Origin: an uncultured Holophagales bacterium
GTDB lineage: Bacteria; Acidobacteriota; Thermoanaerobaculia; Multivoradales; UBA5704
Reading direction: 5' to 3'
DNA: 64,000 nucleotides
Assembly: GCA_963842525.1 (NCBI GenBank)
Contig: CAWJGT010000019.1
Span: 384,001 to 448,000, forward strand
Shown here: one piece after another, positions 1 through 64,000 of the stretch
How positions within the stretch are numbered: position 1 is the stretch's first letter
Layout of the letters: every line of letters begins with the position of its first letter
Position numbers and translations under genes: made by a program
The notes under the pieces: model-generated
What the model was told of the DNA's origin: nothing
Database searches by the model: none
Seen by the model: only the letters and a program-made list of their open reading frames with translations

Positions 1-466
1 GGTCCTGCCGCTCCATGTGCCGGTGTTCGCCCAGGCCGGACCGGTGCTGCTGCCGCCGTTCTTCCCCGAGCCGATGAACAAGTGGCTGCTCGCCCGCGAG
101 CAGCGCGAGAACCAGGTGCAGGTGCCCTACCCCTTCCTGCAGCAGGACCAGCCGTACATCCCGTCGTCGAAGCCGGTGCTCGGCTCCGAGCAGGAGTCCG
201 CACTGTCGCTGGTGGCCTACAACCTGCCCGCCGGGGAGCTCAAGGCACAGTCCAAGGTGTTCTCCCGGGACGGCAAGGAGCTCGGCGCCGGGGAGCTCCG
301 GCTGCTCGGACGCGAGAGCGGCTCGCCCGACCGCCTGAAGGCCACCTTCCGGCCGCCGCGGCTCGAGCCGGGCGAATACCGGCTCCAGGTGACCCTGGTG
401 GATGCCAGCGGGGCTTCCCAGACCAGCTCCACCCCCTTCGTCGTCGGCAAAGGCGCGAGCGGCTAG
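1..466 (+). CDS. C-terminal part of a VWA-domain protein paralog (5' end outside the window)
   Basis: PVLLPPFFPE...YPF...YIP...LKATFRPP...GEYRLQVT aligns with the C-terminus of the downstream 476-2647 protein. Confidence 0.75.
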   Translation, partial: VLPLHVPVFAQAGPVLLPPFFPEPMNKWLLAREQRENQVQVPYPFLQQDQPYIPSSKPVLGSEQESALSLVAYNLPAGELKAQSKVFSRDGKELGAGELRLLGRESGSPDRLKATFRPPRLEPGEYRLQVTLVDASGASQTSSTPFVVGKGASG

Positions 467-475
467 GAGACGACA

Positions 476-2647
476 ATGCGAACCGCAACGATGCTCTCCA
501 GGACCGTGCTCGCCGGCTGCGCCCTCTGGGCGGGGGCCGCGGGCGTGGCGCAGGCTGCCGAACAGAAGACCTTCAGCGACGTCACCGAGGTCACCGCTGT
601 CGAGATCCCGGTCCAGGTGGTCCAGAACGGCGAGCCCGTCCGCGGCCTCAAGGCCGAGGACTTCGAGGTCTTCGACGGGCGCAAGCGCCAGCCGGTCACC
701 GGCTTCGAGGTGCTCGACCTCGAGATCCCCGCCGCCGGCCCGCGTGCGCAAGCCGTCGCGGCCACGGCGCGGCGCCGCTTCCTCCTCCTCTTCGACCTCT
801 CCTTTTCCCGCCAGGAGGCGGTCACCCGGGCGCGCGGCGCCGCCCGCCAGGTGCTCGGCAAGCTCCACGCGAGCGACCTGGTGGGCGTGGCGACCTTCAG
901 CTTCGCGAAGGGGCCGCAGATGGTCCTCGGCTTCACGGCCGACCGCGCGCAGGTGGAGGCGGCCCTCGACCGGCTCGACTTCGTGGAGCGGCGCGGCGAT
1001 CCTCTCCGGCTGACCTTCATGAGCGAGGGCCTGACCTTCGGCTCGGACGTGATGAAGCCGGAGACCAGCCGCGGTCCCGCCGGGAGGGCGGCGGACGCGA
1101 TCGAAGCGAAGGAGGCGGCGGAAGGGACGCCGGCTGCGGCGCCGGTCATCACCCTGCCGGACATGGGGACCTTCAGCGGCAACAGGAAGGCTGCCCGGGA
1201 CGCCGAAAAGAGCGACCTCGTGGCCTTCACCCAGGCGCTCGGCGCCTTCTCCAAGGCGCTGGGCGACGTCCGCGGGCGCAAATACGTCGTCTTCCTGTCC
1301 GAGGGGTTCAAGAGCAACATCATCCTGGGCACGGACAACCCGGATGAGGTCGAGGCCATGAACACCTCCTCGATGCGCGGCGACGTCTGGAACATCGACT
1401 CCGACCGCCGGTTCGGCAGCACGGGGGCGACCAACGCCCTGGAGGGCATGCTCCAGGAGATGCGCCGCGCCGACTGCATCGTCCAGGCCGTGGACATCGG
1501 CGGCGCGCGCATCGACGACGCCATGGGGCAGGACGGGCTCTTCATCATGGCCCAGTCCACGGGCGGCGACCTCTACCGCAACTTCAACGACCTCTCGGCG
1601 GCCATGGGGCAGATGCTCAGGAAGACGAGCGTCACCTACGTCCTCTCCTTCCAGCCGGACGGCCTGAAGCGCGACGGCTCCTACCACCAGGTACGGGTGG
1701 AGCTGAAGAGCGGCCCCAAGGGGGCGCGGGTCGTCCACCGGCCCGGTTACTACGCGCCGCGGCCGTACGCGGAGCAGAGCGGGCTGGAGAAGATGCTCGA
1801 CACCGCCAGCCGGGTGGTGAGCGGCCAGGACGGCGGCCCGGTCGGCCTGTCCGTGCTGGCGGCGCCCTTCCGCATGCCGGAAGGCAAGGCCTACGTGCCG
1901 GTGATCCTCGAAGTCGACGGCACGTCTCTCCTCGCCGGCCTGGACGGCGCGCTCCTGCCGGCCGAGGTCTACGCCTATGCGCTGGACGGCAACGGCGTCG
2001 TCCAGGACTACTTCGCACAGAACCTGGGCCTGGACCTCGCCAAGGCCGGACCGGGCCTGCAGAACCGCGGCCTGAAGTTCTTCGGCCACCTCGACCTGGT
2101 GCCCGGGGAGTATTCGCTGCGCGTCCTGGTGCGCAACGGCAAGACCGGGAGCTTCGGCATGCGGGTGGTCTCGATGCAGGTCCCCGCCTTCAGCGCCGCC
2201 GATCCCGTCCTGCTGCCGCCGTTGTTCCCCGACACGCAGCAGGACCGCTGGCTGATCGTGCGCGAGACGCCGCGCGGGGAGGCGCGCGAGGTCGCCTATC
2301 CCTTCATGGCCGGCGAACGGCCGTACGTGCCCGCCTCGCTGCCGGTCCTGGCCGCGGGCACCGAGGTCCCGCTGGCCCTGGTCGGCTACCACCTGCGGCC
2401 CGGGCAGCTCGCGGCCGAGACGCGCATCCTGACCGCCGACGGCCGCGAAGCGGGCGTCGGGCAGATCCGCGTCCTCTCCCGGCACGGCGGCGCGGCGAAA
2501 CCGGACCAGCTCGTGGCGACCTTCCGGCCGCCGCCCGCCCTGGCGGCCGGCGACTACCTGCTGCTGATCACCGTGACCGACACGACCGGCGCGACCCAGA
2601 CGAGCGCCGGGTCCTTCCGGATCGCGCAGCAGGGAGGGCCCGGATAG
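476..2647 (+). CDS. Acidobacterial-type VWA domain protein, secreted
   Basis: Signal peptide; VEIPVQVVQNGEPVRGLKAEDFEVFD N-terminus; LLFDLSFS, RKYVVFLSEG, STGG and YVLSFQP...YHQVRVEL...RPGYY motifs. Confidence 0.8.
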   Translation: MRTATMLSRTVLAGCALWAGAAGVAQAAEQKTFSDVTEVTAVEIPVQVVQNGEPVRGLKAEDFEVFDGRKRQPVTGFEVLDLEIPAAGPRAQAVAATARRRFLLLFDLSFSRQEAVTRARGAARQVLGKLHASDLVGVATFSFAKGPQMVLGFTADRAQVEAALDRLDFVERRGDPLRLTFMSEGLTFGSDVMKPETSRGPAGRAADAIEAKEAAEGTPAAAPVITLPDMGTFSGNRKAARDAEKSDLVAFTQALGAFSKALGDVRGRKYVVFLSEGFKSNIILGTDNPDEVEAMNTSSMRGDVWNIDSDRRFGSTGATNALEGMLQEMRRADCIVQAVDIGGARIDDAMGQDGLFIMAQSTGGDLYRNFNDLSAAMGQMLRKTSVTYVLSFQPDGLKRDGSYHQVRVELKSGPKGARVVHRPGYYAPRPYAEQSGLEKMLDTASRVVSGQDGGPVGLSVLAAPFRMPEGKAYVPVILEVDGTSLLAGLDGALLPAEVYAYALDGNGVVQDYFAQNLGLDLAKAGPGLQNRGLKFFGHLDLVPGEYSLRVLVRNGKTGSFGMRVVSMQVPAFSAADPVLLPPLFPDTQQDRWLIVRETPRGEAREVAYPFMAGERPYVPASLPVLAAGTEVPLALVGYHLRPGQLAAETRILTADGREAGVGQIRVLSRHGGAAKPDQLVATFRPPPALAAGDYLLLITVTDTTGATQTSAGSFRIAQQGGPG

Positions 2648-2652
2648 CGGGC

Positions 2653-3852
2653 GTGGCGGCGGCGCCCACCGAAGCGCGCCTCTGGCTGAAGCCTGGGCGG
2701 GACAAGAGCGTCCGCGAGGGGCACCCGTGGATCTTCTCCGGCGCCGTGGCGCGGCTGGAGGGCCCGGAAGACGCGCCCCTCGCCCGCGTTTTCGACGCCG
2801 CCGGCCGCCTCCTCGGCCTCGGCTTCTACAGCCCGCGGTCGCAGATCCGTGTCCGCATGCTCGGAGCCGGGGTGGAGGAGGTGGCCCCTGCCTTCTTCCA
2901 GGCCCGGTTGGACGAGGCCATGGTCCTCCGCCGCGCCGTGGTCCCTGCGGACACGACCGGCTACCGCCTGCTCAATGCCGAAGGGGACGGCGTGCCCGGC
3001 TGGACCGTCGATCGCTTCGGCGACGTGCTGGTCAGCCAGGTGACCGTCGCCGGCCTCGAAACGCTCCGCGGCGAGGCCTACGCCGCCCTGCGCGGCCTCT
3101 TTCCGGAGAGCCCGATCCTCCAAGCCAACGACCTGCCGTCGCGGCGGGCCGAGGGGCTGTCCCTGGAGGACGAGCCAATCACGGAGATATCGGGAGACGC
3201 ACCGGCCGAGGTCCCCTTCACCGAGTCCGGCCTGTGCTTCACGGCCGAGCTCGCCGGACAGAAGACCGGCTTCTACTGCGACCAGCGGGAGAACCGGCGC
3301 CTGGCCGAAACCCTGGCCGGAGGGCGGACGGTCCTCGACCTCTTCGCCTATACCGGCGCCTTCGGCGTCTACGCCCTGCGCGGCGGAGCGGCGCGCGTGA
3401 CCCACGTCGAGTCCTCGGCTCGCCTGGCCGAACGGGGGATGGCCCAGGTCGAGCGCAACGGCCTGGACACCAGCCGTGTCGAATGGGTCAAGGCCAACGT
3501 CTTCCAGGACCTGCGGCAGAGGACCGAGCGCTACGGCCTGATCATTTGCGATCCGCCGCCGCTGGTGCGCAAGAAGCCCGACCTGGACGCCGCGGCACGC
3601 GCCTACAAGGACCTGAACCGTCTGGCCCTGGGCCGGGTGGAGCCGGGCGGCTTCCTCCTCACCTTCAGTTGCAGTGGCGCCGTGGACACCAAGCTCTTCC
3701 GCCAGATCTTTTTCGCCGCCGCCGTCGAAGCCGGCGTCCGCGTTGCCCTCCTGCGTCCCCTCGCCGCCGCGCCGGATCATCCGGTGGCGATCACCCATCC
3801 GCAGGGCGAATACCTGAAAGGGTGGTGGGCGGCGGTGACCGGGCCGGTGTGA
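2653..3852 (+). CDS. rlmI: 23S rRNA m5C1962 methyltransferase (RlmI family)
   Basis: PUA-like GHPWIFSG, EGDGVPG, GQKTGFYCDQRENR, LDLFAYTGAF, DPPP, FSCS, GEYLK motifs. Confidence 0.88.
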   Translation: MAAAPTEARLWLKPGRDKSVREGHPWIFSGAVARLEGPEDAPLARVFDAAGRLLGLGFYSPRSQIRVRMLGAGVEEVAPAFFQARLDEAMVLRRAVVPADTTGYRLLNAEGDGVPGWTVDRFGDVLVSQVTVAGLETLRGEAYAALRGLFPESPILQANDLPSRRAEGLSLEDEPITEISGDAPAEVPFTESGLCFTAELAGQKTGFYCDQRENRRLAETLAGGRTVLDLFAYTGAFGVYALRGGAARVTHVESSARLAERGMAQVERNGLDTSRVEWVKANVFQDLRQRTERYGLIICDPPPLVRKKPDLDAAARAYKDLNRLALGRVEPGGFLLTFSCSGAVDTKLFRQIFFAAAVEAGVRVALLRPLAAAPDHPVAITHPQGEYLKGWWAAVTGPV

Positions 3853-3921
3853 GGCAGGGTGTCCCGTAGCAGCGGGGGGCCTCACCTTTCAGGGTAGAGG
3901 TCCCAAGAAAGGAGAGGAGCG

Positions 3922-4092
3922 ATGAAGAAGAGGGTGAAAAAGTTGAGCCTCAGCCGTGAAACGGTGCGCCTGCTCGAGAGCGAGGCGGTGCAGGAGGCGA
4001 AGGGCGCCGTGAGCACCTCCTGCTGGAGCGACTGCTACTGCACCAACTACTCCGCATGTTGCGGCGGCGGCGGAACGCAGCTCTGCTGGTAG
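3922..4092 (+). CDS. Cys-rich RiPP (lanthipeptide-like) precursor, 56 aa; not in the ORF track
   Basis: Manual translation MKKRVKKLSLSRETVRLLESEAVQEAKGA-VSTSCWSDCYCTNYSACCGGGGTQLCW; strong RBS AAAGGAGAGG upstream; hairpin downstream. Confidence 0.8.
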   Translation: MKKRVKKLSLSRETVRLLESEAVQEAKGAVSTSCWSDCYCTNYSACCGGGGTQLCW

Positions 4093-4103
4093 TCCTCGAA
4101 CCG

Positions 4104-4142
4104 GGACGTTGACGGTCCCCTTCCACCGGGCCGTCAACGTCC
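4104..4142 (+). terminator. Stem-loop after the precursor gene
   Basis: GGACGTTGACGG...CCGTCAACGTCC 12-bp perfect inverted repeat; no strong U-tract. Confidence 0.55.
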
Positions 4143-4309
4143 GCCTGCCTCGTCGCTTTTCGCCCATCCCTTGGCGCGCTCCACTGCCTTGGCCCACAGC
4201 GCGCGCAGCAGGTCCGCCACACCTGCCTGGATGCGGCCATAGGTCACACTGGCGGTCTCTTGAGGCTCGTCTGTTGCCCTCGGGAGGTAGATGGGCCTAT
4301 GATTGGGAT

Positions 4310-4534
4310 ATGAAAGCCGTCACAGGTACCATCGTACACGGTAGAATTGAGGTTCCAGTAGATTTTGCGGCTGAGGGAGCCCAGGTCGTCGTGCTGGCTC
4401 CCGAGTCCGGCGGGCCCATCCTGCTTTCCCAGGCCGAGGAGAGAGAGCTCTTGGAAGCGATGGAAGAGATTCGCCGAGGTGAGTATGTGACCGGTGAAGA
4501 CCTTCTGAGTGAGCTGCGCTCTCTGCGGTCTTGA
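4310..4534 (+). CDS. Putative type II antitoxin
   Basis: 74-aa acidic protein (MKAVTGTIVHGRIEVP...EERELLEAMEEIRRGEYV) overlapping a ParE-like gene. Confidence 0.6.
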   Translation: MKAVTGTIVHGRIEVPVDFAAEGAQVVVLAPESGGPILLSQAEERELLEAMEEIRRGEYVTGEDLLSELRSLRS

Positions 4535-4753
4535 GATTTCGCATCCGGGTTTCTCCTCGCGCAGCCACTCAGATCCGCGTTGCCGCGAGAGGGTGGTCCG
4601 AAAACCGCCCGAAGGCTCCAGAGGCCTTAAGTTCGGCGGGTTCTCTTGGGGCGCATCCGCTACCAACTCTATTACAGCGTCTCACACGAGAGCGGGACGA
4701 TCGAGATCCTGACGCTCTGGCACACAAGCCGAGGTAGCTCGCCGAAGCTCTAG
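4531..4753 (+). pseudogene. RelE/ParE toxin with apparent internal deletion and frameshift
   Basis: Frame 1 MRFRIRVSPRAATQIRVAARGWSENRPKAP; frame 2 from 4631 VRRVLLGRIRYQLYYSVSHESGTIEILTLWHTSRGSSPKL*; middle segment appears missing. Confidence 0.65.
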
Positions 4754-4786
4754 CGGCTACAAGGGCCCGAAAGGTCTCTCGAAGCC

Positions 4787-6274
4787 TCAGGGCTGCGCCC
4801 AGCCGCTGGCGCGCTCCACGGCCCGTCCCCACAGCGCACGCATCCCGGCCGCCTTGTCCGCGCCCATGGCAGGCTCGAAAATCCTTTCCACCCGCCAGCG
4901 GGCGGCGATCTCGTCGAGGTCCTTCCACAGGCCGACGCCCAGGCCGGCAAGGTAGGCGGCGCCCAGGGCGGTGGTTTCGGGCAGGGCGGGCCGGACCACC
5001 GGCACACCCATGAGGTCGGCCTGGAGCTGCATCAGCAGGTCGTTGGTGGCGGCGCCGCCGTCGACGCGCAGCTCGGTCAGCCGGACGCCCGAGTCCGCCT
5101 CCATGGCGCTCAGCAGGTCCGCCACCTGGAGGGCGATGCTCTCCAGGGCCGCGCGGGCGATGTGCCCGGCCGTGGTGCCGCGGGTGATGCCGACCAGGAT
5201 GCCGCGGGCGTACGGATCCCAATGCGGCGCGCCGAGGCCGGTGAAGGCGGGGACCATAACGACACCGCCGGAGTCGGGAACGCTCGCCGCCAGCGCCTCG
5301 ACCTCGCCGGAGGAGCGGATGAGACCGAGGCCGTCCCGCAGCCACTGCACGACCGCGCCGCCGACGAAGACGCTCCCTTCGAGCGCGTAGTCGGTCCGGT
5401 CCCCCAGCCGCCAGGCCGGCGTGGTGAGCAGCTTGTTGGCCGAGGGGACCGGACGGCCCGTGTTCAGGAGCAGGAAGCAACCGGTGCCATAGGTGTTCTT
5501 GGCCATCCCGGGCCGGATGCAGGCCTGGCCGAAGAGCGCGGCCTGCTGGTCGCCGGCAACTCCCGCGATGGGGATGGGCCCGCCGAGCAGGCCGGTGGCG
5601 GTCTCGGCGTAGACCTCACTCGACGAGCGGACCTCGGGGAGCATCGCTCGGGGCACACCGAGGAGGCGCAGCAGCTCCTCGTCCCAGGTGCCCGTGTGGA
5701 TGTCGAAAAGCAGCGTGCGCGAGGCGTTGGTCACATCGGTGACATGCAGCGCGCCGCCCGTCAGGTTCCAGATCAGCCAGGAATCGACGGTGCCGAACGC
5801 GAGCCGGCCGGCCTCGGCCCCTTCGCGAGCCCCGGGCACGTTGTCCAGGATCCAGGCGAGCTTGGTGCCGGAGAAGTAGGGGTCGAGCAGCAGGCCGGTC
5901 TTCTCACGAAAGAGCGGCTCGCGGCCGTCATGGCGTAACTGATCGCAGAGGCCGGCGGTGCGGCGGTCCTGCCAGACGATGGCATTGCCAACCGGGCGCC
6001 CCGTGGCGCGGTCCCAGACCACCACCGTCTCCCGCTGGTTGGTGATACCGATCGCGGCGATATCCCCGGCGGTCAGCCCGGCCCGGGCCAAAGCCTCGGC
6101 CGCGACGCCGATCTGCGACGCCCAGATCTCCATCGGGTCGTGCTCGACCCAGCCCGGCTGCGGAAAGATCTGCCGGAACTCCCGCTGGGCAAGGGCGACG
6201 ACGGTGCCCTCCTCGTCGAAGACGAGCGCGCGCGAGCTGGTAGTCCCCTGGTCGAGAGCGAGGATATGCGGCAC
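4787..6274 (-). CDS. glpK: Glycerol kinase
   Basis: [57 protein letters not shown]; GTG start at 6274. Confidence 0.95.
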
Positions 6275-6301
6275 GGCACGTACTATACCGGCCCGCAGCG
6301 C

Positions 6302-6390
6302 GTAGAGACGCCCTAGTCCACGACCACCACGCTTGTGGCAACCCCTGCGGCCAGGGCGTCTCCAAGGCCCCCGCAACCTCCAACGCCCCG
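6302..6390 (+). repeat. GTAG-type REP-like palindromic element, copy 1
   Basis: GTAGAGACGCCCT...AGGGCGTCTC stem; similar to the reverse complement of 9291-9377. Confidence 0.65.
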
Positions 6391-6730
6391 CCAATGCCAC
6401 ACGGTCCCGCCAGCATGGCACCAAACCTTTGCCAACATCCCGGCGTCTCTACGGGTGGCGGTGGCGAGACTTAAACTGTTGCTTTGACATCCTAAGGCTT
6501 CGTTGCCTACCGGACATCGCGGTCCAGATCGCGCACTTCGCCCTCCATACCTGGGACGGCAGCGGCACCACACCCAGAACGGCGGACCTGGCTCGCACCT
6601 CTCCTCAGCGTACTATCGGCAACGCCGTCCGCTCTCGGCGGAGCGATGCCTCCACAAAGGGCGTACGGCACCAGGTCCGGCGGCATCGCCGCAGCGCCGA
6701 GCCTGCCGCGCACCGCACTCGAGGCCTCGC

Positions 6731-7003
6731 GGACCCGAGTCAACGTGGCGTTTCCTACAGTCAATGCTTGAAAGCCCCGGGTCCGCGGGCCGTTTCCTTT
6801 AGTCCATGCTACAGGGACCCGAGTCAATGGCCCGTTTCCTGTAGTACCTGCTACAGGGACCCGAGTCAACGTGCCATTTCCTTTAGTCAATGCTTGAGGG
6901 ACCCGAGTCAACGTGCCGTTTCCTTTAGTCCGTGCTACAGGGACCGCGGTCAACGAGGCGTTTCCTTTAGTCAATGCTTGAGGCACCGCGGTCCGCGAGG
7001 CTT
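6731..7003. repeat. Degenerate tandem array with a 42-bp period, ~6.5 units
   Basis: (G/A)TTTCCT at 6750, 6792, 6834, 6876, 6918, 6960; consensus approx. GGGACCCGAGTCAACGTGCCGTTTCCTTTAGTCAATGCTTGA. Confidence 0.85.
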
Positions 7004-7320
7004 GAAATGGGGACCATGTCTCTCGGAGGCGACACAACGAGCCCTTGGACGAAGACGATGCCTCTTCGAGCGGGCCTGGGATGACGAAGGAAGCTCTCCT
7101 CGCCTGCTGCTGTGCACTCGGCCATCCTCACAATTTGGCGGCTTGGAGAGGTCGACGCACTGCCTGCAGGAACATACCCCGCACAGCTACACGCCACAAT
7201 CACAGGTAGCCCGCAACCGGATGACATCGGCAAGGTGGTCTTCGCCATTGACCGGGCTTTTCGCTTCGACCTCAAGAAGGTTCAACCTCAAAAGTAGGCG
7301 GCGAGGAGATGGGCGAGAAG

Positions 7321-7361
7321 AAAAGGGAGCCCGGAGCGCCATGCGGCGCCCCGGGCTTCCC
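7321..7361 (-). terminator. Rho-independent terminator of the 7388-7600 precursor gene
   Basis: GC hairpin GGGAGCCCGGAGCGCC/GGCGCCCCGGGCTTCCC followed by a T-rich tract on the minus strand. Confidence 0.65.
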
Positions 7362-7387
7362 GGAAACCGTCGGGAGGCGGCTGGGCT

Positions 7388-7600
7388 TCACACCCCTTGG
7401 CAGTACCACTGACCGCACTCGGACGGGCAGCTCTGCTGGGTGATGGTGATGGGGCAGTTACAGTAGGTCACGAAGCAGGTCTGGGTCTGTGGGCAGATGC
7501 GCTCCGAGGCTCCCCCCTGAACGGCGGACATCTCCCCCGAGTTGAGGTACCGGAGGGTCTCACGGTTCAGGGTCAGGCGGAGTTTCACGGTCCTTTTCAT
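7388..7600 (-). CDS. Cys-rich RiPP (lanthipeptide-like) precursor, 70 aa
   Basis: MKRTVKLRLTLNRETLRYLNSGEMSAVQGG-ASERICPQTQTCFVTYCNCPITITQQSCPSECGQWYCQGV; double-Gly site; RBS GAAAGAGAG; terminator. Confidence 0.8.
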   Translation of the reverse strand: MKRTVKLRLTLNRETLRYLNSGEMSAVQGGASERICPQTQTCFVTYCNCPITITQQSCPSECGQWYCQGV

Positions 7601-7870
7601 GACGGTCGGCTCTCTTTCCGATCCCGGGACGGATTTGTCCACGAGAGCTCCCGAAGAAGGGGGCTATAGAGGGATGCGGATTCCGGGCGCGAGAGGGGCC
7701 AAGCCCGCCGCAAAGAGATCTACCGCAAGTTCTCTTGAGCCCCGGAGAAGACCCCGCCGGGATGCTTATCGTCCTTCACCAGTCGCGTTGACTCTCTCAA
7801 GACGGGGGGCGTATCCTTCTTCAAGTTGAGGCTCTCGTGGAGGGTGCGTGATGCAGACCAGGATTTCAGC

Positions 7871-8335
7871 ATGCAACTAATCAGAGATCTCGAAAAGACC
7901 AGGGACGAGACGCTGCAACACTTCTCGCTCGACGAGCGTGACCTGGCGCGCACCTACTCGCCAGGCAAGTGGTCCGTCCGGTTTGTCCTCCACCACCTCG
8001 CTGATAGCGAGACGGTTCTCTTCGATCGCATTCGCCGAGTCCTCAGCGAACCTCGGCAGGTCCTTTGGGTCTTTGATGAGGATGCTTGGGCCAAGGGGCT
8101 CGACTATTCTCAAGTGCCCCTCGACATCTCGCGGCGGGTCTACGAATCGGTTCGCAATGCAATCATCTACTACGCCGGCCTGCACTACGAAAGCAAAGGC
8201 CACCTCGAGTTCGTGCACAGTGTGACGGGGGTGCGGACATTAAAGGATGAATTCGACAAGGTCGCCTCTCATAATGAGCATCACCTGGCCCAGATCAGGT
8301 TGGCGCTGCAGGGCTTTCCCGGTCCCCGGGGATGA
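7871..8335 (+). CDS. DinB/YfiT-family protein
   Basis: [17 protein letters not shown] ... HNEHHLAQI His motifs. Confidence 0.85.
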
Positions 8336-8547
8336 TGGGAAGCGACCGAGGGTTCCCCCAGGTCAATCTCGGCGAAGAATCGGCAACACGAGATGAGCAC
8401 GCGACCCTCGGCCTGAGCCCGAGCAAAGATGACCACGTCATCTTCCTTCTGAAGCCCATAGTCCCGCACATGAACCGCGTCGGAGCCGGCTTGCCGCAAG
8501 CCTTCGGCTACGAGCGGTGAGAGGGCGTTGTCGATCAGGAACTTCAC
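8281..8547 (-). pseudogene. DUF5615-type PIN toxin, C-terminally truncated
   Basis: [32 protein letters not shown]...[18 protein letters not shown], then loses the expected xDxDF continuation. Confidence 0.65.
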
Positions 8548-8774
8548 GACGCCCGAAGGAGGGGGAGCTCGCGTTCGCGAACGGCTTCCGCGGCGAACAG
8601 AAGGGCTTCGCGGATGTCCTCGGCTTCGAGGTCCGGATAGGCTTCCAGGATCTCCTCAGTGCTCATCCGGTCTGCCAGCATCGCGACCACTGTCGCGACT
8701 GGGATGCGGAGCCCTCGGATACAAGGCGCGCCGCCCATCTGGGCTGGGGAGATCGTAATCCGTGTGAAGGTCAT
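8544..8774 (-). CDS. DUF433 antitoxin-like protein
   Basis: [26 protein letters not shown]...[13 protein letters not shown]. Confidence 0.9.
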
Positions 8775-8896
8775 CCGTGTTCCTCCGTGCTTGATTCTAC
8801 CGCAACCTCCCCGCTTGGTGCAGGCCCCGGACATGCGGCCAGCGGGGCCACTGGGGTAGGATCGACGTCCTGATGAGGTCACTGGAGGTGAGCGAG

Positions 8897-9124
8897 ATGG
8901 AACCAAAGCCGGAAAGAGACGTCGAGAAGGGTTATCCAAAGGCAGACTTCGTCGCAAAATTGCGGCGCCTGGCGGACGCCATTGAGAATGGTGAGCGCTT
9001 CGAGATCCAGATTGCTGGCGAGCGCATCTATGTCCCTGTCAGGGCCACTTTCAACATCGAGCACGAGAGGTCCGATGGCGAAGAAGAGATCGAGTTTCAG
9101 ATCAAGTGGGAAGCGGTAGCCTAG
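8897..9124 (+). CDS. Amphi-Trp domain protein
   Basis: FVAKLRRLADAIENGERFEIQIAGERIYVP...EEEIEFQIKW. Confidence 0.85.
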   Translation: MEPKPERDVEKGYPKADFVAKLRRLADAIENGERFEIQIAGERIYVPVRATFNIEHERSDGEEEIEFQIKWEAVA

Positions 9125-9290
9125 CCCGTTCCCACTGTCCTCTCCGCCACCACGGTGTTCAGGGCGTCTCTCTCCCCGTCACCACAGCGGCATCGACCTC
9201 ACGCCCGGATCACCGCGGTCCGGCGCCGGTCGCCTGTCCCGTTCCCGCCAGGGCAGGTGCAGGCTGGCGAGGCCGGTGGGTGCGTTGACC

Positions 9291-9377
9291 GGGGGTGTTG
9301 GGGGTGGCGGGGGCCTTGGAGACGCCCTGGCCGCGGTGGTTGCCACACGCGCGGTGGTCGCGGACTAGGGCGTCTAC
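9291..9377 (-). repeat. GTAG-type REP-like element, copy 2 (inverted relative to 6302-6390)
   Basis: Reverse complement GTAGACGCCCTAGTCCGCGACCACC...CCAGGGCGTCTCCAAGGCCCCCGC matches copy 1. Confidence 0.65.
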
Positions 9378-9579
9378 GGGGTGGCCGGTGTGGTTGCGGC
9401 GGGGCCTGGCGGCCGGCATAACGTCTCTTCTTTCCGCTATTTACCGAATTTTTACACGTCTGGGCCGGTCCCCGGGATAACATATGGCCCCCGGTCTGCG
9501 TACACCAACCGGGTAGTAATGACGCCCGTGGTGTGCCAGTCGGACAGGGCCCGGAGATACGGGCAGGAGGAGCTCTCGG

Positions 9580-11818
9580 ATGGGATTGAGGCAATCGGTG
9601 GGGTCGAACGCGGTGCTTGTGCAGTCGCTGCGGCTGCTTCTGGTGGCGGGGATTCTTGCCGCCGGGCCCCTGGCCGGCGCGGAATGGCCGGCTTGGCGTG
9701 GGCCGGCGCAGACGGGCGTCTCGCCCGAGACCGGGCTGGTCTCGAAGTGGTCTCCGGCCGGGGAGAACCTGGTCTGGAGGGCGGACCTCGTCGGCCGCTC
9801 GACTCCGGTGGTCTTCGACGGCCGGGTGTGCGCCAACGGCCGCACCGGCGAGGGGATCACCAAGCAGGAGTACGTGGCCTGCTGGGACGCCGGCAGTGGC
9901 AAGAAGCTCTGGGAGCACTACCTCGACGTCTACCTCACCTCGGTCCCTTTCAACCGCGTGGGATGGGCCAGCGTGGTGGGCGACACCGAGACGGGCAACC
10001 TCTACGTCCACGGGGTCGGCGGTCTGCTGGTGGCGTTCGACCGCGCCGGCAAGATCGTCTGGCAGCGGTCGCTCACCGAGGAATTCGGCTTCTACTCGGG
10101 CTTCGGCGGGCGGACCCATACGCCGATGATCGACGAGGACCGGCTCGTCCTCTCCTTCGTGAACACGGGCTGGGGTGAGCAGGGGCCGCCGCGCAACCGT
10201 ACCTTCGCCTTCGACAAGAAGACGGGCGCGCTTCTCTGGGTCTCGACGCCGGGCGGCAACCCCTATGACCTGAACACCCAGACGACGCCGGTCGCGGCCG
10301 TCATCAACGGCCAACGCCTGCTCATCGAGGGGAACGTGGACGGCTGGGTGCATGCCATCAAGGCGCGCACCGGCGAGAAGGTCTGGAGCTTCCAGCTCAC
10401 CAAGGGCGGGATCAACACCACGGTGGTCGTCAACGGCACGATGGTCTATGCCGCGCACAGCGAGGAGAACCTGGACTCGGCGATCATGGGCCGGGTGGTG
10501 GCGATCGATGCCACGGGCACGGGCGACGTCACCAAGACCCACGAGCGCTGGCGGTCTGAAGGGCTCGGGGATGGCTTCCCCTCGCCCATGATCCACGACG
10601 GCCGGCTGTATGTGGTGGACAACTCGGCCAACCTCTTCGCGCTGGATGCCGCGACCGGCAAGGAGCTGTGGCGGCACAAGCTGGGGACGGTCGGCAAGGC
10701 GTCGCCCGTCTGGGCGGACGGCAAGATCTATGTCACCGAGACCAACGGGCGCTTCCACATCCTGAAGCCGAAGGCGGACGGGGTCGAGACGCTGGACATG
10801 GACGAGATCTCGGTGACCGATGCCGGCGGAACCCACTACGCCGAGATCTACGGCTCGCCCGCCATCGCCTACGGCCGCATCTATTTCACGGCGGAGTCGG
10901 GGATCTACTGCCTCGGCGACAAGTCGAAGCCGTTCCAGGTCACCCGTGACAAGCCGGCCGTGCTGCCCGGGGAGGCCGCCGCGAAGGGTGCGCCGGCGGT
11001 CCTCCAGGTGGTCCCGGCGGAGGTGCTGATCCGGCCGGGCGAGACGGCGCGGTTCGAGGTGCGCGCCTTCGACGCTCAGGGCCGCTCTGTGCCTGTCTCC
11101 GGACGCTCCGGAGTGGGCGCTCCAGGGGCTCGCCGGTAAGGTCGAGGGCGGCGCCTTCACGGGCGAGGCGGGTCGCCCGCAGGCCGGCAAGGTGGCGGCG
11201 AAGCTCGGTGGGCTGGAGGCGGCGGCCCGGGTGCGCGTCGTCCCTCCTCTCCCGTGGAGCTACGACTTCGAAGCCGTCGAGGTCGGCAAGACGCCGCCCT
11301 GGTGGATCGGCGCCGGCCTCAAGTTCCCGGTCAAGGAGATGGATGGCGGGAAGGTCCTCTCGAAGCCCCCGGTGGCGGTGGGGCTTGACCGTTCGGACGT
11401 CTTCCTGGGTCCCCCGGCGCTCTCCAACTACACCATCCAGGCGGACCTGCGAGGTGCGATCAAGGGACGGCGCCGGCCCGACGTGGGCCTGGTCAACGGC
11501 GGCTACACGCTCGACCTGATGGGCGCGCACCAGAAGGTGCAACTGCGCGCCTGGGCCTCCGAGCTGCGGCTGGAGAAGTCGGTCGACTTCAAGTGGGACC
11601 CCGACATCTGGTACACGATGAAGTTCCGGGTCGACCAGCAGGGAAATAAAGCCTTGCTTCGCGGCAAGGTCTGGCCCACGGGCCAGCCGGAGCCGGCGGA
11701 GTGGACGATCACCGCCGAAGACCCCAAGCCGGTCCGCCAGGGGAGCCCCGGGATCTACGGGTACTCGGCCGCCGAGATCTATTACGACAACCTGAAGGTG
11801 ATGGGAAACCAGCAATGA
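9580..11818 (+). CDS. Secreted PQQ-like (BamB-type) beta-propeller protein with C-terminal Ig-like and lectin-like domains; frameshift near 11090-11100
   Basis: Signal peptide, EWPAWRGP, repeated DxxTGKxLW blades; ORFs 9580-11139 and 11192-11818 join via ..PEWALQGLAGKVEGG.. Confidence 0.75.
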
Positions 11819-13284
11819 CCACGAAGATAAAAGGTTTTGTCCAGGGCGGCCTGTTGGCGGCGGCTCTCCTGACGGCGGCTAGCAGCGGGGCGCAGGTGGA
11901 GATGTTCGGCGGCGATCCGTCGCGCAACATGGCGTCGGACGAGAAGGGGCTGCCCACGAAGTTCGATCCCGAGTCCGGCCTGAACATCAAGTGGTCGGCC
12001 GCGCTCGGCTCGCAGAGCTACGGCGGCCCGATCGTGGCCGGCGGCAAGGTGTACGTCGGCACCAACAACGAAGGGCTGCGCAACCCCAAGCTGACCGGCG
12101 ATCGCGGGGTGCTCATGGCCTTCAATGCCGCCGATGGCAAGTTCATTTGGCAGGCGGCCTATCCCAAGCTGCCGGCGGGCCGGGTCAACGACTGGCCGCT
12201 GCAGGGGATCTGCTCGAGCCCTGCCGTGGAGGGCGACCGGATCTATTACGTGTCGAACCGCGCCGAGGTGGTCTGCGCCGACACCGAAGGTTTCCTCGAC
12301 AAGGAGAACGACGGCCCGATCGCCAATGAGGCCGAGAAGAGCGATATCGACGAGGACGTGGTCTGGAAGTACGACATGATCGCCGAGCTCGACGTCTTCC
12401 CGCACAACCTGGCGGCCGGCAATCCGCTGATCGTGGACGACATGCTCTTCACGGTGACCGGCAACGGCGTGGACGAGGGGCACATCAACATCCCGTCGCC
12501 GACCTCGCCGAGCTTCATCGCGCTCGACAAGAAGACGGGCAAGCTCCTCTGGGAGAATTCGCTGCCCGGCGAGAAGATCCTGCACGGCCAGTGGTCGAAT
12601 CCCTCCTACGGCGTGATCAAGGGCAAGCCGCAGGTCGTGTTCGCCGGCGGCAACGGCTGGATCTATTCGTTCGAGCCCAAGACCGGCAAGCTGATCTGGA
12701 GCTTCGACTGCAACCCCAAGGACGCGATCTGGAAGATCGGCGGCGCGGGCACGCGCAACTACATCATCGCCACGCCGGTGATCTATGACGACAAGGTCTA
12801 TCTCGGCGTCGGCCAGGACCCCGAGCACGGCGAGGGGATCGGCCATCTCTGGGTGGTCGATGCAACGCAGGAGGGTGACGTCACCGGCAAGGCCGTGGTC
12901 TGGCACCGCGGCGGCGAGGACTTCCACCGCACGCTCTCGACCGTGGCGATCGCCGACGGCATCGTCTACGCGTCCGACCTCACCGGTCACCTCCATGCTC
13001 TCGACGCCAAGACCGGGGAGGAGCTCTGGGTCTATGACGCGTTCGCCGCGATCTGGGGCTCTCCCTTCGTCGCCGACGGCAAGGTCTACCTGGGGGACGA
13101 GGACGGCGACATCGTGGTGCTGCGCGCGGGCAAGAAGAAGGAGCTGCTGCACGAGGTGAACATGGGCAGCTCGGTCTACACCACGCCGGTGGCCAAGGAC
13201 GGCGTCCTCTACATCAACACCCGGGCGAAGCTCTTCGCCATCGCCGAGGGCGCCGGCAAGCAGCCGGAGCCGAAGAAACCGTGA
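11815..13284 (+). CDS. Secreted PQQ-like beta-propeller protein
   Basis: Signal peptide, MFGGDPSRN, ALDKKTGKLLWE repeats; ATGA overlap with the previous gene. Confidence 0.85.
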   Translation: MTTKIKGFVQGGLLAAALLTAASSGAQVEMFGGDPSRNMASDEKGLPTKFDPESGLNIKWSAALGSQSYGGPIVAGGKVYVGTNNEGLRNPKLTGDRGVLMAFNAADGKFIWQAAYPKLPAGRVNDWPLQGICSSPAVEGDRIYYVSNRAEVVCADTEGFLDKENDGPIANEAEKSDIDEDVVWKYDMIAELDVFPHNLAAGNPLIVDDMLFTVTGNGVDEGHINIPSPTSPSFIALDKKTGKLLWENSLPGEKILHGQWSNPSYGVIKGKPQVVFAGGNGWIYSFEPKTGKLIWSFDCNPKDAIWKIGGAGTRNYIIATPVIYDDKVYLGVGQDPEHGEGIGHLWVVDATQEGDVTGKAVVWHRGGEDFHRTLSTVAIADGIVYASDLTGHLHALDAKTGEELWVYDAFAAIWGSPFVADGKVYLGDEDGDIVVLRAGKKKELLHEVNMGSSVYTTPVAKDGVLYINTRAKLFAIAEGAGKQPEPKKP

Positions 13285-13291
13285 GACCGGA

Positions 13292-14388
13292 ATGGTGGAC
13301 ACCCTGACGCAATCCCCTCTCGCCGCAAAGGTGGCCGCGGCGCGCGACCGCCTCGACGCCCATGTGCGCGAGATGGTCGCCTGGCACTTCGACCCGGCGA
13401 CCGGCTGCCCGTTCTGGCTGGAGCGCGCGGCGAGCCTCGGCTTCGATCCCCGCAAAGAGGTGCGCGGGTACGACGATCTCAAGCTGTTCGGTCACTTCGA
13501 GGACTCGTGGCTGCGCGGCGGCCCGGTGCGGCGGTGGATGCCCAAAGGCTTCGAGGGCCGGCCGGCGCATGTCTTCGAGACCGGCGGCTCGACCGGAGTG
13601 CCCAAGACGCGGGTCAACATCGAGGACTTCCGGATCGATTATGAGATGTACAGCGACAGCCTGTCCGAGGAGGGTTTTCCGCACGGCGCGGACTGGCTGA
13701 TGCTGGGGCCCACCGGGCCGCGCCGCCTGCGCCTGGCGGTCGAGCACCTGGCGCAGCACCGCGGCGGCATCTGCTTCCACGTCGACCTCGATCCGCGCTG
13801 GGTCAACAAGCTGATCAAGGACGGCCGGCCGCGCGAGCTGGCGGCGTACAAGGCGCATGTGATCGAGCAGGGGCTCACGGTCCTGCGCGCTCACGACATC
13901 CGGTGCCTGTTCACCACGCCCAAGCTGCTGGAAGCGCTGTGCGAACGGATCTCGCTCCAGAAGGCGGGCATCCGCGGCATCTTCTGCGGCGGCACCGAAA
14001 TGAATGCTCAATTCCACCGCTTCGCCCGCGAGGAGCTGGTGCCGGGGATCGACTTCGTCCCCACCTATGGCAACACGCTGATGGGGCTCGCCCGCTCGCT
14101 GCCGTACGATCCCGCGGCAAAGGAGCCGTGGGCCATCACCTACTATCCGCCGGCGCCGCGCGCGGTGTTCGAGCTGGTGAAACCTGATGATCCCGAGACG
14201 CCGGTCGAATATGGGGAGACCGGGCGGGTGATGCTGACCACGCTGACCCATGATTTCTTCATGCCGCGCTTCCTCGAGCGCGATGAGGGGGAGCGGGCCG
14301 AGCCCACGGAGCGCTTCCCTGGGACGGCGTGCGCAACCTGCGGCTTCTGTCGTCGCTCCAGGAATCGGTCATCGTGGGAGTCTATTGA
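13292..14388 (+). CDS. Short ANL-type adenylation enzyme (PaaK/LuxE-like); frameshift near 14315
   Basis: P-loop ETGGSTGVPK, YGNT, GETGRVMLTTL; corrected C-terminus PWDGVRNLRLLSSLQESVIVGVY* ends in a TGATG overlap with the next gene. Confidence 0.65.
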
Positions 14389-15960
14389 TGCTCCAGCTTC
14401 CGATCCTCCGCGCCGGTCAGGCCTATCACAGCCTCGACAAGGCACCCTTGCGTGATGCACGCACGGGGGAGACGTTGGCCGAGGTGTCGCAGGCGAACCC
14501 CGGTCTGATCGCGCGGGATCTCAAAGATATCGAGGCGAGCGGCCGGGCGCTCCGGGAGCTGGGCACCGCCGAGCTGGTGGCGATCTGCCGCCGGGCCGCG
14601 GCTCTCTTCATGGAAGCCGATCTGCCGCTGAATGACAATGTTTTGCAATCCCCGGCCGACTACGTGCGCCGGCTCTCCGCCACCTCGGGGCTGCCCGAGA
14701 CGCTCTGCCGCGCCAACATGGAGAAGGTCCGTGCCACGCTCGACGGCATGGAGGCGGTGCTCGACGGGTTGACGCGCGGGCTCGATCCCGCCGTGCTCGA
14801 CACGGGCTGGGGCTGGCAGGACGGCCGGAGGCTCGAGCTATCTCCGCCAGGCCGATGTGCTGGGAGCGATCCTGCCCAGCAACTCGCCGGGCGTCAACAC
14901 TCTCTGGATGCCGGCGATCGCGCTCGGCATGCCGGTGGCGCTCAAGCCCGGCCGCGAGGAGCCCTGGACGCCGCTGCGCATCGTCCGCGCCCTCGCCGCC
15001 GCAGGCTGTCCGCCGCAGGCGCTGGGCTTCTACCCGACCGATCACGCCGGCGCCTCCGAGATCCTGCTGCGCTGCGGCCGGTCGCTCCTCTTCGGCGACG
15101 CGGGGACGGTCGGTCCCTGGCGCGACGATCCGAGGGTGCAGATCCACGGCCCCGGCTTCAGCAAGGTGATCTTTGGAGACGATCAGCTTCCGGTCTGGGA
15201 AGCGTACCTCGACCTGCTCGTCGCCAGCATTGCGGACAATGGCGGACGCTCGTGCCTGAACGCCTCAGGGGTCTGGGTGCCGCAGGGCGGGCGGGGGCGC
15301 GAGATGGCCGAGGCGCTCGCCGGCCGGCTGGCGGCCATCGAGGCGCGCCCGCTGGACGATCCCGCTGCACGGCTCGCGGCTTTTACCCGGCCCGAGACGG
15401 CGCAATGGATCTCGGAACGGATCGACCGGATGCTGAGCATCCCGGGCGCCGTGGACCTCACAGCGAAGATGCGCGGGAGCGGGCGCGTGGCGGAGGCCGG
15501 CGGCTGCACGTTCCTGCTGCCGACCCTGATCTGGTGCGACGACGCGGACCATCCGCTGGCCAACACGGAGCTGCTGTTCCCCTTTGCCGGCGCCGTCGAG
15601 GTGCCGCGGGAAGAACTGCTCGACCGGATCGGCCCTTCGCTGGTGGTGACGGCGCTCACCGAAGACCCGGCCTTCCAGCGCGAGCTGCTCGGCAGTCCGT
15701 GGATCGACCGGCTGAACCTGGGCGCGGTTCCGACCTCGCGGATCGCCTACGACCAGCCGCACGAGGGGAATTTGTTCCAGCACCTTTATCGGCAGCGGGC
15801 GTTCCAGAGCCCTCACCCCCCTGGCCCCCCTCTCCCATCCTCACACCCTATCCCCCGGGAGAGGGGGGAAGAGAGCAGTCCCCAACTCCCCTCTCCCGGT
15901 GGCTCGGGTGTGCGGATGGGAGAAGGGCCGGGGGTGAGGGGCCCGGAGGCTCAGCCATGA
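14388..15960 (+). CDS. Aldehyde dehydrogenase/acyl-CoA reductase (LuxC-like); frameshift near 14838
   Basis: LPSNSPG, LKPG, GPGFSK, NGGRSC (catalytic Cys), ELLFP; N-terminal half in ORF 14250, C-terminal half in ORF 14857. Confidence 0.75.
15810..15940. repeat. Palindromic CCCTCACCCC...GGGGTGAGGG element read through by the ALDH C-terminus
   Basis: Terminal inverted repeats CCCTCACCCCCTGGCCCCCCTCTCCCATCC / GGATGGGAGAAGGGCCGGGGGTGAGGG; second copy at 30680. Confidence 0.85.
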
Positions 15961-17114
15961 TGGCGGCCCAGGTCATGGCTGCGGCGCCGGTGGGCACCGA
16001 GTCCTGGAGCGCCGAGATCGGCTCGATCCGGGTCCATTTCGGTCCGGGGTCGATCGAGCAGCTCGGCGACCTTGCTCGTGAGATGGGCGGGAGCCGCGTG
16101 CTGGTGGTCACCGATCCCGGAGTGCGCGCGGCGGGGTATGCCGAGCGGGCCATGCGGGTGCTGCAGGGGGAAGGGATCGAGGCCTCCGTTTTCGATCAGG
16201 TTTCGGAAAATCCCACGACGGTGGACGTGGAGGCAGGCCGGGATTTCGCCGCGGAACGGCGGATCGACCTGGTGGTCGGGCTGGGCGGCGGCAGCGCCAT
16301 GGATTGCGCCAAGGGGATCAATTTCCTTTTGACCAACGGCGGACGCATGGAGGACTACCTCGGCTTCGGCAAGGCTTCGCGGCCGATGCTGCCGTCGATC
16401 GGCGTGCCCACCACGGCCGGCACCGGTAGCGAGGCGCAGTCCTATGCGTTGATCTCGCAGGCGGAGACTCACCGCAAGATGGCCTGCGGCGACCGCAAGG
16501 CGCGCTTCCGTGAGGTGATCCTCGACCCGGACTTCTGCGCAACGGCGCCCCAGAGGGTGCGGGCCGCGACGGGGATCGATGCCGTCTCCCACGCGGTCGA
16601 GAGCTTCGTCTGCACCCGCGCGAACCCGGTCTCGCGGATGTTTGCGCGCGAGGCCTGGCACCTCCTGCAGCGGAGCTTCGACATCTCGTCGTCGGGTCCG
16701 GGTCCACTTGGCGACATGCTGATGGGCGCCCACCTCGCCGGCGCCGCCATCGAGGGCTCGATGCTGGGCGCGGCCCACGCCTGCGCCAATCCGCTGACCG
16801 CCCGTTTCGGCGTTGTGCACGGCGTGGCCGTGGGGCTGATGCTGCCGCACGTGGTCCGCTTCAACGGCGAGGTCGCCGCGGAGCTGTACCGGGATCTGTC
16901 GGGCGGCTCGGCCGAGGTCCTGGTCCGGCGGATCGAGGAGCTGCGGTCCGCGGCGGGCCTGCCCACCCGGCTGCGCGATGCTCTCGGCAGGGACCTGGAC
17001 CGGCAGACCCTTCGCGAGCTGGCCGAGGACGCGGCAGGGCAGTGGACGGCACGCTTCAATCCGCGTCCGGTGGAGGCGGGGGATCTGCTTCGGCTGTACG
17101 AGGTGGCGTTGTGA
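15957..17114 (+). CDS. Iron-containing alcohol dehydrogenase
   Basis: GLGGGSAMDCAK, PTTAGTGSE, DAVSHAVE, HACANPL...HG metal ligands. Confidence 0.9.
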   Translation: MMAAQVMAAAPVGTESWSAEIGSIRVHFGPGSIEQLGDLAREMGGSRVLVVTDPGVRAAGYAERAMRVLQGEGIEASVFDQVSENPTTVDVEAGRDFAAERRIDLVVGLGGGSAMDCAKGINFLLTNGGRMEDYLGFGKASRPMLPSIGVPTTAGTGSEAQSYALISQAETHRKMACGDRKARFREVILDPDFCATAPQRVRAATGIDAVSHAVESFVCTRANPVSRMFAREAWHLLQRSFDISSSGPGPLGDMLMGAHLAGAAIEGSMLGAAHACANPLTARFGVVHGVAVGLMLPHVVRFNGEVAAELYRDLSGGSAEVLVRRIEELRSAAGLPTRLRDALGRDLDRQTLRELAEDAAGQWTARFNPRPVEAGDLLRLYEVAL

Positions 17115-18451
17115 AAAGGTTTTCAACTCCGATCGCCCCGAAGGGGCATGGGCATAAAGCCTGGGGTTTCAACCCCAGGACAGCGACCCATTCAACCCCT
17201 AGCCCCGAAGGGGCGACGGCATGGGCGAGGGGCGTGAGCCCCGATGCATGGGAGGGAACGCCTGCGCCCTTTCAGGGCTCGGGAAAAATCGGGAACGCCT
17301 ACCTGGCGCTGAAGCGCCAGGCTTTATGCCTGCGCCCCTTTGGGGCTCTTCACAAGATCCTCCTTCTCGCCCTGGCGCTGCCTCTGCTCGCCGCGGCCCC
17401 GAGCACCCCGGGTTGGACCATGTTTCGCGCCGATCCGCGGCTCTCCGGGCGAGCCCAGGGGGAGCTGCCGGCCGATCCCAAGCCGCTGTGGACGTTCCGG
17501 GCGGAGAAGGGGATCTCGTCGACCGCCGCCATCGCCGGCGGCATGGTCTACGTCGGCGCGCTCGACGGCAACCTGTATGCCCTCGATCTCGCCACCGGGA
17601 AGCTGCGCTGGAAATACGCGACCGGAGCCGAGATCAAGTCGTCCCCCTCGGTGGCCGGCGGGGCGGTCTACTTCGGCGACGGCAAGGGGATCTTTCACGC
17701 GGTCGACGCCAAGACGGGGGCCCGCCGGTGGGTCTTCAAGACCGAGGGCGAGATCGTCTCGTCGGCCAACTTCGCGCCGGGCTGTGTGCTCTTCGGCTCC
17801 TACGACCAGTTCCTCTATTGCGTCGCTCCCAAGGACGGCAAACCGGTCTGGAAGGTGGAGACCGACGGGTATGTGCATGGCACGCCGGCCGTGGATGGCG
17901 ACCGGGTGGTGTCCGCCGGGTGCGACGGCTGGCTGCGCGTGCTGCGCGCGAGCGACGGCAAGGAGCTGCGCCGGGTGCAGCTCGGCGGCTACACCGGCGC
18001 CAGCCCGGCGATCGACAACGGCCGCGCCTACGTCGGCAACTTCGAGAACAAGTTCCTGGCGGTGGACCTTGCGAGCGGCGCCGTGGCCTGGACCTACGAG
18101 CACCCCGTCCGCAAGTTCCCGTACTACTCCTCGGCCGCCCTAGGCAACGGCTTCGTGGCCGTGGGCGGACGGGACAAGCTGGTGCGCGCCCTCGACGCGA
18201 AGACCGGCCGCGAGCTGTGGGCCTGGCCGGCCCGTGCCGCGGTCGATGCCTCGCCGGTCCTCCTGGGCGACCGGATCTTCGCCGCCGACAAGGGCGGCCG
18301 CATTTTCGCCCTCAACGCCCGCACCGGCAAGCCGGTGTGGACGTTCGATGCGGGCGCCGGCATCGAAGCCTCTCCCGCCATCGGGGAGGGCCGGCTGGTG
18401 ATCGCCACCAGCGAGGGCACGGTGTACGCCTTTGGCGCCAAGAAGGGATGA
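17111..18451 (+). CDS. Secreted PQQ-like beta-propeller protein; MITE-like insert in the N-terminal region
   Basis: GTGA overlap start; ILLLALALPLLAA hydrophobic stretch; eight-blade-type ALDxxTGKxxW repeats. Confidence 0.8.
   Translation: MKRFSTPIAPKGHGHKAWGFNPRTATHSTPSPEGATAWARGVSPDAWEGTPAPFQGSGKIGNAYLALKRQALCLRPFGALHKILLLALALPLLAAAPSTPGWTMFRADPRLSGRAQGELPADPKPLWTFRAEKGISSTAAIAGGMVYVGALDGNLYALDLATGKLRWKYATGAEIKSSPSVAGGAVYFGDGKGIFHAVDAKTGARRWVFKTEGEIVSSANFAPGCVLFGSYDQFLYCVAPKDGKPVWKVETDGYVHGTPAVDGDRVVSAGCDGWLRVLRASDGKELRRVQLGGYTGASPAIDNGRAYVGNFENKFLAVDLASGAVAWTYEHPVRKFPYYSSAALGNGFVAVGGRDKLVRALDAKTGRELWAWPARAAVDASPVLLGDRIFAADKGGRIFALNARTGKPVWTFDAGAGIEASPAIGEGRLVIATSEGTVYAFGAKKG
17135..17346. 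mobile_element. MITE/REP-like palindromic element
   Basis: Left GCCCCGAAGGGGCATGGGCATAAAGCCTGG vs reverse complement of right GCCCCAAAGGGGCGCAGGCATAAAGCCTGG; internal hairpin CCTGGGGTTTCAACCCCAGG. Confidence 0.75.
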
Positions 18452-18457
18452 GCAGTC

Positions 18458-19798
18458 ATGAGCAACGCTGAGCCTGCAACCGCCACCCACCATGAGGAGA
18501 CCGCAACCGAGGTGGGGAGCGTCTTCGTTTCCAACTATCCGCCGTACTCGGTGTGGAGCGAGGCCGAGCTGCCCCGGGCCCTGGAGGCGCTCCAGGCGCC
18601 ACCGCGCCCCGGCGTCCCGTTCGGCCTCTACCTGCATATCCCCTTCTGCCGCAAGCGGTGCAAGTTCTGCTACTTCCGCGTCTACACCGACAAGGACGCT
18701 GGGGAGATCGGCACCTACCTGGACGCCCTGGCTACCGAGGTAGAGCTCTACAGCGGCCTGCCCGCGACCGCCGGCCGGCCGCTCAAGTTCGTCTATTTCG
18801 GCGGCGGTACTCCTTCTTATATCAGCGTCCGGCAGCTCCAGGGGCTGGTGGACCGCGTGCAGGCCGCGATGCCGTGGACGGGCGTCGAGGAGGTCACCTT
18901 CGAGTGCGAGCCGGGGACGCTCACGCAGTCGAAGCTGGAGGCGATCCGCGCCATCGGCGTCACCCGCCTGTCGCTGGGGATCGAGAACTTCGACGACGAG
19001 ATCCTGCGCGAGAACGGCCGCGCCCATCTGTCGCATGAGATCTATCGGGTGCTCCCCTGGATCCGCGACCTCGGCTTCGATCAGCTCAATGTGGACCTCA
19101 TCGCCGGCATGGTCGGGGAGACCTGGGGGACCTGGCGGGAGACGGTGCGGAAGACTCTTGAGATCGAGCCGGACAGCGTGACTATTTATCAGATGGAGCT
19201 GCCGTATAACACGGTCTATTCGCGCAGCCTGCTCGGCGATGGGCCGGACGCCCCTCCGCTCGCCGACTGGCCGACCAAGCGGGCGTGGCAGGACTACGCC
19301 TTTGCCGAGCTGGCGGCGGCGGGCTATGAGGTGTCGAGCGCCTACACCATGGTCAAGAAGAAGGGGAGCTCGTCGAGCTTCGTCTACCGCGACGCGGTCT
19401 GGCATGGCACCGACATGCTGGGGACCGGCGTGGCCTCGTTCTCCCATGTAAACGGCGTCCACTTCCAGAACGTGGCGGGGTGGGGCGAGTACCTGGCAAC
19501 CCTTGCGGAGAGACGGCTGCCGCTCGGGCGCGCCTATGTTGCCAGCCCGAAGGAGCGGCTGACGCGCGAGCTGATCCTGCAGCTCAAGCTGGGGGAGGTC
19601 CACGCCTCCTATTTCCATGACAAGTTCGGCGCCGACGTCGTGTCCGAGTTCGCTCCGGCCTGGCGGAGCCTCGAAGCCGAGGGGATGCTCCGCGTCGAAG
19701 GCGAGCGGGTGGCGCTCACCCGCGCCGGCCTGCTGCAAGTCGACCGCCTGCTGCCCGAGCTGTACGACGAGCGCTACCGCAATGTTCGCTATACCTGA
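18458..19798 (+). CDS. HemN-like radical SAM enzyme
   Basis: LYLHIPFCRKRCKFCYF (CxxxCxxC), YFGGGTPS, RLSLGIENF, HemN-type C-terminus. Confidence 0.85.
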   Translation: MSNAEPATATHHEETATEVGSVFVSNYPPYSVWSEAELPRALEALQAPPRPGVPFGLYLHIPFCRKRCKFCYFRVYTDKDAGEIGTYLDALATEVELYSGLPATAGRPLKFVYFGGGTPSYISVRQLQGLVDRVQAAMPWTGVEEVTFECEPGTLTQSKLEAIRAIGVTRLSLGIENFDDEILRENGRAHLSHEIYRVLPWIRDLGFDQLNVDLIAGMVGETWGTWRETVRKTLEIEPDSVTIYQMELPYNTVYSRSLLGDGPDAPPLADWPTKRAWQDYAFAELAAAGYEVSSAYTMVKKKGSSSSFVYRDAVWHGTDMLGTGVASFSHVNGVHFQNVAGWGEYLATLAERRLPLGRAYVASPKERLTRELILQLKLGEVHASYFHDKFGADVVSEFAPAWRSLEAEGMLRVEGERVALTRAGLLQVDRLLPELYDERYRNVRYT

Positions 19799-19815
19799 TC
19801 GATCGGGGGACTGAC

Positions 19816-21036
19816 ATGCGAGACCTGCGTAATCCGATATTGCTGACCGTGGCCCTGTGCCTTGCGGCCGGGGCCGTCCTTGCCGCGGACTGGCCGCAGT
19901 ACCGCGGCCCCAACCGGGACGGCATCTCCCGCGAGACCGGCCTGCTCAAGAGCTGGCCGGCTGGAGGGCCCAAAGTGCTCTGGAAGGTGCCGTCCGGCGA
20001 CGGGTACTCCCACATGTCGGTCACCGGCGGCCGCCTCTACACGATGATCGGCCAGGGTGGGGACGAGGTGGTCGTCGCCCATGACGCTGCGACCGGCAAG
20101 CAGGTCTGGCGCGTCCGCGCCGACGCCAAGTACAGCAGCGACCAGGGCGACGGCCCGCGCTCGACCCCGGTCGTCGACGGCGGCATGGTCTACGCCTTGA
20201 GCGCCGGCGGCAAGCTCCTGGCCCTGAACGCGCAGACCGGCAAGGAGGCCTGGCGGCACGACCTGCCTGCCGAGATGGGCGCCGAGCCGCCGCAGTGGGG
20301 GATCTCCACCACGCCGCTGGTCGAGGGCAATCTCCTGCTGGTGGACGTCGGCGGCTCGGACGGCAAGTCGCTCGCCGCCTTCGACAAGAAGACCGGCAAG
20401 GTGGTGTGGACCTCGCAGACCGACCGGGCCGGCTATTCGGCGCCCATCGGCATCACGGTCAATGGCGTGCGCATGGTGATCTTCTTCACCGGCTCCTCGG
20501 TGGTCGCCGTGGCTCCGGCGGACGGCAAGCCCCTCTGGCGGGTGCCCTGGCGGACCGACTGGGACGTGAACGCGGCGACGCCGATCTTCATCGCGCCGGA
20601 CAAGCTGTACGTCTCTTCGGGCTACGACACCGGGGCCGGCCTCTTCCGCATCAAGGCGGCCGGCAAGCTGGCCATGGTCGAGGAGGTCTGGAAGAGCCGC
20701 GGCATGAAGAACAGGTTCAGCTCCTCGGTGCTCCACAACGGGCACATCTATGGTTTCGACGAGAAGACCTTCAAATGCATCGAGGCCGCCACGGGCAAGG
20801 AAAAGTGGAAGCAGGGCGGGCTCGGCCACGGCTCGCTGATCCTTGCCGACGGCCATCTGATCGTCCTTTCCGAAAGCGGCCGGCTGGTGCTGGTCGAGGC
20901 GACCCCGGCGGCCTACCGCGAGAAGGCGGGCGTCGATGTCCTTTCCGGCCGGTGCTGGACCGCGCCGACCCTCGCCAACGGAGTCCTCTACGTACGTAAC
21001 CAGGAGACGATGCTGGCCCTCAAGGTGGCCGGCTGA
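19816..21036 (+). CDS. Secreted PQQ-like beta-propeller protein
   Basis: Signal peptide, DWPQYRGPNRDG, GPRSTP, AFDKKTGKVVW. Confidence 0.88.
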   Translation: MRDLRNPILLTVALCLAAGAVLAADWPQYRGPNRDGISRETGLLKSWPAGGPKVLWKVPSGDGYSHMSVTGGRLYTMIGQGGDEVVVAHDAATGKQVWRVRADAKYSSDQGDGPRSTPVVDGGMVYALSAGGKLLALNAQTGKEAWRHDLPAEMGAEPPQWGISTTPLVEGNLLLVDVGGSDGKSLAAFDKKTGKVVWTSQTDRAGYSAPIGITVNGVRMVIFFTGSSVVAVAPADGKPLWRVPWRTDWDVNAATPIFIAPDKLYVSSGYDTGAGLFRIKAAGKLAMVEEVWKSRGMKNRFSSSVLHNGHIYGFDEKTFKCIEAATGKEKWKQGGLGHGSLILADGHLIVLSESGRLVLVEATPAAYREKAGVDVLSGRCWTAPTLANGVLYVRNQETMLALKVAG

Positions 21037-21044
21037 ATAAACCC

Positions 21045-23231
21045 ATGAATACCCGGAAGCTGTTTGGCTGCCTCGCCGTCTGCGCGTTCCTCGCGCTCCC
21101 CGGTGTTGCACAGCAGGAAGGAAATACGGAGGAGGATCGATCCTCCCAGGAATCGCAGGAGCCGGTCGCCTCCTACGAGGACGTCCTGTTCGTGGAGGAT
21201 TCCCTCCCCTACGTGCCGGACTCGAACACCATCGCGACCAAGCTGCCGCTGCCGCTCCTGCAGACCCCGGCGAGCGTCGGCGTGGTGAGCCAGCCGCTCT
21301 TCCAGGAGCAGGGAGCGATCAGCCTGGGCGACGCCCTGCGCAACATCAGCGGCATGAACGTCCAGACGCAGAACGGCGTGGCCGACTACTTCCTGGTGCG
21401 CGGCTTCGACTCGGTGGCCAACGGCCTGGTGATGACCGACGGTGCCCCCGAGCCCGAGATCAGCTTCTACCAGCTCTACAACATCGAGCGGGTCGAGGTC
21501 CTGAAAGGCCCCGGCGGCTTCCTGTACGGAGCCTACCCGATCGCCGCGACGGTCAACATGGTCCGCAAGCAGCCCGCGCCGGGCCAGTTCGTGGACCTCG
21601 GGGTGTCGGCCGGGAGCTTCGGCACCCTCGGCGGCACGCTCGACTGGAACACGGGTGGGGACGGCCCGTTCGGCTTCCGTCTCAACGGGCTGTGGCAGGA
21701 GTCCGACGGCTATCGCGACGACAAGCCCAGCGAGGTGCGGGGGGTGAACCCCGCCTTCTCCTGGCGCACCGGGACCCGGGGCGTGCTCAACGTCAACTTC
21801 GAGTTTCTGGACTCCAGCTTTTCCCCCGACGCCGGGCTTCCCCTGGTGACGGTCTTCGGTCCGCCGCGCCCCGGCGGACCTTTCCCCATCCCCGGACCGC
21901 CGGTCGGCATGGCAGTGGCGGACGTGCCGCGCACCCGATCGTACCAGTCCCCGTTCGATCGTTCGGAGCAGGAGACCCGGCGCGCCCAGATCGACTACGA
22001 GACGGAGGTCTCGAGCCGGCTGTCGCTGCGCAACAAGACCTTCTACCGGCGTCTCGACTGGCTTTCGGACGGCACGATCCTGAACGGCGTCCTCCCTGGT
22101 TTCGGCTTCTTCCCCGACCAGGTCATCCGCACCCTCGTGCTCCTCGCCGACACGCAGGAGTTCCTCGGCAACCAATTCGAAGCGGTCTACACGGCCAAGA
22201 CCGGCAACGTCGGCCACCGTCTTCTGGCCGGCGTCGAGGTCGGGCAGTACGACGACCAATTCACGCTGGATTTTGCTCTGCTGCCCCTCATCAACCTGAA
22301 CAATCCGGTGGAGACGGCGCGAGAACCGCTGCAGCGGTTCCCCAACCAGGCGGCGGACGCATCGAGCCGGGTCCTGGCGCCTTATGTGATCGATCAGATC
22401 GCCTTCTCCGACCGCTTCCAGGTCACCGTGGGCGGGCGCTTCGACGACATCGACTATGAGGACGAGGTCTCCGGGACCTCGCGCGACTTCTCGAAGGTCT
22501 CGCCGATCCTGGGGTTCGTCTACTCGCCGACCGCCTCGTTCTCCCTGTACGCCAACGCCGGCGAGGCCTTTGCGCCGCCGTCTTCGCGCGTCGTCGGGGA
22601 GCGCAAGGCGGAAGAGAGCCGGCAGGCCGAGGTGGGAGCCAAGGCCGAGCTCTGGGGCGGGCGGATGCAGACGACGCTCGCCGTCTACGAGCTGGAGCGC
22701 GAAAACGTTGCGATCCCGGACCTCACCGGCTTCATCCAGCAGACCGGCACCCAGCGTTCCCGCGGCGTCGAGCTGGAGGTCGCGGCCGAGCCGGTCCGCG
22801 CTCTGCGCACGCTCTTCGCTTACGCGTACACCGACTCGGAGCTCACCCGCTTTTCCGAATTCGTGATCACCGGCCCCAACCCGACGGACTTCCAGGTGAT
22901 CGACCGCTCGGGCAACACCTCGGCCTTCGCTCCCGAGCACATCGCCAACCTCTGGGTGAGCCGGACCTTCGGCGCCGGCCTCGGCGTGGCGGGCGGCGCG
23001 CGCTACCTTTCGAAGCAGTTCATCGACGCGGCCAACTCGTTCGAGATCGACGAGACCCTGACTTTCGATGCCGCCCTGTTCCTGGACCGCGGAGACTGGC
23101 GCTGGAGCGTCAACGCCCGCAACCTGACGGATGAAGAGTACTGGACGCAGGGATTCGGCTCGACCTCGGTCCTGCCGGCTCCAGGCCTCACGGTCCAGGG
23201 CGGAGTCCAGTACCGTTTTTCGCTGAGGTAA
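21045..23231 (+). CDS. TonB-dependent receptor
   Basis: Plug ATKLPLPLLQTPASV...NIERVEVLKGPG; beta-barrel; C-terminal GGVQYRF. Confidence 0.92.
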   Translation: MNTRKLFGCLAVCAFLALPGVAQQEGNTEEDRSSQESQEPVASYEDVLFVEDSLPYVPDSNTIATKLPLPLLQTPASVGVVSQPLFQEQGAISLGDALRNISGMNVQTQNGVADYFLVRGFDSVANGLVMTDGAPEPEISFYQLYNIERVEVLKGPGGFLYGAYPIAATVNMVRKQPAPGQFVDLGVSAGSFGTLGGTLDWNTGGDGPFGFRLNGLWQESDGYRDDKPSEVRGVNPAFSWRTGTRGVLNVNFEFLDSSFSPDAGLPLVTVFGPPRPGGPFPIPGPPVGMAVADVPRTRSYQSPFDRSEQETRRAQIDYETEVSSRLSLRNKTFYRRLDWLSDGTILNGVLPGFGFFPDQVIRTLVLLADTQEFLGNQFEAVYTAKTGNVGHRLLAGVEVGQYDDQFTLDFALLPLINLNNPVETAREPLQRFPNQAADASSRVLAPYVIDQIAFSDRFQVTVGGRFDDIDYEDEVSGTSRDFSKVSPILGFVYSPTASFSLYANAGEAFAPPSSRVVGERKAEESRQAEVGAKAELWGGRMQTTLAVYELERENVAIPDLTGFIQQTGTQRSRGVELEVAAEPVRALRTLFAYAYTDSELTRFSEFVITGPNPTDFQVIDRSGNTSAFAPEHIANLWVSRTFGAGLGVAGGARYLSKQFIDAANSFEIDETLTFDAALFLDRGDWRWSVNARNLTDEEYWTQGFGSTSVLPAPGLTVQGGVQYRFSLR

Positions 23232-23235
23232 GCTC

Positions 23236-24543
23236 ATGACGTATGACGTAATTGTGATCGGTGGTGGGCCGGCAGGTGCCACGGCAGCGACGTTGATCGC
23301 GCAGAAGGGGCACAAGGTGCTCCTGCTCGAGAGGCTGCGCTTCCCGCGCTTCAAGATCGGCGAGTCGTTGATGCCGGCGACCTATTGGACGCTCGAGAGG
23401 CTGGGCGTGCTGGAGAAGATGAAGGCCAGCGGGTTCGTGCCCAAGCACAGCGTCCAGTTCTCCAGCCCGGCGGGCCGGTTCTCCAGGCCCTTCTATTTCT
23501 CGGAGACCGATCCGCACGAAAGCTCGGTCACCTGGCAGGTGCTGCGCAGCGAGTTCGACGCCATGCTCCTCGACAACGCCCGCGGGCATGGGGTCGAGGT
23601 GCGCGAGGAGGCGCCGGTGAAGGAGGTGCTGTTCGAGGGCGACCGGGCGGTGGGCGTCCGCGTCGAGTTCGGCGGCGAGGGAGAGGAGAGCGCCGGGTCC
23701 GTCCGGCCCGGGCAGAACGGAGGGCGGCGCAGGACGGGACAGGCCCAGGACATTTTTTGCAAGGTGGTCGTCGACGCGAGCGGCCAGAGCTCGCTCATCG
23801 CGCGCAAGCTGGGGCTGCGCCGGCACGACCCCGAGCTGAAGAAGGCCTCGTTCTTCACCCACTTCCAGGGGGCGTACCGCGACCCCGGCATCGACGAGGG
23901 GGCGACGCTGGTCCTCCACACCGAGGGGGCAAAATCCTGGTTCTGGTACATCCCGCTGCACGACGACAAGGTGAGCGTCGGCGTGGTCGGCGGCATCGAC
24001 CATCTCGTGACCGGCCGCGTGGCCAATCCACAGCAGGTCTTCGACGAGGAGGTGGCGCGATGCCCGCCGCTGCCGGGCCGGCTGGAAGGTGCGAAGCAGC
24101 TCTTCCCGGTCGTGGCGACGCGCGACTTCTCGTACAAGTCGAGCCGCATCGCCGGCGACGGTTGGGTGCTGGCCGGGGACGCCTTCGGCTTCCTCGACCC
24201 GATCTATTCGTCGGGCGTCCTCCTGGCGCTCAAGTCGGGCGAGCTGGCGGCTGATGCGGTCAACGATGCGCTCGCCGCCGGCGACGTCTCGGGGACCCGC
24301 CTGGGCGCCCATGGCCCGCGTTTCCTGGCCGGCATGGAGGCCATGCGCAAGCTGGTCTATGCCTACTACGAGCAGGATTTCAGCTTCGCGAAGTTCCTGC
24401 GCCGCTTTCCGGACCAGCGCATCGAGCTGATCCATCTGCTGGTTGGCAACGTTTTCCGGGAGGAGGCCGGCAACCTCTTCGAGGACATGGGGCAGATGAT
24501 CCGGTTGCCGGAAGCTGGCTATCTCGAGGCGATGAACCCTTGA
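23236..24543 (+). CDS. Flavin-dependent halogenase-like oxidoreductase
   Basis: GGGPAG, FKIGESL, Lys in GFVPKH, WFWYIP (WxWxIP), GDAFGFLDPIYSSG. Confidence 0.75.
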   Translation: MTYDVIVIGGGPAGATAATLIAQKGHKVLLLERLRFPRFKIGESLMPATYWTLERLGVLEKMKASGFVPKHSVQFSSPAGRFSRPFYFSETDPHESSVTWQVLRSEFDAMLLDNARGHGVEVREEAPVKEVLFEGDRAVGVRVEFGGEGEESAGSVRPGQNGGRRRTGQAQDIFCKVVVDASGQSSLIARKLGLRRHDPELKKASFFTHFQGAYRDPGIDEGATLVLHTEGAKSWFWYIPLHDDKVSVGVVGGIDHLVTGRVANPQQVFDEEVARCPPLPGRLEGAKQLFPVVATRDFSYKSSRIAGDGWVLAGDAFGFLDPIYSSGVLLALKSGELAADAVNDALAAGDVSGTRLGAHGPRFLAGMEAMRKLVYAYYEQDFSFAKFLRRFPDQRIELIHLLVGNVFREEAGNLFEDMGQMIRLPEAGYLEAMNP

Positions 24544-24767
24544 AAAAGCCCGCATGGAAGTGGCCGCTCTATGCGGCTTTGGCGGTGCTCTACCTGCTGC
24601 ACAACGACCTGTGGCTGTGGAATGATCCGTCCCTGGTCTTCGGCATGCCGGTGGGGATCGCCTACCATGTGGCCTTCTGTGCCGCCACCTCGATCGTGCT
24701 CACGCTGCTGGTGATCTACGCCTGGCCGGAGCACCTGGACGCCGAGGCGGAGGAGAGGCGGCCTTGA
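24540..24767 (+). CDS. Small membrane protein (DUF3311-like), symporter partner
   Basis: Two TM segments, LLHNDLWLW...VFGMPVG; directly upstream of the SSS gene. Confidence 0.7.
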   Translation: MKKPAWKWPLYAALAVLYLLHNDLWLWNDPSLVFGMPVGIAYHVAFCAATSIVLTLLVIYAWPEHLDAEAEERRP

Positions 24768-26226
24768 CCCTCGCGATCATTGCCGTTTATCTCGTCGCCG
24801 TGCTGGTGATCGGCATCTTCAGCCACCGCTTCTTCCGCGGCACGAGCGAGGACTGGTTCGTCGCCGCCCGCACGCTGGGTCCGTTCATCCTCCTGGTCTC
24901 GCTGTTCGGCGCCAACATGACCGCCTTCACCCTGCTCGGCGCCTCGGGCGAGGCGTACATGGAAGGGATCGGCGTCTTCGCGCTGATGGCCTCCTCGTCG
25001 GCGCTGGTCATCCCGACGGTCTTCTTCTTCGTGGGCACAAGGGTCTGGGCCCTGGGCAAGCGGCGCGGCTATCTCACGCCGGTCCAGCTCTTCCGCGAAC
25101 GGTGGGGTTCGGACGCGCTGGGGTTGCTCATCTTCATCGTACAGATCGCCCTTCTTGTTCCCTATCTGCTGATCGGAGTCATGGGCGGCGGCATCACCCT
25201 GACCCAGGTGACGGACGGGCAGGTGCCCGACTGGGTCGGCGGCCTCGTCATCTGCGTCGTGGTGCTCGCCTATACGACCTACGGCGGGATGCGGGGGACG
25301 ATCTGGGTCAATGTCTTTCAAACGGCCGTGCTGATCGCCCTGGGATCGATCGCCTTCTGGGTGATCGTCCACAAGCTCGGCGGCCTGGAAGACGCCATGG
25401 CGCGGGTGGCCGCGAGCCATCCGGACATGCTGATCCGGGGGGAGCACATCCAGCCCTGGAAGCTGCTGACCTACACCTGCATCCCGCTGTCGGTCGGCAT
25501 GTTCCCTCACATGTTCGTCCACTGGCTGACGGCGCGCAGCGCGGGCGCCTTCCGCGCGCCCCTGGCCTTCTACCCGGTCTGCATCGCCATCGTCTGGGTG
25601 CCGAGCGTAGTGCTGGGCGTGCTCGCCCGCCCGGATTTCCCGAACCTGAACGCGGCGGCGGCCAACTCGGTGCTGGTCAAGATGATCGACCTCTACGCTC
25701 CGGGGTTCCTCGCCGGGCTGCTCGCTGCCGGCGTCTTCGCCGCGATCATGAACTCTTTCGATTCGCAGGTGCTCTCGGCGGGCACCATGTTCACCCAGGA
25801 CATCGTGCGCCATTACGGCTTCCACGACCGCATGAGCGAGAGCAAGCAGATCATGGTGGGCCGGCTGTTCATCGTCGGCATCCTGATCGCCACCTACATC
25901 CTGTCGCTGTTTGTCGACCGCAGCATCTTCAAGCTCGGCGTCTGGTGCTTCACGGGCTTCGCCGCGCTCTTCCCCGTGGTGGTCGCGGCTCTGTTCTGGA
26001 AGCGCAGCACCAAGTGGGGGGCGTTCGCCTCGACGTGTTGTCGGTCATCGTGCTCTGGCTCTATTTCGTGCGCGTGGGGTGGAATTCCGCCGACTACACG
26101 ATCGGCGGCAGCGGCATCATGCCGGTGGCGGTGATGCTGGTGGTCTCGACCCTCGCCATGATCGTGGGATCGCTGCTGACCCGGCCGCCGGAGCGTGCGG
26201 TCCTTGCGAACTTCTTCCCGCAATGA
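24764..26226 (+). CDS. Sodium:solute symporter; frameshift near 26033
   Basis: Multi-TM, YGGMRG, AAIMNSFDSQ; last TM helices continue in ORF 25102-26226. Confidence 0.85.
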
Positions 26227-26233
26227 AACCGCA

Positions 26234-27535
26234 ATGAAAATCGCCTACATCGCGGCAGGTGCCGGCGGAATGTACTGCGGCACCTGCCTGCACGACAACA
26301 CGCTGGCCGCCGCGTTGCAGCGAAGGGGGCACGACGTCGCCCTGGTGCCGACCTACACGCCGATCCGGACCGACGAGCCCGGCGTGAGCATCGACCGGGT
26401 CTTCTTCGGCGCCGTCAACGTCTACCTGCAACAGAAGATCACAGCCTTCCGGAGCCTGCCGCTGTTCGATCGTCTGCTCGACCGGCCCGGCCTGCTGCGC
26501 CAGGCCGCCAAGCTGGGCGGGTCGACCGATCCCACGTCGCTCGGCGCCCTCACGTTGTCCGTTCTCAAGGGGGAGGACGGCTTCCAGGCCCGCGAGCTGG
26601 CGAAGCTCGTTGACTGGCTGCGCGACGATTTCCGCCCCGAGATCGTCCACCTGACCAACTCCATGTTTGCCGGCTTCGCGCGCACCTTGAAGCGCGAGCT
26701 GGGCGTGCCCGTCCTCTGCTCGCTCCAAGGCGAAGACCTGTTCCTCGACCAGCTCCGCGAGCCCTGGAAAGAAAGGGTTTTCGCGGTGCTGCGCGAACGG
26801 GCGCGCGACGTCGACGCCTTCCTGGTGAACAGCCGCTGGTACGGCGACACCATGGCGGCCTGCCTGGACGTGGAGCCGGAGCGGATGCGCGTCATACCGC
26901 TGGGCGTCTCGCTGGACGGCTATGAGAAGGACAGCGCGCCCGGCGTCTCTGGAGACCCCGGAGATTACCGGCCGCTGACGATCGGCTATCTCGCCCGCAT
27001 CTGTCCCGAAAAGGGGCTTCACGTCCTGGTCGAGGCCTTTCGTCTTCTGACCGCGAGCGAGCCGGGCCCGGTACGGCTCGCCGTGGCCGGCTGGCTCGGG
27101 GAACGGGACCGCTCCTATTTCAAGGACATCCAGGAGCGGATCGCCGGCTGGGGGCTCTCCGGCTTTGTCGAGCACGCCGGCGAGCTGGACCGCGATGGCA
27201 AGCTCCGTTTCCTCCACGGCCTCGATATCCTCTCCGTGCCGACCACCTACAAGGAGCCCAAGGGTCTGTTCGTCCTGGAGGCGCTGGCGAGCGGCGTGCC
27301 GGTGGTGGAGCCGCGGCATGGCAGCTTTCCGGAGATGATCGAGGCGACCGGCGGCGGCGTGCTCGTCGAGCCCGGCTCGGCCGAGGCGCTTGCCGAGGGG
27401 CTGCGGTCGCTGCTGCGCGATCCGGAGAAGCGGCGGGCATTGGGCAGGCAGGGCCGCGAGGCGGTCCACGCCGAGTTTGATGATGAGACGATGGCGAATC
27501 GGACGCTCGCGGTCTATCGAGACGCAATGGGGTGA
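26234..27535 (+). CDS. Glycosyltransferase family 4 with N-terminal CxxC
   Basis: MYCGTCLHD; GYLARICPEKG; EPKGLFVLEALASGVPVV. Confidence 0.85.
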   Translation: MKIAYIAAGAGGMYCGTCLHDNTLAAALQRRGHDVALVPTYTPIRTDEPGVSIDRVFFGAVNVYLQQKITAFRSLPLFDRLLDRPGLLRQAAKLGGSTDPTSLGALTLSVLKGEDGFQARELAKLVDWLRDDFRPEIVHLTNSMFAGFARTLKRELGVPVLCSLQGEDLFLDQLREPWKERVFAVLRERARDVDAFLVNSRWYGDTMAACLDVEPERMRVIPLGVSLDGYEKDSAPGVSGDPGDYRPLTIGYLARICPEKGLHVLVEAFRLLTASEPGPVRLAVAGWLGERDRSYFKDIQERIAGWGLSGFVEHAGELDRDGKLRFLHGLDILSVPTTYKEPKGLFVLEALASGVPVVEPRHGSFPEMIEATGGGVLVEPGSAEALAEGLRSLLRDPEKRRALGRQGREAVHAEFDDETMANRTLAVYRDAMG

Positions 27536-27536
27536 C

Positions 27537-27950
27537 ATGCACGAATTCCGGACGCAGCGCAGGGTCGAGTTCTCGGACACCGACGTGGGGGGCATCGTCC
27601 ACTTCGCCCGCTTCTTCGTCTTCATGGAGACCGCCGAGCACGAGTTCTTGCGCGCCCTGGGCACCAGCGTCCACCTGGACGTCGACGGCCAGAAGATCGG
27701 CTGGCCCAGGGTTTCGGCCACCTGCGAGTACCTGTCGCCGGCCCGCTTCGAGGAGGTGCTGGACATCCTGGTCCGGGTGGAGCGGAAGGGGAGCAAGTCG
27801 ATGACCTATGGGTTTGAGATCACCCGCGGTGAGACGGCTATTGCACGCGGCAGGATCACTTCGGTCTGCTGCATCCTGAACGCGCCTGGAGGGGTGAAAG
27901 CCATTCCCATTCCCGACTTCCTCGCCGATCGGATCGAGGAGGCGCCGTGA
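27537..27950 (+). CDS. Hotdog-fold acyl-CoA thioesterase
   Basis: RVEFSDTDVGGIVHFARFF motif. Confidence 0.85.
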   Translation: MHEFRTQRRVEFSDTDVGGIVHFARFFVFMETAEHEFLRALGTSVHLDVDGQKIGWPRVSATCEYLSPARFEEVLDILVRVERKGSKSMTYGFEITRGETAIARGRITSVCCILNAPGGVKAIPIPDFLADRIEEAP

Positions 27951-28630
27951 GGCTCCTCCTCCGCGACGTCTCCAAGCACTTCGACACCGCCGCCGGCCCC
28001 GTCGCGGTGCTGCGCGGCATCTCCTTCGAGATGGCGGAAGGAGAGGCGCTCTGTGTGATGGGGCCGTCGGGGTCGGGCAAGAGCACGCTTCTGCACCTGA
28101 TCGGCACCCTGGACCGGCCGTCGTCAGGAGTCATCGAGATCGACGGCCGCGCGCCGCATGGGCTGTCCGAGCCGGAGCTGGCCCGCTTCCGCAACCGGTC
28201 GATCGGCTTCGTCTTCCAGGACCCGCACCTGCTGCCGCAGTACTCGGTGCTGGAGAACGTCCTGATCCCGACCCTGGCCTTTCCGCAGAAGGGAGACGAC
28301 CCGGCGGCGCACGAGGCGCGGGCGCGGGAGCTGCTGGACCGCGTCGGGCTCGGCCACCGGCTCGGCCACCGGCCGGCCGAGCTGTCGGGCGGCGAGCGTC
28401 AGCGGGCCGCGGTGGCCCGGGCGCTGATCTACCGGCCCGGCCTGCTGCTCTGCGACGAGCCCACCGGGAGCCTCGACCGCGCCGCCGCCGCTGCCGTGGC
28501 GTCGCTCCTCTTCGAGCTGCACGAGGCGGAGAAGGCCATCCTCCTGGTGGTGACCCACAGCCTGGACCTCGCCGGCCGCTTCGCCCGGCGCGGCGAGTTG
28601 GTGGAGGGACGGCTGTCCTGGTCCGCATGA
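27947..28630 (+). CDS. ABC transporter ATP-binding protein (LolD/MacB-like)
   Basis: GPSGSGKST, LSGGERQR, LLCDEPTG. Confidence 0.92.
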   Translation: MRLLLRDVSKHFDTAAGPVAVLRGISFEMAEGEALCVMGPSGSGKSTLLHLIGTLDRPSSGVIEIDGRAPHGLSEPELARFRNRSIGFVFQDPHLLPQYSVLENVLIPTLAFPQKGDDPAAHEARARELLDRVGLGHRLGHRPAELSGGERQRAAVARALIYRPGLLLCDEPTGSLDRAAAAAVASLLFELHEAEKAILLVVTHSLDLAGRFARRGELVEGRLSWSA

Positions 28631-31600
28631 CGGCTTTCCGGTCGCTGCTCTTCTTCTGGCGCGAGAGCCTCGCCGTGCTCCTCGGCACGGCCGTGGCTTC
28701 TACGGTCCTGACGGGTGCGCTCCTCGCCGGCGATTCCGTCCGCGGCAGCCTGCGCGATCTGACCCTGGAGCGGCTGGGGCGGATCGACCTCGCGCTGGTC
28801 TCCGAAGGCTTTTTTCGCGAGAAGCTGGCTGAGGATCTGGGTGGAGCGGCGCCGGCCCTGGCGGCTCGCGGCTCCGCCGTCCATGGCGGCTCGCAGGCCC
28901 GCGCCTCGCGGGTGGAAATCTGGGGCGTGGACGACCGTTTCGCGAAGCTGTACGGCGCTCGCGGCGGCGAGCTCGGCTTCACGACAGGTCAGATTTTCCC
29001 GCCGCTGGTCGTCAACGAGACGCTCGCCCGCGAGCTGGGCGCACGGACGGGGGACGAGGTCCTCCTCTCCTTCGGGACGGCCAGCGAGATTCCGCGCGAG
29101 ACCCTGCTCGGGGAGAAAGACCCGGGCGAGCTGTTGACCACCCGCCGTTTCACCGTGGCGCGGGTGATTCCCGACCGCGGTATCGGCCGTTTCGGCCTCG
29201 CGGCCCACCAGCAGAGGCCGCGCAACGCCTTCGTGCCGCTCGCCGAGCTGCAACGGGCGTTGGAGCAGGAAGGGCGGGCCAACGCCCTCTTTGCTGCCGA
29301 CGGAGCGAAGTTGCCGCGCCGGATCGTCCAGCTCGAAGACCTGGGGCTCACCCTGCGCCGCGGTCCCGGCGTCGTGGTGTTGGAGAGCCGCGAATTCTTT
29401 CTGAAGCCGGCCGCGATCGAGGCCGCGGGTGCGCTGGCCAAGGAGATGGGTGTCCCGGCGCAGCGGGTGCTCACCTACCTCGCGACTCGCCTGGAAGCGC
29501 GAGGACGGCTCGTTCCGTACTCCCTCGTCGCGGCAGTCGATGCATCGGGGGCCCGACCAGGAGAGATCCTGCTCGATCGTTGGGCTGCCGACGACCTCGG
29601 TGTTGTTCCCGGCGAACCCATCGCGCTGACCTGGCTGGCGCCGGGCCCGGGCGGCACACTGCTGGACAAGAAGGCCACTCTGCGCCTGGGCGGGATCGTC
29701 GAGATGTCCGGCCTTGCCGTGGACCGCACCCTGACGCCCCGGCTCGCTGGCGTTGACGAGGCCGAGGACATGGCCGGCTGGGACCCGCCGTTCCCGGTGG
29801 ACCTCTCCCTAATCCGCCCCCGGGACGAGGCCTTCTGGGACGAGCACGGTCCGACCCCCAAGGCCTTTGTCGCCGAGGAGACCGGCCGTCGCCTGTGGAG
29901 CAGCCGTTTCGGCGATACCACCTCCTTGCGGTTCGCCATCCCACCTGGCGCCGATCCGGCCCGTTTGGAAGAAAGAATTCTTCGCGAGCTGCCGCAGCGG
30001 ATCGACCTCGCCGCGTTCGGCCTCCAGCTCCGGCCGGTCAAGCAGCAGGGGCTGGAAGCGGCGGAGGGGGCGACCGACTTTGCCGGCCTCTTCCTGGCCT
30101 TCAGCGTCTTCCTGATCGCCTCCGCCGCGATGCTCGCAGGGCTCCTGTTCAGCCTCGGCGTCGAACGCCGCGCAGGCGAGCTCGGCCTGCTGCTCGCCGT
30201 GGGCCATCCCGTCCGGGCCGTGCGCCGCCGGCTTCTCCTAGAAGGAGCCGTGCTGGCGGCTGTCGGCGCGCTGCTGGGGCTGGCCGGCGCCGTGGGCTAT
30301 GCCGCCCTGCTCATGGCCGGCTTGCGTACCCTGTGGCTGTCCGCGGTGGGGACGCCCGACCTCTTCCTCCACGTGGAGCCATCGAGCCTGATCGTGGGTT
30401 GGCTCTCCTCGGTGCTCGTGGTCCTCCTGGCGATCTGGCTCACCGTGCGCCGCCTGGCGAAGATCCCCTCTACCGCGCTCCTCGCCGGCTCGACAAGCCT
30501 TCCCGTCGCACGGAAGGTCCGGAGGCGCTGGCCGGTCTGGGTGCTGACGGGGACCGGTGTGCTGCTCGTCGCCTGGGGACTTCTGTCGCGGGAGGCCTCG
30601 CCAGGACTGTCGTTCGCTCTGGGTGCGTGGGCTCTGGTGGCGGGGTTGGTCGCATTCTCAGGGTGGTATCGGCGGGGGACCCTCACCCCCCTGGCCCCCC
30701 TCTCCCATCCGCACTCCCTTCCCCCGGGAGAGGGGGGAAAGAAAAGGTTTTCACTCCCCTCTCCCGGGGGTTTGGGAGTGCGGATGGGAGAGGGGCCGGG
30801 GGTGAGGGGTCTCCTCGGCATGGCTGCCCGCAACGGCGCCGCCAACCCCGGTCGAAGCCTCCTCTCCGTCGCCCTCGTCGCCTGCGCCTGCTTCGTCCTG
30901 GTCGTCGTGGCCGCGAACCGCCGAGGCGGCGCTGTTCACGGGGAGGAAGGCGGCGGCGGCTTTCCGCTGCTCGCCGAGTCGGACATCCCCCTGCTGCATG
31001 ACCTCGACCGCCCCGAGGGACGGATGGAGCTGGGTCTGATGGAGGACGAGCTGCAAGGCGCCTCCATCGTCTCCTTCCGCGCCGTCCCTGGCGAGGACGC
31101 GAGCTGCCTCAACCTGTACCGGCCGTCCCGTCCCCGCCTGCTCGGCGTTCCGTCGGGCTTCGCGGAGCGCAGCCGCTTCTCGTTCCAAGAGGGCTCCTGG
31201 GGCCTGCTGGAGAAGGACCTCGGACCGAATGTGATTCCGGCGGTGGCCGACGCGGGCTCGGCGCAGTGGATCCTCCATCTCGGGTTGGGCGACGACCTGG
31301 TCCTGGAGAGCGAAACGGGCGCGCCGGTCCGCCTCCGGCTGGTCGGTCTGCTCGGCAAGAGCATCTTCCAGAGCGAGCTGCTGATCTCGGAGGCGAATCT
31401 GCTGCGGCACTTCCCGAGCCGCGCCGGAAGCTCCTTCTTCCTGATCGGCGCTCCCGCCTCCCGCGAGACGCAGATCGCCCGGGTGCTGGAAGAGGGACTG
31501 CAGGACTACGGCTTTGACGTCACGACCACTGCCGAGCGCATGGCGTCCTTCCAGGCGGTCGAGGAGACCTACCTGGCGACGTTCCAGACCCTGGGCGGCC

Positions 31601-31950
31601 TCGGTCTGCTGTTGGGCACCCTGGGCCTCGGCGTGGCGCTGTTGCGCGGCGTGACCGAGCGCCGGGGAGAGCTGGCGACCCTACGCGCCTTCGGCTTCCG
31701 CCGCCGCCGGCTCGCCGGCCTGGTGACGGCCGAGAACGCCTTCCTGCTGTTCGCCGGGGTCGCCCTCGGCACCGTGGCCGGAGGCCTCGCGGTTGCGCCG
31801 CACCTGCTGTCCAGCGCGGACCGGATTTCCTGGCCCTCCCTGCTGCTCACCCTCCTGGCGATCCTCGCCGCGGGGCTGCTCTCCTGCGTCGCCGCCGTGC
31901 GCAGCGCCCTGCGCGCGCCGCTGCTGCCGGCGCTCAAAGCGGAAAGATGA
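28627..31950 (+). CDS. ABC exporter permease (duplicated FtsX/MacB-type)
   Basis: Two periplasmic+TM halves; ERRAGELGLL and ERRGELATLRAFGF motifs. Confidence 0.85.
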   Translation: MTAFRSLLFFWRESLAVLLGTAVASTVLTGALLAGDSVRGSLRDLTLERLGRIDLALVSEGFFREKLAEDLGGAAPALAARGSAVHGGSQARASRVEIWGVDDRFAKLYGARGGELGFTTGQIFPPLVVNETLARELGARTGDEVLLSFGTASEIPRETLLGEKDPGELLTTRRFTVARVIPDRGIGRFGLAAHQQRPRNAFVPLAELQRALEQEGRANALFAADGAKLPRRIVQLEDLGLTLRRGPGVVVLESREFFLKPAAIEAAGALAKEMGVPAQRVLTYLATRLEARGRLVPYSLVAAVDASGARPGEILLDRWAADDLGVVPGEPIALTWLAPGPGGTLLDKKATLRLGGIVEMSGLAVDRTLTPRLAGVDEAEDMAGWDPPFPVDLSLIRPRDEAFWDEHGPTPKAFVAEETGRRLWSSRFGDTTSLRFAIPPGADPARLEERILRELPQRIDLAAFGLQLRPVKQQGLEAAEGATDFAGLFLAFSVFLIASAAMLAGLLFSLGVERRAGELGLLLAVGHPVRAVRRRLLLEGAVLAAVGALLGLAGAVGYAALLMAGLRTLWLSAVGTPDLFLHVEPSSLIVGWLSSVLVVLLAIWLTVRRLAKIPSTALLAGSTSLPVARKVRRRWPVWVLTGTGVLLVAWGLLSREASPGLSFALGAWALVAGLVAFSGWYRRGTLTPLAPLSHPHSLPPGEGGKKRFSLPSPGGLGVRMGEGPGVRGLLGMAARNGAANPGRSLLSVALVACACFVLVVVAANRRGGAVHGEEGGGGFPLLAESDIPLLHDLDRPEGRMELGLMEDELQGASIVSFRAVPGEDASCLNLYRPSRPRLLGVPSGFAERSRFSFQEGSWGLLEKDLGPNVIPAVADAGSAQWILHLGLGDDLVLESETGAPVRLRLVGLLGKSIFQSELLISEANLLRHFPSRAGSSFFLIGAPASRETQIARVLEEGLQDYGFDVTTTAERMASFQAVEETYLATFQTLGGLGLLLGTLGLGVALLRGVTERRGELATLRAFGFRRRRLAGLVTAENAFLLFAGVALGTVAGGLAVAPHLLSSADRISWPSLLLTLLAILAAGLLSCVAAVRSALRAPLLPALKAER
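30680..30808. repeat. CCCTCACCCC palindromic element inserted in frame in the permease
   Basis: ~129 bp, same inverted ends as 15810-15940; translated as TLTPLAPLSHPHSLPPGEGG...RMGEGPGVR. Confidence 0.85.
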
Positions 31951-31959
31951 GGTGATTTC

Positions 31960-32469
31960 ATGAGCTGGCTCGGTTTCGCCCTGATGACCGTCGTCTCCTG
32001 GGGGCTCTACGGCGTCTTCCTGCACACCGGCCAGACGGCCATGGCCGATCCGGTGAGCGGGCGTTATAAGGCCTTTCTTTTCGTCGGCCTCGCCTACTTC
32101 CTGACCGCCGTGCTGGCGCCCCTGTTCGTCCTCAAGGTCCAGGGCGCCTCGTGGGCGTTTCCCGGGCGAGGCATGGCCTGGTCGCTCCTGGCCGGCACCG
32201 TCGGCGCCATCGGGGCCTTCTGCGTCCTCCTCGCCTTCGGCGCCAAGGGAAGCCCGAGCGTCGTCATGTCCATCGTTTTCGCCGGTGCCCCCATCGTGAA
32301 CGCCCTTGCCGCCTGGGTTTTCCATCCGACGAAGCTGCGCTGGCAGTTCCTGGTGGGGCTCCTCCTCGCCGCCCTCGGCGCCTTCCTGGTCACGCTCTAC
32401 CGGCCGGCTCCCACCCCGCCGCCCCCGACCCAAGCCATGAGGAACAGAGGAACAGAGGGACTCTCTTGA
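31960..32469 (+). CDS. Small multi-TM membrane protein (EamA/DMT-like), copy 1
   Basis: About five hydrophobic helices; near-identical to 40813-41310. Confidence 0.75.
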   Translation: MSWLGFALMTVVSWGLYGVFLHTGQTAMADPVSGRYKAFLFVGLAYFLTAVLAPLFVLKVQGASWAFPGRGMAWSLLAGTVGAIGAFCVLLAFGAKGSPSVVMSIVFAGAPIVNALAAWVFHPTKLRWQFLVGLLLAALGAFLVTLYRPAPTPPPPTQAMRNRGTEGLS

Positions 32470-32519
32470 CTGTTTTCCTGCTGCAAACCTTGACCAGTAC
32501 TTGAGCGGGGAGAAGAGCC

Positions 32520-32620
32520 TTGGCGGCGACGAGAGTCTTCGTTGACACGCTCTTCGTCGTTGCTCTGATCAACCAGCGCGATCAGTACCATCAGCAGGCC
32601 TTGAGGCTAGCCGCCAGACG
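32520..32620 (+). pseudogene. VapC/PIN toxin N-terminal fragment
   Basis: RVFVDTLFVVALINQRDQYHQQALRL, then similarity is lost. Confidence 0.55.
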
Positions 32621-32659
32621 TTTTCAGCGCCTGTATGCCCACTTGGAGGGTTCCAAGGG

Positions 32660-32873
32660 CAGACCTCTCCCGATCCCGCGCGCGGGAAGTCAGCGGCGGG
32701 CCGAAAATTGCGAAAGCTGTCAGCGGCCCGAATGCCCGAAGGCCTACCCGCTCACCCAGGGCAGGGCCGGCGGGAAGCTGCCCGCGGGGAAGACGACGTC
32801 TCGCACCCCGATCTACACCCATGTTCTGAATCGTGGGGGAAGGGGAGTCCTGAGCCCGATCGACGACCTGTAG
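32660..32873 (+). pseudogene. intI: Integron integrase C-terminal remnant
   Basis: IYTHVLNRGGRGVLSPIDDL* is the characteristic IntI C-terminus; PRAGSQRR and KIAKAVS resemble upstream IntI patches; catalytic HxxR/LGH segments are gone. Confidence 0.72.
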
Positions 32874-33352
32874 AGGCTTACACGAGCAGGCGCACGTGCT
32901 AAGGACTTCACACCTGTTCTCCCAAGTCGTTGATCTGGTTAGGCTTGGGCGTCCTTCCTAGGACGCCTTCATATCCGATTCCGGCCCGTAGATCCTTCCG
33001 CTGCACCCGCCAGGGTCGGCCTTCGCCGGCGAATAAGTCTTCCGCGTGTGACTCAAATAGCAATACTGCGTAGTGTCAGCTCCGCCGGAGGAGCGTCCTT
33101 CGCTCGTCCAGGAGGACGTCTTTGCGACTTGCGTGGTACCTGCCCGGCGAGAAGGCATATCAAGCGGCCTCGCGGCCTTGACGTGGATACGCAAGCGACG
33201 TAAGATGCAGTACACTTGAGACTTGGCACTCTCTCGCCCGCGCGAGGCAGTGGAGCTGGCGGGGCTGATTCGAGGATATGTCGGCGCAACAGGGTACCGG
33301 TGAATCTGTAAGATAGAGGATACACGGCAGAGAATGGGTGCGAAGAGCGAGC

Positions 33353-34201
33353 ATGCGAGGAAATAAGCGCCAACCCCTCGGGAGGGCCGTCACAATCTGT
33401 TTGGCTGGTGCCGGACTCTTCTTCGTTTTGAGATTCTATTTCGTTTCTCTAGGCTGGCACGTTGTGAGTGAGGTTACCTTACATGTGGCGGTCGCTTTTC
33501 TTGTCGCGCTGATAGTCATAGTTGCCCTTGAATACAACGCTCACCAGCAAACCCATAGAGAAGTTATGGATTTTGTAGCTCTTGTCGCCGAACAGGGATT
33601 CCAGGCGTTATTTCGAGGCCTTCCTGACTCTCTTTTCGCAGAGCTATCTGCACTTATGAGGTCCGAAGTAGTTCGAGTGGACTGCCGTTATGTGATCACC
33701 TTCAAGGAAGGAGATCCCAAGTTGGGTCCGAATCACGCCTTGCTACGGCGTGAGACGGCTTTTATAGCTCGGAATATCTCGGATCACGAAAGTGAATATT
33801 CTCTCGACTCGAGCAACTTATCTGAAACAAAAATTAATGGAGAAACGGTGGTTCTCGGCGCCAAGCAATTGGAGTTGCGAGAAAGCGGCCCCGCCATGTT
33901 CTCTCACTCTGTCTTGCTCCCTCCTAATGGCTCAGCTAGCATCTATCTATCGGGAGAGGAAAATGTCTCTCTAGGGGCAGGAAGATTTAGTTTCGTGCTG
34001 GGTACTCCCACGGTCGGCATCACGATATTTATTCGAAACGAGTGCCCAAAGCTACTGACCGATTTAAGAGTTTTGATGATTCATGGAAGTAGGATGGAGC
34101 TGCGGCAGGATAAGCAGGGCATGTACCGCTTCGACCGTGCTATCCTTCCAGGAAACGGGTTTGAGGTGTTTTGGAACCAGGAAATCGAGGTTGCCGTGTA
34201 A
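33353..34201 (+). CDS. Integron cassette ORF 1: 2-TM protein with a beta-rich C-terminal domain
   Basis: Lower GC; TAA stop lies within the attC R'' box (GTGTAAC). Confidence 0.7.
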   Translation: MRGNKRQPLGRAVTICLAGAGLFFVLRFYFVSLGWHVVSEVTLHVAVAFLVALIVIVALEYNAHQQTHREVMDFVALVAEQGFQALFRGLPDSLFAELSALMRSEVVRVDCRYVITFKEGDPKLGPNHALLRRETAFIARNISDHESEYSLDSSNLSETKINGETVVLGAKQLELRESGPAMFSHSVLLPPNGSASIYLSGEENVSLGAGRFSFVLGTPTVGITIFIRNECPKLLTDLRVLMIHGSRMELRQDKQGMYRFDRAILPGNGFEVFWNQEIEVAV

Positions 34202-34269
34202 CACCGGCAGTCGAGCGGACGGAACCGCAAACAGCGCGGTCCCGCCGCTCACCGCCAGCGCGGTTGGGC
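34196..34269 (+). mobile_element. attC site 1
   Basis: R'' GTGTAAC, palindrome GAGCGGACGGAACCGC...GCGGTCCCGCCGCTC, R' GTTGGGC. Confidence 0.8.
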
Positions 34270-34284
34270 GGCCAGGAAACAACC

Positions 34285-35217
34285 ATGAGCACTGATGCAC
34301 CCAAAGATCGTGTCAGGTCGGCGAACCTCGCAATGATCGAGCGATGGTTGCCTCATTCTCTGTCCATCATAGCGATCACACTCTCGGTGTGGGCCCTCGT
34401 CCAAAATCGGTCAGACCTGGGGCAGAGTCGAGCGGAACGGGTTACTGAACTTCTCGACGAGGGGTTTGATCTCCTCTCCTCAGATCCGCACCTCCAACAG
34501 GGTGCTCATAACCGGGTAACGGATCCAAAGATTCTAACTTCCGTCTCAAGAAAGATCGACCGCGCTCTTCTTCTTGAGCCTGGGTCCGAGCGGGCCTATC
34601 AATTGAAGGCATTCTATCACGCCACTCGCGCACAGTATGCTTTAGCTGAGCAATCCGCTAGAAAGGCTATTGATATTGCGCCGCGTTCGGCTTTTGCGTA
34701 TTACACTCTTGGTAACGTGTACCACGCAGCCCTTGACCTTCCTAAAGCGGAGTCTGCGTATAGATTCGCGCTCGCGATGGATCCTCAAAGTTCGGAAGCC
34801 CTCGAAGCCTTCGGAACCCTTTTTCTGTTTCACGGACATCCCGCTAAGGCCATACCCCTTCTCCAGCGTGCGGCGGCGCTGCCACATGCAGACTCAGAAA
34901 CTTTTCTTTACCTCGCTTTTGCGCTTGGCCGAGCCGGCCGCCTTGACGAGGCGAACGCTGCTGCCTCCCAAGCTGTTGAGCACAACCCCGGCGACCCCTT
35001 GGCCCTTGAAACCCTCGCATACACTCTTGCAGGCATCCATCGTCCTGAAGACGCAATTCGGGTCTTCAATAAAGTCGCGCAGGTCAATTCGGCAAGAGCC
35101 AAGAGCGCCACCGAAGCTGCTCACTTGCTCGCTACGCGCTCAGACCTGCAGGTTAAATTTGTGGCGCACCCTGAAGACTCTCTCGATCTGCTGCTTGGAC
35201 CGGAGTCGGAGAATTGA
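34285..35217 (+). CDS. Integron cassette ORF 2: membrane-anchored TPR protein
   Basis: N-terminal TM; TPR repeats (AYYTLGNVY...AESAYRFALAMDP); bounded by attC sites. Confidence 0.8.
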   Translation: MSTDAPKDRVRSANLAMIERWLPHSLSIIAITLSVWALVQNRSDLGQSRAERVTELLDEGFDLLSSDPHLQQGAHNRVTDPKILTSVSRKIDRALLLEPGSERAYQLKAFYHATRAQYALAEQSARKAIDIAPRSAFAYYTLGNVYHAALDLPKAESAYRFALAMDPQSSEALEAFGTLFLFHGHPAKAIPLLQRAAALPHADSETFLYLAFALGRAGRLDEANAAASQAVEHNPGDPLALETLAYTLAGIHRPEDAIRVFNKVAQVNSARAKSATEAAHLLATRSDLQVKFVAHPEDSLDLLLGPESEN

Positions 35218-35234
35218 GACCTTGGTTACTGGCC

Positions 35235-35309
35235 ACCCAACCCAAGCGGTCGAGCGGACGGAAACCGCAAACAGCGCGGTTCCCGCCGCTCATCGGCACA
35301 GCGTCAAGC
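35235..35309 (+). mobile_element. attC site 2 (R' degenerate)
   Basis: R'' ACCCAAC, same internal palindrome as attC1, R' GTCAAGC; flank CTGGCCACCCAAC is complementary to cassette start GTTGGGCGGCCAG. Confidence 0.75.
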
Positions 35310-35343
35310 CTCCATTTCACTTTCGTTGCGGAGAGATGAGCTT

Positions 35344-36183
35344 ATGGTGATAGTCGAAGGCCCGCAAGATTCTTCAAGGGAAGGTCGTCGGCTGAGGTTT
35401 CTCTCGGTTGCCATACTTCTAAGCTGTTCTGCGGTACTGTCTAGCTGTGGCCAAGTAGCATTCAGTGACAAGCACACAGCCGAAGAGAGCGGCTACCTCT
35501 CGCAATTTAAGGCTGCTTTTACGGCTGCATGCCGGGTCGGGACCACTCAGATAGTACAAACTGGCGTTACTCCAGTGCAGGTTTCGTGCGGCGCAGCCCC
35601 GGGTACCGGAGGTTATACTTGCACTCAATACATGCCGACCTATTCTACCGTCAAGATTGATTGGCTTTCCGATTCAGGCATCAATGCCATTGACATTTCT
35701 CCCCAGCTAGACAAGACTTTGCCGCCATCAGGTCTTGTCCAAGCACAAGAGTTCCTTGCTAGCACACTACTTTCTGAGTTACAACGGGACACCAGTATTG
35801 GGAATCAATCTTCAAGAGCCTGTCAGGCCTTTACCGAGTTCGAACAATCTGTTCAAGCACGAACCGAGTCGTACAAGACCACCGAATCGCTCTTTATAAC
35901 GTATAAACCGCCGGTCCCAGTGCTTCCCGGAATTGAGTATGACACGAGGAGCGGCTTTGGCTTAGCAGTCGATAAATCCATTACCGTTCCAACAAAGTAC
36001 GGCAACGTCACGGCTGGATATAAGTCGGCCCCCGGCATTCACATGCTGCGAGTTGTGAGCGAAGGAAAGCAACGTTACCTAACTCTCGATCGACCATTCG
36101 AGTTCTATATTCCCAAAGGATACTCTACCAGTGTGGCATATGAAGGTAAGGATGAGCTCATACTGCTGGTCAGCAAGAGTTAG
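35344..36183 (+). CDS. Integron cassette ORF 3: putative lipoprotein
   Basis: Lower GC; RRLRFLSVAILLSCSAVLSSC lipobox-like segment; follows attC2. Confidence 0.6.
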   Translation: MVIVEGPQDSSREGRRLRFLSVAILLSCSAVLSSCGQVAFSDKHTAEESGYLSQFKAAFTAACRVGTTQIVQTGVTPVQVSCGAAPGTGGYTCTQYMPTYSTVKIDWLSDSGINAIDISPQLDKTLPPSGLVQAQEFLASTLLSELQRDTSIGNQSSRACQAFTEFEQSVQARTESYKTTESLFITYKPPVPVLPGIEYDTRSGFGLAVDKSITVPTKYGNVTAGYKSAPGIHMLRVVSEGKQRYLTLDRPFEFYIPKGYSTSVAYEGKDELILLVSKS

Positions 36184-37116
36184 GCGTTTCGAACCTTCGG
36201 CCCCTATAAACACAGAGCCGAAACCATGTCGAGGTCCCGGAGGTGCCATGGTCGAGCAGGTAGCGCAAAGACCAGTCTCGTGGTCGGGCTCGCCAAACTG
36301 CCCGGTCTGCGGACCGGCCGAGCGGTCAGGAAACCTCGTGGAGCCAAGCGGGTGCCTGGTGCCCAGGGGGGCTGAATCGTGGACTCGGAGGTCCGTTGTA
36401 TAATCAAAAAAGGCAGTGCGGTGTAACCATAGCTATATACGCGAGTAGGAAACCTTGTGTTCCGCCAACCTACCCCTGCACCGGACGGCTGGGCTCGCGC
36501 CCATCCGCCGGTGAGGGGACACAGCGTTGGCGTACTGAAGACCTGGAGAGCAACCGGCGTACACATTTAACACGCCCAGGGTAGGGATTGGAACGCAATT
36601 CGCTACTCTGCTTCGGAGCGATCGGAGATGTACCAACCACACCACTCGCCCGAGACACTTTCTTCCGCGGTCGGAAGGCGGATCGTGTTCATATCGTCCG
36701 CCCCGGGCGAAGATCAGGCGGCGAAGGGGTGGAGGCAGCCCAAAACTGCATTCGGCAATGGCGTCCGGAGCTGCTAGCCTAGCACGAGCGATGATGCCGA
36801 AGCGGAGTAAGGCTACGCCCGAAGGGCGCGGTGAAGGGGCGTAGTTCGGCGCCCTCCCTACTGCTCACCCTCCTGAGAATAGGTGCCTGGGGATTCTTGA
36901 GGACCTTGAGTATGGGAGGCCCGCGGGGCCTGCGCCAGCCTGTGTTCATCCTCCCGAGGAGCCTGAGCGAGCCTCTTGGACGCACCCAAGGGAGGATCGA
37001 GAGCGATTTTTCCCGCACTCTTTGGGGATCTGACGGCGACTGGCGGTAGGCTCAACTCTGCCCGCCAAGCAGGAGAAGGGAGAAAGCTTCTGAGAGTTGA
37101 TTGGCAGCCGGTCCGG

Positions 37117-38070
37117 CTACCCAGGCACGGGAATGAGACCACGGGGCGGCTGATCGCTGACAAAGGGCAGGTGAGGCGGAAAGCTCCCTGCGGGAAACCG
37201 CGCATTCCGATCGCCATCCTTGAGCTTGTCCGCCGCCTCCCGGAACGCCGCCACGAACCAGCTATAGGCCTCGTAGAGCTCTTTGCGGACTTTGCGGCTA
37301 AAGGCGTGAAAAAGCGGGGCCGGGGACGTCTTGGTCTTCACCGGCTGATCGGTCGGTTTCTGGCGCAGGATCGCCTTGACCCCCAGAGGTTGGCAACCGG
37401 TCTGCTCTCTCTCGGCCGCAGCTTGGGCCTCGATCTCGGCGATGAGCTCGGCGATCTTCGCTCGATACTGCTCCGGCGTTAGATGCGCCCAACAGGGTAA
37501 GGGCTCGAAGCGCAGGGTTTCGGTCTCCGCGAAGTCCCGCACTCCAAAGGACTCGCCCCGCTGGCGCGCGCTGTACTCGGCGGTGCGGCTGAACCAGGTC
37601 CCTTTCAACGACTGGCCTTCGAGCAGGGCCGCCGCCGAATGGACTCCCGGCCATTCGAGGACCCGGCCCACCAATCCTTCTTTAACCCCGTGCGCAATTA
37701 TATATTTCAAGCGCGCGACCTGGGCTCCGGCTTCATCGCTGATCACGACGGCCTGATATCGCCGGGCCCAGATTCCGTGCCTCCAGCCGGTGAGACGCTG
37801 GACCTCGAGGGCCAGGCCCGAATTGACATCACGCATGAAGTCGGCAAGCTGTTTGGCATCGGTAACCCACAGCACAAGGTGATAATGATTTGACGCAAAG
37901 GCTGCGACAATCACGGCGACTTCGTAGATTCGCTGGGCGCGGCCGAGGATGCCGATGATGATGTCGTTGAGCTCAGGGCTGGGCCGGAGGAGGAAGCGGC
38001 TCTGGACGGTGCGGCAGGTGACCTCGACGAGGGCGCCTCCTTCGGGGATGAATCGCAGTCTCCGGGCCAT
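37117..38070 (-). mobile_element. Y1/HUH transposase (IS200/RAYT-like)
   Basis: MARRLRF...VEVTCRT, SNHYHLVL HUH motif, WARRYQA, LKYIIAHGVKEGLV..EWPGVHS. Confidence 0.8.
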
Positions 38071-38420
38071 GACGTGGGCGGTGGCAAGACGGCTGCCAAT
38101 TCGGGGCTCTGGGTCAAGTTGTTGATTTTAAGTGAGTTATCGGAAAGAGGGAGCGGGGTGACCCGGATCTCGTGTCCAGTGATCTGGCGGGGGGTAGATG
38201 CGAAATGGCCCGCAAAGGCCCGTCGTTGTTGGATTTTGGGTCGTGTCAAGTTATTAGGCGGGGGTGCAGAATCTTTTGCGGGCGACCCAAATCGCGGTGT
38301 TTCGGGGGGTTGGAGCGGTGGGTGCAGGGCGGGACGGTACTTCGAGGGTGGGATAATCGCGGTCTTCTTCCGCGAGAAGCACGAGCATCCGCTTCCGCCG
38401 AGGATCCTCTGGCACCTCAA

Positions 38421-38893
38421 ACCTGGCAACGAGCCAGCGGAGCTTACATCGGCGTGGCGGAGCTTACGCTGGGCTAACGTAAGCTTACATCGGCGTGGCG
38501 GAGCTTACATCGGGCCAGCGGAGCTTACGCTGGGCCAGCGTAAGCTTGCAACGAGCCAGCGGAGCTTACATCGGCATGGCGGAGCTTACGTTGGGCTAAC
38601 GTAAGCATACATCGGCGTGGCGGAGCTTACATCGGGCCAGCGGAGCTTACGCTGAGCCAGCGTAAGCTTGCATCGAGCCAGCGGAGCTTACATCGGCATG
38701 GCGGAGCTTACGTTGGGCTAACGTAAGCATACATCGGCGTGGCGGAGCTTACATCGGGCCAGCGGAGCTTACGCTGGGCCAGCGTAAGCTTGCAACGAGT
38801 CAGCGTAAGCTCCGCCGAGGCAACGCAAGCTCCGCGACGCCGATGCAAGCTTGCATCGCGCCAGCATCAGCTCCGCTGAGGCAACGCAAGCTC
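38421..38893. repeat. Non-coding array of 20/21-bp AGCT-centred units with a 122-bp higher-order repeat
   Basis: About 23 AGCT/AGCA cores; six-unit blocks start at 38441, 38563, 38685; terminal units inverted (GTAAGCTCCGC vs GCGGAGCTTAC). Confidence 0.92.
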
Positions 38894-39054
38894 TTCTACG
38901 CCATGGCAGGCTCGCATCGTTCTGACAGATGTTCCGCTGAGCCCGTGCAAGGATCGCTGGGACGGAGTGAGCGGACTTTGCTCCGGCCCTGGCTCCGCCA
39001 GGCCGGCGTGGCCAGCGCCGGGGCAAGGGATCGAGAGGGCGAGACCGCGGAAGG

Positions 39055-39088
39055 AAAAAAAGAGGGAGCGTGCCGGGCACGCCCCCTC
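39055..39088 (-). terminator. Rho-independent terminator of 39108-39506
   Basis: GAGGGGGCGTGCC/GGCACGCTCCCTC hairpin plus T7 on the minus strand. Confidence 0.75.
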
Positions 39089-39107
39089 GACGAGACTGGA
39101 CAGCCGA

Positions 39108-39506
39108 TCAGGTCGCAGGCTCTTGGACCGGGGCCTTGGCTTGCGGCTCCTCGGGAGCCGACTTCTTCGCCTTGAGCCCGGCCGCCTTCCGGCCGCGGAA
39201 CGGCTGCAGGCCGAATTCGGCGAGCTTCTCCGACCGGATCCCGTAGTGCTCCTTGACCGACAAGCGCAGAACCGTCGCCAGCCGCTCGCCTTCGGTGACG
39301 ATCACCTTGAGCCGCTTGGACGCCTCCTGCTTGCTGGCCGCCATCGCCTCCTGCTGCTTGTTGATGTCGACCCCCTCGGCCAGCAGCCCTCCCAGCTTGG
39401 TCCACTGCGGCTGCAGATGGCCGAGCTCGCCGACGTTGGCCTCCAGCTTGGGCAGCATCCGCTGCCAGTCCCCAAACACTTCCGAATACGTACGCGCCTT
39501 CGACAT
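39108..39506 (-). CDS. Hypothetical alpha-helical protein with a basic tail
   Basis: 132 aa, GC-biased codon usage, RBS AGAAGGAGG, own terminator; C-terminal HYGIRSEKLAEFGLQPFRGRK. Confidence 0.8.
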   Translation of the reverse strand: MSKARTYSEVFGDWQRMLPKLEANVGELGHLQPQWTKLGGLLAEGVDINKQQEAMAASKQEASKRLKVIVTEGERLATVLRLSVKEHYGIRSEKLAEFGLQPFRGRKAAGLKAKKSAPEEPQAKAPVQEPAT

Positions 39507-39873
39507 GACCTGCCTCCTTCTTTCTGGGTCCTCAGGACCCGAACATCCGGCGCCGCGCCGGAAGAGCGATCTGTGCTGGCGGGCCTGAACGCCGGCCCTG
39601 TCTACTCGCTTCCTACGCGGGAACTATGGGGTATGTTACCGGTGTTGTCAAGACTGTTTCTCGTACTTCGGTTCTCTTGTATGTGCATAAAAACAGAGAA
39701 GAGAAAAGGGGGCATGTTGGCTTGCACGCCCCCGAGACAACAGGCTACTTCAAGGGGCCGGAAATAGAAGCAGGCACCGGCACCGAGATGGGGCGCCGGT
39801 CTGGGCAGATCTGGATATCCGCCTTCTGTATTCAACTGCAACGCAGGAATAGTCGGATACGTCCAGGCCCTCT

Positions 39874-39919
39874 GTCAAGTCTTTTTTACTTGACCTGACC
39901 GGGTGTTATGGCATAGGAT
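39874..39919 (+). promoter_or_regulatory. Putative sigma70 promoter with overlapping operator palindrome; likely leaderless argR-like mRNA
   Basis: GTCAAGT-N7-ACTTGAC (39874-39894) overlaps -35 TTGACC; -10 TAGGAT at 39914-39919, 6 nt before ATG 39926. Confidence 0.5.
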
Positions 39920-39925
39920 GAGGCC

Positions 39926-40381
39926 ATGCCAAGGAACCCCCAGGCTCGGCGCCAACGCCAGCAGGCAATCGTGGACCTCATTCGGGAGAAGAAGACGATC
40001 GGCAGCCAGTGGGAGCTCCAGGAGCTGCTCGCTGGCAAGGGGATCCTCGCCACGCAGTCGAGCATCAGCCGCGACCTGCAGGACCTCGGGGCCCGGCGGG
40101 TCAAGGGGTCCTACGTGTTGCGGCCGTGGCGGGCGGTGGGCGATTGGGACTTCGACTCGATCATCGGCCTGGTCGAGCAGATCACCAAGGCAGGCCCCTT
40201 TCTCGCGGTGGTCCAGACGAACCCCAACGCGGCCAAGCTGGTGGCCCGGGCCATCGACGAAGCCGGCTGGGAGGAGCTCGCGGGCACGGTGGCCGGGGAG
40301 GACACGGTCTTCATCGCCACGCGCACCCCGGAAGGCCAGGAACGTCTCTTCCAGCGCTTCGCGAAATATCTCAAGGCGTGA
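39926..40381 (+). CDS. Arginine repressor (ArgR)-family protein
   Basis: SQWELQELL..GILATQSSISRDLQDLG wHTH; C-terminal GTVAGEDTVFI (canonical GDDT). Confidence 0.82.
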   Translation: MPRNPQARRQRQQAIVDLIREKKTIGSQWELQELLAGKGILATQSSISRDLQDLGARRVKGSYVLRPWRAVGDWDFDSIIGLVEQITKAGPFLAVVQTNPNAAKLVARAIDEAGWEELAGTVAGEDTVFIATRTPEGQERLFQRFAKYLKA

Positions 40382-40403
40382 GCGGTAGGGGTAGACTGCG
40401 CGG

Positions 40404-40808
40404 ATGCTCCGCAATCTGGCCTGGGGCTATTTCGTTCTCTGCGTGGTGATGACCGTGCTGGACGTCCGCGACAGCTTGGAGCGCCAGTGGCCCAGGTGGC
40501 TGCTCGCGCTCGACGTGACGCAGACCGTTCTGGCGCTCCTGGGCATGCTGCTCTGGCTGACCGGAAGCGCTCCGGAGCCTCTGCGCTTCGCCTGGCGGGT
40601 CGTAGCGCCGCTCCTCGTCTTGGGTTTCGTCACGGTCTCGGTGCTGGAGGTCCGCGCTCTGGAACGGAGACCCGATCCAGATCTCTCGCCGCGGGAGAGC
40701 GTCGTAACGCTCTATCTCGGCGTCGTGCTCGGGATCCTCGTCATGATCCCGATCCTGTGCGTCAACTGGCTGCTCGCCTACGGCGAGCTGCCCTGGTTCG
40801 AGAGGTGA
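40404..40808 (+). CDS. Hypothetical membrane protein
   Basis: Four hydrophobic segments. Confidence 0.6.
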   Translation: MLRNLAWGYFVLCVVMTVLDVRDSLERQWPRWLLALDVTQTVLALLGMLLWLTGSAPEPLRFAWRVVAPLLVLGFVTVSVLEVRALERRPDPDLSPRESVVTLYLGVVLGILVMIPILCVNWLLAYGELPWFER

Positions 40809-40812
40809 TTTC

Positions 40813-41310
40813 ATGAGCTGGCTCGGCTTCGCCCTGATGACCGTCGTCTCCTGGGGACTCTATGGCGTCTTCCTGCACACCGGCCAGACGGCCATGGCCG
40901 ATCCGGTGAGCGGGCGCTACAAGGCCTTCCTCTTCGTCGGCCTCGCCTACTTCCTGACCGCCGTGCTGGCGCCCCTGCTCGTCCTCAAGGTCCAGGGCGC
41001 CTCGTGGGCGTTTCCCGGGCGGGGCATGGCCTGGTCGCTCCTGGCCGGCACCGTGGGCGCCATCGGAGCCTTCTGCGTCCTCCTCGCCTTCGGCGCCAAG
41101 GGAAGCCCGAGCGTCGTCATGTCCATCGTCTTCGCCGGCGCCCCCATCGTGAACGCCCTCGCCGTCTGGGTGATGCATCCGTCGAAGCTACGCTGGCAGT
41201 TCATGGTCGGCCTGTTGCTCGCGGCGCTCGGCGCCTTCCTGGTGACCTTCTACCGGCCGGCGCCCGCCCCGCCACCCACGGCGCAAGCGACACAGAGCTC
41301 TCTGCAATGA
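40813..41310 (+). CDS. Small multi-TM membrane protein, copy 2
   Basis: Near-identical paralog of 31960-32469 including the RBS GAGGTGATTTC. Confidence 0.78.
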   Translation: MSWLGFALMTVVSWGLYGVFLHTGQTAMADPVSGRYKAFLFVGLAYFLTAVLAPLLVLKVQGASWAFPGRGMAWSLLAGTVGAIGAFCVLLAFGAKGSPSVVMSIVFAGAPIVNALAVWVMHPSKLRWQFMVGLLLAALGAFLVTFYRPAPAPPPTAQATQSSLQ

Positions 41311-41560
41311 CGAACCTGGAGACGGCGAAGCGGTATCTGAAGGCGATCGAAGACGGGCCCCTTTCGAGGAGGTCGCGGCCTTCTTTACCGAGGACGTGGT
41401 CCAGGAGGAGTTTCCGAACCGGCTCATGCCGAACGGCGCACGGCGGAGCCTGGAGGACATGCGCGAAGGCGCGGCCCGTGGACGGCAGGTCATGTCGGCA
41501 CAACGGTACGAGGTCCTGCGTGCGCTGAGCGATGGAGACTCCGTGGCCCTCGAAGTGCAT
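41307..41560 (+). pseudogene. SnoaL/NTF2-like protein, frameshifted and truncated
   Basis: MTNLETAKRYLKAIEDG / FEEVAAFFTEDVVQEEFPNRL...GDSVALEV, then runs into the antisense of the HTH gene. Confidence 0.6.
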
Positions 41561-41568
41561 CGAGTGGA

Positions 41569-41898
41569 TCATGAAGCCCTCACCGCTCTGCCCGTGATCA
41601 CCTTCGCGAGATCCTGATGTGTAGCTCCGAGAGCAAGAAGCGAGCGGATCAAAAGATCCAACGACACAGACACATCCGCGGCTTCAGCCTTTGCCACGCG
41701 ACTCTGGCTCGATTGGAGCAAATCGGCAAGTTGAACTTGTGTCAGGCGCTTCTTCTTTCTGTATTCGCGGACCGCATCGCTGAGCTTGAGCCTGAGCTCG
41801 ATGTAAGCGGCTTCCTCAGAAGTCAGGCCGAGGAATTCTTCAGCCGATCCGACTCTCCACCCATGAGCTTCGAGACGAGCTTTCTTTTCCTTGTCCAT
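41569..41898 (-). CDS. XRE-family HTH antitoxin (HigA-like)
   Basis: LTQVQLADLLQSSQSRVAKAE; downstream of the toxin. Confidence 0.85.
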   Translation of the reverse strand: MDKEKKARLEAHGWRVGSAEEFLGLTSEEAAYIELRLKLSDAVREYRKKKRLTQVQLADLLQSSQSRVAKAEAADVSVSLDLLIRSLLALGATHQDLAKVITGRAVRAS

Positions 41899-41909
41899 AG
41901 CTGCAGCTC

Positions 41910-42245
41910 CTAGCCAATCTGGTCATACTCGGCAAGGCGGCGCCGGCAAGCCTGGAGCACCGCCCTTGGAGTCGTCGCCGTCTTCTTCTTGAGAACCTCC
42001 AAGATCACGATGGCATCTAGGTCGATTCTGTAGAAGATCCTCCAAGTCACGTCAGCGTCACCAACGCGCAGTTCGTGGCAGCGGGGGCCGATCGAGGGCA
42101 TGGGGCGCGACTCCGGCATCGAGAGAAGCTCACCTCGTTGCAGGCGTCTCAAGAGATGACCAGCTTCAAGGCGTGCGTACACCGACATGGGTGGGGTCTT
42201 GATCTCGCCGTGCAGCCACACGAGCGCCTTGTCCCCCTCTCCCAT
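41910..42245 (-). CDS. RelE/HigB (Gp49-like) toxin
   Basis: PESRPMPSIGPRCHELRV...WRIFYRID...KKKTATTP; toxin-first order. Confidence 0.85.
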   Translation of the reverse strand: MGEGDKALVWLHGEIKTPPMSVYARLEAGHLLRRLQRGELLSMPESRPMPSIGPRCHELRVGDADVTWRIFYRIDLDAIVILEVLKKKTATTPRAVLQACRRRLAEYDQIG

Positions 42246-42341
42246 CGGCGGTAGCATATATGCCAGATCCGACATGAGTCAACTGCCGGTAGAGAGATCC
42301 CTGGCACCTCTGCGCAGCGGTGAAGCAGAAGACGCGCCGCA

Positions 42342-42652
42342 CACATTCGTCGGCGCCTGCGGTGCTATCTTTGGAAGCAGTGGGGTAGACGAGGCTATCG
42401 GGAGCTGAAGCGTCGGGGAGTAAGTGTGGACCTGGCGTGGAACACGTCGAAGTCGGCGCATGGCCCTTGGCGGTTGAGCCAGAGCCCTGCGTTGACCATC
42501 GCCCTGCCCGCCAGGTACTTCCGGAAGCTGGGTCTACCGAGCTTGGTGAACGGATAGGGAGACCGACTCAATCAACCGAACCGCCGTGTACGTGATCCGT
42601 ATGCACGGTGGTGTGGGAGGGGGGGGCCGTAAAGGGCCCCCCCTATCCCGTT
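42342..42652 (+). mobile_element. 5'-truncated group IIC intron (maturase C-terminus plus domains V and VI)
   Basis: HIRRRLRCYLWKQWG...SAHGPWRLSQSPALTIALPARYFRKLGLPSL* (42342-42557); D5 GAACCGCCGTGTACGTGATCCGTATGCACGGTGGTGT from 42578; D6 hairpin ending CCTATCCCG. Confidence 0.88.
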
Positions 42653-42813
42653 ATGCCGACTGATCTTCATTCTTGCCCAAAACTGAGATGCGCTTGACCT
42701 TCGTGGTGTGTCATGCGTTGCTCGCCTCGGCGCAACGGAAGGATCTGCCACCAGCTGAACTACGACTGCTTCGATTCGTGGTGAAACCAGCCGAACGGGC
42801 CGCCTCGGACTCC

Positions 42814-42893
42814 GCTGGGAGCGCCGGCATCCTTGCCGGCCGGCTGACCAAAGACGAAGTAAGAAGGCCGGCAAGGATGCCGGCGCTCCCAGC
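42814..42893. repeat. REP-like perfect 28-bp inverted repeat
   Basis: GCTGGGAGCGCCGGCATCCTTGCCGGCC ... GGCCGGCAAGGATGCCGGCGCTCCCAGC. Confidence 0.85.
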
Positions 42894-42986
42894 AAATCCT
42901 CGAGAGAGACCTCTGGAAGTGCTGCATGGCGCGCAGCCGAAACTCCGGTTCCATGGGGTCCGTAGTGGGAGCTGAAAGGAGCTCCC

Positions 42987-43322
42987 ATGGATCCAGCGAT
43001 GACAACCACGACCTTCGGGTTCGAGGGGTATCAGATCAAGAGGCAGCTCGGCGTAGTCCGCGGTATCACGGTGCGCTCGCGCTCGATCTTCGGCACGATC
43101 GGCGGCGCGCTCCAGACGCTGGCGGGCGGCAACATCACCCTGTTCACCGAGCTGTGCGAGAAGACGCGCAGCGAGGCCTTCGAGATGATGGTCCGCCATG
43201 CCGAACAGATCGGCGCCAATGCGATCGTCGGCATCCGCTATGACGCGACCGAGGTAATGGACGGCGTGACCGAGGTGCTCTGCTACGGCACCGCGGTCGT
43301 CGTGGAGCGAGCGAGCGCCTAA
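42987..43322 (+). CDS. YbjQ/UPF0145 family protein
   Basis: [13 protein letters not shown]...[11 protein letters not shown]...LCYGTAV. Confidence 0.9.
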
Positions 43323-43369
43323 CGCTTTCAGGGCCGCTTTCCTGGCCAATGTCGCGACTGAATCGCGAG

Positions 43370-45097
43370 TCAGCCAGTGTACTGAAAGCCTTCCGCAACG
43401 TTGAGGAGTGTCGCACCAATGGCATCGGTGACCGTCACGGCCACGATCCCGTCACTCTTGGCGGGAGGAGTCACGGCTGAAAGTGTATTTGGATCGACGA
43501 CCTGCACACTGGTTGCAGTGTCGCCGCCGAATTTAACCGTCGGGGTGCCGGTGAAGCCCGCTCCCTTAATGACAACCGCTGTGCCACCGGACTTGGATCC
43601 AGAGGCTGGGGACACCGGTGTGTAAAGGTAGGCCCCAGGAAGGGTAGAGGACAGGTTGCCGGTACCGGTGACTGTGACTGCGACACGGCCTGCGGGATGG
43701 GGTGGCGTCACGGCGGACAGGTTCGTGGGTGAGACGAAGTGGCTGGAAGCAGCCTGACCATCAAACGTCACTTTGTCACCAGCCGAGAATCCTGTGCCAG
43801 TGAGCAGGACGAGAGTGTTGCCGTCAATCGACCCTACGTTGGGTGCGATCGAGGTCACCGTTGGTCCGACGGCCGTTGCGGCCGGCGGTATGGGTGGCGC
43901 CTGATTGGCACCCTGCGGCGGCTTGGTCAGGATCGCCTCGGTGATGTCTTTGAGCTTCGCCACGGCCTGTTCACTGAACATCCCCACCAGGATGGCGATT
44001 CCGACAATCAGCAGTCCAGTGCCGCCCTTTTCTGGCTTCCAGAGACCGGCGCGCATGATCAGGTAAAAGGCCGCCGCCACGAGCCCGCCGGTGAAGGGCA
44101 GAAGCACGTACCGGAGGGTCCAGTTCCGCACCAGGGTCTTGTTGCCAAAGTACCAAGAGAGTGAGCGCATGGCGTGGAGTGTGGCGCCCAGCATGCCGGC
44201 GAGGAGGACGGCGATGAAGAGCCGCACCTCGTAGGTGGCGGGGCAGGTGAAGGTATACGCCGCCTGAAGCATGGCGCTCTGGCCGTCGCTGTTGCGCACT
44301 TCCACGTTGACGGGCCCGGCGGGATGACCCGGCGCGGTGACCACGAGCACCTCGTCGCTCCCATGGACCTCGCGTGCTTCGACGCCGCCGAAGGTCACCG
44401 ATGGGTTCTCGAGGAAGCCGCTGCCACGGAGAATGACCTTGCTACCGCCTGTAATCCGCCCGGAATCGGGGGAGACCGACAATAGCTGGACGCGCCGGAT
44501 TTCACGGTACTCATAGCGGACGTTCTCGTTGCTGCCGACGGTGGCGTCCTGGTTTAAGACCTTGACCGACACCGCGCCCGCCGCATGGGCAGGCGCGGTG
44601 AGCCGAATTGTTCCCGAGTCTTGCGGTGTCGCCTGGACTCGCTCCAGACCGTCGAACTCGACAAAAACCGTCGGCGTGAACCCGCGGCCGCGGAGGACGA
44701 TTGTATTGGCGCCGGAGACGGGGCCGCTCCGGGGTTTGATATCTGTGAGATTGGGCTGCGTCCCCGGAGCGGCAAAGGCCGCGGCCGGTGGGTCTGTTGC
44801 TTTCTCGTCGGCGACGATGACCTCAGGCTGACAGCAGAAGGTCTCCAGAGACGGCCAGAGCCCGAGGAGAAGACCGATACAGGCCCCGGTAATCAACAGG
44901 AGATAACCGGCAAGGAGCCCGGCTCCCAGTCCGCGTACCGGAACATCGCCGGCCCCGACGCCAACCGCCGGAGGAGGAGCCACCGAAGGAGGAGCCACCG
45001 GGGCAGGAACCGCTGGGGCGGGAACCGCTGGGGCAGGAACTGCCGGAGCAGGAGCCAGCCTCTTGATTTTAGCGATGAAATCAGACCAGATTCCCAT
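43370..45097 (-). CDS. Membrane protein with multiple IPT/TIG domains
   Basis: Repeated P.SG...GG..V...G.GF...V.FGG IPT motifs flanking a 3-TM block; PAVPA repeats at the N-terminus. Confidence 0.8.
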   Translation of the reverse strand: MGIWSDFIAKIKRLAPAPAVPAPAVPAPAVPAPVAPPSVAPPPAVGVGAGDVPVRGLGAGLLAGYLLLITGACIGLLLGLWPSLETFCCQPEVIVADEKATDPPAAAFAAPGTQPNLTDIKPRSGPVSGANTIVLRGRGFTPTVFVEFDGLERVQATPQDSGTIRLTAPAHAAGAVSVKVLNQDATVGSNENVRYEYREIRRVQLLSVSPDSGRITGGSKVILRGSGFLENPSVTFGGVEAREVHGSDEVLVVTAPGHPAGPVNVEVRNSDGQSAMLQAAYTFTCPATYEVRLFIAVLLAGMLGATLHAMRSLSWYFGNKTLVRNWTLRYVLLPFTGGLVAAAFYLIMRAGLWKPEKGGTGLLIVGIAILVGMFSEQAVAKLKDITEAILTKPPQGANQAPPIPPAATAVGPTVTSIAPNVGSIDGNTLVLLTGTGFSAGDKVTFDGQAASSHFVSPTNLSAVTPPHPAGRVAVTVTGTGNLSSTLPGAYLYTPVSPASGSKSGGTAVVIKGAGFTGTPTVKFGGDTATSVQVVDPNTLSAVTPPAKSDGIVAVTVTDAIGATLLNVAEGFQYTG

Positions 45098-45235
45098 TGC
45101 GTTCTCCTCTGGGGTGCTACACCTTTCTGTCTTGCCCTTGGTGTCATGCAGGTGAAGAGACGGACGCCACCATTGATTTTTCCAGAGGAGGGCGGGCTGT
45201 CTCCTCAACGGAAGCGGCTGGCTTTTCGTGAGAAG

Positions 45236-46207
45236 TTACGACTGCTTCGAGCCGTGGTGAGGAGCTGAGCCCGCGATGCTCCAGCCGATCAGGCCGCACA
45301 GGGAGAATCCGAGGGCGTTGGAGGTGCCATGGAAAACCCACATCCTGGGATAGTCCAGCCCACTGAGCGGGAACCAGGACCGGGAGCCATACAGGCCGGC
45401 GAGCACCATGCCGGCGGCGAGGGTGAGGCCGGCGATCGCCCAGAGAAGGCGGGCTCGCGTGGGCCGCGAGGGATCGAAGACCAGCCGGAGGTGCAGCCAG
45501 GCCGCGAGGAGCCCGGCGAGCGCGGTGATCCCGGCGGCCACGGTCTCCAGAAGTGGGCCAGAGCCGAGCTGTGAGGCTGTGATGCCAGTGGCCACCAGGG
45601 GCACCCCGGCGATCACCCCCAGAGCGGCCAGGTTTGCGAGGATTCCCTGCCGCGCCTGTCCTGCCAGGCCGGTCAAAAGGGGTAGGGCGAAACCGGCGTA
45701 GTGGAAGTGCACGGCGGTGAGCAAGACGACGATCGTGGCGAACTGCAAGGGGTGGACATCCGCGCGGTCCAGGAAGGCCCAGCCGGCACCGACGAGAGGG
45801 AAGGCCAGGCCTGCATCGATCGCGAGGTCCGGAGGTGGGCGCAGGCCGCGGCGCAGAAAACGCAGGAGCGCAAGGAGGGCCATGACGCCGGTCGTGGCGA
45901 GCCAGGGCAGGGCCAGGCCGGCCGCTGCAACGCCCTGCGGCAGGATGAAGGCCGCCGCGAGGGCCAGGGCCGCAGGGAGCTGCAGAACCACCGCCGCCCG
46001 CCAGCAACGGCCGGCGCCGCTCGCGAGGTCCTGAGGCTCCACCAGGCGCAAGCCCAAGGGCACCAGGGCCAGGGGCGCCAGGAGGAGGAGGGAGACAACC
46101 CAATCCGCCGAGGACGGGGAGGGCGGCCGGACAGCGAGGAGCGCGAGCCAGATGACGCCGCCCGCGACGGCGCATCTCAGTGCCCAGACGCTCCAGCGGC
46201 GCGTCAC
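45236..46207 (-). CDS. YndJ-family membrane protein
   Basis: IVVLLTAVHFHYAGFALP, FHGTSNALGF; C-terminal part of the spurious 2156-aa antisense ORF. Confidence 0.78.
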   Translation of the reverse strand: MTRRWSVWALRCAVAGGVIWLALLAVRPPSPSSADWVVSLLLLAPLALVPLGLRLVEPQDLASGAGRCWRAAVVLQLPAALALAAAFILPQGVAAAGLALPWLATTGVMALLALLRFLRRGLRPPPDLAIDAGLAFPLVGAGWAFLDRADVHPLQFATIVVLLTAVHFHYAGFALPLLTGLAGQARQGILANLAALGVIAGVPLVATGITASQLGSGPLLETVAAGITALAGLLAAWLHLRLVFDPSRPTRARLLWAIAGLTLAAGMVLAGLYGSRSWFPLSGLDYPRMWVFHGTSNALGFSLCGLIGWSIAGSAPHHGSKQS

Positions 46208-46782
46208 TCCGCCTCCCGCGCCGCTTGCTCCATGGCCGCTTTCGACTCGACCTGGAAGCGCTTCTGGAGCCGCCGTGCCAACGGGCGGCCGAGCCTGACC
46301 ATCCAGTGCCGGGGCCGCGAGAAGGCGAAGAGGTCGTACCACACACTGCCGTCGGCGAGCTGCTCGACCATGAATCGCTCCTCGCCCTGCTCGACGTGAT
46401 CTTCCAGGGTCCCATAGGCGAAGCCGAACCGGCGCACCGGGCTGTCCTCGTCCAGTGTGTAGACGACCCGCGTGGCGTTGAGCCACCAGAGGCCGAAGTA
46501 GCGCACCAGCATAGCGACCTCCAGTTCGGGCGTGATCGGAGCGTCGGGAGCCTGCAGCTCGACCCATCCCAGCCGGGCCATGCGCCAGCTCCGGATCGCC
46601 GCGCACGCCGCCGCAAAGACGGCGTCTCCCGAGCCCAGCCGGACCCGGTTGTGGTCGACCTTGTACCCCGCTGGCGGATCGCCCCGCGAGGCGCCGACCT
46701 CGGCATAGGAGAAGGGCCGGCCGTGCTGCCGGTCCAGGAAGGCCTGGATCCTGGCGGGGGTGGGGCGGCGGAGCGAGATCAC
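46204..46782 (-). CDS. DUF1990-family protein
   Basis: FSYAEVGAS, RFGFAYGTLEDHVEQGEERF, AFSRP. Confidence 0.85.
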   Translation of the reverse strand: MISLRRPTPARIQAFLDRQHGRPFSYAEVGASRGDPPAGYKVDHNRVRLGSGDAVFAAACAAIRSWRMARLGWVELQAPDAPITPELEVAMLVRYFGLWWLNATRVVYTLDEDSPVRRFGFAYGTLEDHVEQGEERFMVEQLADGSVWYDLFAFSRPRHWMVRLGRPLARRLQKRFQVESKAAMEQAAREAE

Positions 46783-46849
46783 TGGAACCGGATTCTAGCG
46801 CTGCGGGCTGGATTGTGGCATCTTCTACAGAACCGTATAAGGAATAGGC

Positions 46850-49800
46850 ATGGGCAAGAAGAGCTGCACGATGCGGGTCGCCTGTCGGGTCCTTTGCTAC
46901 ACCCTTCTGCTCCAGGCGAGCCCGGCGGCACAAGGTCAAGGTCTCCCAGCCGCGCCGAGCCCCGAGTGGGTGGAAGCCGGAAGGATCGCCGCTGAGCCGG
47001 ACCGTCCCGCCATCGGGGGCTTGCCGGCGGCCTCCGCGAGCTCGCCAGCACCCCGGCCTCGCCAGACCCGGGCGGCCTCCGTCGAGCCCCGGACCGCTTT
47101 TCGGGCCGAGCTCCGGAAGGCGCCTGCCGAGGAGAGGGTTGAGGAGCCCCCATCGGCGCCGGCCCCCATCCGTCCGGAAGACCTGCCGCCGTTTCCTCCC
47201 GCAATGGAAGGCGCCACCCTGCCCCGCGCCGCGGCCGCGACGGCGCTGACCGCCACCTCGCTGATCCCTGGCTGGAATCTCGCCTCCGTCCAGAACCAGC
47301 CCCCTGATCCCACCCCGGCCGCGGTCTTCTCTTCGATCGCCGGCACGTTCACCCGCGTTTGGGCCTACGACGCCTGTGCTCCGGGAGACCCGTGGAAGGT
47401 CTACGACCCGGCCGACGCGGCGGTCAGCAACCTGACGGCGGTCGATCAGGAGATCGGCTTTTGGATCGAGATGACGGCGCCCGCGCCGGTGCCGAGCCCC
47501 GGCACCCTGGCGGACGAGACCACGATCCACCTCTGCACCGGTTGGAATCTGATCGGCTTCCCGGCGGGTCAGGCGCGGCCCGTGCGCACCGCCCTCTCCT
47601 CGATCGAAGGCAAGTACGCCCGCGTCTTCGGCTTCGACCCGGCGGACACCTCCGATCCGTGGGAGATCTACGACGTGGCGGTGCCCGCCTGGGCCAACGA
47701 CCTGGAGCTGATGCAGCCCGGCCGCGGCTACTGGGTGCTGGCCACGTCGGAGACCGACCTGGTGATCTCCAATGCCGGCGCCGAGCCGGAGGTGGCCATC
47801 ACCGCGCCGTCCGACCTCGCGGTCGTCACCGCGCCTACGGACGTGATCGGAACAGTGAAGAGCGACCGGCTCGAAAGCTGGACTCTGTCCTATCGCGCTC
47901 ACGGCGACGCGGAGGGGGCCGTCTTCGCATCGGGCAACACGCCGGTCGTGAACGGCCGTCTGGGCACGTTCGACCCCACGTTGCTGCTGAACGGCGGCTA
48001 CACAGTGGAGCTGACCGCGACCGACTTCAACGGCCAGAGCAGCACCGTCTCCATCGACGTGAGCGCCGAAGGCCAGATGAAGATCGGCAACTTCACGTTG
48101 CAGTACATCGACCTGGAGATCCCGCTTTCGGGGCTGCCGATCCAGGTGGTCCGGAACTATGACAGCCGCGACAAGCGCCGGGGTGACTTCGGGGTCGGCT
48201 GGACGCTGGAGCTGCGCCAGGGCACGTACCGGAACAACCGTCCGCCAGGAGAGGGCTGGGACATCTCCTCGGGCTTCCTGCCGTGCCAGGAGGTCACCGA
48301 GATCGAGACGCACCTGACGACGATCCGCCTCTCGGACCAGGAGATCTACCGCTTCAAGCCCGGGCTCGCGAGCCCAGCGCCCACGCTGGGCGGCTGCTTC
48401 GCCCAGGCGCGCTTCGATTTCGTGGACGGTCCCGTGCCCGGCGCGACGCTGGCGATCCTGGGCAACACCGAGGTCATCTATCAGAACGGTACCGACTACG
48501 TCGTGGACTCCGGCTCGTTCGAGATCTACGAGCCGCAGCAGGTACGGCTCACCCTGCGTGACGGCCGCGTGTTCGACCTGCACATCCAGCAGGGGGTGAC
48601 CCGGCTCCAGGACGTGAGCGCCAATACCCTCTCGATCACGCCGGGTGCGATCACCCACTCCAGCGGACGCTCGGTGGCGATCCAGCGCGACAGCCTGGGC
48701 CGGATCGCCAGCATCACGGACCCTGCGGCGAAGAGCGTCACCTATGCCTACGACGCCGCAGGCGACCTCGTCTCGGTGACGGATCGCGAGTCGAACACCA
48801 CGCAGCTCACCTATGCAGCCAACCACCATCTGTTGGAGATCGAGGATCCCCAGGGGCGCCAGCCGGTCCGCAATGAGTACGACGGCTCGGGCCGCCTGAT
48901 CCGGACCACGGACTCGCAGGGCAGGACGGTGGAGTTCGAGCACCGGCTCGGCGACCGGGTGGAGGTCGTGACGGACCGGCTGGGGCGCGTCCGCGCCCTG
49001 GAATACGACCAGCGTGGCAACGTCGTGCGGGAGGTGGACACCGCTGGCAAGGAAACCTTGCGGACCTTCGACGCGAAGGACCGCATCCTCACCCAGACCG
49101 ACCCGCTGGGCAACACCACGGCCTATACCTATGACGCGTTCGGAAACATCACCAGAGTCACCGACCCCGCGGGAAACGCCACAGCCTATACCTACAACAG
49201 CCGCGGGCAGGTTCTGGCGATGCTCGACTCTCGCGGCAAGCTGACCAAGCGTACCTATGACGCCAAGGGCAACCTCACCACCGTCATCGATCCGCTGGGC
49301 AACACGACGAGCTACACCTACGACGGCGCCGGCAACGTCCTGACCGAGACCGGCCCGGAGGGCCACGTCACCGCCTATGTGGTGGATACCTTCGGCAATA
49401 CGGTCAAGCAGGTCGATGCTCTCGGCCACGAGACCACCTTCACTTTTGACGCCAATGGCAACGAGCTGACCCGGACGACCAGCCGTACCACGGCCTCGGG
49501 CACGGAGACGCTGACCTGGACATCCGTCTATGACGACGCCGGACGCCTGGTCCGGTCCGTGGATCCCGACGGGACCTTCACCACCACGGCGTACGACCAT
49601 CGGGGCAACGTGGTGGAGAAGGTGGACAAGCTGGGCCGGCGGACGACTTTCGCCTACGACGGTACGGGGCTGCTGACGACGACCGCGTATCCCGACGGCA
49701 CGTCCGAGGTCCGGACGTACGACGCCGAGGGGAGGCTGGCGTCGCAGACCGACCGGGCGGGCCGCACGACGACGTTTGAGCGCGACCCGCTGGGGCGGCT

Positions 49801-52279
49801 CCTCAAGGCGGTGCTCCCCGACGGCTCGGAGATCCAGAACACCTACGACGACGCCGGCCGTCTCATCGCAATCCGGGACGCCCGCGGGAACACCACATCC
49901 TATGAGGACGACGACGCCGGACGCAGGACGAAGATCATCGATCCCGACGGCGGAGAGATGGTTTTCGGGTACGACCCCAACGGCAATCAGACCTCCGTCA
50001 GGGATCCACGGGGGAAGACGACGACCTACGAGTACGACGACGCGAACCGCCTGATCCGCATCCTCTTCCCTGATGGCACCGACAGGGAGATCGGCTACGA
50101 CCGGCGGGGCAAGAAGACCGCGGAGACCGACCCGGCCGGAAAGACAACCCGGTATGCCTACGATGGGCTCGGCAACCTGACCACCGTCACCGACGCCCTG
50201 AGCCAGGCCACCCGCTTCGCCTACGACGAGGTGGGCAACCGGGTATCTCAAACCGACGCCGCGGGCCGCGAGACGCGCTTCGAATACGATCGCCTGGGCC
50301 GGATGGCGCGCCGGGTCCTGCCCCTCGGTCATGCCGAGAGCAGGACCTATGATGCCGCCGGCAACCTGATCAGCCGCACCGACTTCGGCGGCTCCACCGT
50401 CACATTCACCTACGACTCCGACGACCGGCTGATCCGGCGGCGCTATCCCGACGGCAGCTCGGTCAGCTTGACGTACACCCCCACGGGCCGCCGGGCCTCG
50501 GCCACGGACGCGCGGGGCACGACGGTCTACCAGTATGACGACCGGGACCGCCTCACGGGCGTGGACCTGCCGGGCGGCCGCTCGCTCTCGTATGCCTACG
50601 ACCGCAACGGCAACCGCACGGCGCTCGGACTGACCGTGGCGGCGAGCACCTTCGCGACGAGCTTTTCCTACGATGATCTCAACCGCCTGGAGGCGGTGAC
50701 CGATCCCCAGGGCCGCCTGTATCAGCACGGCTACGACGCCAGCGGCAACCGGACCTCCCTGGAGCACCCGAACGGCGTCCGCACGACCTACGCCCATGAC
50801 GACCTGAACCGCCTGACGGGTTTGGAGGCTCGGAACGGCGTTGGTGCCGTCGTGCAGTCCTATCTCTACACATTGGGGCCCGCCGGCAACCGGACCCGCG
50901 TCGAGGAGCATGGCGGAGCCGTTCGGACGTACGAGCACGACGACCTCTACCGCCTCAGCCGCGAGACCGTGAGCGTTGCCGGGGTGGCGCAGCTCGACGA
51001 CTCCTTCACCTACGACGCGGTGGGCAACCGGCTCTCCCGGACCCGCATCGACGGCTCCGGGACCGTGACGACCCCGTACACCTACGACGCCCGCGACCGG
51101 CTTCTCACGAAAGGCGGCGACAGCTTCACGTGGGACGACAACGGCAATCTCGTCCTCCAGTCCGGGGCGGACGGCGCCGCCTACGTCTGGGACTACGACC
51201 ACCGGCTCGTCCGCGTGACAAAGCTGGACGGCACGGTCGTCACCCATGCCTACGATGCCGACGGCAACAGGGTCCGGACCGAGGTGACGCCGCCGAACGG
51301 ACCGCCCACGGTGACGGAATATGTCGTCGACGCTTCCCGCGAGCTGAGCCAGGTCGTCGCCGATCTCCTGGGCCACGCGGTCGTCGCGTACTACCTGCGC
51401 GGGGACGACCTCCTGGCGGTGATCCGTGGCTCGGGCACCCGCTTCTACCACGCCGACGGCCTCGGCTCGATCCGGGCTCTCACGGACGAATCGGGCAACG
51501 TCACCGACACCTATACCTTCACGGCGTTCGGCGAGCTGTTGTCGCACGCCGGCTCCGATCCGAACGCCTACCTCTTCGCGGGCGAAGCGCTCGATGCCAA
51601 CAGCGGCTTCTACTACCTGCGCGCCCGGTGGATGGACCCCGCCGTCGGACGGTTCGCGAGCATCGACCCGTTCGCGGGCCTGGCGTTCGAGCCGCTCACA
51701 CTCCACAGGTATCTGTACGCAGGCGCCAACCCGGTCGACTTCGTCGATCCCTCGGGCCTGGTTGTCGGCGGGTTCTCCGGGCTGATCGCCGGCGCCATCG
51801 CGAGCATCCAGGGGCGGATCGCAAGCCTCAGCAGCAGCGGCCTCGCCTTCCTCTACGTCATGCGCAACCTGCGTGCCCTGAACTGGACGCTGACAGCCCT
51901 GCGCGCCATCCAGGCCCGCTTCGGCAACCTTTTCGTCACCCTGGAAGAAGCCCTGGTGCGCTCACGCGGCAGCATCGACATGGTCTTGCGCCGCGCGGCC
52001 GGAGCCCTGCAGCGGGTCAGCATCGAGCTGAAGAACTGGAACATCGATGCCATCGCGCGCTCGCCGCAGCGGGCGCAAGGCATGCTGGACCAGCTCCAGA
52101 GGCAGGCCCAGAACTTCCGGGCCGAGAACGTCGAAGCCATCTACGGGTTCGCCGAGAAAGCCGCCACGCCGCAAGGCCAGGCCCTCCTGATCCAGATCCG
52201 CAACATCCTGACCACGAACGGACACAGGATCACTTTCGGGACGCAGCAGCTCCTGGACGAGATCGGGAAGTACCTCTAG
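46850..52279 (+). CDS. Secreted Rhs/YD-repeat protein with a C-terminal putative nuclease toxin
   Basis: Signal-like N-terminus, two GWNL repeats, YDSRD..GDFGVGW, many YD repeats, core YYLRARWMDP..GRF..NPVDFVDPSG, tip SIDMVL...IELKNW. Confidence 0.88.
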   Translation: MGKKSCTMRVACRVLCYTLLLQASPAAQGQGLPAAPSPEWVEAGRIAAEPDRPAIGGLPAASASSPAPRPRQTRAASVEPRTAFRAELRKAPAEERVEEPPSAPAPIRPEDLPPFPPAMEGATLPRAAAATALTATSLIPGWNLASVQNQPPDPTPAAVFSSIAGTFTRVWAYDACAPGDPWKVYDPADAAVSNLTAVDQEIGFWIEMTAPAPVPSPGTLADETTIHLCTGWNLIGFPAGQARPVRTALSSIEGKYARVFGFDPADTSDPWEIYDVAVPAWANDLELMQPGRGYWVLATSETDLVISNAGAEPEVAITAPSDLAVVTAPTDVIGTVKSDRLESWTLSYRAHGDAEGAVFASGNTPVVNGRLGTFDPTLLLNGGYTVELTATDFNGQSSTVSIDVSAEGQMKIGNFTLQYIDLEIPLSGLPIQVVRNYDSRDKRRGDFGVGWTLELRQGTYRNNRPPGEGWDISSGFLPCQEVTEIETHLTTIRLSDQEIYRFKPGLASPAPTLGGCFAQARFDFVDGPVPGATLAILGNTEVIYQNGTDYVVDSGSFEIYEPQQVRLTLRDGRVFDLHIQQGVTRLQDVSANTLSITPGAITHSSGRSVAIQRDSLGRIASITDPAAKSVTYAYDAAGDLVSVTDRESNTTQLTYAANHHLLEIEDPQGRQPVRNEYDGSGRLIRTTDSQGRTVEFEHRLGDRVEVVTDRLGRVRALEYDQRGNVVREVDTAGKETLRTFDAKDRILTQTDPLGNTTAYTYDAFGNITRVTDPAGNATAYTYNSRGQVLAMLDSRGKLTKRTYDAKGNLTTVIDPLGNTTSYTYDGAGNVLTETGPEGHVTAYVVDTFGNTVKQVDALGHETTFTFDANGNELTRTTSRTTASGTETLTWTSVYDDAGRLVRSVDPDGTFTTTAYDHRGNVVEKVDKLGRRTTFAYDGTGLLTTTAYPDGTSEVRTYDAEGRLASQTDRAGRTTTFERDPLGRLLKAVLPDGSEIQNTYDDAGRLIAIRDARGNTTSYEDDDAGRRTKIIDPDGGEMVFGYDPNGNQTSVRDPRGKTTTYEYDDANRLIRILFPDGTDREIGYDRRGKKTAETDPAGKTTRYAYDGLGNLTTVTDALSQATRFAYDEVGNRVSQTDAAGRETRFEYDRLGRMARRVLPLGHAESRTYDAAGNLISRTDFGGSTVTFTYDSDDRLIRRRYPDGSSVSLTYTPTGRRASATDARGTTVYQYDDRDRLTGVDLPGGRSLSYAYDRNGNRTALGLTVAASTFATSFSYDDLNRLEAVTDPQGRLYQHGYDASGNRTSLEHPNGVRTTYAHDDLNRLTGLEARNGVGAVVQSYLYTLGPAGNRTRVEEHGGAVRTYEHDDLYRLSRETVSVAGVAQLDDSFTYDAVGNRLSRTRIDGSGTVTTPYTYDARDRLLTKGGDSFTWDDNGNLVLQSGADGAAYVWDYDHRLVRVTKLDGTVVTHAYDADGNRVRTEVTPPNGPPTVTEYVVDASRELSQVVADLLGHAVVAYYLRGDDLLAVIRGSGTRFYHADGLGSIRALTDESGNVTDTYTFTAFGELLSHAGSDPNAYLFAGEALDANSGFYYLRARWMDPAVGRFASIDPFAGLAFEPLTLHRYLYAGANPVDFVDPSGLVVGGFSGLIAGAIASIQGRIASLSSSGLAFLYVMRNLRALNWTLTALRAIQARFGNLFVTLEEALVRSRGSIDMVLRRAAGALQRVSIELKNWNIDAIARSPQRAQGMLDQLQRQAQNFRAENVEAIYGFAEKAATPQGQALLIQIRNILTTNGHRITFGTQQLLDEIGKYL

Positions 52280-52283
52280 GGCC

Positions 52284-53253
52284 ATGGGCAACGCGAAGCT
52301 GATCGAGGTCCCCGACGGCGCGGCCCTGCGGGCGGTGGAGCTGCTCCTCCGCGAGCGTTCCAAACAGGGTGAGGCACGAGCCGTGAACCTGATCTTCACG
52401 GGGAAGCGTCTCCAGGACCTCTGCGAGCTGGAGGGGCTCACGACCAGGCCGCACTACGGGATTCACGGATTCCTGGGCTCGGATCTCGACGCAAAGGCCG
52501 AGGTGGGCCGTCTGCTGACCGCCGGCCCTACTCAGGTCTCCTTGAGCCTTCACTATGCCTGGGGCGTCCTTCCTGTCTTCCTCAGATCGGCGACCGCCTC
52601 CAGGAAAGGGTCTTTGGATATCGACTTCGACCCGCCCTCGCGGGGCTGGTTTCTCCAGGGTCTCTTCGCCGGAGTGGCGCCGATCCTGGGACTGGAGAAG
52701 GTTGCAACCGGCCCGATCCCCGGGGGCGGCGAGCTCGCGGTGACATCGTTTGAGAACGCGAGCCGCGAGGGGATCCATCTCTCGTTTCCATCCGGGCTGG
52801 CCGGTCGCGTGGACGAGCCTCCGTGAGCTGGTCAGCCGCCTGTATCCGCCGGCGAAGGTGCACGTGATCCTGACCGCGGACCTGAAGACCGTGCGCGAGC
52901 TGCACGAGTCGGGGAAGGTCGTCCCCTGCTCCTGCTGCGCCTGGCATTTCGGCTACGTGGACCTCCTGGCGGAAGAGAGCGACGTGCACCTGGGCCGGCT
53001 CAACGAGGTCGCGCAGCTCCTCGCGCGGCGGCTGGGCCGAGACCGCGCCCTGACCTTCAGGGGTTTCACCTGGAATTGGGAGGAAGGCCTCGACCCTTCC
53101 GTGGCGAATGCGGTGGTGTGGAGCGTTCCGAAACGAGGGCCGGGATGGATCGAGGTGCGCTGGTACGACCCCCTGCCGCGCGCCACCCTCAGCTCTCTGA
53201 AGGACGAGGTGCGGCGATTCATTGCGAGCCCTGAGGCGGGTTCGAAGCTCTAA
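52284..53253 (+). CDS. Putative immunity protein; probably one gene frameshifted near 52785
   Basis: Starts 4 nt after the Rhs stop; ORFs 52284-52826 and 52750-53253 join as ..LSF/HPGWPVAWTSLREL.. Confidence 0.55.
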
Positions 53254-54314
53254 TCCCCTTCCACCAATCCCTCGAACCGCGCCTTGTTGGTGGCCTTCAG
53301 GTAGGCCTCGCGGGGAGTGATGCGCATCCTCTCGACCATGTCCATCAGGGCGTCGTCCATGAGCTGCATGCCCGCGGACTTGCCGCCCTGGATGATGGTC
53401 TGGATCATCGGCGTGTTGCCTTCGCGGATCACGTTCGACAAGCCGGAGGTCTTGAGCAGGATCTCGGCGACGGCGCAGCGGCCCTGGCCGTCGGCGGTGC
53501 GCAGCAGGAGCTGCGAGACGATGCCGGCGATCGACTCGGCGAGCGTAGTGCGGATCTGCGCCTGCTCCTCCGTGGGGAAGGCGTCGACCAGGCGGTCGAT
53601 CGTGTTGGCGGCGCCATTGGTGTGCAGGGTGCCGAAGACCAGGGCGCCCATCTCGGCGGCGGTGACCGCGAGGGAGATCGTCTCCAGGTCGCGCATCTCG
53701 CCCACCAGGATCACGTCCGCGTCCTGGCGGATGGCGGAGCGCAGGGCGGCGGCGAAGCTCTCGGTGTCCGTCCCGATCTCGCGCTGCGAGAAGATCGACT
53801 TCTTGTTCTTGTGGACGAACTCGACCGGATCCTCGATGGTGACGATGTGCTTGGCGTAGGTGCTGTTGATCCGGTCGATGATGGACGCCATGGTGGTGGA
53901 CTTGCCCGAGCCGGTGGGGCCAGTGATTAGCACGAGCCCCTGCCGGAGATGGGCGAGGCTCTCGATGGCCTTCGGCAGGTCGAGACTCTCCAGCGGTACG
54001 ATCTCCTCGGGAATCAGGCGGAAGACCGCCGCGGCCCCGTTCTCCTGGCACAGGTAGTTGACGCGGAAGCGGCCTACTCCTTCGACTCCGTAGGCGAAGT
54101 CGAGGTCGCCTGTGCGCTCGTACTCGCCCCATTGCTCCTCGCTGGCGATCTCGCGGAGGAGGTCGCAGAGGTCATCGTGGGAGAGGACGGGCCAGCCCTC
54201 GACCGGCTCGAGGGAGCCGTGGAGGCGGATGCGCGGCTCGAGGCCGGCGGCCAGGTGGAGGTCCGAGCCGCGGCGGTCCTTCAGGGTATGGAAGAGCTCA
54301 TGCAGCCGTGGCAT
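53250..54314 (-). CDS. pilT: Type IV pilus retraction ATPase (PilT family)
   Basis: SDLHL, GPTGSGKSTT, TIEDPVE, LVGEMRD, GTLHT, NVIRE. Confidence 0.85.
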   Translation of the reverse strand: MPRLHELFHTLKDRRGSDLHLAAGLEPRIRLHGSLEPVEGWPVLSHDDLCDLLREIASEEQWGEYERTGDLDFAYGVEGVGRFRVNYLCQENGAAAVFRLIPEEIVPLESLDLPKAIESLAHLRQGLVLITGPTGSGKSTTMASIIDRINSTYAKHIVTIEDPVEFVHKNKKSIFSQREIGTDTESFAAALRSAIRQDADVILVGEMRDLETISLAVTAAEMGALVFGTLHTNGAANTIDRLVDAFPTEEQAQIRTTLAESIAGIVSQLLLRTADGQGRCAVAEILLKTSGLSNVIREGNTPMIQTIIQGGKSAGMQLMDDALMDMVERMRITPREAYLKATNKARFEGLVEGD

Positions 54315-55719
54315 GGGGAGCTCCGGCCGGCGCGGCGGCGAGCTTTTGCGGCTCTTCGGCGTGCCGCGCCGCCTCGTCGCGGGTGATGACCCTGGTCTTG
54401 ACCAGCTCCTGGAGCGATCCGTCGAGCAGGCACATCCCCTGCGCGCCGCCGGTCTGGAGGACGGAGCGGATCTGGAAGGTCTTGTTCTCGCGGATGAGGT
54501 TGCCCACGGCCTTGTTGCAGACCAGCACCTCGAGGGCGGGCACGCGGCCGGTGCCGTCGGCGCGGTGGACCAGCCGCTGCGAGACCACGGCGCGCAGCGA
54601 TTCGGCGAGCATGGTGCGGATCTGGTCCTGCTGCGCCGCCGGGAAGACGCCCAGGATGCGGTTGATCGTGCGGATGGCGTTGCTCGTATGCAGGGTGGCG
54701 AGCACGAGGTGGCCGGTTTCGGCCGCAGTCAGGGCGAGCGAGATCGTCTCCAGGTCGCGCAGCTCACCGAGGCCGATGACGTCCGGGTCCTCGCGCAGGG
54801 TGGCGCGCAAGGCGCGGGCGAACGAGCCGGTGTGCCGGCCCACTTGGCGCTGGTTGACCACGCACTGGCGGGAGCGGTGGATGTACTCGATCGGGTCCTC
54901 GATGGTGACGATGTGGTCCTTCCGGTCCTGGTTGATGATGTGGAGCAGGGCGGCCATCGTCGAGGACTTGCCGCAGCCGGCAGGGCCCGTGAGCAGCACC
55001 ATCCCCTGGTGGTAGTTGCAGAACCGGGACAGGGTCGCAGGGAGCCCGAGAGCCTCCAGGGTGGGCGGCTCGGGAGGAATGGCGCGAAAGACGGCGTCGA
55101 GCCCCCGCTGCTGCCGGTAGGCGTTGCTGCGGAACCGGCCGACCCCGGCCAGGGTGTAGGAGAAGTCGACCTGGCCGTGGGCGTCCAGGGCGTTGCGCTG
55201 CTCGGGCGTCAGGATCTCCCGGATGATCTCGTGGCCCAGCCCGGGATCGAGCGGCGCGGGCTCCAGCTCGGTGAGCTGGCCGTGGATGCGCAGCCGCAAG
55301 GGGGCGCCGCTGTGGACGTGGATGTCGCTCGCCTGGCGGTCCACCGCGGCGGCGAGGAGGGCGTCCAGCCGCCGCTCCGCGGTCCGCCAAGCCAGGGGAG
55401 CCGGGCCGAACGGCGCGGCGGTGGAGCCCGGAGGCGGCTCGGTATCCGCTGCGTCCGCGGCATGCTCAAGGACCGCGGGAGCCCCGGAGGCCGGAGCGGT
55501 CTGGGTCTTCTGCTTCGCCTGGTAGTCCCGCTGCACCGCGCGGAGCTGCTCGAGCTGCCGCTCGTTGAGACGGCCCTGCTCGACGAGGATCTCGCCCAGG
55601 CCGCGGAGGCCTCCTTCGGCGGCATGCTGGGTGGCAGCCTCGGTGAGCTGCTCCTGGGTAACGAGCTTGTAATGCAGGGCGATCCGCCCGAAGAGGAGGT
55701 CATCTGGACCGAGGGACAT
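54298..55719 (-). CDS. pilT: PilT-family ATPase with an N-terminal MshEN-like domain
   Basis: LFGRIAL..KLVTQEQL...RGLGEILVEQGRLNERQL; GPAGCGKSST, LREDPD, NLIRE. Confidence 0.8.
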   Translation of the reverse strand: MSLGPDDLLFGRIALHYKLVTQEQLTEAATQHAAEGGLRGLGEILVEQGRLNERQLEQLRAVQRDYQAKQKTQTAPASGAPAVLEHAADAADTEPPPGSTAAPFGPAPLAWRTAERRLDALLAAAVDRQASDIHVHSGAPLRLRIHGQLTELEPAPLDPGLGHEIIREILTPEQRNALDAHGQVDFSYTLAGVGRFRSNAYRQQRGLDAVFRAIPPEPPTLEALGLPATLSRFCNYHQGMVLLTGPAGCGKSSTMAALLHIINQDRKDHIVTIEDPIEYIHRSRQCVVNQRQVGRHTGSFARALRATLREDPDVIGLGELRDLETISLALTAAETGHLVLATLHTSNAIRTINRILGVFPAAQQDQIRTMLAESLRAVVSQRLVHRADGTGRVPALEVLVCNKAVGNLIRENKTFQIRSVLQTGGAQGMCLLDGSLQELVKTRVITRDEAARHAEEPQKLAAAPAGAPHATAA

Positions 55720-55847
55720 GGTGGTGCGAGGGTACGAGAGGCGGCCCTCGTCGTCAACGGTCCCCACGTGATTCCGCTCCCGGGCTGGTAGAATGCGCGC
55801 GCCGAAACGTTGGCGGAGCACCTTTTCTGAAGGAGGAGGTCGTCCAA

Positions 55848-58140
55848 ATGGCTGAGCCCACGGGCACGAACGGGGTCGCATCGGAAGGACGGGGCGCGAG
55901 TTGGGGGATCGCCGTTGCGCTGGTCCTGCTCGCCCTGCTGCTCCTGCTGGCGGTGGCGCGCCGGCAGCCGCCCGATCCGCGGCCGCAGGACGCTCCGGCG
56001 ACGGAGTTCTCCGCCGGCCGGGCGCGGGAGGTGCTGCGCGAGCTGCTGGGGGACGGCCGGCCTCATCCGGTGGGCAGCGAGGCCAATGTGCAGGTGCGGG
56101 ACCGGATCCTCGCCCGCCTGCGAGGCCTCGGCTATGCCCCGGAGGTCCAGGAGGGCTTCGCGTGCAGACCGGAGTGCGCCCGGGTCGAGAACGTGCTCGC
56201 GCGCCTGGAAGGGAGCCAGCCGACCGGGACGATCCTGCTGATGGCGCACTATGACTCGGTCGCGGCCGGACCCGGCGCGTCCGACGACACGGCCGGGGTG
56301 GCGGCGGTCCTGGAGGTCGCCCGCGTCCTCAAGGCGGGGCCGCCGCCGAAGAATACAGTCCTCTTCCTGCTCGACGACGGCGAAGAGCAGGGGCTCCTGG
56401 GCGCCAGGGTGTTCGCCGAAAGCCCGGCGGCCCGCGACGTCAAGGTGGTCGTGAACCTCGAAGCGCGAGGTTCCTCGGGCCCGAGCCTGATGTTCGAGAC
56501 CAGCGGCGACGATGGCTGGCTCATCCCCCTCTATGCGGCCGGCGCCTCGCATCCGACGACCAGCTCGGTCTTCGCCACCATCTATGACCTGATGCCCAAC
56601 GACACCGACCTGACGATCTTCAAACAGCGTGGCGTGCACGGGCTGAACTTCGCCTATGTCGGCAACCCGACCCACTATCACACCGCGCTGGACAATTTCG
56701 AAAACGCCTCGCCCGCCAGCTTGCAACACCACGGCGACAACGCCCTGGCGGCGGTGCGCGGCCTCGCCGGGGCGGACCTGGCGAGCCCGCCCCCGGGCGA
56801 CGCGGTCTTCTTCGACGTCCTCGGCACGACGGTGGTGCACTGGCCGCAATCCTGGACGCTGGGGATCGCCGCGCTGGCCCTGGTCCTGGTGCTGGCCGTC
56901 ATCGTCCTCGGCTTCCGCCGCCGGCTCCTGACCGGAGGGGGCGTGAGCTTCGGCCTGCTGGCGTTCCTCGGGTCCGTCCTCCTCGCGGGCGTGGTGGCCT
57001 TCGGGCTGACGACCCTGCTGCGCGCCACGCCGACGCCGTGGGTAGCGAAGCCGCTGCCGGTGATCGCCTCCTTCTGGCTGCTCGCGCTGGCCATCACCGG
57101 CTTCGTCGTGGCCAGCCTGGCGGGGCGCGCCGGTCGGTTCGGCCTGTGGGCGGGCATCTGGCTGGGTTGGGCCGTTTTCGGGCTCCTCCTGGCGCTGAGC
57201 GCGCCGGGCCTCAGCTATCTCTTCCTGATCCCTACGATCGTCGCCGGACTGGCGGGCCTGTTCGCCTTCCGGCCGGAGAGCGGCGCGACCACCTTCACGT
57301 TGGCCGCCCTTCTGCCGCTGCTGGTCGCGGCGATCCTGTGGTTCCCGATCCTGACGCCGCTCTACGACGGACTGGGGACTGGAGGCTCTGGCACCCATCG
57401 CCGTGCTGCTGGCGCTGCTCTTCACGGCCATGGGGCCGCTCTTCGCGGAGAGCGGCCGTCTCTGGCAGAAGGCGGTGCCCCTGGTCGCCGGCGTGGCGGC
57501 CCTGGTCCTGTTCGTGGTGGCGATGGCCTCGCCCCCCTTCTCGCCGTCATCGCCGCGGCCGTTGAACGTGGAATTCCACCAGGATGCGGACACGGGCAAG
57601 GCGCGTTGGCTGGCATGGGGACCTCAGCCGTTGCCGCCGGGGTTCCAGCAGGCCGGCCCGTTCTCGCAGCGGCCGGAGCCGGCGCAGCCCTGGGCGCCCT
57701 TCGCCCGCGTGCCGATCGCCCCCGCGCCGCCGCTCGGTGCGCCGGCACCGGAGCTGACCGTGCTCTCGGATACCCAGGAGGGCGGCCGGCGGAGTCTCCG
57801 GCTCCGCCTCGCTTCGCCTCGAGGGGCCTCCAGTGCGTCGGTGATGATCCCGGAGGCGGCGCGGGTGGAGTCGATCTCGGTCGAAGGGCACCGTGTCACG
57901 GCTGAGCCCCCGCGGCCGTCCTGGCCTGGCTGGTTCAATGCCACGGTGCTCACGCTGCCGCCGGGAGGTGCCGAGCTCGAGGTGGTGCTCGGCAACCCGG
58001 CGCCGCAGGACTGGTACGTGCTGGACCGCAGCCTGGGCCTGCCGCCTTCGGGGGCCGCTCTGCAGAAAGCCCGGCCGGCCACGGCGACCACGAGCCAGGA
58101 TGGGGATACGGCCGCGATCAGCCGGAAGGTGAAGATCTGA
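55848..58140 (+). CDS. Membrane M28 metallopeptidase (ERMP1-like); frameshift near 57390
   Basis: AHYDS, GASDD, GEEQGLLGA, NLEARG, YHT..D, followed by a multi-TM region. Confidence 0.85.
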
Positions 58141-58161
58141 TACTGGCGCCCTGAGACACGA

Positions 58162-58189
58162 AGGCGCGGGCCGCCGGGCGCCCGCGCCT
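58162..58189. terminator. Hairpin between convergent genes
   Basis: AGGCGCGGGC / GCCCGCGCCT inverted repeat. Confidence 0.55.
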
Positions 58190-58214
58190 GTTCAGATCAG
58201 AGCCCGAGGCCGCC

Positions 58215-58538
58215 TCACTCGGCCTTTGTCATCTCGATGCTCGAGACCTTGATGGTGTCGCCTTCGACCTCGCCGGAGACCGTGACCTCATGGCCGAGGT
58301 GCTCTTTGGCGACGTCCTGCTTGTCGAGGTTATAAAGCTTCTGGTCGGCGGCGTTGTAGAAGACCAGCTTGCCGCCGTTCTCGAGGCACTTGGTGGCGCA
58401 GCCCTTGTGCTCGGCCTTGGCGCCCTTGGCGCCGCAGTGGTCGTCGGTGATCCACCCGGTCCACTCGCCCGCCAGGGCCAGCGTAGGGGTGAGGAGGAGG
58501 GCACAGAGGGTCAGCAGTGCGAACGTCTTCGTCTTCAT
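58215..58538 (-). CDS. Small secreted Cys/His protein (DUF5818-like)
   Basis: Signal peptide; WTGWITDDHCG...HKGCATKC; VTVSGEVEGDTIKV. Confidence 0.7.
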   Translation of the reverse strand: MKTKTFALLTLCALLLTPTLALAGEWTGWITDDHCGAKGAKAEHKGCATKCLENGGKLVFYNAADQKLYNLDKQDVAKEHLGHEVTVSGEVEGDTIKVSSIEMTKAE

Positions 58539-58695
58539 GGATTTCGTCTCCTTGCAGATCAAGAGGCCCCCAGGAGGCCCCAGAGTAGCCTGACAGCGGC
58601 CAGCATCTTAGCATGGTACGGATGGGGAGGGGCGGGAGGATGGGTGGGAGATTGGGGCTTCCGCCGAATCTCCGGAAGGGGTAATCTCGGGGTAC

Positions 58696-59721
58696 GTGGA
58701 GTCAGACATCGTGGCGATCACAAAGATCAAGGTCTCCAATTTCAAGAGCTTCGATGAGTTGAAGCTCGATCTTCGGCCCTTGAATATCGTCATTGGCGCG
58801 AATGCAGCAGGCAAGTCGAACTTCCTGGAGATCTTCCGGTTTCTCCGGGACATAGCGGAGCATGGCATCGAGAACGCGGTTTCTCTCCAGGGCGGGATGG
58901 ACTACCTTGGCAACCTGCAGATCAGAGATCGCTCCACCCGTGTAGCCTTCGAAGCCCATGTTCCTTCTGGAGATGGCGATACCTCCTTGTCGGGAGAGGT
59001 CACAATCCTGCCTCGGTCCGGCTCTCCCGGCTTCCAGATCGTCACAAAAGAAACCTCCTCGGGCTTCCCCGACCTCCTTGAGATCCTGTCGGGTGACATC
59101 AGGATCTTCGACTTCGATCCTGGGCTGTCCAAGCGCGCCATACCGGTGAGTGGCAAGGCCGACCTCGAGCCCGACGGCAGCAATCTGGCGCTCATCTTGA
59201 GGAGGGTCCTTCAAGACGAGAAGGATCGCTTTATCTTCACGGAGCTCTTGAAGGATGCCTTGCCGTTTGTCGCAGACCTCAGGGTCGAACAGTTCACGGA
59301 CAGGTCTCTTCTGCTCGCGCTCAAGGAAAATTATTCGTGGGACAGCTATGTCCCGGCTGCGTTCCTCTCCGATGGCACGATTCATTTGGTCGCCCTGATC
59401 CTTGCCCTCTACTTCGAGCGAGGGGAGATCATTGTCATCGAGGAGCCCGAGCGGAACATCCATCCCCGCCTGATCTCGAAGGTGGTCGGGATGCTCAAAG
59501 ACACGTCCCGCCGGAAGCAGGTGATCGTAACCACTCACAACCCTGAGCTGGTCAAGCATGCTGATCTGGCGGATCTGCTCCTGGTCCAGCGGGACGAGCT
59601 GGGATTCTCGCGCATCTCCCGTCCGGCCGAGAACGAGGAGCTGAAGGTGTTCCTCGAGAACGATCTGGGCATCGAAGACCTCTACGTCCAGAACCTGCTC
59701 GGCTTGAGGCATGCCGTATAG
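58696..59721 (+). CDS. ABC-like AAA_21-type ATPase
   Basis: IGANAAGKSN, LSDGT, IEEPERNIHP, VTTHN. Confidence 0.85.
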   Translation: MESDIVAITKIKVSNFKSFDELKLDLRPLNIVIGANAAGKSNFLEIFRFLRDIAEHGIENAVSLQGGMDYLGNLQIRDRSTRVAFEAHVPSGDGDTSLSGEVTILPRSGSPGFQIVTKETSSGFPDLLEILSGDIRIFDFDPGLSKRAIPVSGKADLEPDGSNLALILRRVLQDEKDRFIFTELLKDALPFVADLRVEQFTDRSLLLALKENYSWDSYVPAAFLSDGTIHLVALILALYFERGEIIVIEEPERNIHPRLISKVVGMLKDTSRRKQVIVTTHNPELVKHADLADLLLVQRDELGFSRISRPAENEELKVFLENDLGIEDLYVQNLLGLRHAV

Positions 59722-60252
59722 GCGGCTGTTCCTCTTCGTGGAAGGTGATGACGACGAGCTTTTCTTCCGCTCGGTGATCCTGCCCCTGTGGGCGCGATCC
59801 TACGACGACGTCCAGTTTGTCCCCTTCAGTGGGCTGAAGCGTGAGAAGGTCCGGGCCTTCCTCCGTAGCGTCCGGGCGATGGAGGCCGACTATCTCTGGG
59901 TGCGGGATCTGGACCAGTATCCCTGCGTGACCGCCGCCAAGCAGGCCGTCCAGCAGATCTATTCCCAGATCGATCCGGCCAGGATCCAGGTCGTCAAGGT
60001 GGAGATCGAGAGCTGGTACTGCGCTGGAATCCGTGCCCATGACACCGAGCTCGGCGCGCTCGACATCGCAACCTGTCCTGACACCCAGACGGTTACCAAG
60101 GAGGCCTTCGAGCTCGCCGTCTCGCAACGGAGAGTCCCGAGGGTGCCCGCCCTCCGGGCGATCCTGGCGAGCTCGACCAGGAGGCTGCGGTCCGACGCAA
60201 CGACTCCTTCCGTTACTTCCTGGACAAGCATGCTCCGGCCGGTGGGACATAA
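59711..60252 (+). CDS. TOPRIM-like protein partnering the ATPase; frameshift near 60172
   Basis: LFVEGDDD, RDLD, EIESWY; corrected end DQEAAVRRNDSFRYFLDKH. Confidence 0.65.
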
Positions 60253-60261
60253 TCCCCCCCG

Positions 60262-61059
60262 ATGCCGACCTATCGACTCACGCTCGAATACGAGGGCACC
60301 CGGTACCACGGGTGGCAGGAGCAGAAGAATGCGCGCAGCGTGATGGGTGAGCTGCGGCGGGCGGTCGAGGAGGCGGGCGGAGTGGTGCGCGACCTCGGCG
60401 GCTCGGGGCGGACCGATGCGGGGGTGCACGCTCTCGCCCAGGTGGCCCACCTGCGGCTCGCCGGCAGGATCGAGACCGACGTCTTCCGTCGCGACGTCAA
60501 CGACCGGCTGCCGTCCGACATCCACGTCCTGTCTCTGGCGCCCGTGCCGAAGGAGTTCCACGCCCGGCATTCCGCCGTGTCCCGCTCCTACCTCTACCAG
60601 GTCTCCCGCCGCCGCGCGGCTCTGGCCAAGCGCTTCGTCTGGTGGGTCAAGCGCCCTCTGGACGACCGGCGGATGGGGGAGGCCGCGGCGATCCTGCCCG
60701 GCCGGCACGACTTCCGCCTGTTCTGCGAGAAGCCGTCCGAGCAGCCGAGCACCGTGGTGGTGGTCGAGAGTGTGGAGCTGGCGACCGCCGGCTCGTTGAT
60801 CCTAGTCCGCCTGGTCGCGTCGCACTTCCTCTGGAAGATGGTCCGCCGGGTCGTCGGCACCCTCGTCAAGGTGGGGACCGGCGAGCTGGACCGCCGCGGT
60901 TTCGAGGCGCTCCTCGCCGGCGAGGCCCCCCGCTCCGGCAAGGGTCTCCCGGCGGAATGGACAGCCCCGGCCGCCGGCCTGTTCCTCGAAAGGGTGCTCT
61001 ATCCCGGAGATCCGCCGCTGGGCGAGATCGCGCCGGCAATCCCCGTCGCCGCGGAGTGA
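60262..61059 (+). CDS. truA: tRNA pseudouridine(38-40) synthase
   Basis: YEGTRYHGWQ, GRTDAGVHA, FHARHSA, FLWKMVRR. Confidence 0.92.
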   Translation: MPTYRLTLEYEGTRYHGWQEQKNARSVMGELRRAVEEAGGVVRDLGGSGRTDAGVHALAQVAHLRLAGRIETDVFRRDVNDRLPSDIHVLSLAPVPKEFHARHSAVSRSYLYQVSRRRAALAKRFVWWVKRPLDDRRMGEAAAILPGRHDFRLFCEKPSEQPSTVVVVESVELATAGSLILVRLVASHFLWKMVRRVVGTLVKVGTGELDRRGFEALLAGEAPRSGKGLPAEWTAPAAGLFLERVLYPGDPPLGEIAPAIPVAAE

Positions 61060-61114
61060 TCCCGCGGTAAGATCCGGGGTCGAACGATCTGCTGGACTGG
61101 AAAGGAAGGACGCC

Positions 61115-62344
61115 GTGCGGAAGCCGACCATCCTGCTCACTCTCCTGGGTCTGCTCTGGGCATCCGGGGCGGCCGCCCAGCTCTGGCGTGGACCTGCGGC
61201 CCTGGAGGTTCGGGCCGACGGGCAACGCGGCAAGTCGATCGCCGGTGCGGAGGTGAAGCTCACCTACCTGGCGCTCGAGCCGCCGGACGGTCCGGCGCCG
61301 GTGAAGGTGGATTCGAAAGGACGGGCGGTGGTGGGCGGCCTGGCGGAAGGGCTCTGGCGGGTGGAGGTGAGCCAGGAGGGGTACATGACCTTCCAGGCCG
61401 AGGTGGAGGTGCGCCAGGACGGCAAGCCGGATGTGGTCTCGACGCTCCAGCTCAACGTACCGAATGCCGTCCACATGATGGACGTGCGCTTCGCCAAGGC
61501 GCGGTCCGCGCCGGCGGCCATGGCGCCAACGCCCGCTGCGTCTGCCCCGGCCCGCCCGGCACCCGCGGCCCCGGCTCCGTCCCGGCCGGTCGCTGAGGCG
61601 CCGTCCTCCCCGACGCCGACGCCCGTTGCACCCCCGGCGCAACCTGCGCCGGTCCGTCCGGAGCCCACCCCGGCTCCATCTCCGGCGGCCGAGCCCGTGC
61701 CGGCACGACCAGAGCCGACGTCGGCGCCTCCTTCAACCCCGGCACCGCAGTCGTCCGCACCGCGCGCCGAAGCTCCGCCCATCCCCCCGGCGCGGGCACC
61801 CGAGCCGGCTCCACCGGTCCCTGCTCCTGTCCCGAGAGTCGAGCCGCTGGTCCCGGCTCCGACTCCCGCTCCCACCCCTGAGCCTCCGGCGCCCACGGTG
61901 CGCCGCCGCTCGGCCCAGGACCGCACCTGCTTCGAGTGCAAGCCGGGCGAGTCGGCGCTGTCGGTGGAGGAGGTCGTGCCGGCCGGCGAGGCGGCCGGGG
62001 GCTGCGGCCAGGGGATCCAGGATCTTCTGAGAAATGCGGACGGAGCGGCCGGCCTGCCAGCGGGCTGCCGGATGCTGCGGATCGACCTCCCCGCCGGCTT
62101 GCGTTACACCGGCTACCGCTACGAGGTCCAGGAGGGCGAGCAGACGCTCGACTGCCTGGCCGGCAGGGAGTGCACGGCCGGAGCAGGCCGCTGGCCCATC
62201 GATCCGGTCCTGGCGCGTTCCGCCGCCGGGACCACCATCACCGCCGCCTTCGAAGCCCGGGGCTCCAGCCGCGAGCGCCGCGCCGTGCTGACCGTCTACT
62301 ACTCGACAGCCACCACGCGCCGGAGTCGCGGGACCGGCAACTGA
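61115..62344 (+). CDS. Secreted protein: carboxypeptidase-regulatory-like domain, Pro-rich linker, Cys-containing C-terminal domain
   Basis: Signal peptide; D.KGR....GL..G.WRVEVSQEGY; long Pro/Ala tract. Confidence 0.7.
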   Translation: MRKPTILLTLLGLLWASGAAAQLWRGPAALEVRADGQRGKSIAGAEVKLTYLALEPPDGPAPVKVDSKGRAVVGGLAEGLWRVEVSQEGYMTFQAEVEVRQDGKPDVVSTLQLNVPNAVHMMDVRFAKARSAPAAMAPTPAASAPARPAPAAPAPSRPVAEAPSSPTPTPVAPPAQPAPVRPEPTPAPSPAAEPVPARPEPTSAPPSTPAPQSSAPRAEAPPIPPARAPEPAPPVPAPVPRVEPLVPAPTPAPTPEPPAPTVRRRSAQDRTCFECKPGESALSVEEVVPAGEAAGGCGQGIQDLLRNADGAAGLPAGCRMLRIDLPAGLRYTGYRYEVQEGEQTLDCLAGRECTAGAGRWPIDPVLARSAAGTTITAAFEARGSSRERRAVLTVYYSTATTRRSRGTGN

Positions 62345-62400
62345 GCTGAGGCAGTCACGGCCGGTGCGATCCGTATCGCGCCGGCCCTCGTTCCTTGGGG

Positions 62401-62629
62401 AAGGGCAGCGACTGCCCAACGCTAACACCCCCTCCGTTGACGAAGGGCAGTTGCTGCCCAACGCCAACACCTTCTCCGTTAACAAAGGGCAGTGACTGCC
62501 CAACCTTAAGGGGTCTCCTCTTGACGAAGGGCAGTGACTGCCCGACCTTAATGGGTCGCCCCTTAACAAAGGGCAGCGACTGCCCATCGCTAACACCTCG
62601 CTCGTTAAGGAAGGGCGGTCACTGCCCTT
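62401..62629. repeat. Array of six palindromic AAGGGCAGnnnCTGCCC cores at an exact 42-bp period
   Basis: Cores at 62401, 62443, 62485, 62527, 62569, 62611; semi-conserved 25-bp linkers. Confidence 0.9.
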
Positions 62630-62672
62630 GGCCTCCTCGCCGCGTTTGGACTATCCTCGTCGCGCCATGGGG

Positions 62673-63341
62673 ATGGATCTGGTTTACACGGCGCACGTTC
62701 CGGACGGGGAGGGGCCTTTCCCGACCCTGATCGCGTTGCATGGGTGGGGTGCCAATGCCCACGACCTGCTCGGGCTGGCGCCCATGATCCATGATGGGAA
62801 GGCGCTGGTGCTTTGCCCCGAGGGGCCGGTCCGCGTGCCGCTCGGCGGCGGGGCGTACGGCTATGGGTGGTTCCCTCTGGTGCCAGGGCAGACGACCGAT
62901 CCGGAGGAGTTCAAGGCCAGTGCGGAGAGGCTGCGCGGCTTCCTCGACCAGGCGATGGAGCGTTATCCGATCGATCCGGAGCGCCTGGCCCTCGGCGGGT
63001 TCAGCCAGGGCGGTGTCATGGGCTATGCGCTGGCCCTGCAGCAGCCGGAGCGGTTCTCGGGGCTTGCCGCTCTGTCGTGCTGGCTCCCGGAGCCGCTCGC
63101 CGAGCATCTGCCGAAGGCGCCGGGGCATGAGGGGTTTCCGATCCTGATCCTCCATGGCACCAACGATCCGACGCTCCCGATCGAGCGCGCCCGCGAATCG
63201 CGGGAGCTGCTCCGTCCCTATGGCGTCTCGATCACCTACCGCGAATTCGACATGGGACACGAGATCCGCCCCGACGCCTTGCGGATCCTGTTGCGCTGGC
63301 TCGACGAACGGGCGTTCGCACCTTCGGCGCGCGCTGTCTGA
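62673..63341 (+). CDS. Phospholipase/carboxylesterase (alpha/beta hydrolase)
   Basis: LHGWGAN, GFSQGG, HGTNDP, MGHEI. Confidence 0.9.
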   Translation: MDLVYTAHVPDGEGPFPTLIALHGWGANAHDLLGLAPMIHDGKALVLCPEGPVRVPLGGGAYGYGWFPLVPGQTTDPEEFKASAERLRGFLDQAMERYPIDPERLALGGFSQGGVMGYALALQQPERFSGLAALSCWLPEPLAEHLPKAPGHEGFPILILHGTNDPTLPIERARESRELLRPYGVSITYREFDMGHEIRPDALRILLRWLDERAFAPSARAV

Positions 63342-63400
63342 CGAACCCCAGCATCGTCAGGCCGCGGCCAGGATCTTGACGATCGGAAGGATCTTGCCGG

Positions 63401-64000
63401 TCACGAGGAAGAAAGGGCCGTGACTTCTCCGAAGAGATCGAGATGCCGGGCGGCTTCCTTCGCTGCCTCGGCATCCTGGCTCAGCTCATCGATCCGCAGG
63501 AGCTCGCCGGGGGTATAGAGGCGCTCTCGGAGGGCCCACCGGCTGGCTTGGGAGAGAGGAGCGATGATCGTACGGCCGCTTTCCATCGTGACGACCCGGA
63601 TCTGCTCATCCGTGAGCTCTTTGGCGTCGAGCAGGTCGGGACTGTGAGTGGTGACGATCACCTGGCGGTCCCGAGCCGTGTTGAGGAGGACTTCGACGAC
63701 CAACTCGGCCGACGCAGGATGGACCGTGGCTTCGGGCTCTTCAATGAGGAGGATGGAGGGACGGCGAGGCTGGGGATGCGAAGCGTCCCTTCGGACATGT
63801 CGAAGCCTGAAAAAGAGGTAGGGCTCTGGTCGCCTGCGTCTTTGCGGAATCGAAGATCGACTGTTTGTTCCAGAGTCCTGGCGCTGACGGTCAGAGGCTC
63901 TCCTACGACATGGGCCAGCAGTCCATTGATCAGCTCGCCAGCGTCCGGTTGCCGTTGCTGCAGAGCCCTCAGGACCGAGGCGGCGTTCTTGCCGGTCGAA
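63401..64000 (-). pseudogene. AAA_21-type ATPase, 3' part, with an apparent deletion/frameshift after MSEGTLR
   Basis: GKNAASVL...MSEGTLR in one frame, SILLIEEPEATVHP...VTTHSPDLL in another; 5' end outside the window. Confidence 0.6.

Follow-up and report, generated by a model that had tools for sequence, protein, structure and literature searches.

A conserved operon in an uncultured Holophagales bacterium that may tailor an aromatic carboxylic acid

An EhpF-like adenylating enzyme encoded next to an aldehyde dehydrogenase (ALDH) is found in a Proteus phenazine operon (PMC11278526). A planctomycete with adjoining chorismate lyase and halogenase genes produces 3,5-dibromo-p-anisic acid; the same preprint likens its BaaB halogenase to Bmp5, a flavoenzyme type different from the one encoded here (bioRxiv 10.1101/723874). 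Similar clusters, termed ‘Halo_AMP’, are present in sponge microbiomes according to a 2026 preprint, which names no product for them (bioRxiv 10.64898/2026.08.03.742642). Our literature searches found no characterised pathway that matches the present cluster, nor a described product. The original prediction of an undescribed system thus holds for a conserved operon without a described product, but such clusters are already in print in the 2026 preprint.

The operon is located on contig CAWJGT010000019.1 of an uncultured Holophagales bacterium (GCA_963842525.1; GTDB lineage Bacteria; Acidobacteriota; Thermoanaerobaculia; Multivoradales; UBA5704). The window, that is, the whole stretch of 64,000 nucleotides analysed, comprises positions 384,001 to 448,000 of the forward strand, and all coordinates below are window positions. 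Open reading frames, Pfam and NCBIfam place 17 co-directional + strand genes (g01–g17) at 9580–32469. These methods, together with a DUF3311 match, recovered every gene of the original prediction in the same order and on the same strand, although the count had been given as 16. Most junctions overlap or are shorter than 20 nt, as had been proposed, but two spacers are wider. The spacer between the ALDH and iron-containing alcohol dehydrogenase (Fe-ADH) genes (~150 nt) contains a palindromic REP/MITE-like element (15827–15941), while that between the Fe-ADH and third propeller genes (~234 nt) contains an inverted-repeat element (17135–17346), both detected by repeat search. A Pfam search of the cluster proteins yielded no PKS, NRPS or carrier-protein domains, as predicted.

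Several little-studied phyla keep the genes in largely this order. Conservation of synteny is strong in Thermoanaerobaculia, Poribacteria, Latescibacterota and Planctomycetia, and the same gene order recurs at 80 loci, which come from the first three of these groups, KSB1 and others, so the concern that it might be peculiar to this genome does not apply. Per-gene counts, taken within ±10 kb across these loci, many of which have flanks too short for the purpose, are highest for propeller 3 (68/80), Fe-ADH (60/80) and the halogenase (53/80), followed by ALDH (32/80), the TonB-dependent receptor (21/80), the sodium:solute symporter (SSS; 19/80) and the GT4 glycosyltransferase (14/80). A PaaK-like ligase gene occurs at 51/80 loci. 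Among the genomes of 41 relatives, 19 contain a radical SAM orthologue; a halogenase orthologue is found in exactly those 19 and an EhpF orthologue in 17 of them, with neither in the other 22. Given the shared order at 80 loci and the co-occurrence of the radical SAM and halogenase genes (19/19 vs 0/22), the arrangement is far beyond chance. Its recurring core consists of the radical SAM enzyme, a flavin-dependent halogenase, an adenylating enzyme, Fe-ADH and one secreted BamB-like propeller.

The original prediction that a precursor is activated and reduced is supported by the products of g03 (13292–14391), g04 (14388–15960) and g05 (15957–17114). The ANL adenylating enzyme g03 matches EhpF in the PDB (3l2k/3hgu; E 2e-47, residues 19–354), is without the ANL C-terminal domain, and has homologues annotated as arylcarboxylate reductase. 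The ALDH-family reductase g04 (Pfam Aldedh) shares 33% identity (E 2e-32) with a Streptomyces plasmid-borne ALDH encoded after an EhpF-like enzyme; the pair lies there beside DAHP synthase and PabB genes. Its GGRSC cysteine is kept in 33/36 orthologues, in which the position of the usual general-base Glu reads (L/M)LFG(G/D). Intact orthologues of g03 and g04 are predicted to form a complex with a score of 0.75, a value attained by 116/157 solved complexes and 2/215 mismatched pairs; the best control scored 0.00. At least 78% of contacts were common between runs, with partner pLDDT of at least 90. We therefore consider g03 EhpF-like and g04 EhpG-like, and predict that the two bind. In the group III Fe-ADH encoded by g05 (Pfam Fe-ADH 1.2e-46, ADH_Fe_C), the metal ligands (Asp and three His) and GGGS motifs are kept in 62/62 orthologues.

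The closest solved relatives of g10 (23236–24543) are all halogenases (PDB 8zop, 6e-62; CndH, CmlS, PltA, Bmp2). GxGxxG, Lys70 (aligned to CndH position 76), WxWxIP and FxDPxxSxG are present in 53/54 orthologues. These relatives and motifs support g10 as a true-looking flavin-dependent halogenase, in line with the halogenase-like flavoenzyme first suggested. The radical SAM enzyme g07 (18458–19798; Pfam Radical_SAM, HemN_C) has PDB matches to HemN (8.5e-35) and NocN (6.9e-31). It falls below every NCBIfam equivalog cut-off, scoring equally (171–176 bits) against the HemN, ChuW/HutW and STM4012 models. Its CxxxCxxC, GGGTP and N-terminal F-V-x-N-Y motifs are kept in 80/80 orthologues. Judged by profile and motif, g07 belongs to a distinct subfamily of HemN-like radical SAM enzymes.

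Our inference of the substrate draws on gene neighbours seen in other phyla and not on this genome itself. In Poribacteria, variants of the cluster additionally encode an Rv2949c-like chorismate lyase (3/80 loci), a benzoylformate-decarboxylase-like TPP enzyme and the PaaK-like ligase. In 4/20 planctomycete loci, a chorismate-lyase-like ORF (best PDB profile match 2nwi, weak, E 0.035) is found between the radical SAM and halogenase genes. Together with the planctomycete that makes 3,5-dibromo-p-anisic acid, these genes point to an aromatic substrate. Chorismate lyase was not found in this 96%-complete genome using PF01947, PF04345 and a custom profile, and at 25 poribacterial loci a TAXI-type binding protein gene follows the halogenase gene, at the position of the SSS gene here; both observations argue for import in this genome.

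We give an even chance to a route in which an aromatic acid, probably hydroxybenzoate-like, would enter through the TonB-dependent receptor g09 (21045–23231) and a symporter formed by the DUF3311 small membrane protein g11 (24540–24767; PF11755, 5.9e-8) and the SSS protein g12 (24764–26226; Pfam SSF, 1.6e-37). The halogenase would then place Cl or Br on the ring, and the radical SAM enzyme would modify it further, most plausibly by a class-C-type methyl or C1 transfer, which is the weakest step of the scheme. Going by family chemistry, the EhpF-like enzyme would adenylate the carboxylate and load it onto the EhpG-like ALDH at its catalytic Cys for reduction to the aldehyde, which Fe-ADH would convert into a benzyl-type alcohol. 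The GT4 enzyme g13 (26234–27535; Glycos_transf_1, 1.1e-28) may glycosylate this alcohol, and the ABC/double-FtsX system and a small EamA protein may release the product from the cytoplasmic membrane. Finally, the four secreted propellers, one with a lectin-like domain, would bind or process it in the periplasm or outside.

It is unlikely that the cluster instead takes up an environmental aromatic acid and converts it without exporting a product, with the receptor and SSS importing, the ligase, reductase and alcohol dehydrogenase detoxifying or funnelling, and the downstream GT4/ABC block having an unrelated envelope function. Genes for importers form an integral part of the cluster in two phyla, Poribacteria have the TAXI protein in place of SSS, the lack of a detectable chorismate lyase here would fit uptake, and the GT4-to-EamA block is least conserved: the thioesterase occurs in 4/80 loci, ABC in 14/80, FtsX in 9/80 and EamA in 2/80, many flanks being too short, and these four genes could have a separate function. 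However, Pfam identified no ring-cleavage, beta-oxidation-like or ring-reducing enzymes in the cluster, a true halogenase is hard to square with catabolism, and some variants make the precursor themselves. GT4 also follows SSS in both Acidobacteriota and Latescibacterota loci.

The original prediction built the cluster around four PQQ-like propellers and suggested that its product could be a new cofactor or ligand for them. In a fuller version of this idea, that compound would be a small molecule or derive from a protein, with the flavoenzyme and radical SAM enzyme as maturases. Propeller 1 (g01, 9580–11818; PQQ_2, 2.6e-30) ends in a concanavalin-A-like domain (model pLDDT 87) whose best Foldseek matches are the galactocerebrosidase lectin domain, the ERGIC-53 CRD and CBM66; this lectin/CBM fold was counted in favour of glycoside handling. 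Propeller 2 (g02, 11815–13284; PQQ_2, 6.3e-31; signal-peptide-like N-terminus) is present in 20/80 loci at 62–84% identity, and the fourth (g08, 19816–21036; PQQ_2, 9e-48) in 33/80; Latescibacterota can have as many as three copies of it in tandem. Propeller 3 (g06, 17348–18451) is an 8-bladed protein that matches Beta-prop_ACSF4 (PF13570) with 185 bits against a cut-off of 133, and its AF2 model (pLDDT 95) matches BamB, YxaL and tetrathionate hydrolase in Foldseek. Its orthologues carry signal peptides. Such a cofactor or ligand is quite unlikely in our judgement, even with propeller 3 showing the most consistent linkage to the radical SAM gene (68/80 loci; 15/20 planctomycete loci), propeller 2 reaching 67% identity across phyla, and g10 being weakly similar to the quinone-cofactor maturases QhpG, LodB and GoxB (115, 83 and 77 bits, all below the NCBIfam cut-offs). 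The halogenase motifs are intact, WxWxIP included, and the cluster has neither a precursor peptide nor a SPASM-type enzyme by Pfam. The propellers have Sec-type signal peptides and are modelled with BamB/YxaL-type folds, which are those of cofactor-less scaffolds or hydrolases rather than of PQQ enzymes. Moreover, because Bryobacterales have the radical SAM, halogenase and PaaK-like genes alone, without a nearby propeller, and only propeller 3 is widely kept, the cluster is not propeller-centred.

A metallophore seems very unlikely; here the ABC system would export an aryl compound, halogenated or hydroxylated, and the receptor would take it up again in its metal-loaded form. The receptor has plug and barrel domains and passes the siderophore-receptor model TIGR01783 (256 bits; cut-off 223.5), its nearest NCBIfam equivalog being the catecholate receptor Fiu, and one operon holds both exporter and importer. 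TonB transporters in such clusters are also remarked on in bioRxiv 10.64898/2026.08.03.742642. Yet the receptor is missing from the Poribacteria and Planctomycetia versions, and the cluster contains no NRPS, NIS synthetase or catechol-forming enzymes (Pfam) and no metal-release reductase or esterase.

The downstream block encodes a hotdog (4HBT/YbgC-type) acyl-CoA thioesterase (g14, 27537–27950; Pfam 4HBT; TIGR00051, 69.4 bits, cut-off 68.7), a LolD/YbbA-like ABC ATPase (g15, 27947–28630; ABC_tran; LolD 234 bits, below the cut-off of 307.75; DevA 151 bits), a double-FtsX, type VII ABC-like permease (g16, 28627–31950) and a half-size EamA/DMT protein (g17, 31960–32469; PF00892, 2.3e-8). The GT4, ABC/FtsX exporter, TonB-dependent receptor and SSS of the original prediction are all present. 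The permease has two FtsX domains, full-length orthologues of ~1067–1116 aa in two relatives and no PDB sequence match at E ≤ 0.01; a g17-type EamA gene follows the permease gene in two relatives. Heterocyst glycolipid export has an overall logic similar to that of an envelope glycolipid, the alternative first offered, in which a thioesterase-released fatty acid would become a fatty alcohol LuxE/LuxC-style, be glycosylated and leave by a Lol/DevCA-like ABC exporter. Although thioesterase, GT4, ATPase, permease and EamA are all there, this reading is the least probable, since the adenylating enzyme is EhpF-like, with homologues working in aromatic and phenazine contexts (including PMC11278526), and Pfam found no LuxC or LuxE match and no fatty-acid synthesis genes in the cluster; the thioesterase is also missing from most loci, two close relatives included, and this reading gives no explanation for either the halogenase or the radical SAM enzyme.

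Compared with an intact orthologous locus (L012), this copy has four frameshifts, which, like three small repeat insertions across the operon, were overlooked in the original prediction. Propeller gene g01 is split near 11089, its orthologues being single ORFs of ~740 aa; the tail of g03 is shifted near 14318, affecting the last ~25 codons; g04 is shifted at ~14836–14867, and its ORF continues into the repeat element; and g12 is shifted near 26036, directly after a six-G run. The palindromic repeat recurs in frame within g16 (30695–30809), and the first 290 nt of g17 are repeated at 40802–41101. The start of g06, likewise overlooked before, is ambiguous, with no ATG, GTG or TTG directly upstream of the signal peptide. 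If real, the four frameshifts and the missing start codon would render this copy non-functional.

Of 20 Planctomycetia loci examined to 10 kb on either side of the radical SAM gene, 4 have the halogenase, 15 propeller 3 and 12 Fe-ADH, and halogenation may therefore be dispensable for the most widespread module. The operon as a whole is best explained as an accessory small-molecule pathway, one for tailoring an aromatic carboxylic acid and for handling it across the envelope of the cell.

The cluster at window positions 9580–32469 belongs to a 9.9-Mb genome assembled into 34 contigs (96.4% complete), to which Thermoanaerobaculia (Acidobacteriota) are the closest among public records. Every long ORF of the cluster that has a family match is encoded on the + strand. 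Pfam and NCBIfam matches return exactly the gene order given in the original prediction, with 17 genes by count in place of the 16 stated there. The operon opens with a PQQ_2 propeller carrying a 208-aa C-terminal domain (g01, propeller 1) and a second propeller (g02), followed by an EhpF-like ANL adenylating enzyme (g03), an ALDH-like protein (g04), an Fe-ADH (g05), propeller 3 (g06, which matches PF13570 above the family cut-off), a HemN-like radical SAM enzyme (g07) and propeller 4 (g08). It continues with a TonB-dependent receptor (g09), a halogenase-like flavoenzyme of 435 aa (g10), a 75-aa protein with a DUF3311 family match (g11), a sodium:solute symporter (g12), a GT4 (g13), a hotdog thioesterase (g14), a LolD-like ATPase (g15), a 1107-aa permease with two FtsX domains (g16) and a 169-aa EamA protein (g17). 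Most junctions overlap or abut to within a few bases, as had been described, but those on either side of the Fe-ADH gene do not and are occupied by small repeat elements. The cluster proteins contain no PKS, NRPS or carrier-protein domain detectable by Pfam search, in agreement with the earlier reading, and standard cluster-finding rules miss the cluster for this reason. Phenazine core genes were likewise not found in the cluster by Pfam search.

When the window was compared with the intact orthologous locus L012 as reference, four frame changes were found: near 11089 inside g01, whose propeller and C-terminal domain form a single ORF elsewhere; near 14318, affecting the final ~25 codons of g03; at 14836–14867 in g04; and near 26036 in the symporter gene, directly after a run of six Gs. 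Seven public sequencing runs contain small shares of the window (≤0.12), and four of them were compared. Soil-metagenome contigs of ~90%-identical relatives have one base fewer at 11103 (two runs) and at 14834 (two runs), so that their reading frame is uninterrupted at points where the window carries an additional base; four near-identical pieces (≥99%, run X1) span none of the frameshift sites. The frame shifts may be long-read assembly errors or real lesions. Similar frame breaks in several orthologous genes of two other long-read MAG loci (L014 and L027) suggest that indel errors are common in such records. For propeller 3, no ATG, GTG or TTG is found immediately upstream of the signal peptide, and the sole in-frame canonical start lies at 17042, 100 codons upstream. 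An inverted repeat at 17135–17346 (45-nt arms, 82% complementary) occupies the spacer between the Fe-ADH and propeller 3 genes, and the propeller signal peptide starts directly after it. A ~115-nt palindromic REP/MITE-like element is present in two copies of 72% identity: the one at 15827–15941 lies between g04 and g05 and lengthens the g04 frame by ~45 codons, and the one at 30695–30809 is in frame within the gene for the double-FtsX permease and encodes a Pro/Gly-rich loop.

Repeats are also found around the cluster. Inverted repeats of 84 nt (90% complementary; 6306–6389 and 9292–9375) bracket a 2.9-kb segment immediately upstream, which contains a DinB-family gene and ORFs without a family match. 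Downstream, the start of the EamA gene is duplicated in a 300-nt direct repeat of 96% identity (31949–32248 and 40802–41101), with a second full copy at 40813–41310. Between these repeats is an 8.3-kb stretch of lower G+C content (54–62%) with a TPR protein, ORFs without a family match and a weak IS200-like match, which looks like an inserted island. Tandem arrays are located at 38376–38863 (61/41/20-nt pattern) and at 6689–7066 and 62388–62627 (42-nt periods), and five dispersed 60-nt repeats (family D5) occur at 49312–51063 in a long coding region that has the look of YD/Rhs repeats.

With the radical SAM protein as seed, a survey of one genome per species matched at least 599 stretches, at least 574 of which encode a relative. 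The best 80 of these ≥574 loci, together with flanks of up to 10 kb in both directions, were searched by tblastn with the window proteins; since contigs are often short and anything beyond 10 kb of the seed escapes this search, the resulting counts are lower bounds. In the same orientation as the radical SAM gene were found propeller 3 (68/80), the Fe-ADH (60/80), the halogenase (53/80), propeller 4 (33/80), the ALDH (32/80), the TonB-dependent receptor (21/80), propeller 2 (20/80), the symporter (19/80), the EhpF-like enzyme (18/80), propeller 1 (15/80), the GT4 and the ABC ATPase (14/80 each), the FtsX permease (9/80), the thioesterase (4/80) and the EamA protein (2/80). The neighbourhood survey proposed in the original prediction thus recovers the cluster's gene order repeatedly, with synteny across several phyla among these best 80 loci. 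Among the matches listed, radical SAM orthologues extend across Poribacteria, Latescibacterota and KSB1.

Near-complete copies of the cluster are found in the Thermoanaerobaculia, two of which, with a longer downstream flank, carry the GT4, ABC, FtsX and EamA genes in order without the thioesterase. The Latescibacterota layout runs from ALDH and Fe-ADH through propeller 3, the radical SAM gene and up to three copies of propeller 4 to the TonB-dependent receptor, a PaaK-like ligase, the halogenase, DUF3311, the symporter and the GT4. Most Poribacteria have the Fe-ADH, propeller 3, radical SAM, PaaK-like ligase and halogenase genes with a TAXI-type binding protein; some add propellers 1 and 2, EhpF-like and ALDH-like genes, a benzoylformate-decarboxylase-like TPP enzyme, a creatininase-family protein, Kelch and YWTD propellers, and an Rv2949c-like chorismate lyase. 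In Bryobacterales, a three-gene unit of radical SAM enzyme, halogenase and PaaK-like ligase sits in otherwise unrelated surroundings. In 51 of the best 80 of ≥574 loci, a PaaK-like ligase is encoded along with the radical SAM enzyme. A poribacterial query did not find this ligase in the window's genome, where the sole match (E 5e-4) lies inside a giant ORF, leaving the EhpF-like enzyme as the sole ANL enzyme of the pathway there. In the planctomycete loci L106 (10680–15328), L109 (7736–9275) and L112 (10493–12324), the orthologous radical SAM gene is followed by GcvH-like (lipoyl-carrier fold) and 4Fe-4S proteins; further along, L106 encodes another radical SAM enzyme and a protein resembling squalene-hopene cyclase, and L109 an animal-haem-peroxidase-family gene nearby.

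The phylogenetic profile covered 41 genomes: besides the window's own, five come from the same genus, 19 from the family and 16 from the order. A radical SAM orthologue (59–77% identity) is present in 19 of the 41, other full-length matches being at most 32% identical. The halogenase orthologue (53–75% identity) occurs in exactly the same 19 genomes and is missing from the remaining 22, three of which have ~40%-identical paralogues and nothing closer. The EhpF-like orthologue follows the same pattern (17 of the 19 positive genomes, 0 of the 22 negative), and the radical SAM/halogenase set is found in four of the six genomes of the window's own genus. This profile indicates that the cluster is accessory and patchy. 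It is a real, conserved, accessory operon.

The radical SAM enzyme g07 has a radical SAM core and a HemN_C domain, as do its only solved relatives, HemN (PDB 1olt) and the class C radical SAM methyltransferase NocN (PDB 9p2u). It shares with them the CxxxCxxC cluster motif and the GGGTP SAM motif, both present in all 80 orthologues (best 80 of ≥574), and differs from both in an N-terminal motif of its own that is invariant among the same 80. The third Cys is followed by Y-F and not by the x-C of E. coli HemN. The protein falls below every NCBIfam equivalog cut-off (HemN, HemW, HemZ, ChuW/HutW and STM4012), with 175.8 against 324.95 for HemN (TIGR00538), 151.2 against 205.4 for HemW and 171 against 400 for ChuW/HutW, and a homologue stored in the ESM Atlas is placed only in generic "coproporphyrinogen oxidase family" and HemW clusters. 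Orthologues are 48–77% identical across phyla, compared with at most 32% to full-length paralogues. g07 is not the housekeeping HemN: it is absent from 22 of the 41 profiled genomes, and a second HemN-like gene, 30% identical to it, lies elsewhere in the same genome on contig C25. Heme acquisition or anaerobic heme degradation, with g07 as a ChuW-like enzyme working alongside the TonB-dependent receptor, was rejected: g07 matches the ChuW/HutW model no more strongly than those of HemN and STM4012, the receptor is absent from the cluster in most phyla, and no other cluster gene fits heme use.

All strong solved relatives of the flavoenzyme g10 are halogenases (PDB 8zop, CndH 3e1t, CmlS 3i3l, PltA 5dbj and Bmp2 5bva); a literature search found no paper on the 8ZOP structure. 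It resembles the flavin-dependent phenol/pyrrole halogenases across the whole flavin domain (30–45% similarity), and their four signature motifs and catalytic Lys are present and conserved. The FAD-binding GxGxxG occurs as GGGPAG at residues 9–14 (kept in 53–54 of 54 orthologues). WxWxIP, the defining motif of flavin-dependent halogenases, occurs as WFWYIP, with W, W, I and P kept in 53/54, and FxDPxxSxG is also kept in 53/54. Lys70, again kept in 53 of the 54, aligns with chain position 76 of CndH and chain position 91 of CmlS, presumably the catalytic lysines that carry or guide the hypohalous species. On these motifs, g10 is probably a flavin-dependent halogenase. Unlike CndH and CmlS, it is short and lacks their C-terminal domain, and its score against the CmlS equivalog model falls far short of the cut-off (191 versus 900). 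Since the cluster encodes no carrier protein, its substrate would be free, a CoA ester or enzyme-bound.

The adenylating enzyme g03 matches the EhpF crystal structure (3l2k) with E 2e-47 over residues 19–354, nearly its full length. EhpF belongs to the D-alanylgriseoluteic acid (phenazine) pathway of Pantoea agglomerans and, like g03, is an ANL enzyme of ~360 aa without a C-terminal domain; intact g03 orthologues measure 352–387 aa. Together, EhpF and EhpG reportedly convert a ring carboxylate to an aldehyde, according to the EhpF structure paper; our literature search found no paper on the enzymology of the pair. Plasmid homologues of g03 are annotated as AMP-binding protein, phenazine biosynthesis protein or arylcarboxylate reductase, and the one on a plasmid of Streptomyces sp. 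Mg1 is directly followed by an ALDH gene and then by DAHP synthase and PabB genes. g04 shares 33% identity with this partner ALDH and overlaps the g03 stop, so that an ALDH-family gene directly follows g03 as ehpG follows ehpF. In the part of the Proteus phenazine operon description considered here, ehpF (AMP-binding, 1062 nt) adjoins ehpG (ALDH family, 1371 nt; PMC11278526). The ALDH Cys of g04 is conserved (33 of 36 orthologues) and the customary general-base Glu is not, as expected for a reductase working in reverse. In structure prediction with intact orthologues, g03 and g04 are predicted to bind, with a score of 0.75 against 0.00 for the best control; this mark is reached by 116 of 157 solved complexes and by 2 of 215 mismatched pairs, a calibration that is approximate here because custom alignments, of 17 and 26 rows, served as input. 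The prediction runs had at least 78% of contacts in common, with a partner pLDDT of at least 90. Homology, the catalytic Cys of the partner and the predicted complex are consistent with an EhpF/EhpG-type two-component aryl carboxylate reductase, in a cluster that, unlike the EhpF/EhpG pathway, has no phenazine core genes. The Fe-ADH g05 has all metal ligands and the GGGS motif in 62/62 orthologues. A set of archaeal-type ether lipid genes, with g05 as G1P dehydrogenase and g10 as geranylgeranyl reductase, was ruled out, the Fe-ADH scoring 23.5 bits for G1PDH against 236 for ErcA-type ADHs and the flavoenzyme carrying the halogenase motifs.

All four propellers have Sec-type signal peptides, and no lipobox Cys can be read in any of their N-termini. 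Against the PQQ-dehydrogenase model TIGR03075, they score 45–87 bits over short repeat stretches only (cut-off 480), and against the BamB model TIGR03300, 61–161 bits (at most 160.6; cut-off 285.2). The model of propeller 3 (pLDDT 95) has eight blades and superposes on BamB, YxaL and tetrathionate hydrolase, all eight-bladed and cofactor-less, with TM 0.75–0.85 at only 19–23% identity. Unlike BamB, the propellers lack the lipobox Cys, and the genes around them have no connection with BAM. The C-terminal domain of propeller 1 is modelled (pLDDT 87) as a concanavalin-A-like lectin/CBM jelly roll, which would fit the binding of a sugar-bearing ligand without proving it.

Import could be served by the TonB-dependent receptor, which has plug and barrel and matches the siderophore-receptor subfamily TIGR01783 with 256 bits (cut-off 223.5), together with the symporter. 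The pair g15/g16 resembles type VII ABC systems (LolCDE, MacB and YbbAP-TesA) in combining a LolD/YbbA-like ATPase with an FtsX-domain permease, and the thioesterase gene adjoins it, loosely as tesA adjoins ybbAP. According to the part of the published account used here, YbbAP-TesA serves to draw hydrophobic compounds out of the inner membrane (PMC12646458). Unlike TesA, a periplasmic SGNH hydrolase, g14 is a cytoplasmic hotdog enzyme; g15 scores 234 against the LolD equivalog cut-off of 307.75, and g16 is a single double-FtsX protein, unlike the LolC/LolE pair, with no match to any solved chain in a PDB sequence search. The PDB relatives of the GT4 are generic (sucrose-phosphate-synthase-like, MshA, BshA, PimA and a pterin glucosyltransferase) and do not indicate the acceptor. 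The cluster is not a heme, PQQ, BAM or Lol system.

Planctomycete loci add a further gene to this set. In the class of L071, a locus from a Pirellulaceae MAG, the radical SAM orthologue is found at 46–64% identity in 60 of 81 sampled genomes. Within 10 kb of it in 20 planctomycete loci, mostly on long contigs, are propeller 3 (15/20), the Fe-ADH (12/20), the ALDH (7/20), the EhpF-like enzyme (5/20) and the halogenase (4/20). All four halogenase-bearing loci have an ORF of 178–196 aa between the radical SAM and halogenase genes, which aligns with the poribacterial Rv2949c-like lyases at ~20% identity with motifs in common; its top PDB profile match, 2nwi, is weak (E 0.035). This ORF is provisionally treated here as chorismate-lyase-like. 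Chorismate lyase is found in three of the 80 related loci (best 80 of ≥574). Searches with PF01947, PF04345 and profile A2 found none in the window or in its own, 96.4%-complete genome, and PF01947 found none in five other cluster-bearing genomes, from Pirellulaceae, KSB1, "Cytophagia", an unclassified bacterium and Ca. Multivorans, whose completeness is not given. The three negative searches in the window's genome, together with the two importers, are why the precursor is taken as imported.

Two published gene sets are close to the cluster, insofar as their available descriptions extend. Planctomycetales strain 10988 makes 3,5-dibromo-p-anisic acid and has a chorismate lyase gene adjoining a halogenase gene (baaA-baaB); the locus is putative and genetically unverified, no methyltransferase was found in it, and its authors likened BaaB to Bmp5 (bioRxiv 10.1101/723874). 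The related planctomycete loci resemble baaA-baaB, as described, in having a chorismate-lyase-like ORF adjoining the halogenase gene on the same strand, and the baa product is a halogenated, methylated hydroxybenzoate, the compound type predicted for the window cluster. Unlike the baa locus and the bmp locus of Pseudoalteromonas, the window has no chorismate lyase; genes for a radical SAM enzyme, propellers, a reductase or transporters, in turn, do not feature in the portion of the baa description available to us. The second set is the "Halo_AMP" clusters of sponge microbiomes, a bioinformatic class without a product, defined by a flavin halogenase and an AMP-binding enzyme, and described in Acidobacteriota, Latescibacterota and Poribacteria, where PQQ-like domains, radical SAM enzymes, TonB transporters and GT and TE genes often accompany this pair (bioRxiv 10.64898/2026.08.03.742642). 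By this class description, the window cluster is a Halo_AMP cluster through g10 and g03, which lie 9 kb apart within one operon. The part of that study seen here centres on a P450-containing variant and a barettin hypothesis (bioRxiv 10.64898/2026.08.03.742642), whereas the window cluster lacks a P450 and belongs to a Thermoanaerobaculia genome of soil type. A literature search found no functional study of the cluster itself.

The cluster is best filed as a halogenated aryl-acid tailoring pathway with unusual secreted propellers and transporters attached. An aromatic substrate is suggested by the EhpF family of g03, by the chorismate lyase and benzoylformate-decarboxylase-like genes of variant clusters, by the phenol/pyrrole halogenase relatives of g10, and by the pairing of chorismate lyase and halogenase described for the planctomycete that makes dibromo-p-anisic acid (bioRxiv 10.1101/723874). 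In such a pathway, an aryl carboxylate would be halogenated on the ring, modified by the class-C-like radical SAM enzyme, adenylated, and reduced to the aldehyde and then to the alcohol, which would then be glycosylated and exported. A more elaborate scheme, which we consider very improbable, is that of an aryl-alcohol/aryl-acid cycle outside the cell, the bacterial equivalent of fungal redox mediation by secreted chlorinated anisyl alcohols. Here a halogenated, methylated benzyl-type alcohol, possibly a glycoside, would be made and exported; the secreted cofactor-less propellers, one of them lectin-bearing, would bind or oxidise it beyond the cytoplasm; the TonB receptor and symporter would re-import the oxidised acid; and the EhpF-, EhpG- and Fe-ADH-type enzymes would re-reduce it using ATP and NAD(P)H. 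If this cycle were true, the HemN-like enzyme would supply the methyl group missing from the dibromo-anisic-acid locus, a new reaction for its class.

The cluster represents a widespread enzyme set with no known product, found in a planctomycete class, acidobacterial relatives, Poribacteria, Latescibacterota and KSB1. Solving it would identify the halogenated aromatic product of these abundant bacteria of soils and sponges, and with it a further source of natural organohalogens. It would also assign a new reaction to a separate branch of the HemN-like radical SAM enzymes and provide a first function for a family of secreted BamB-like propellers, and would test whether two-protein carboxylate reductases of the EhpF/EhpG type are general beyond phenazine pathways.
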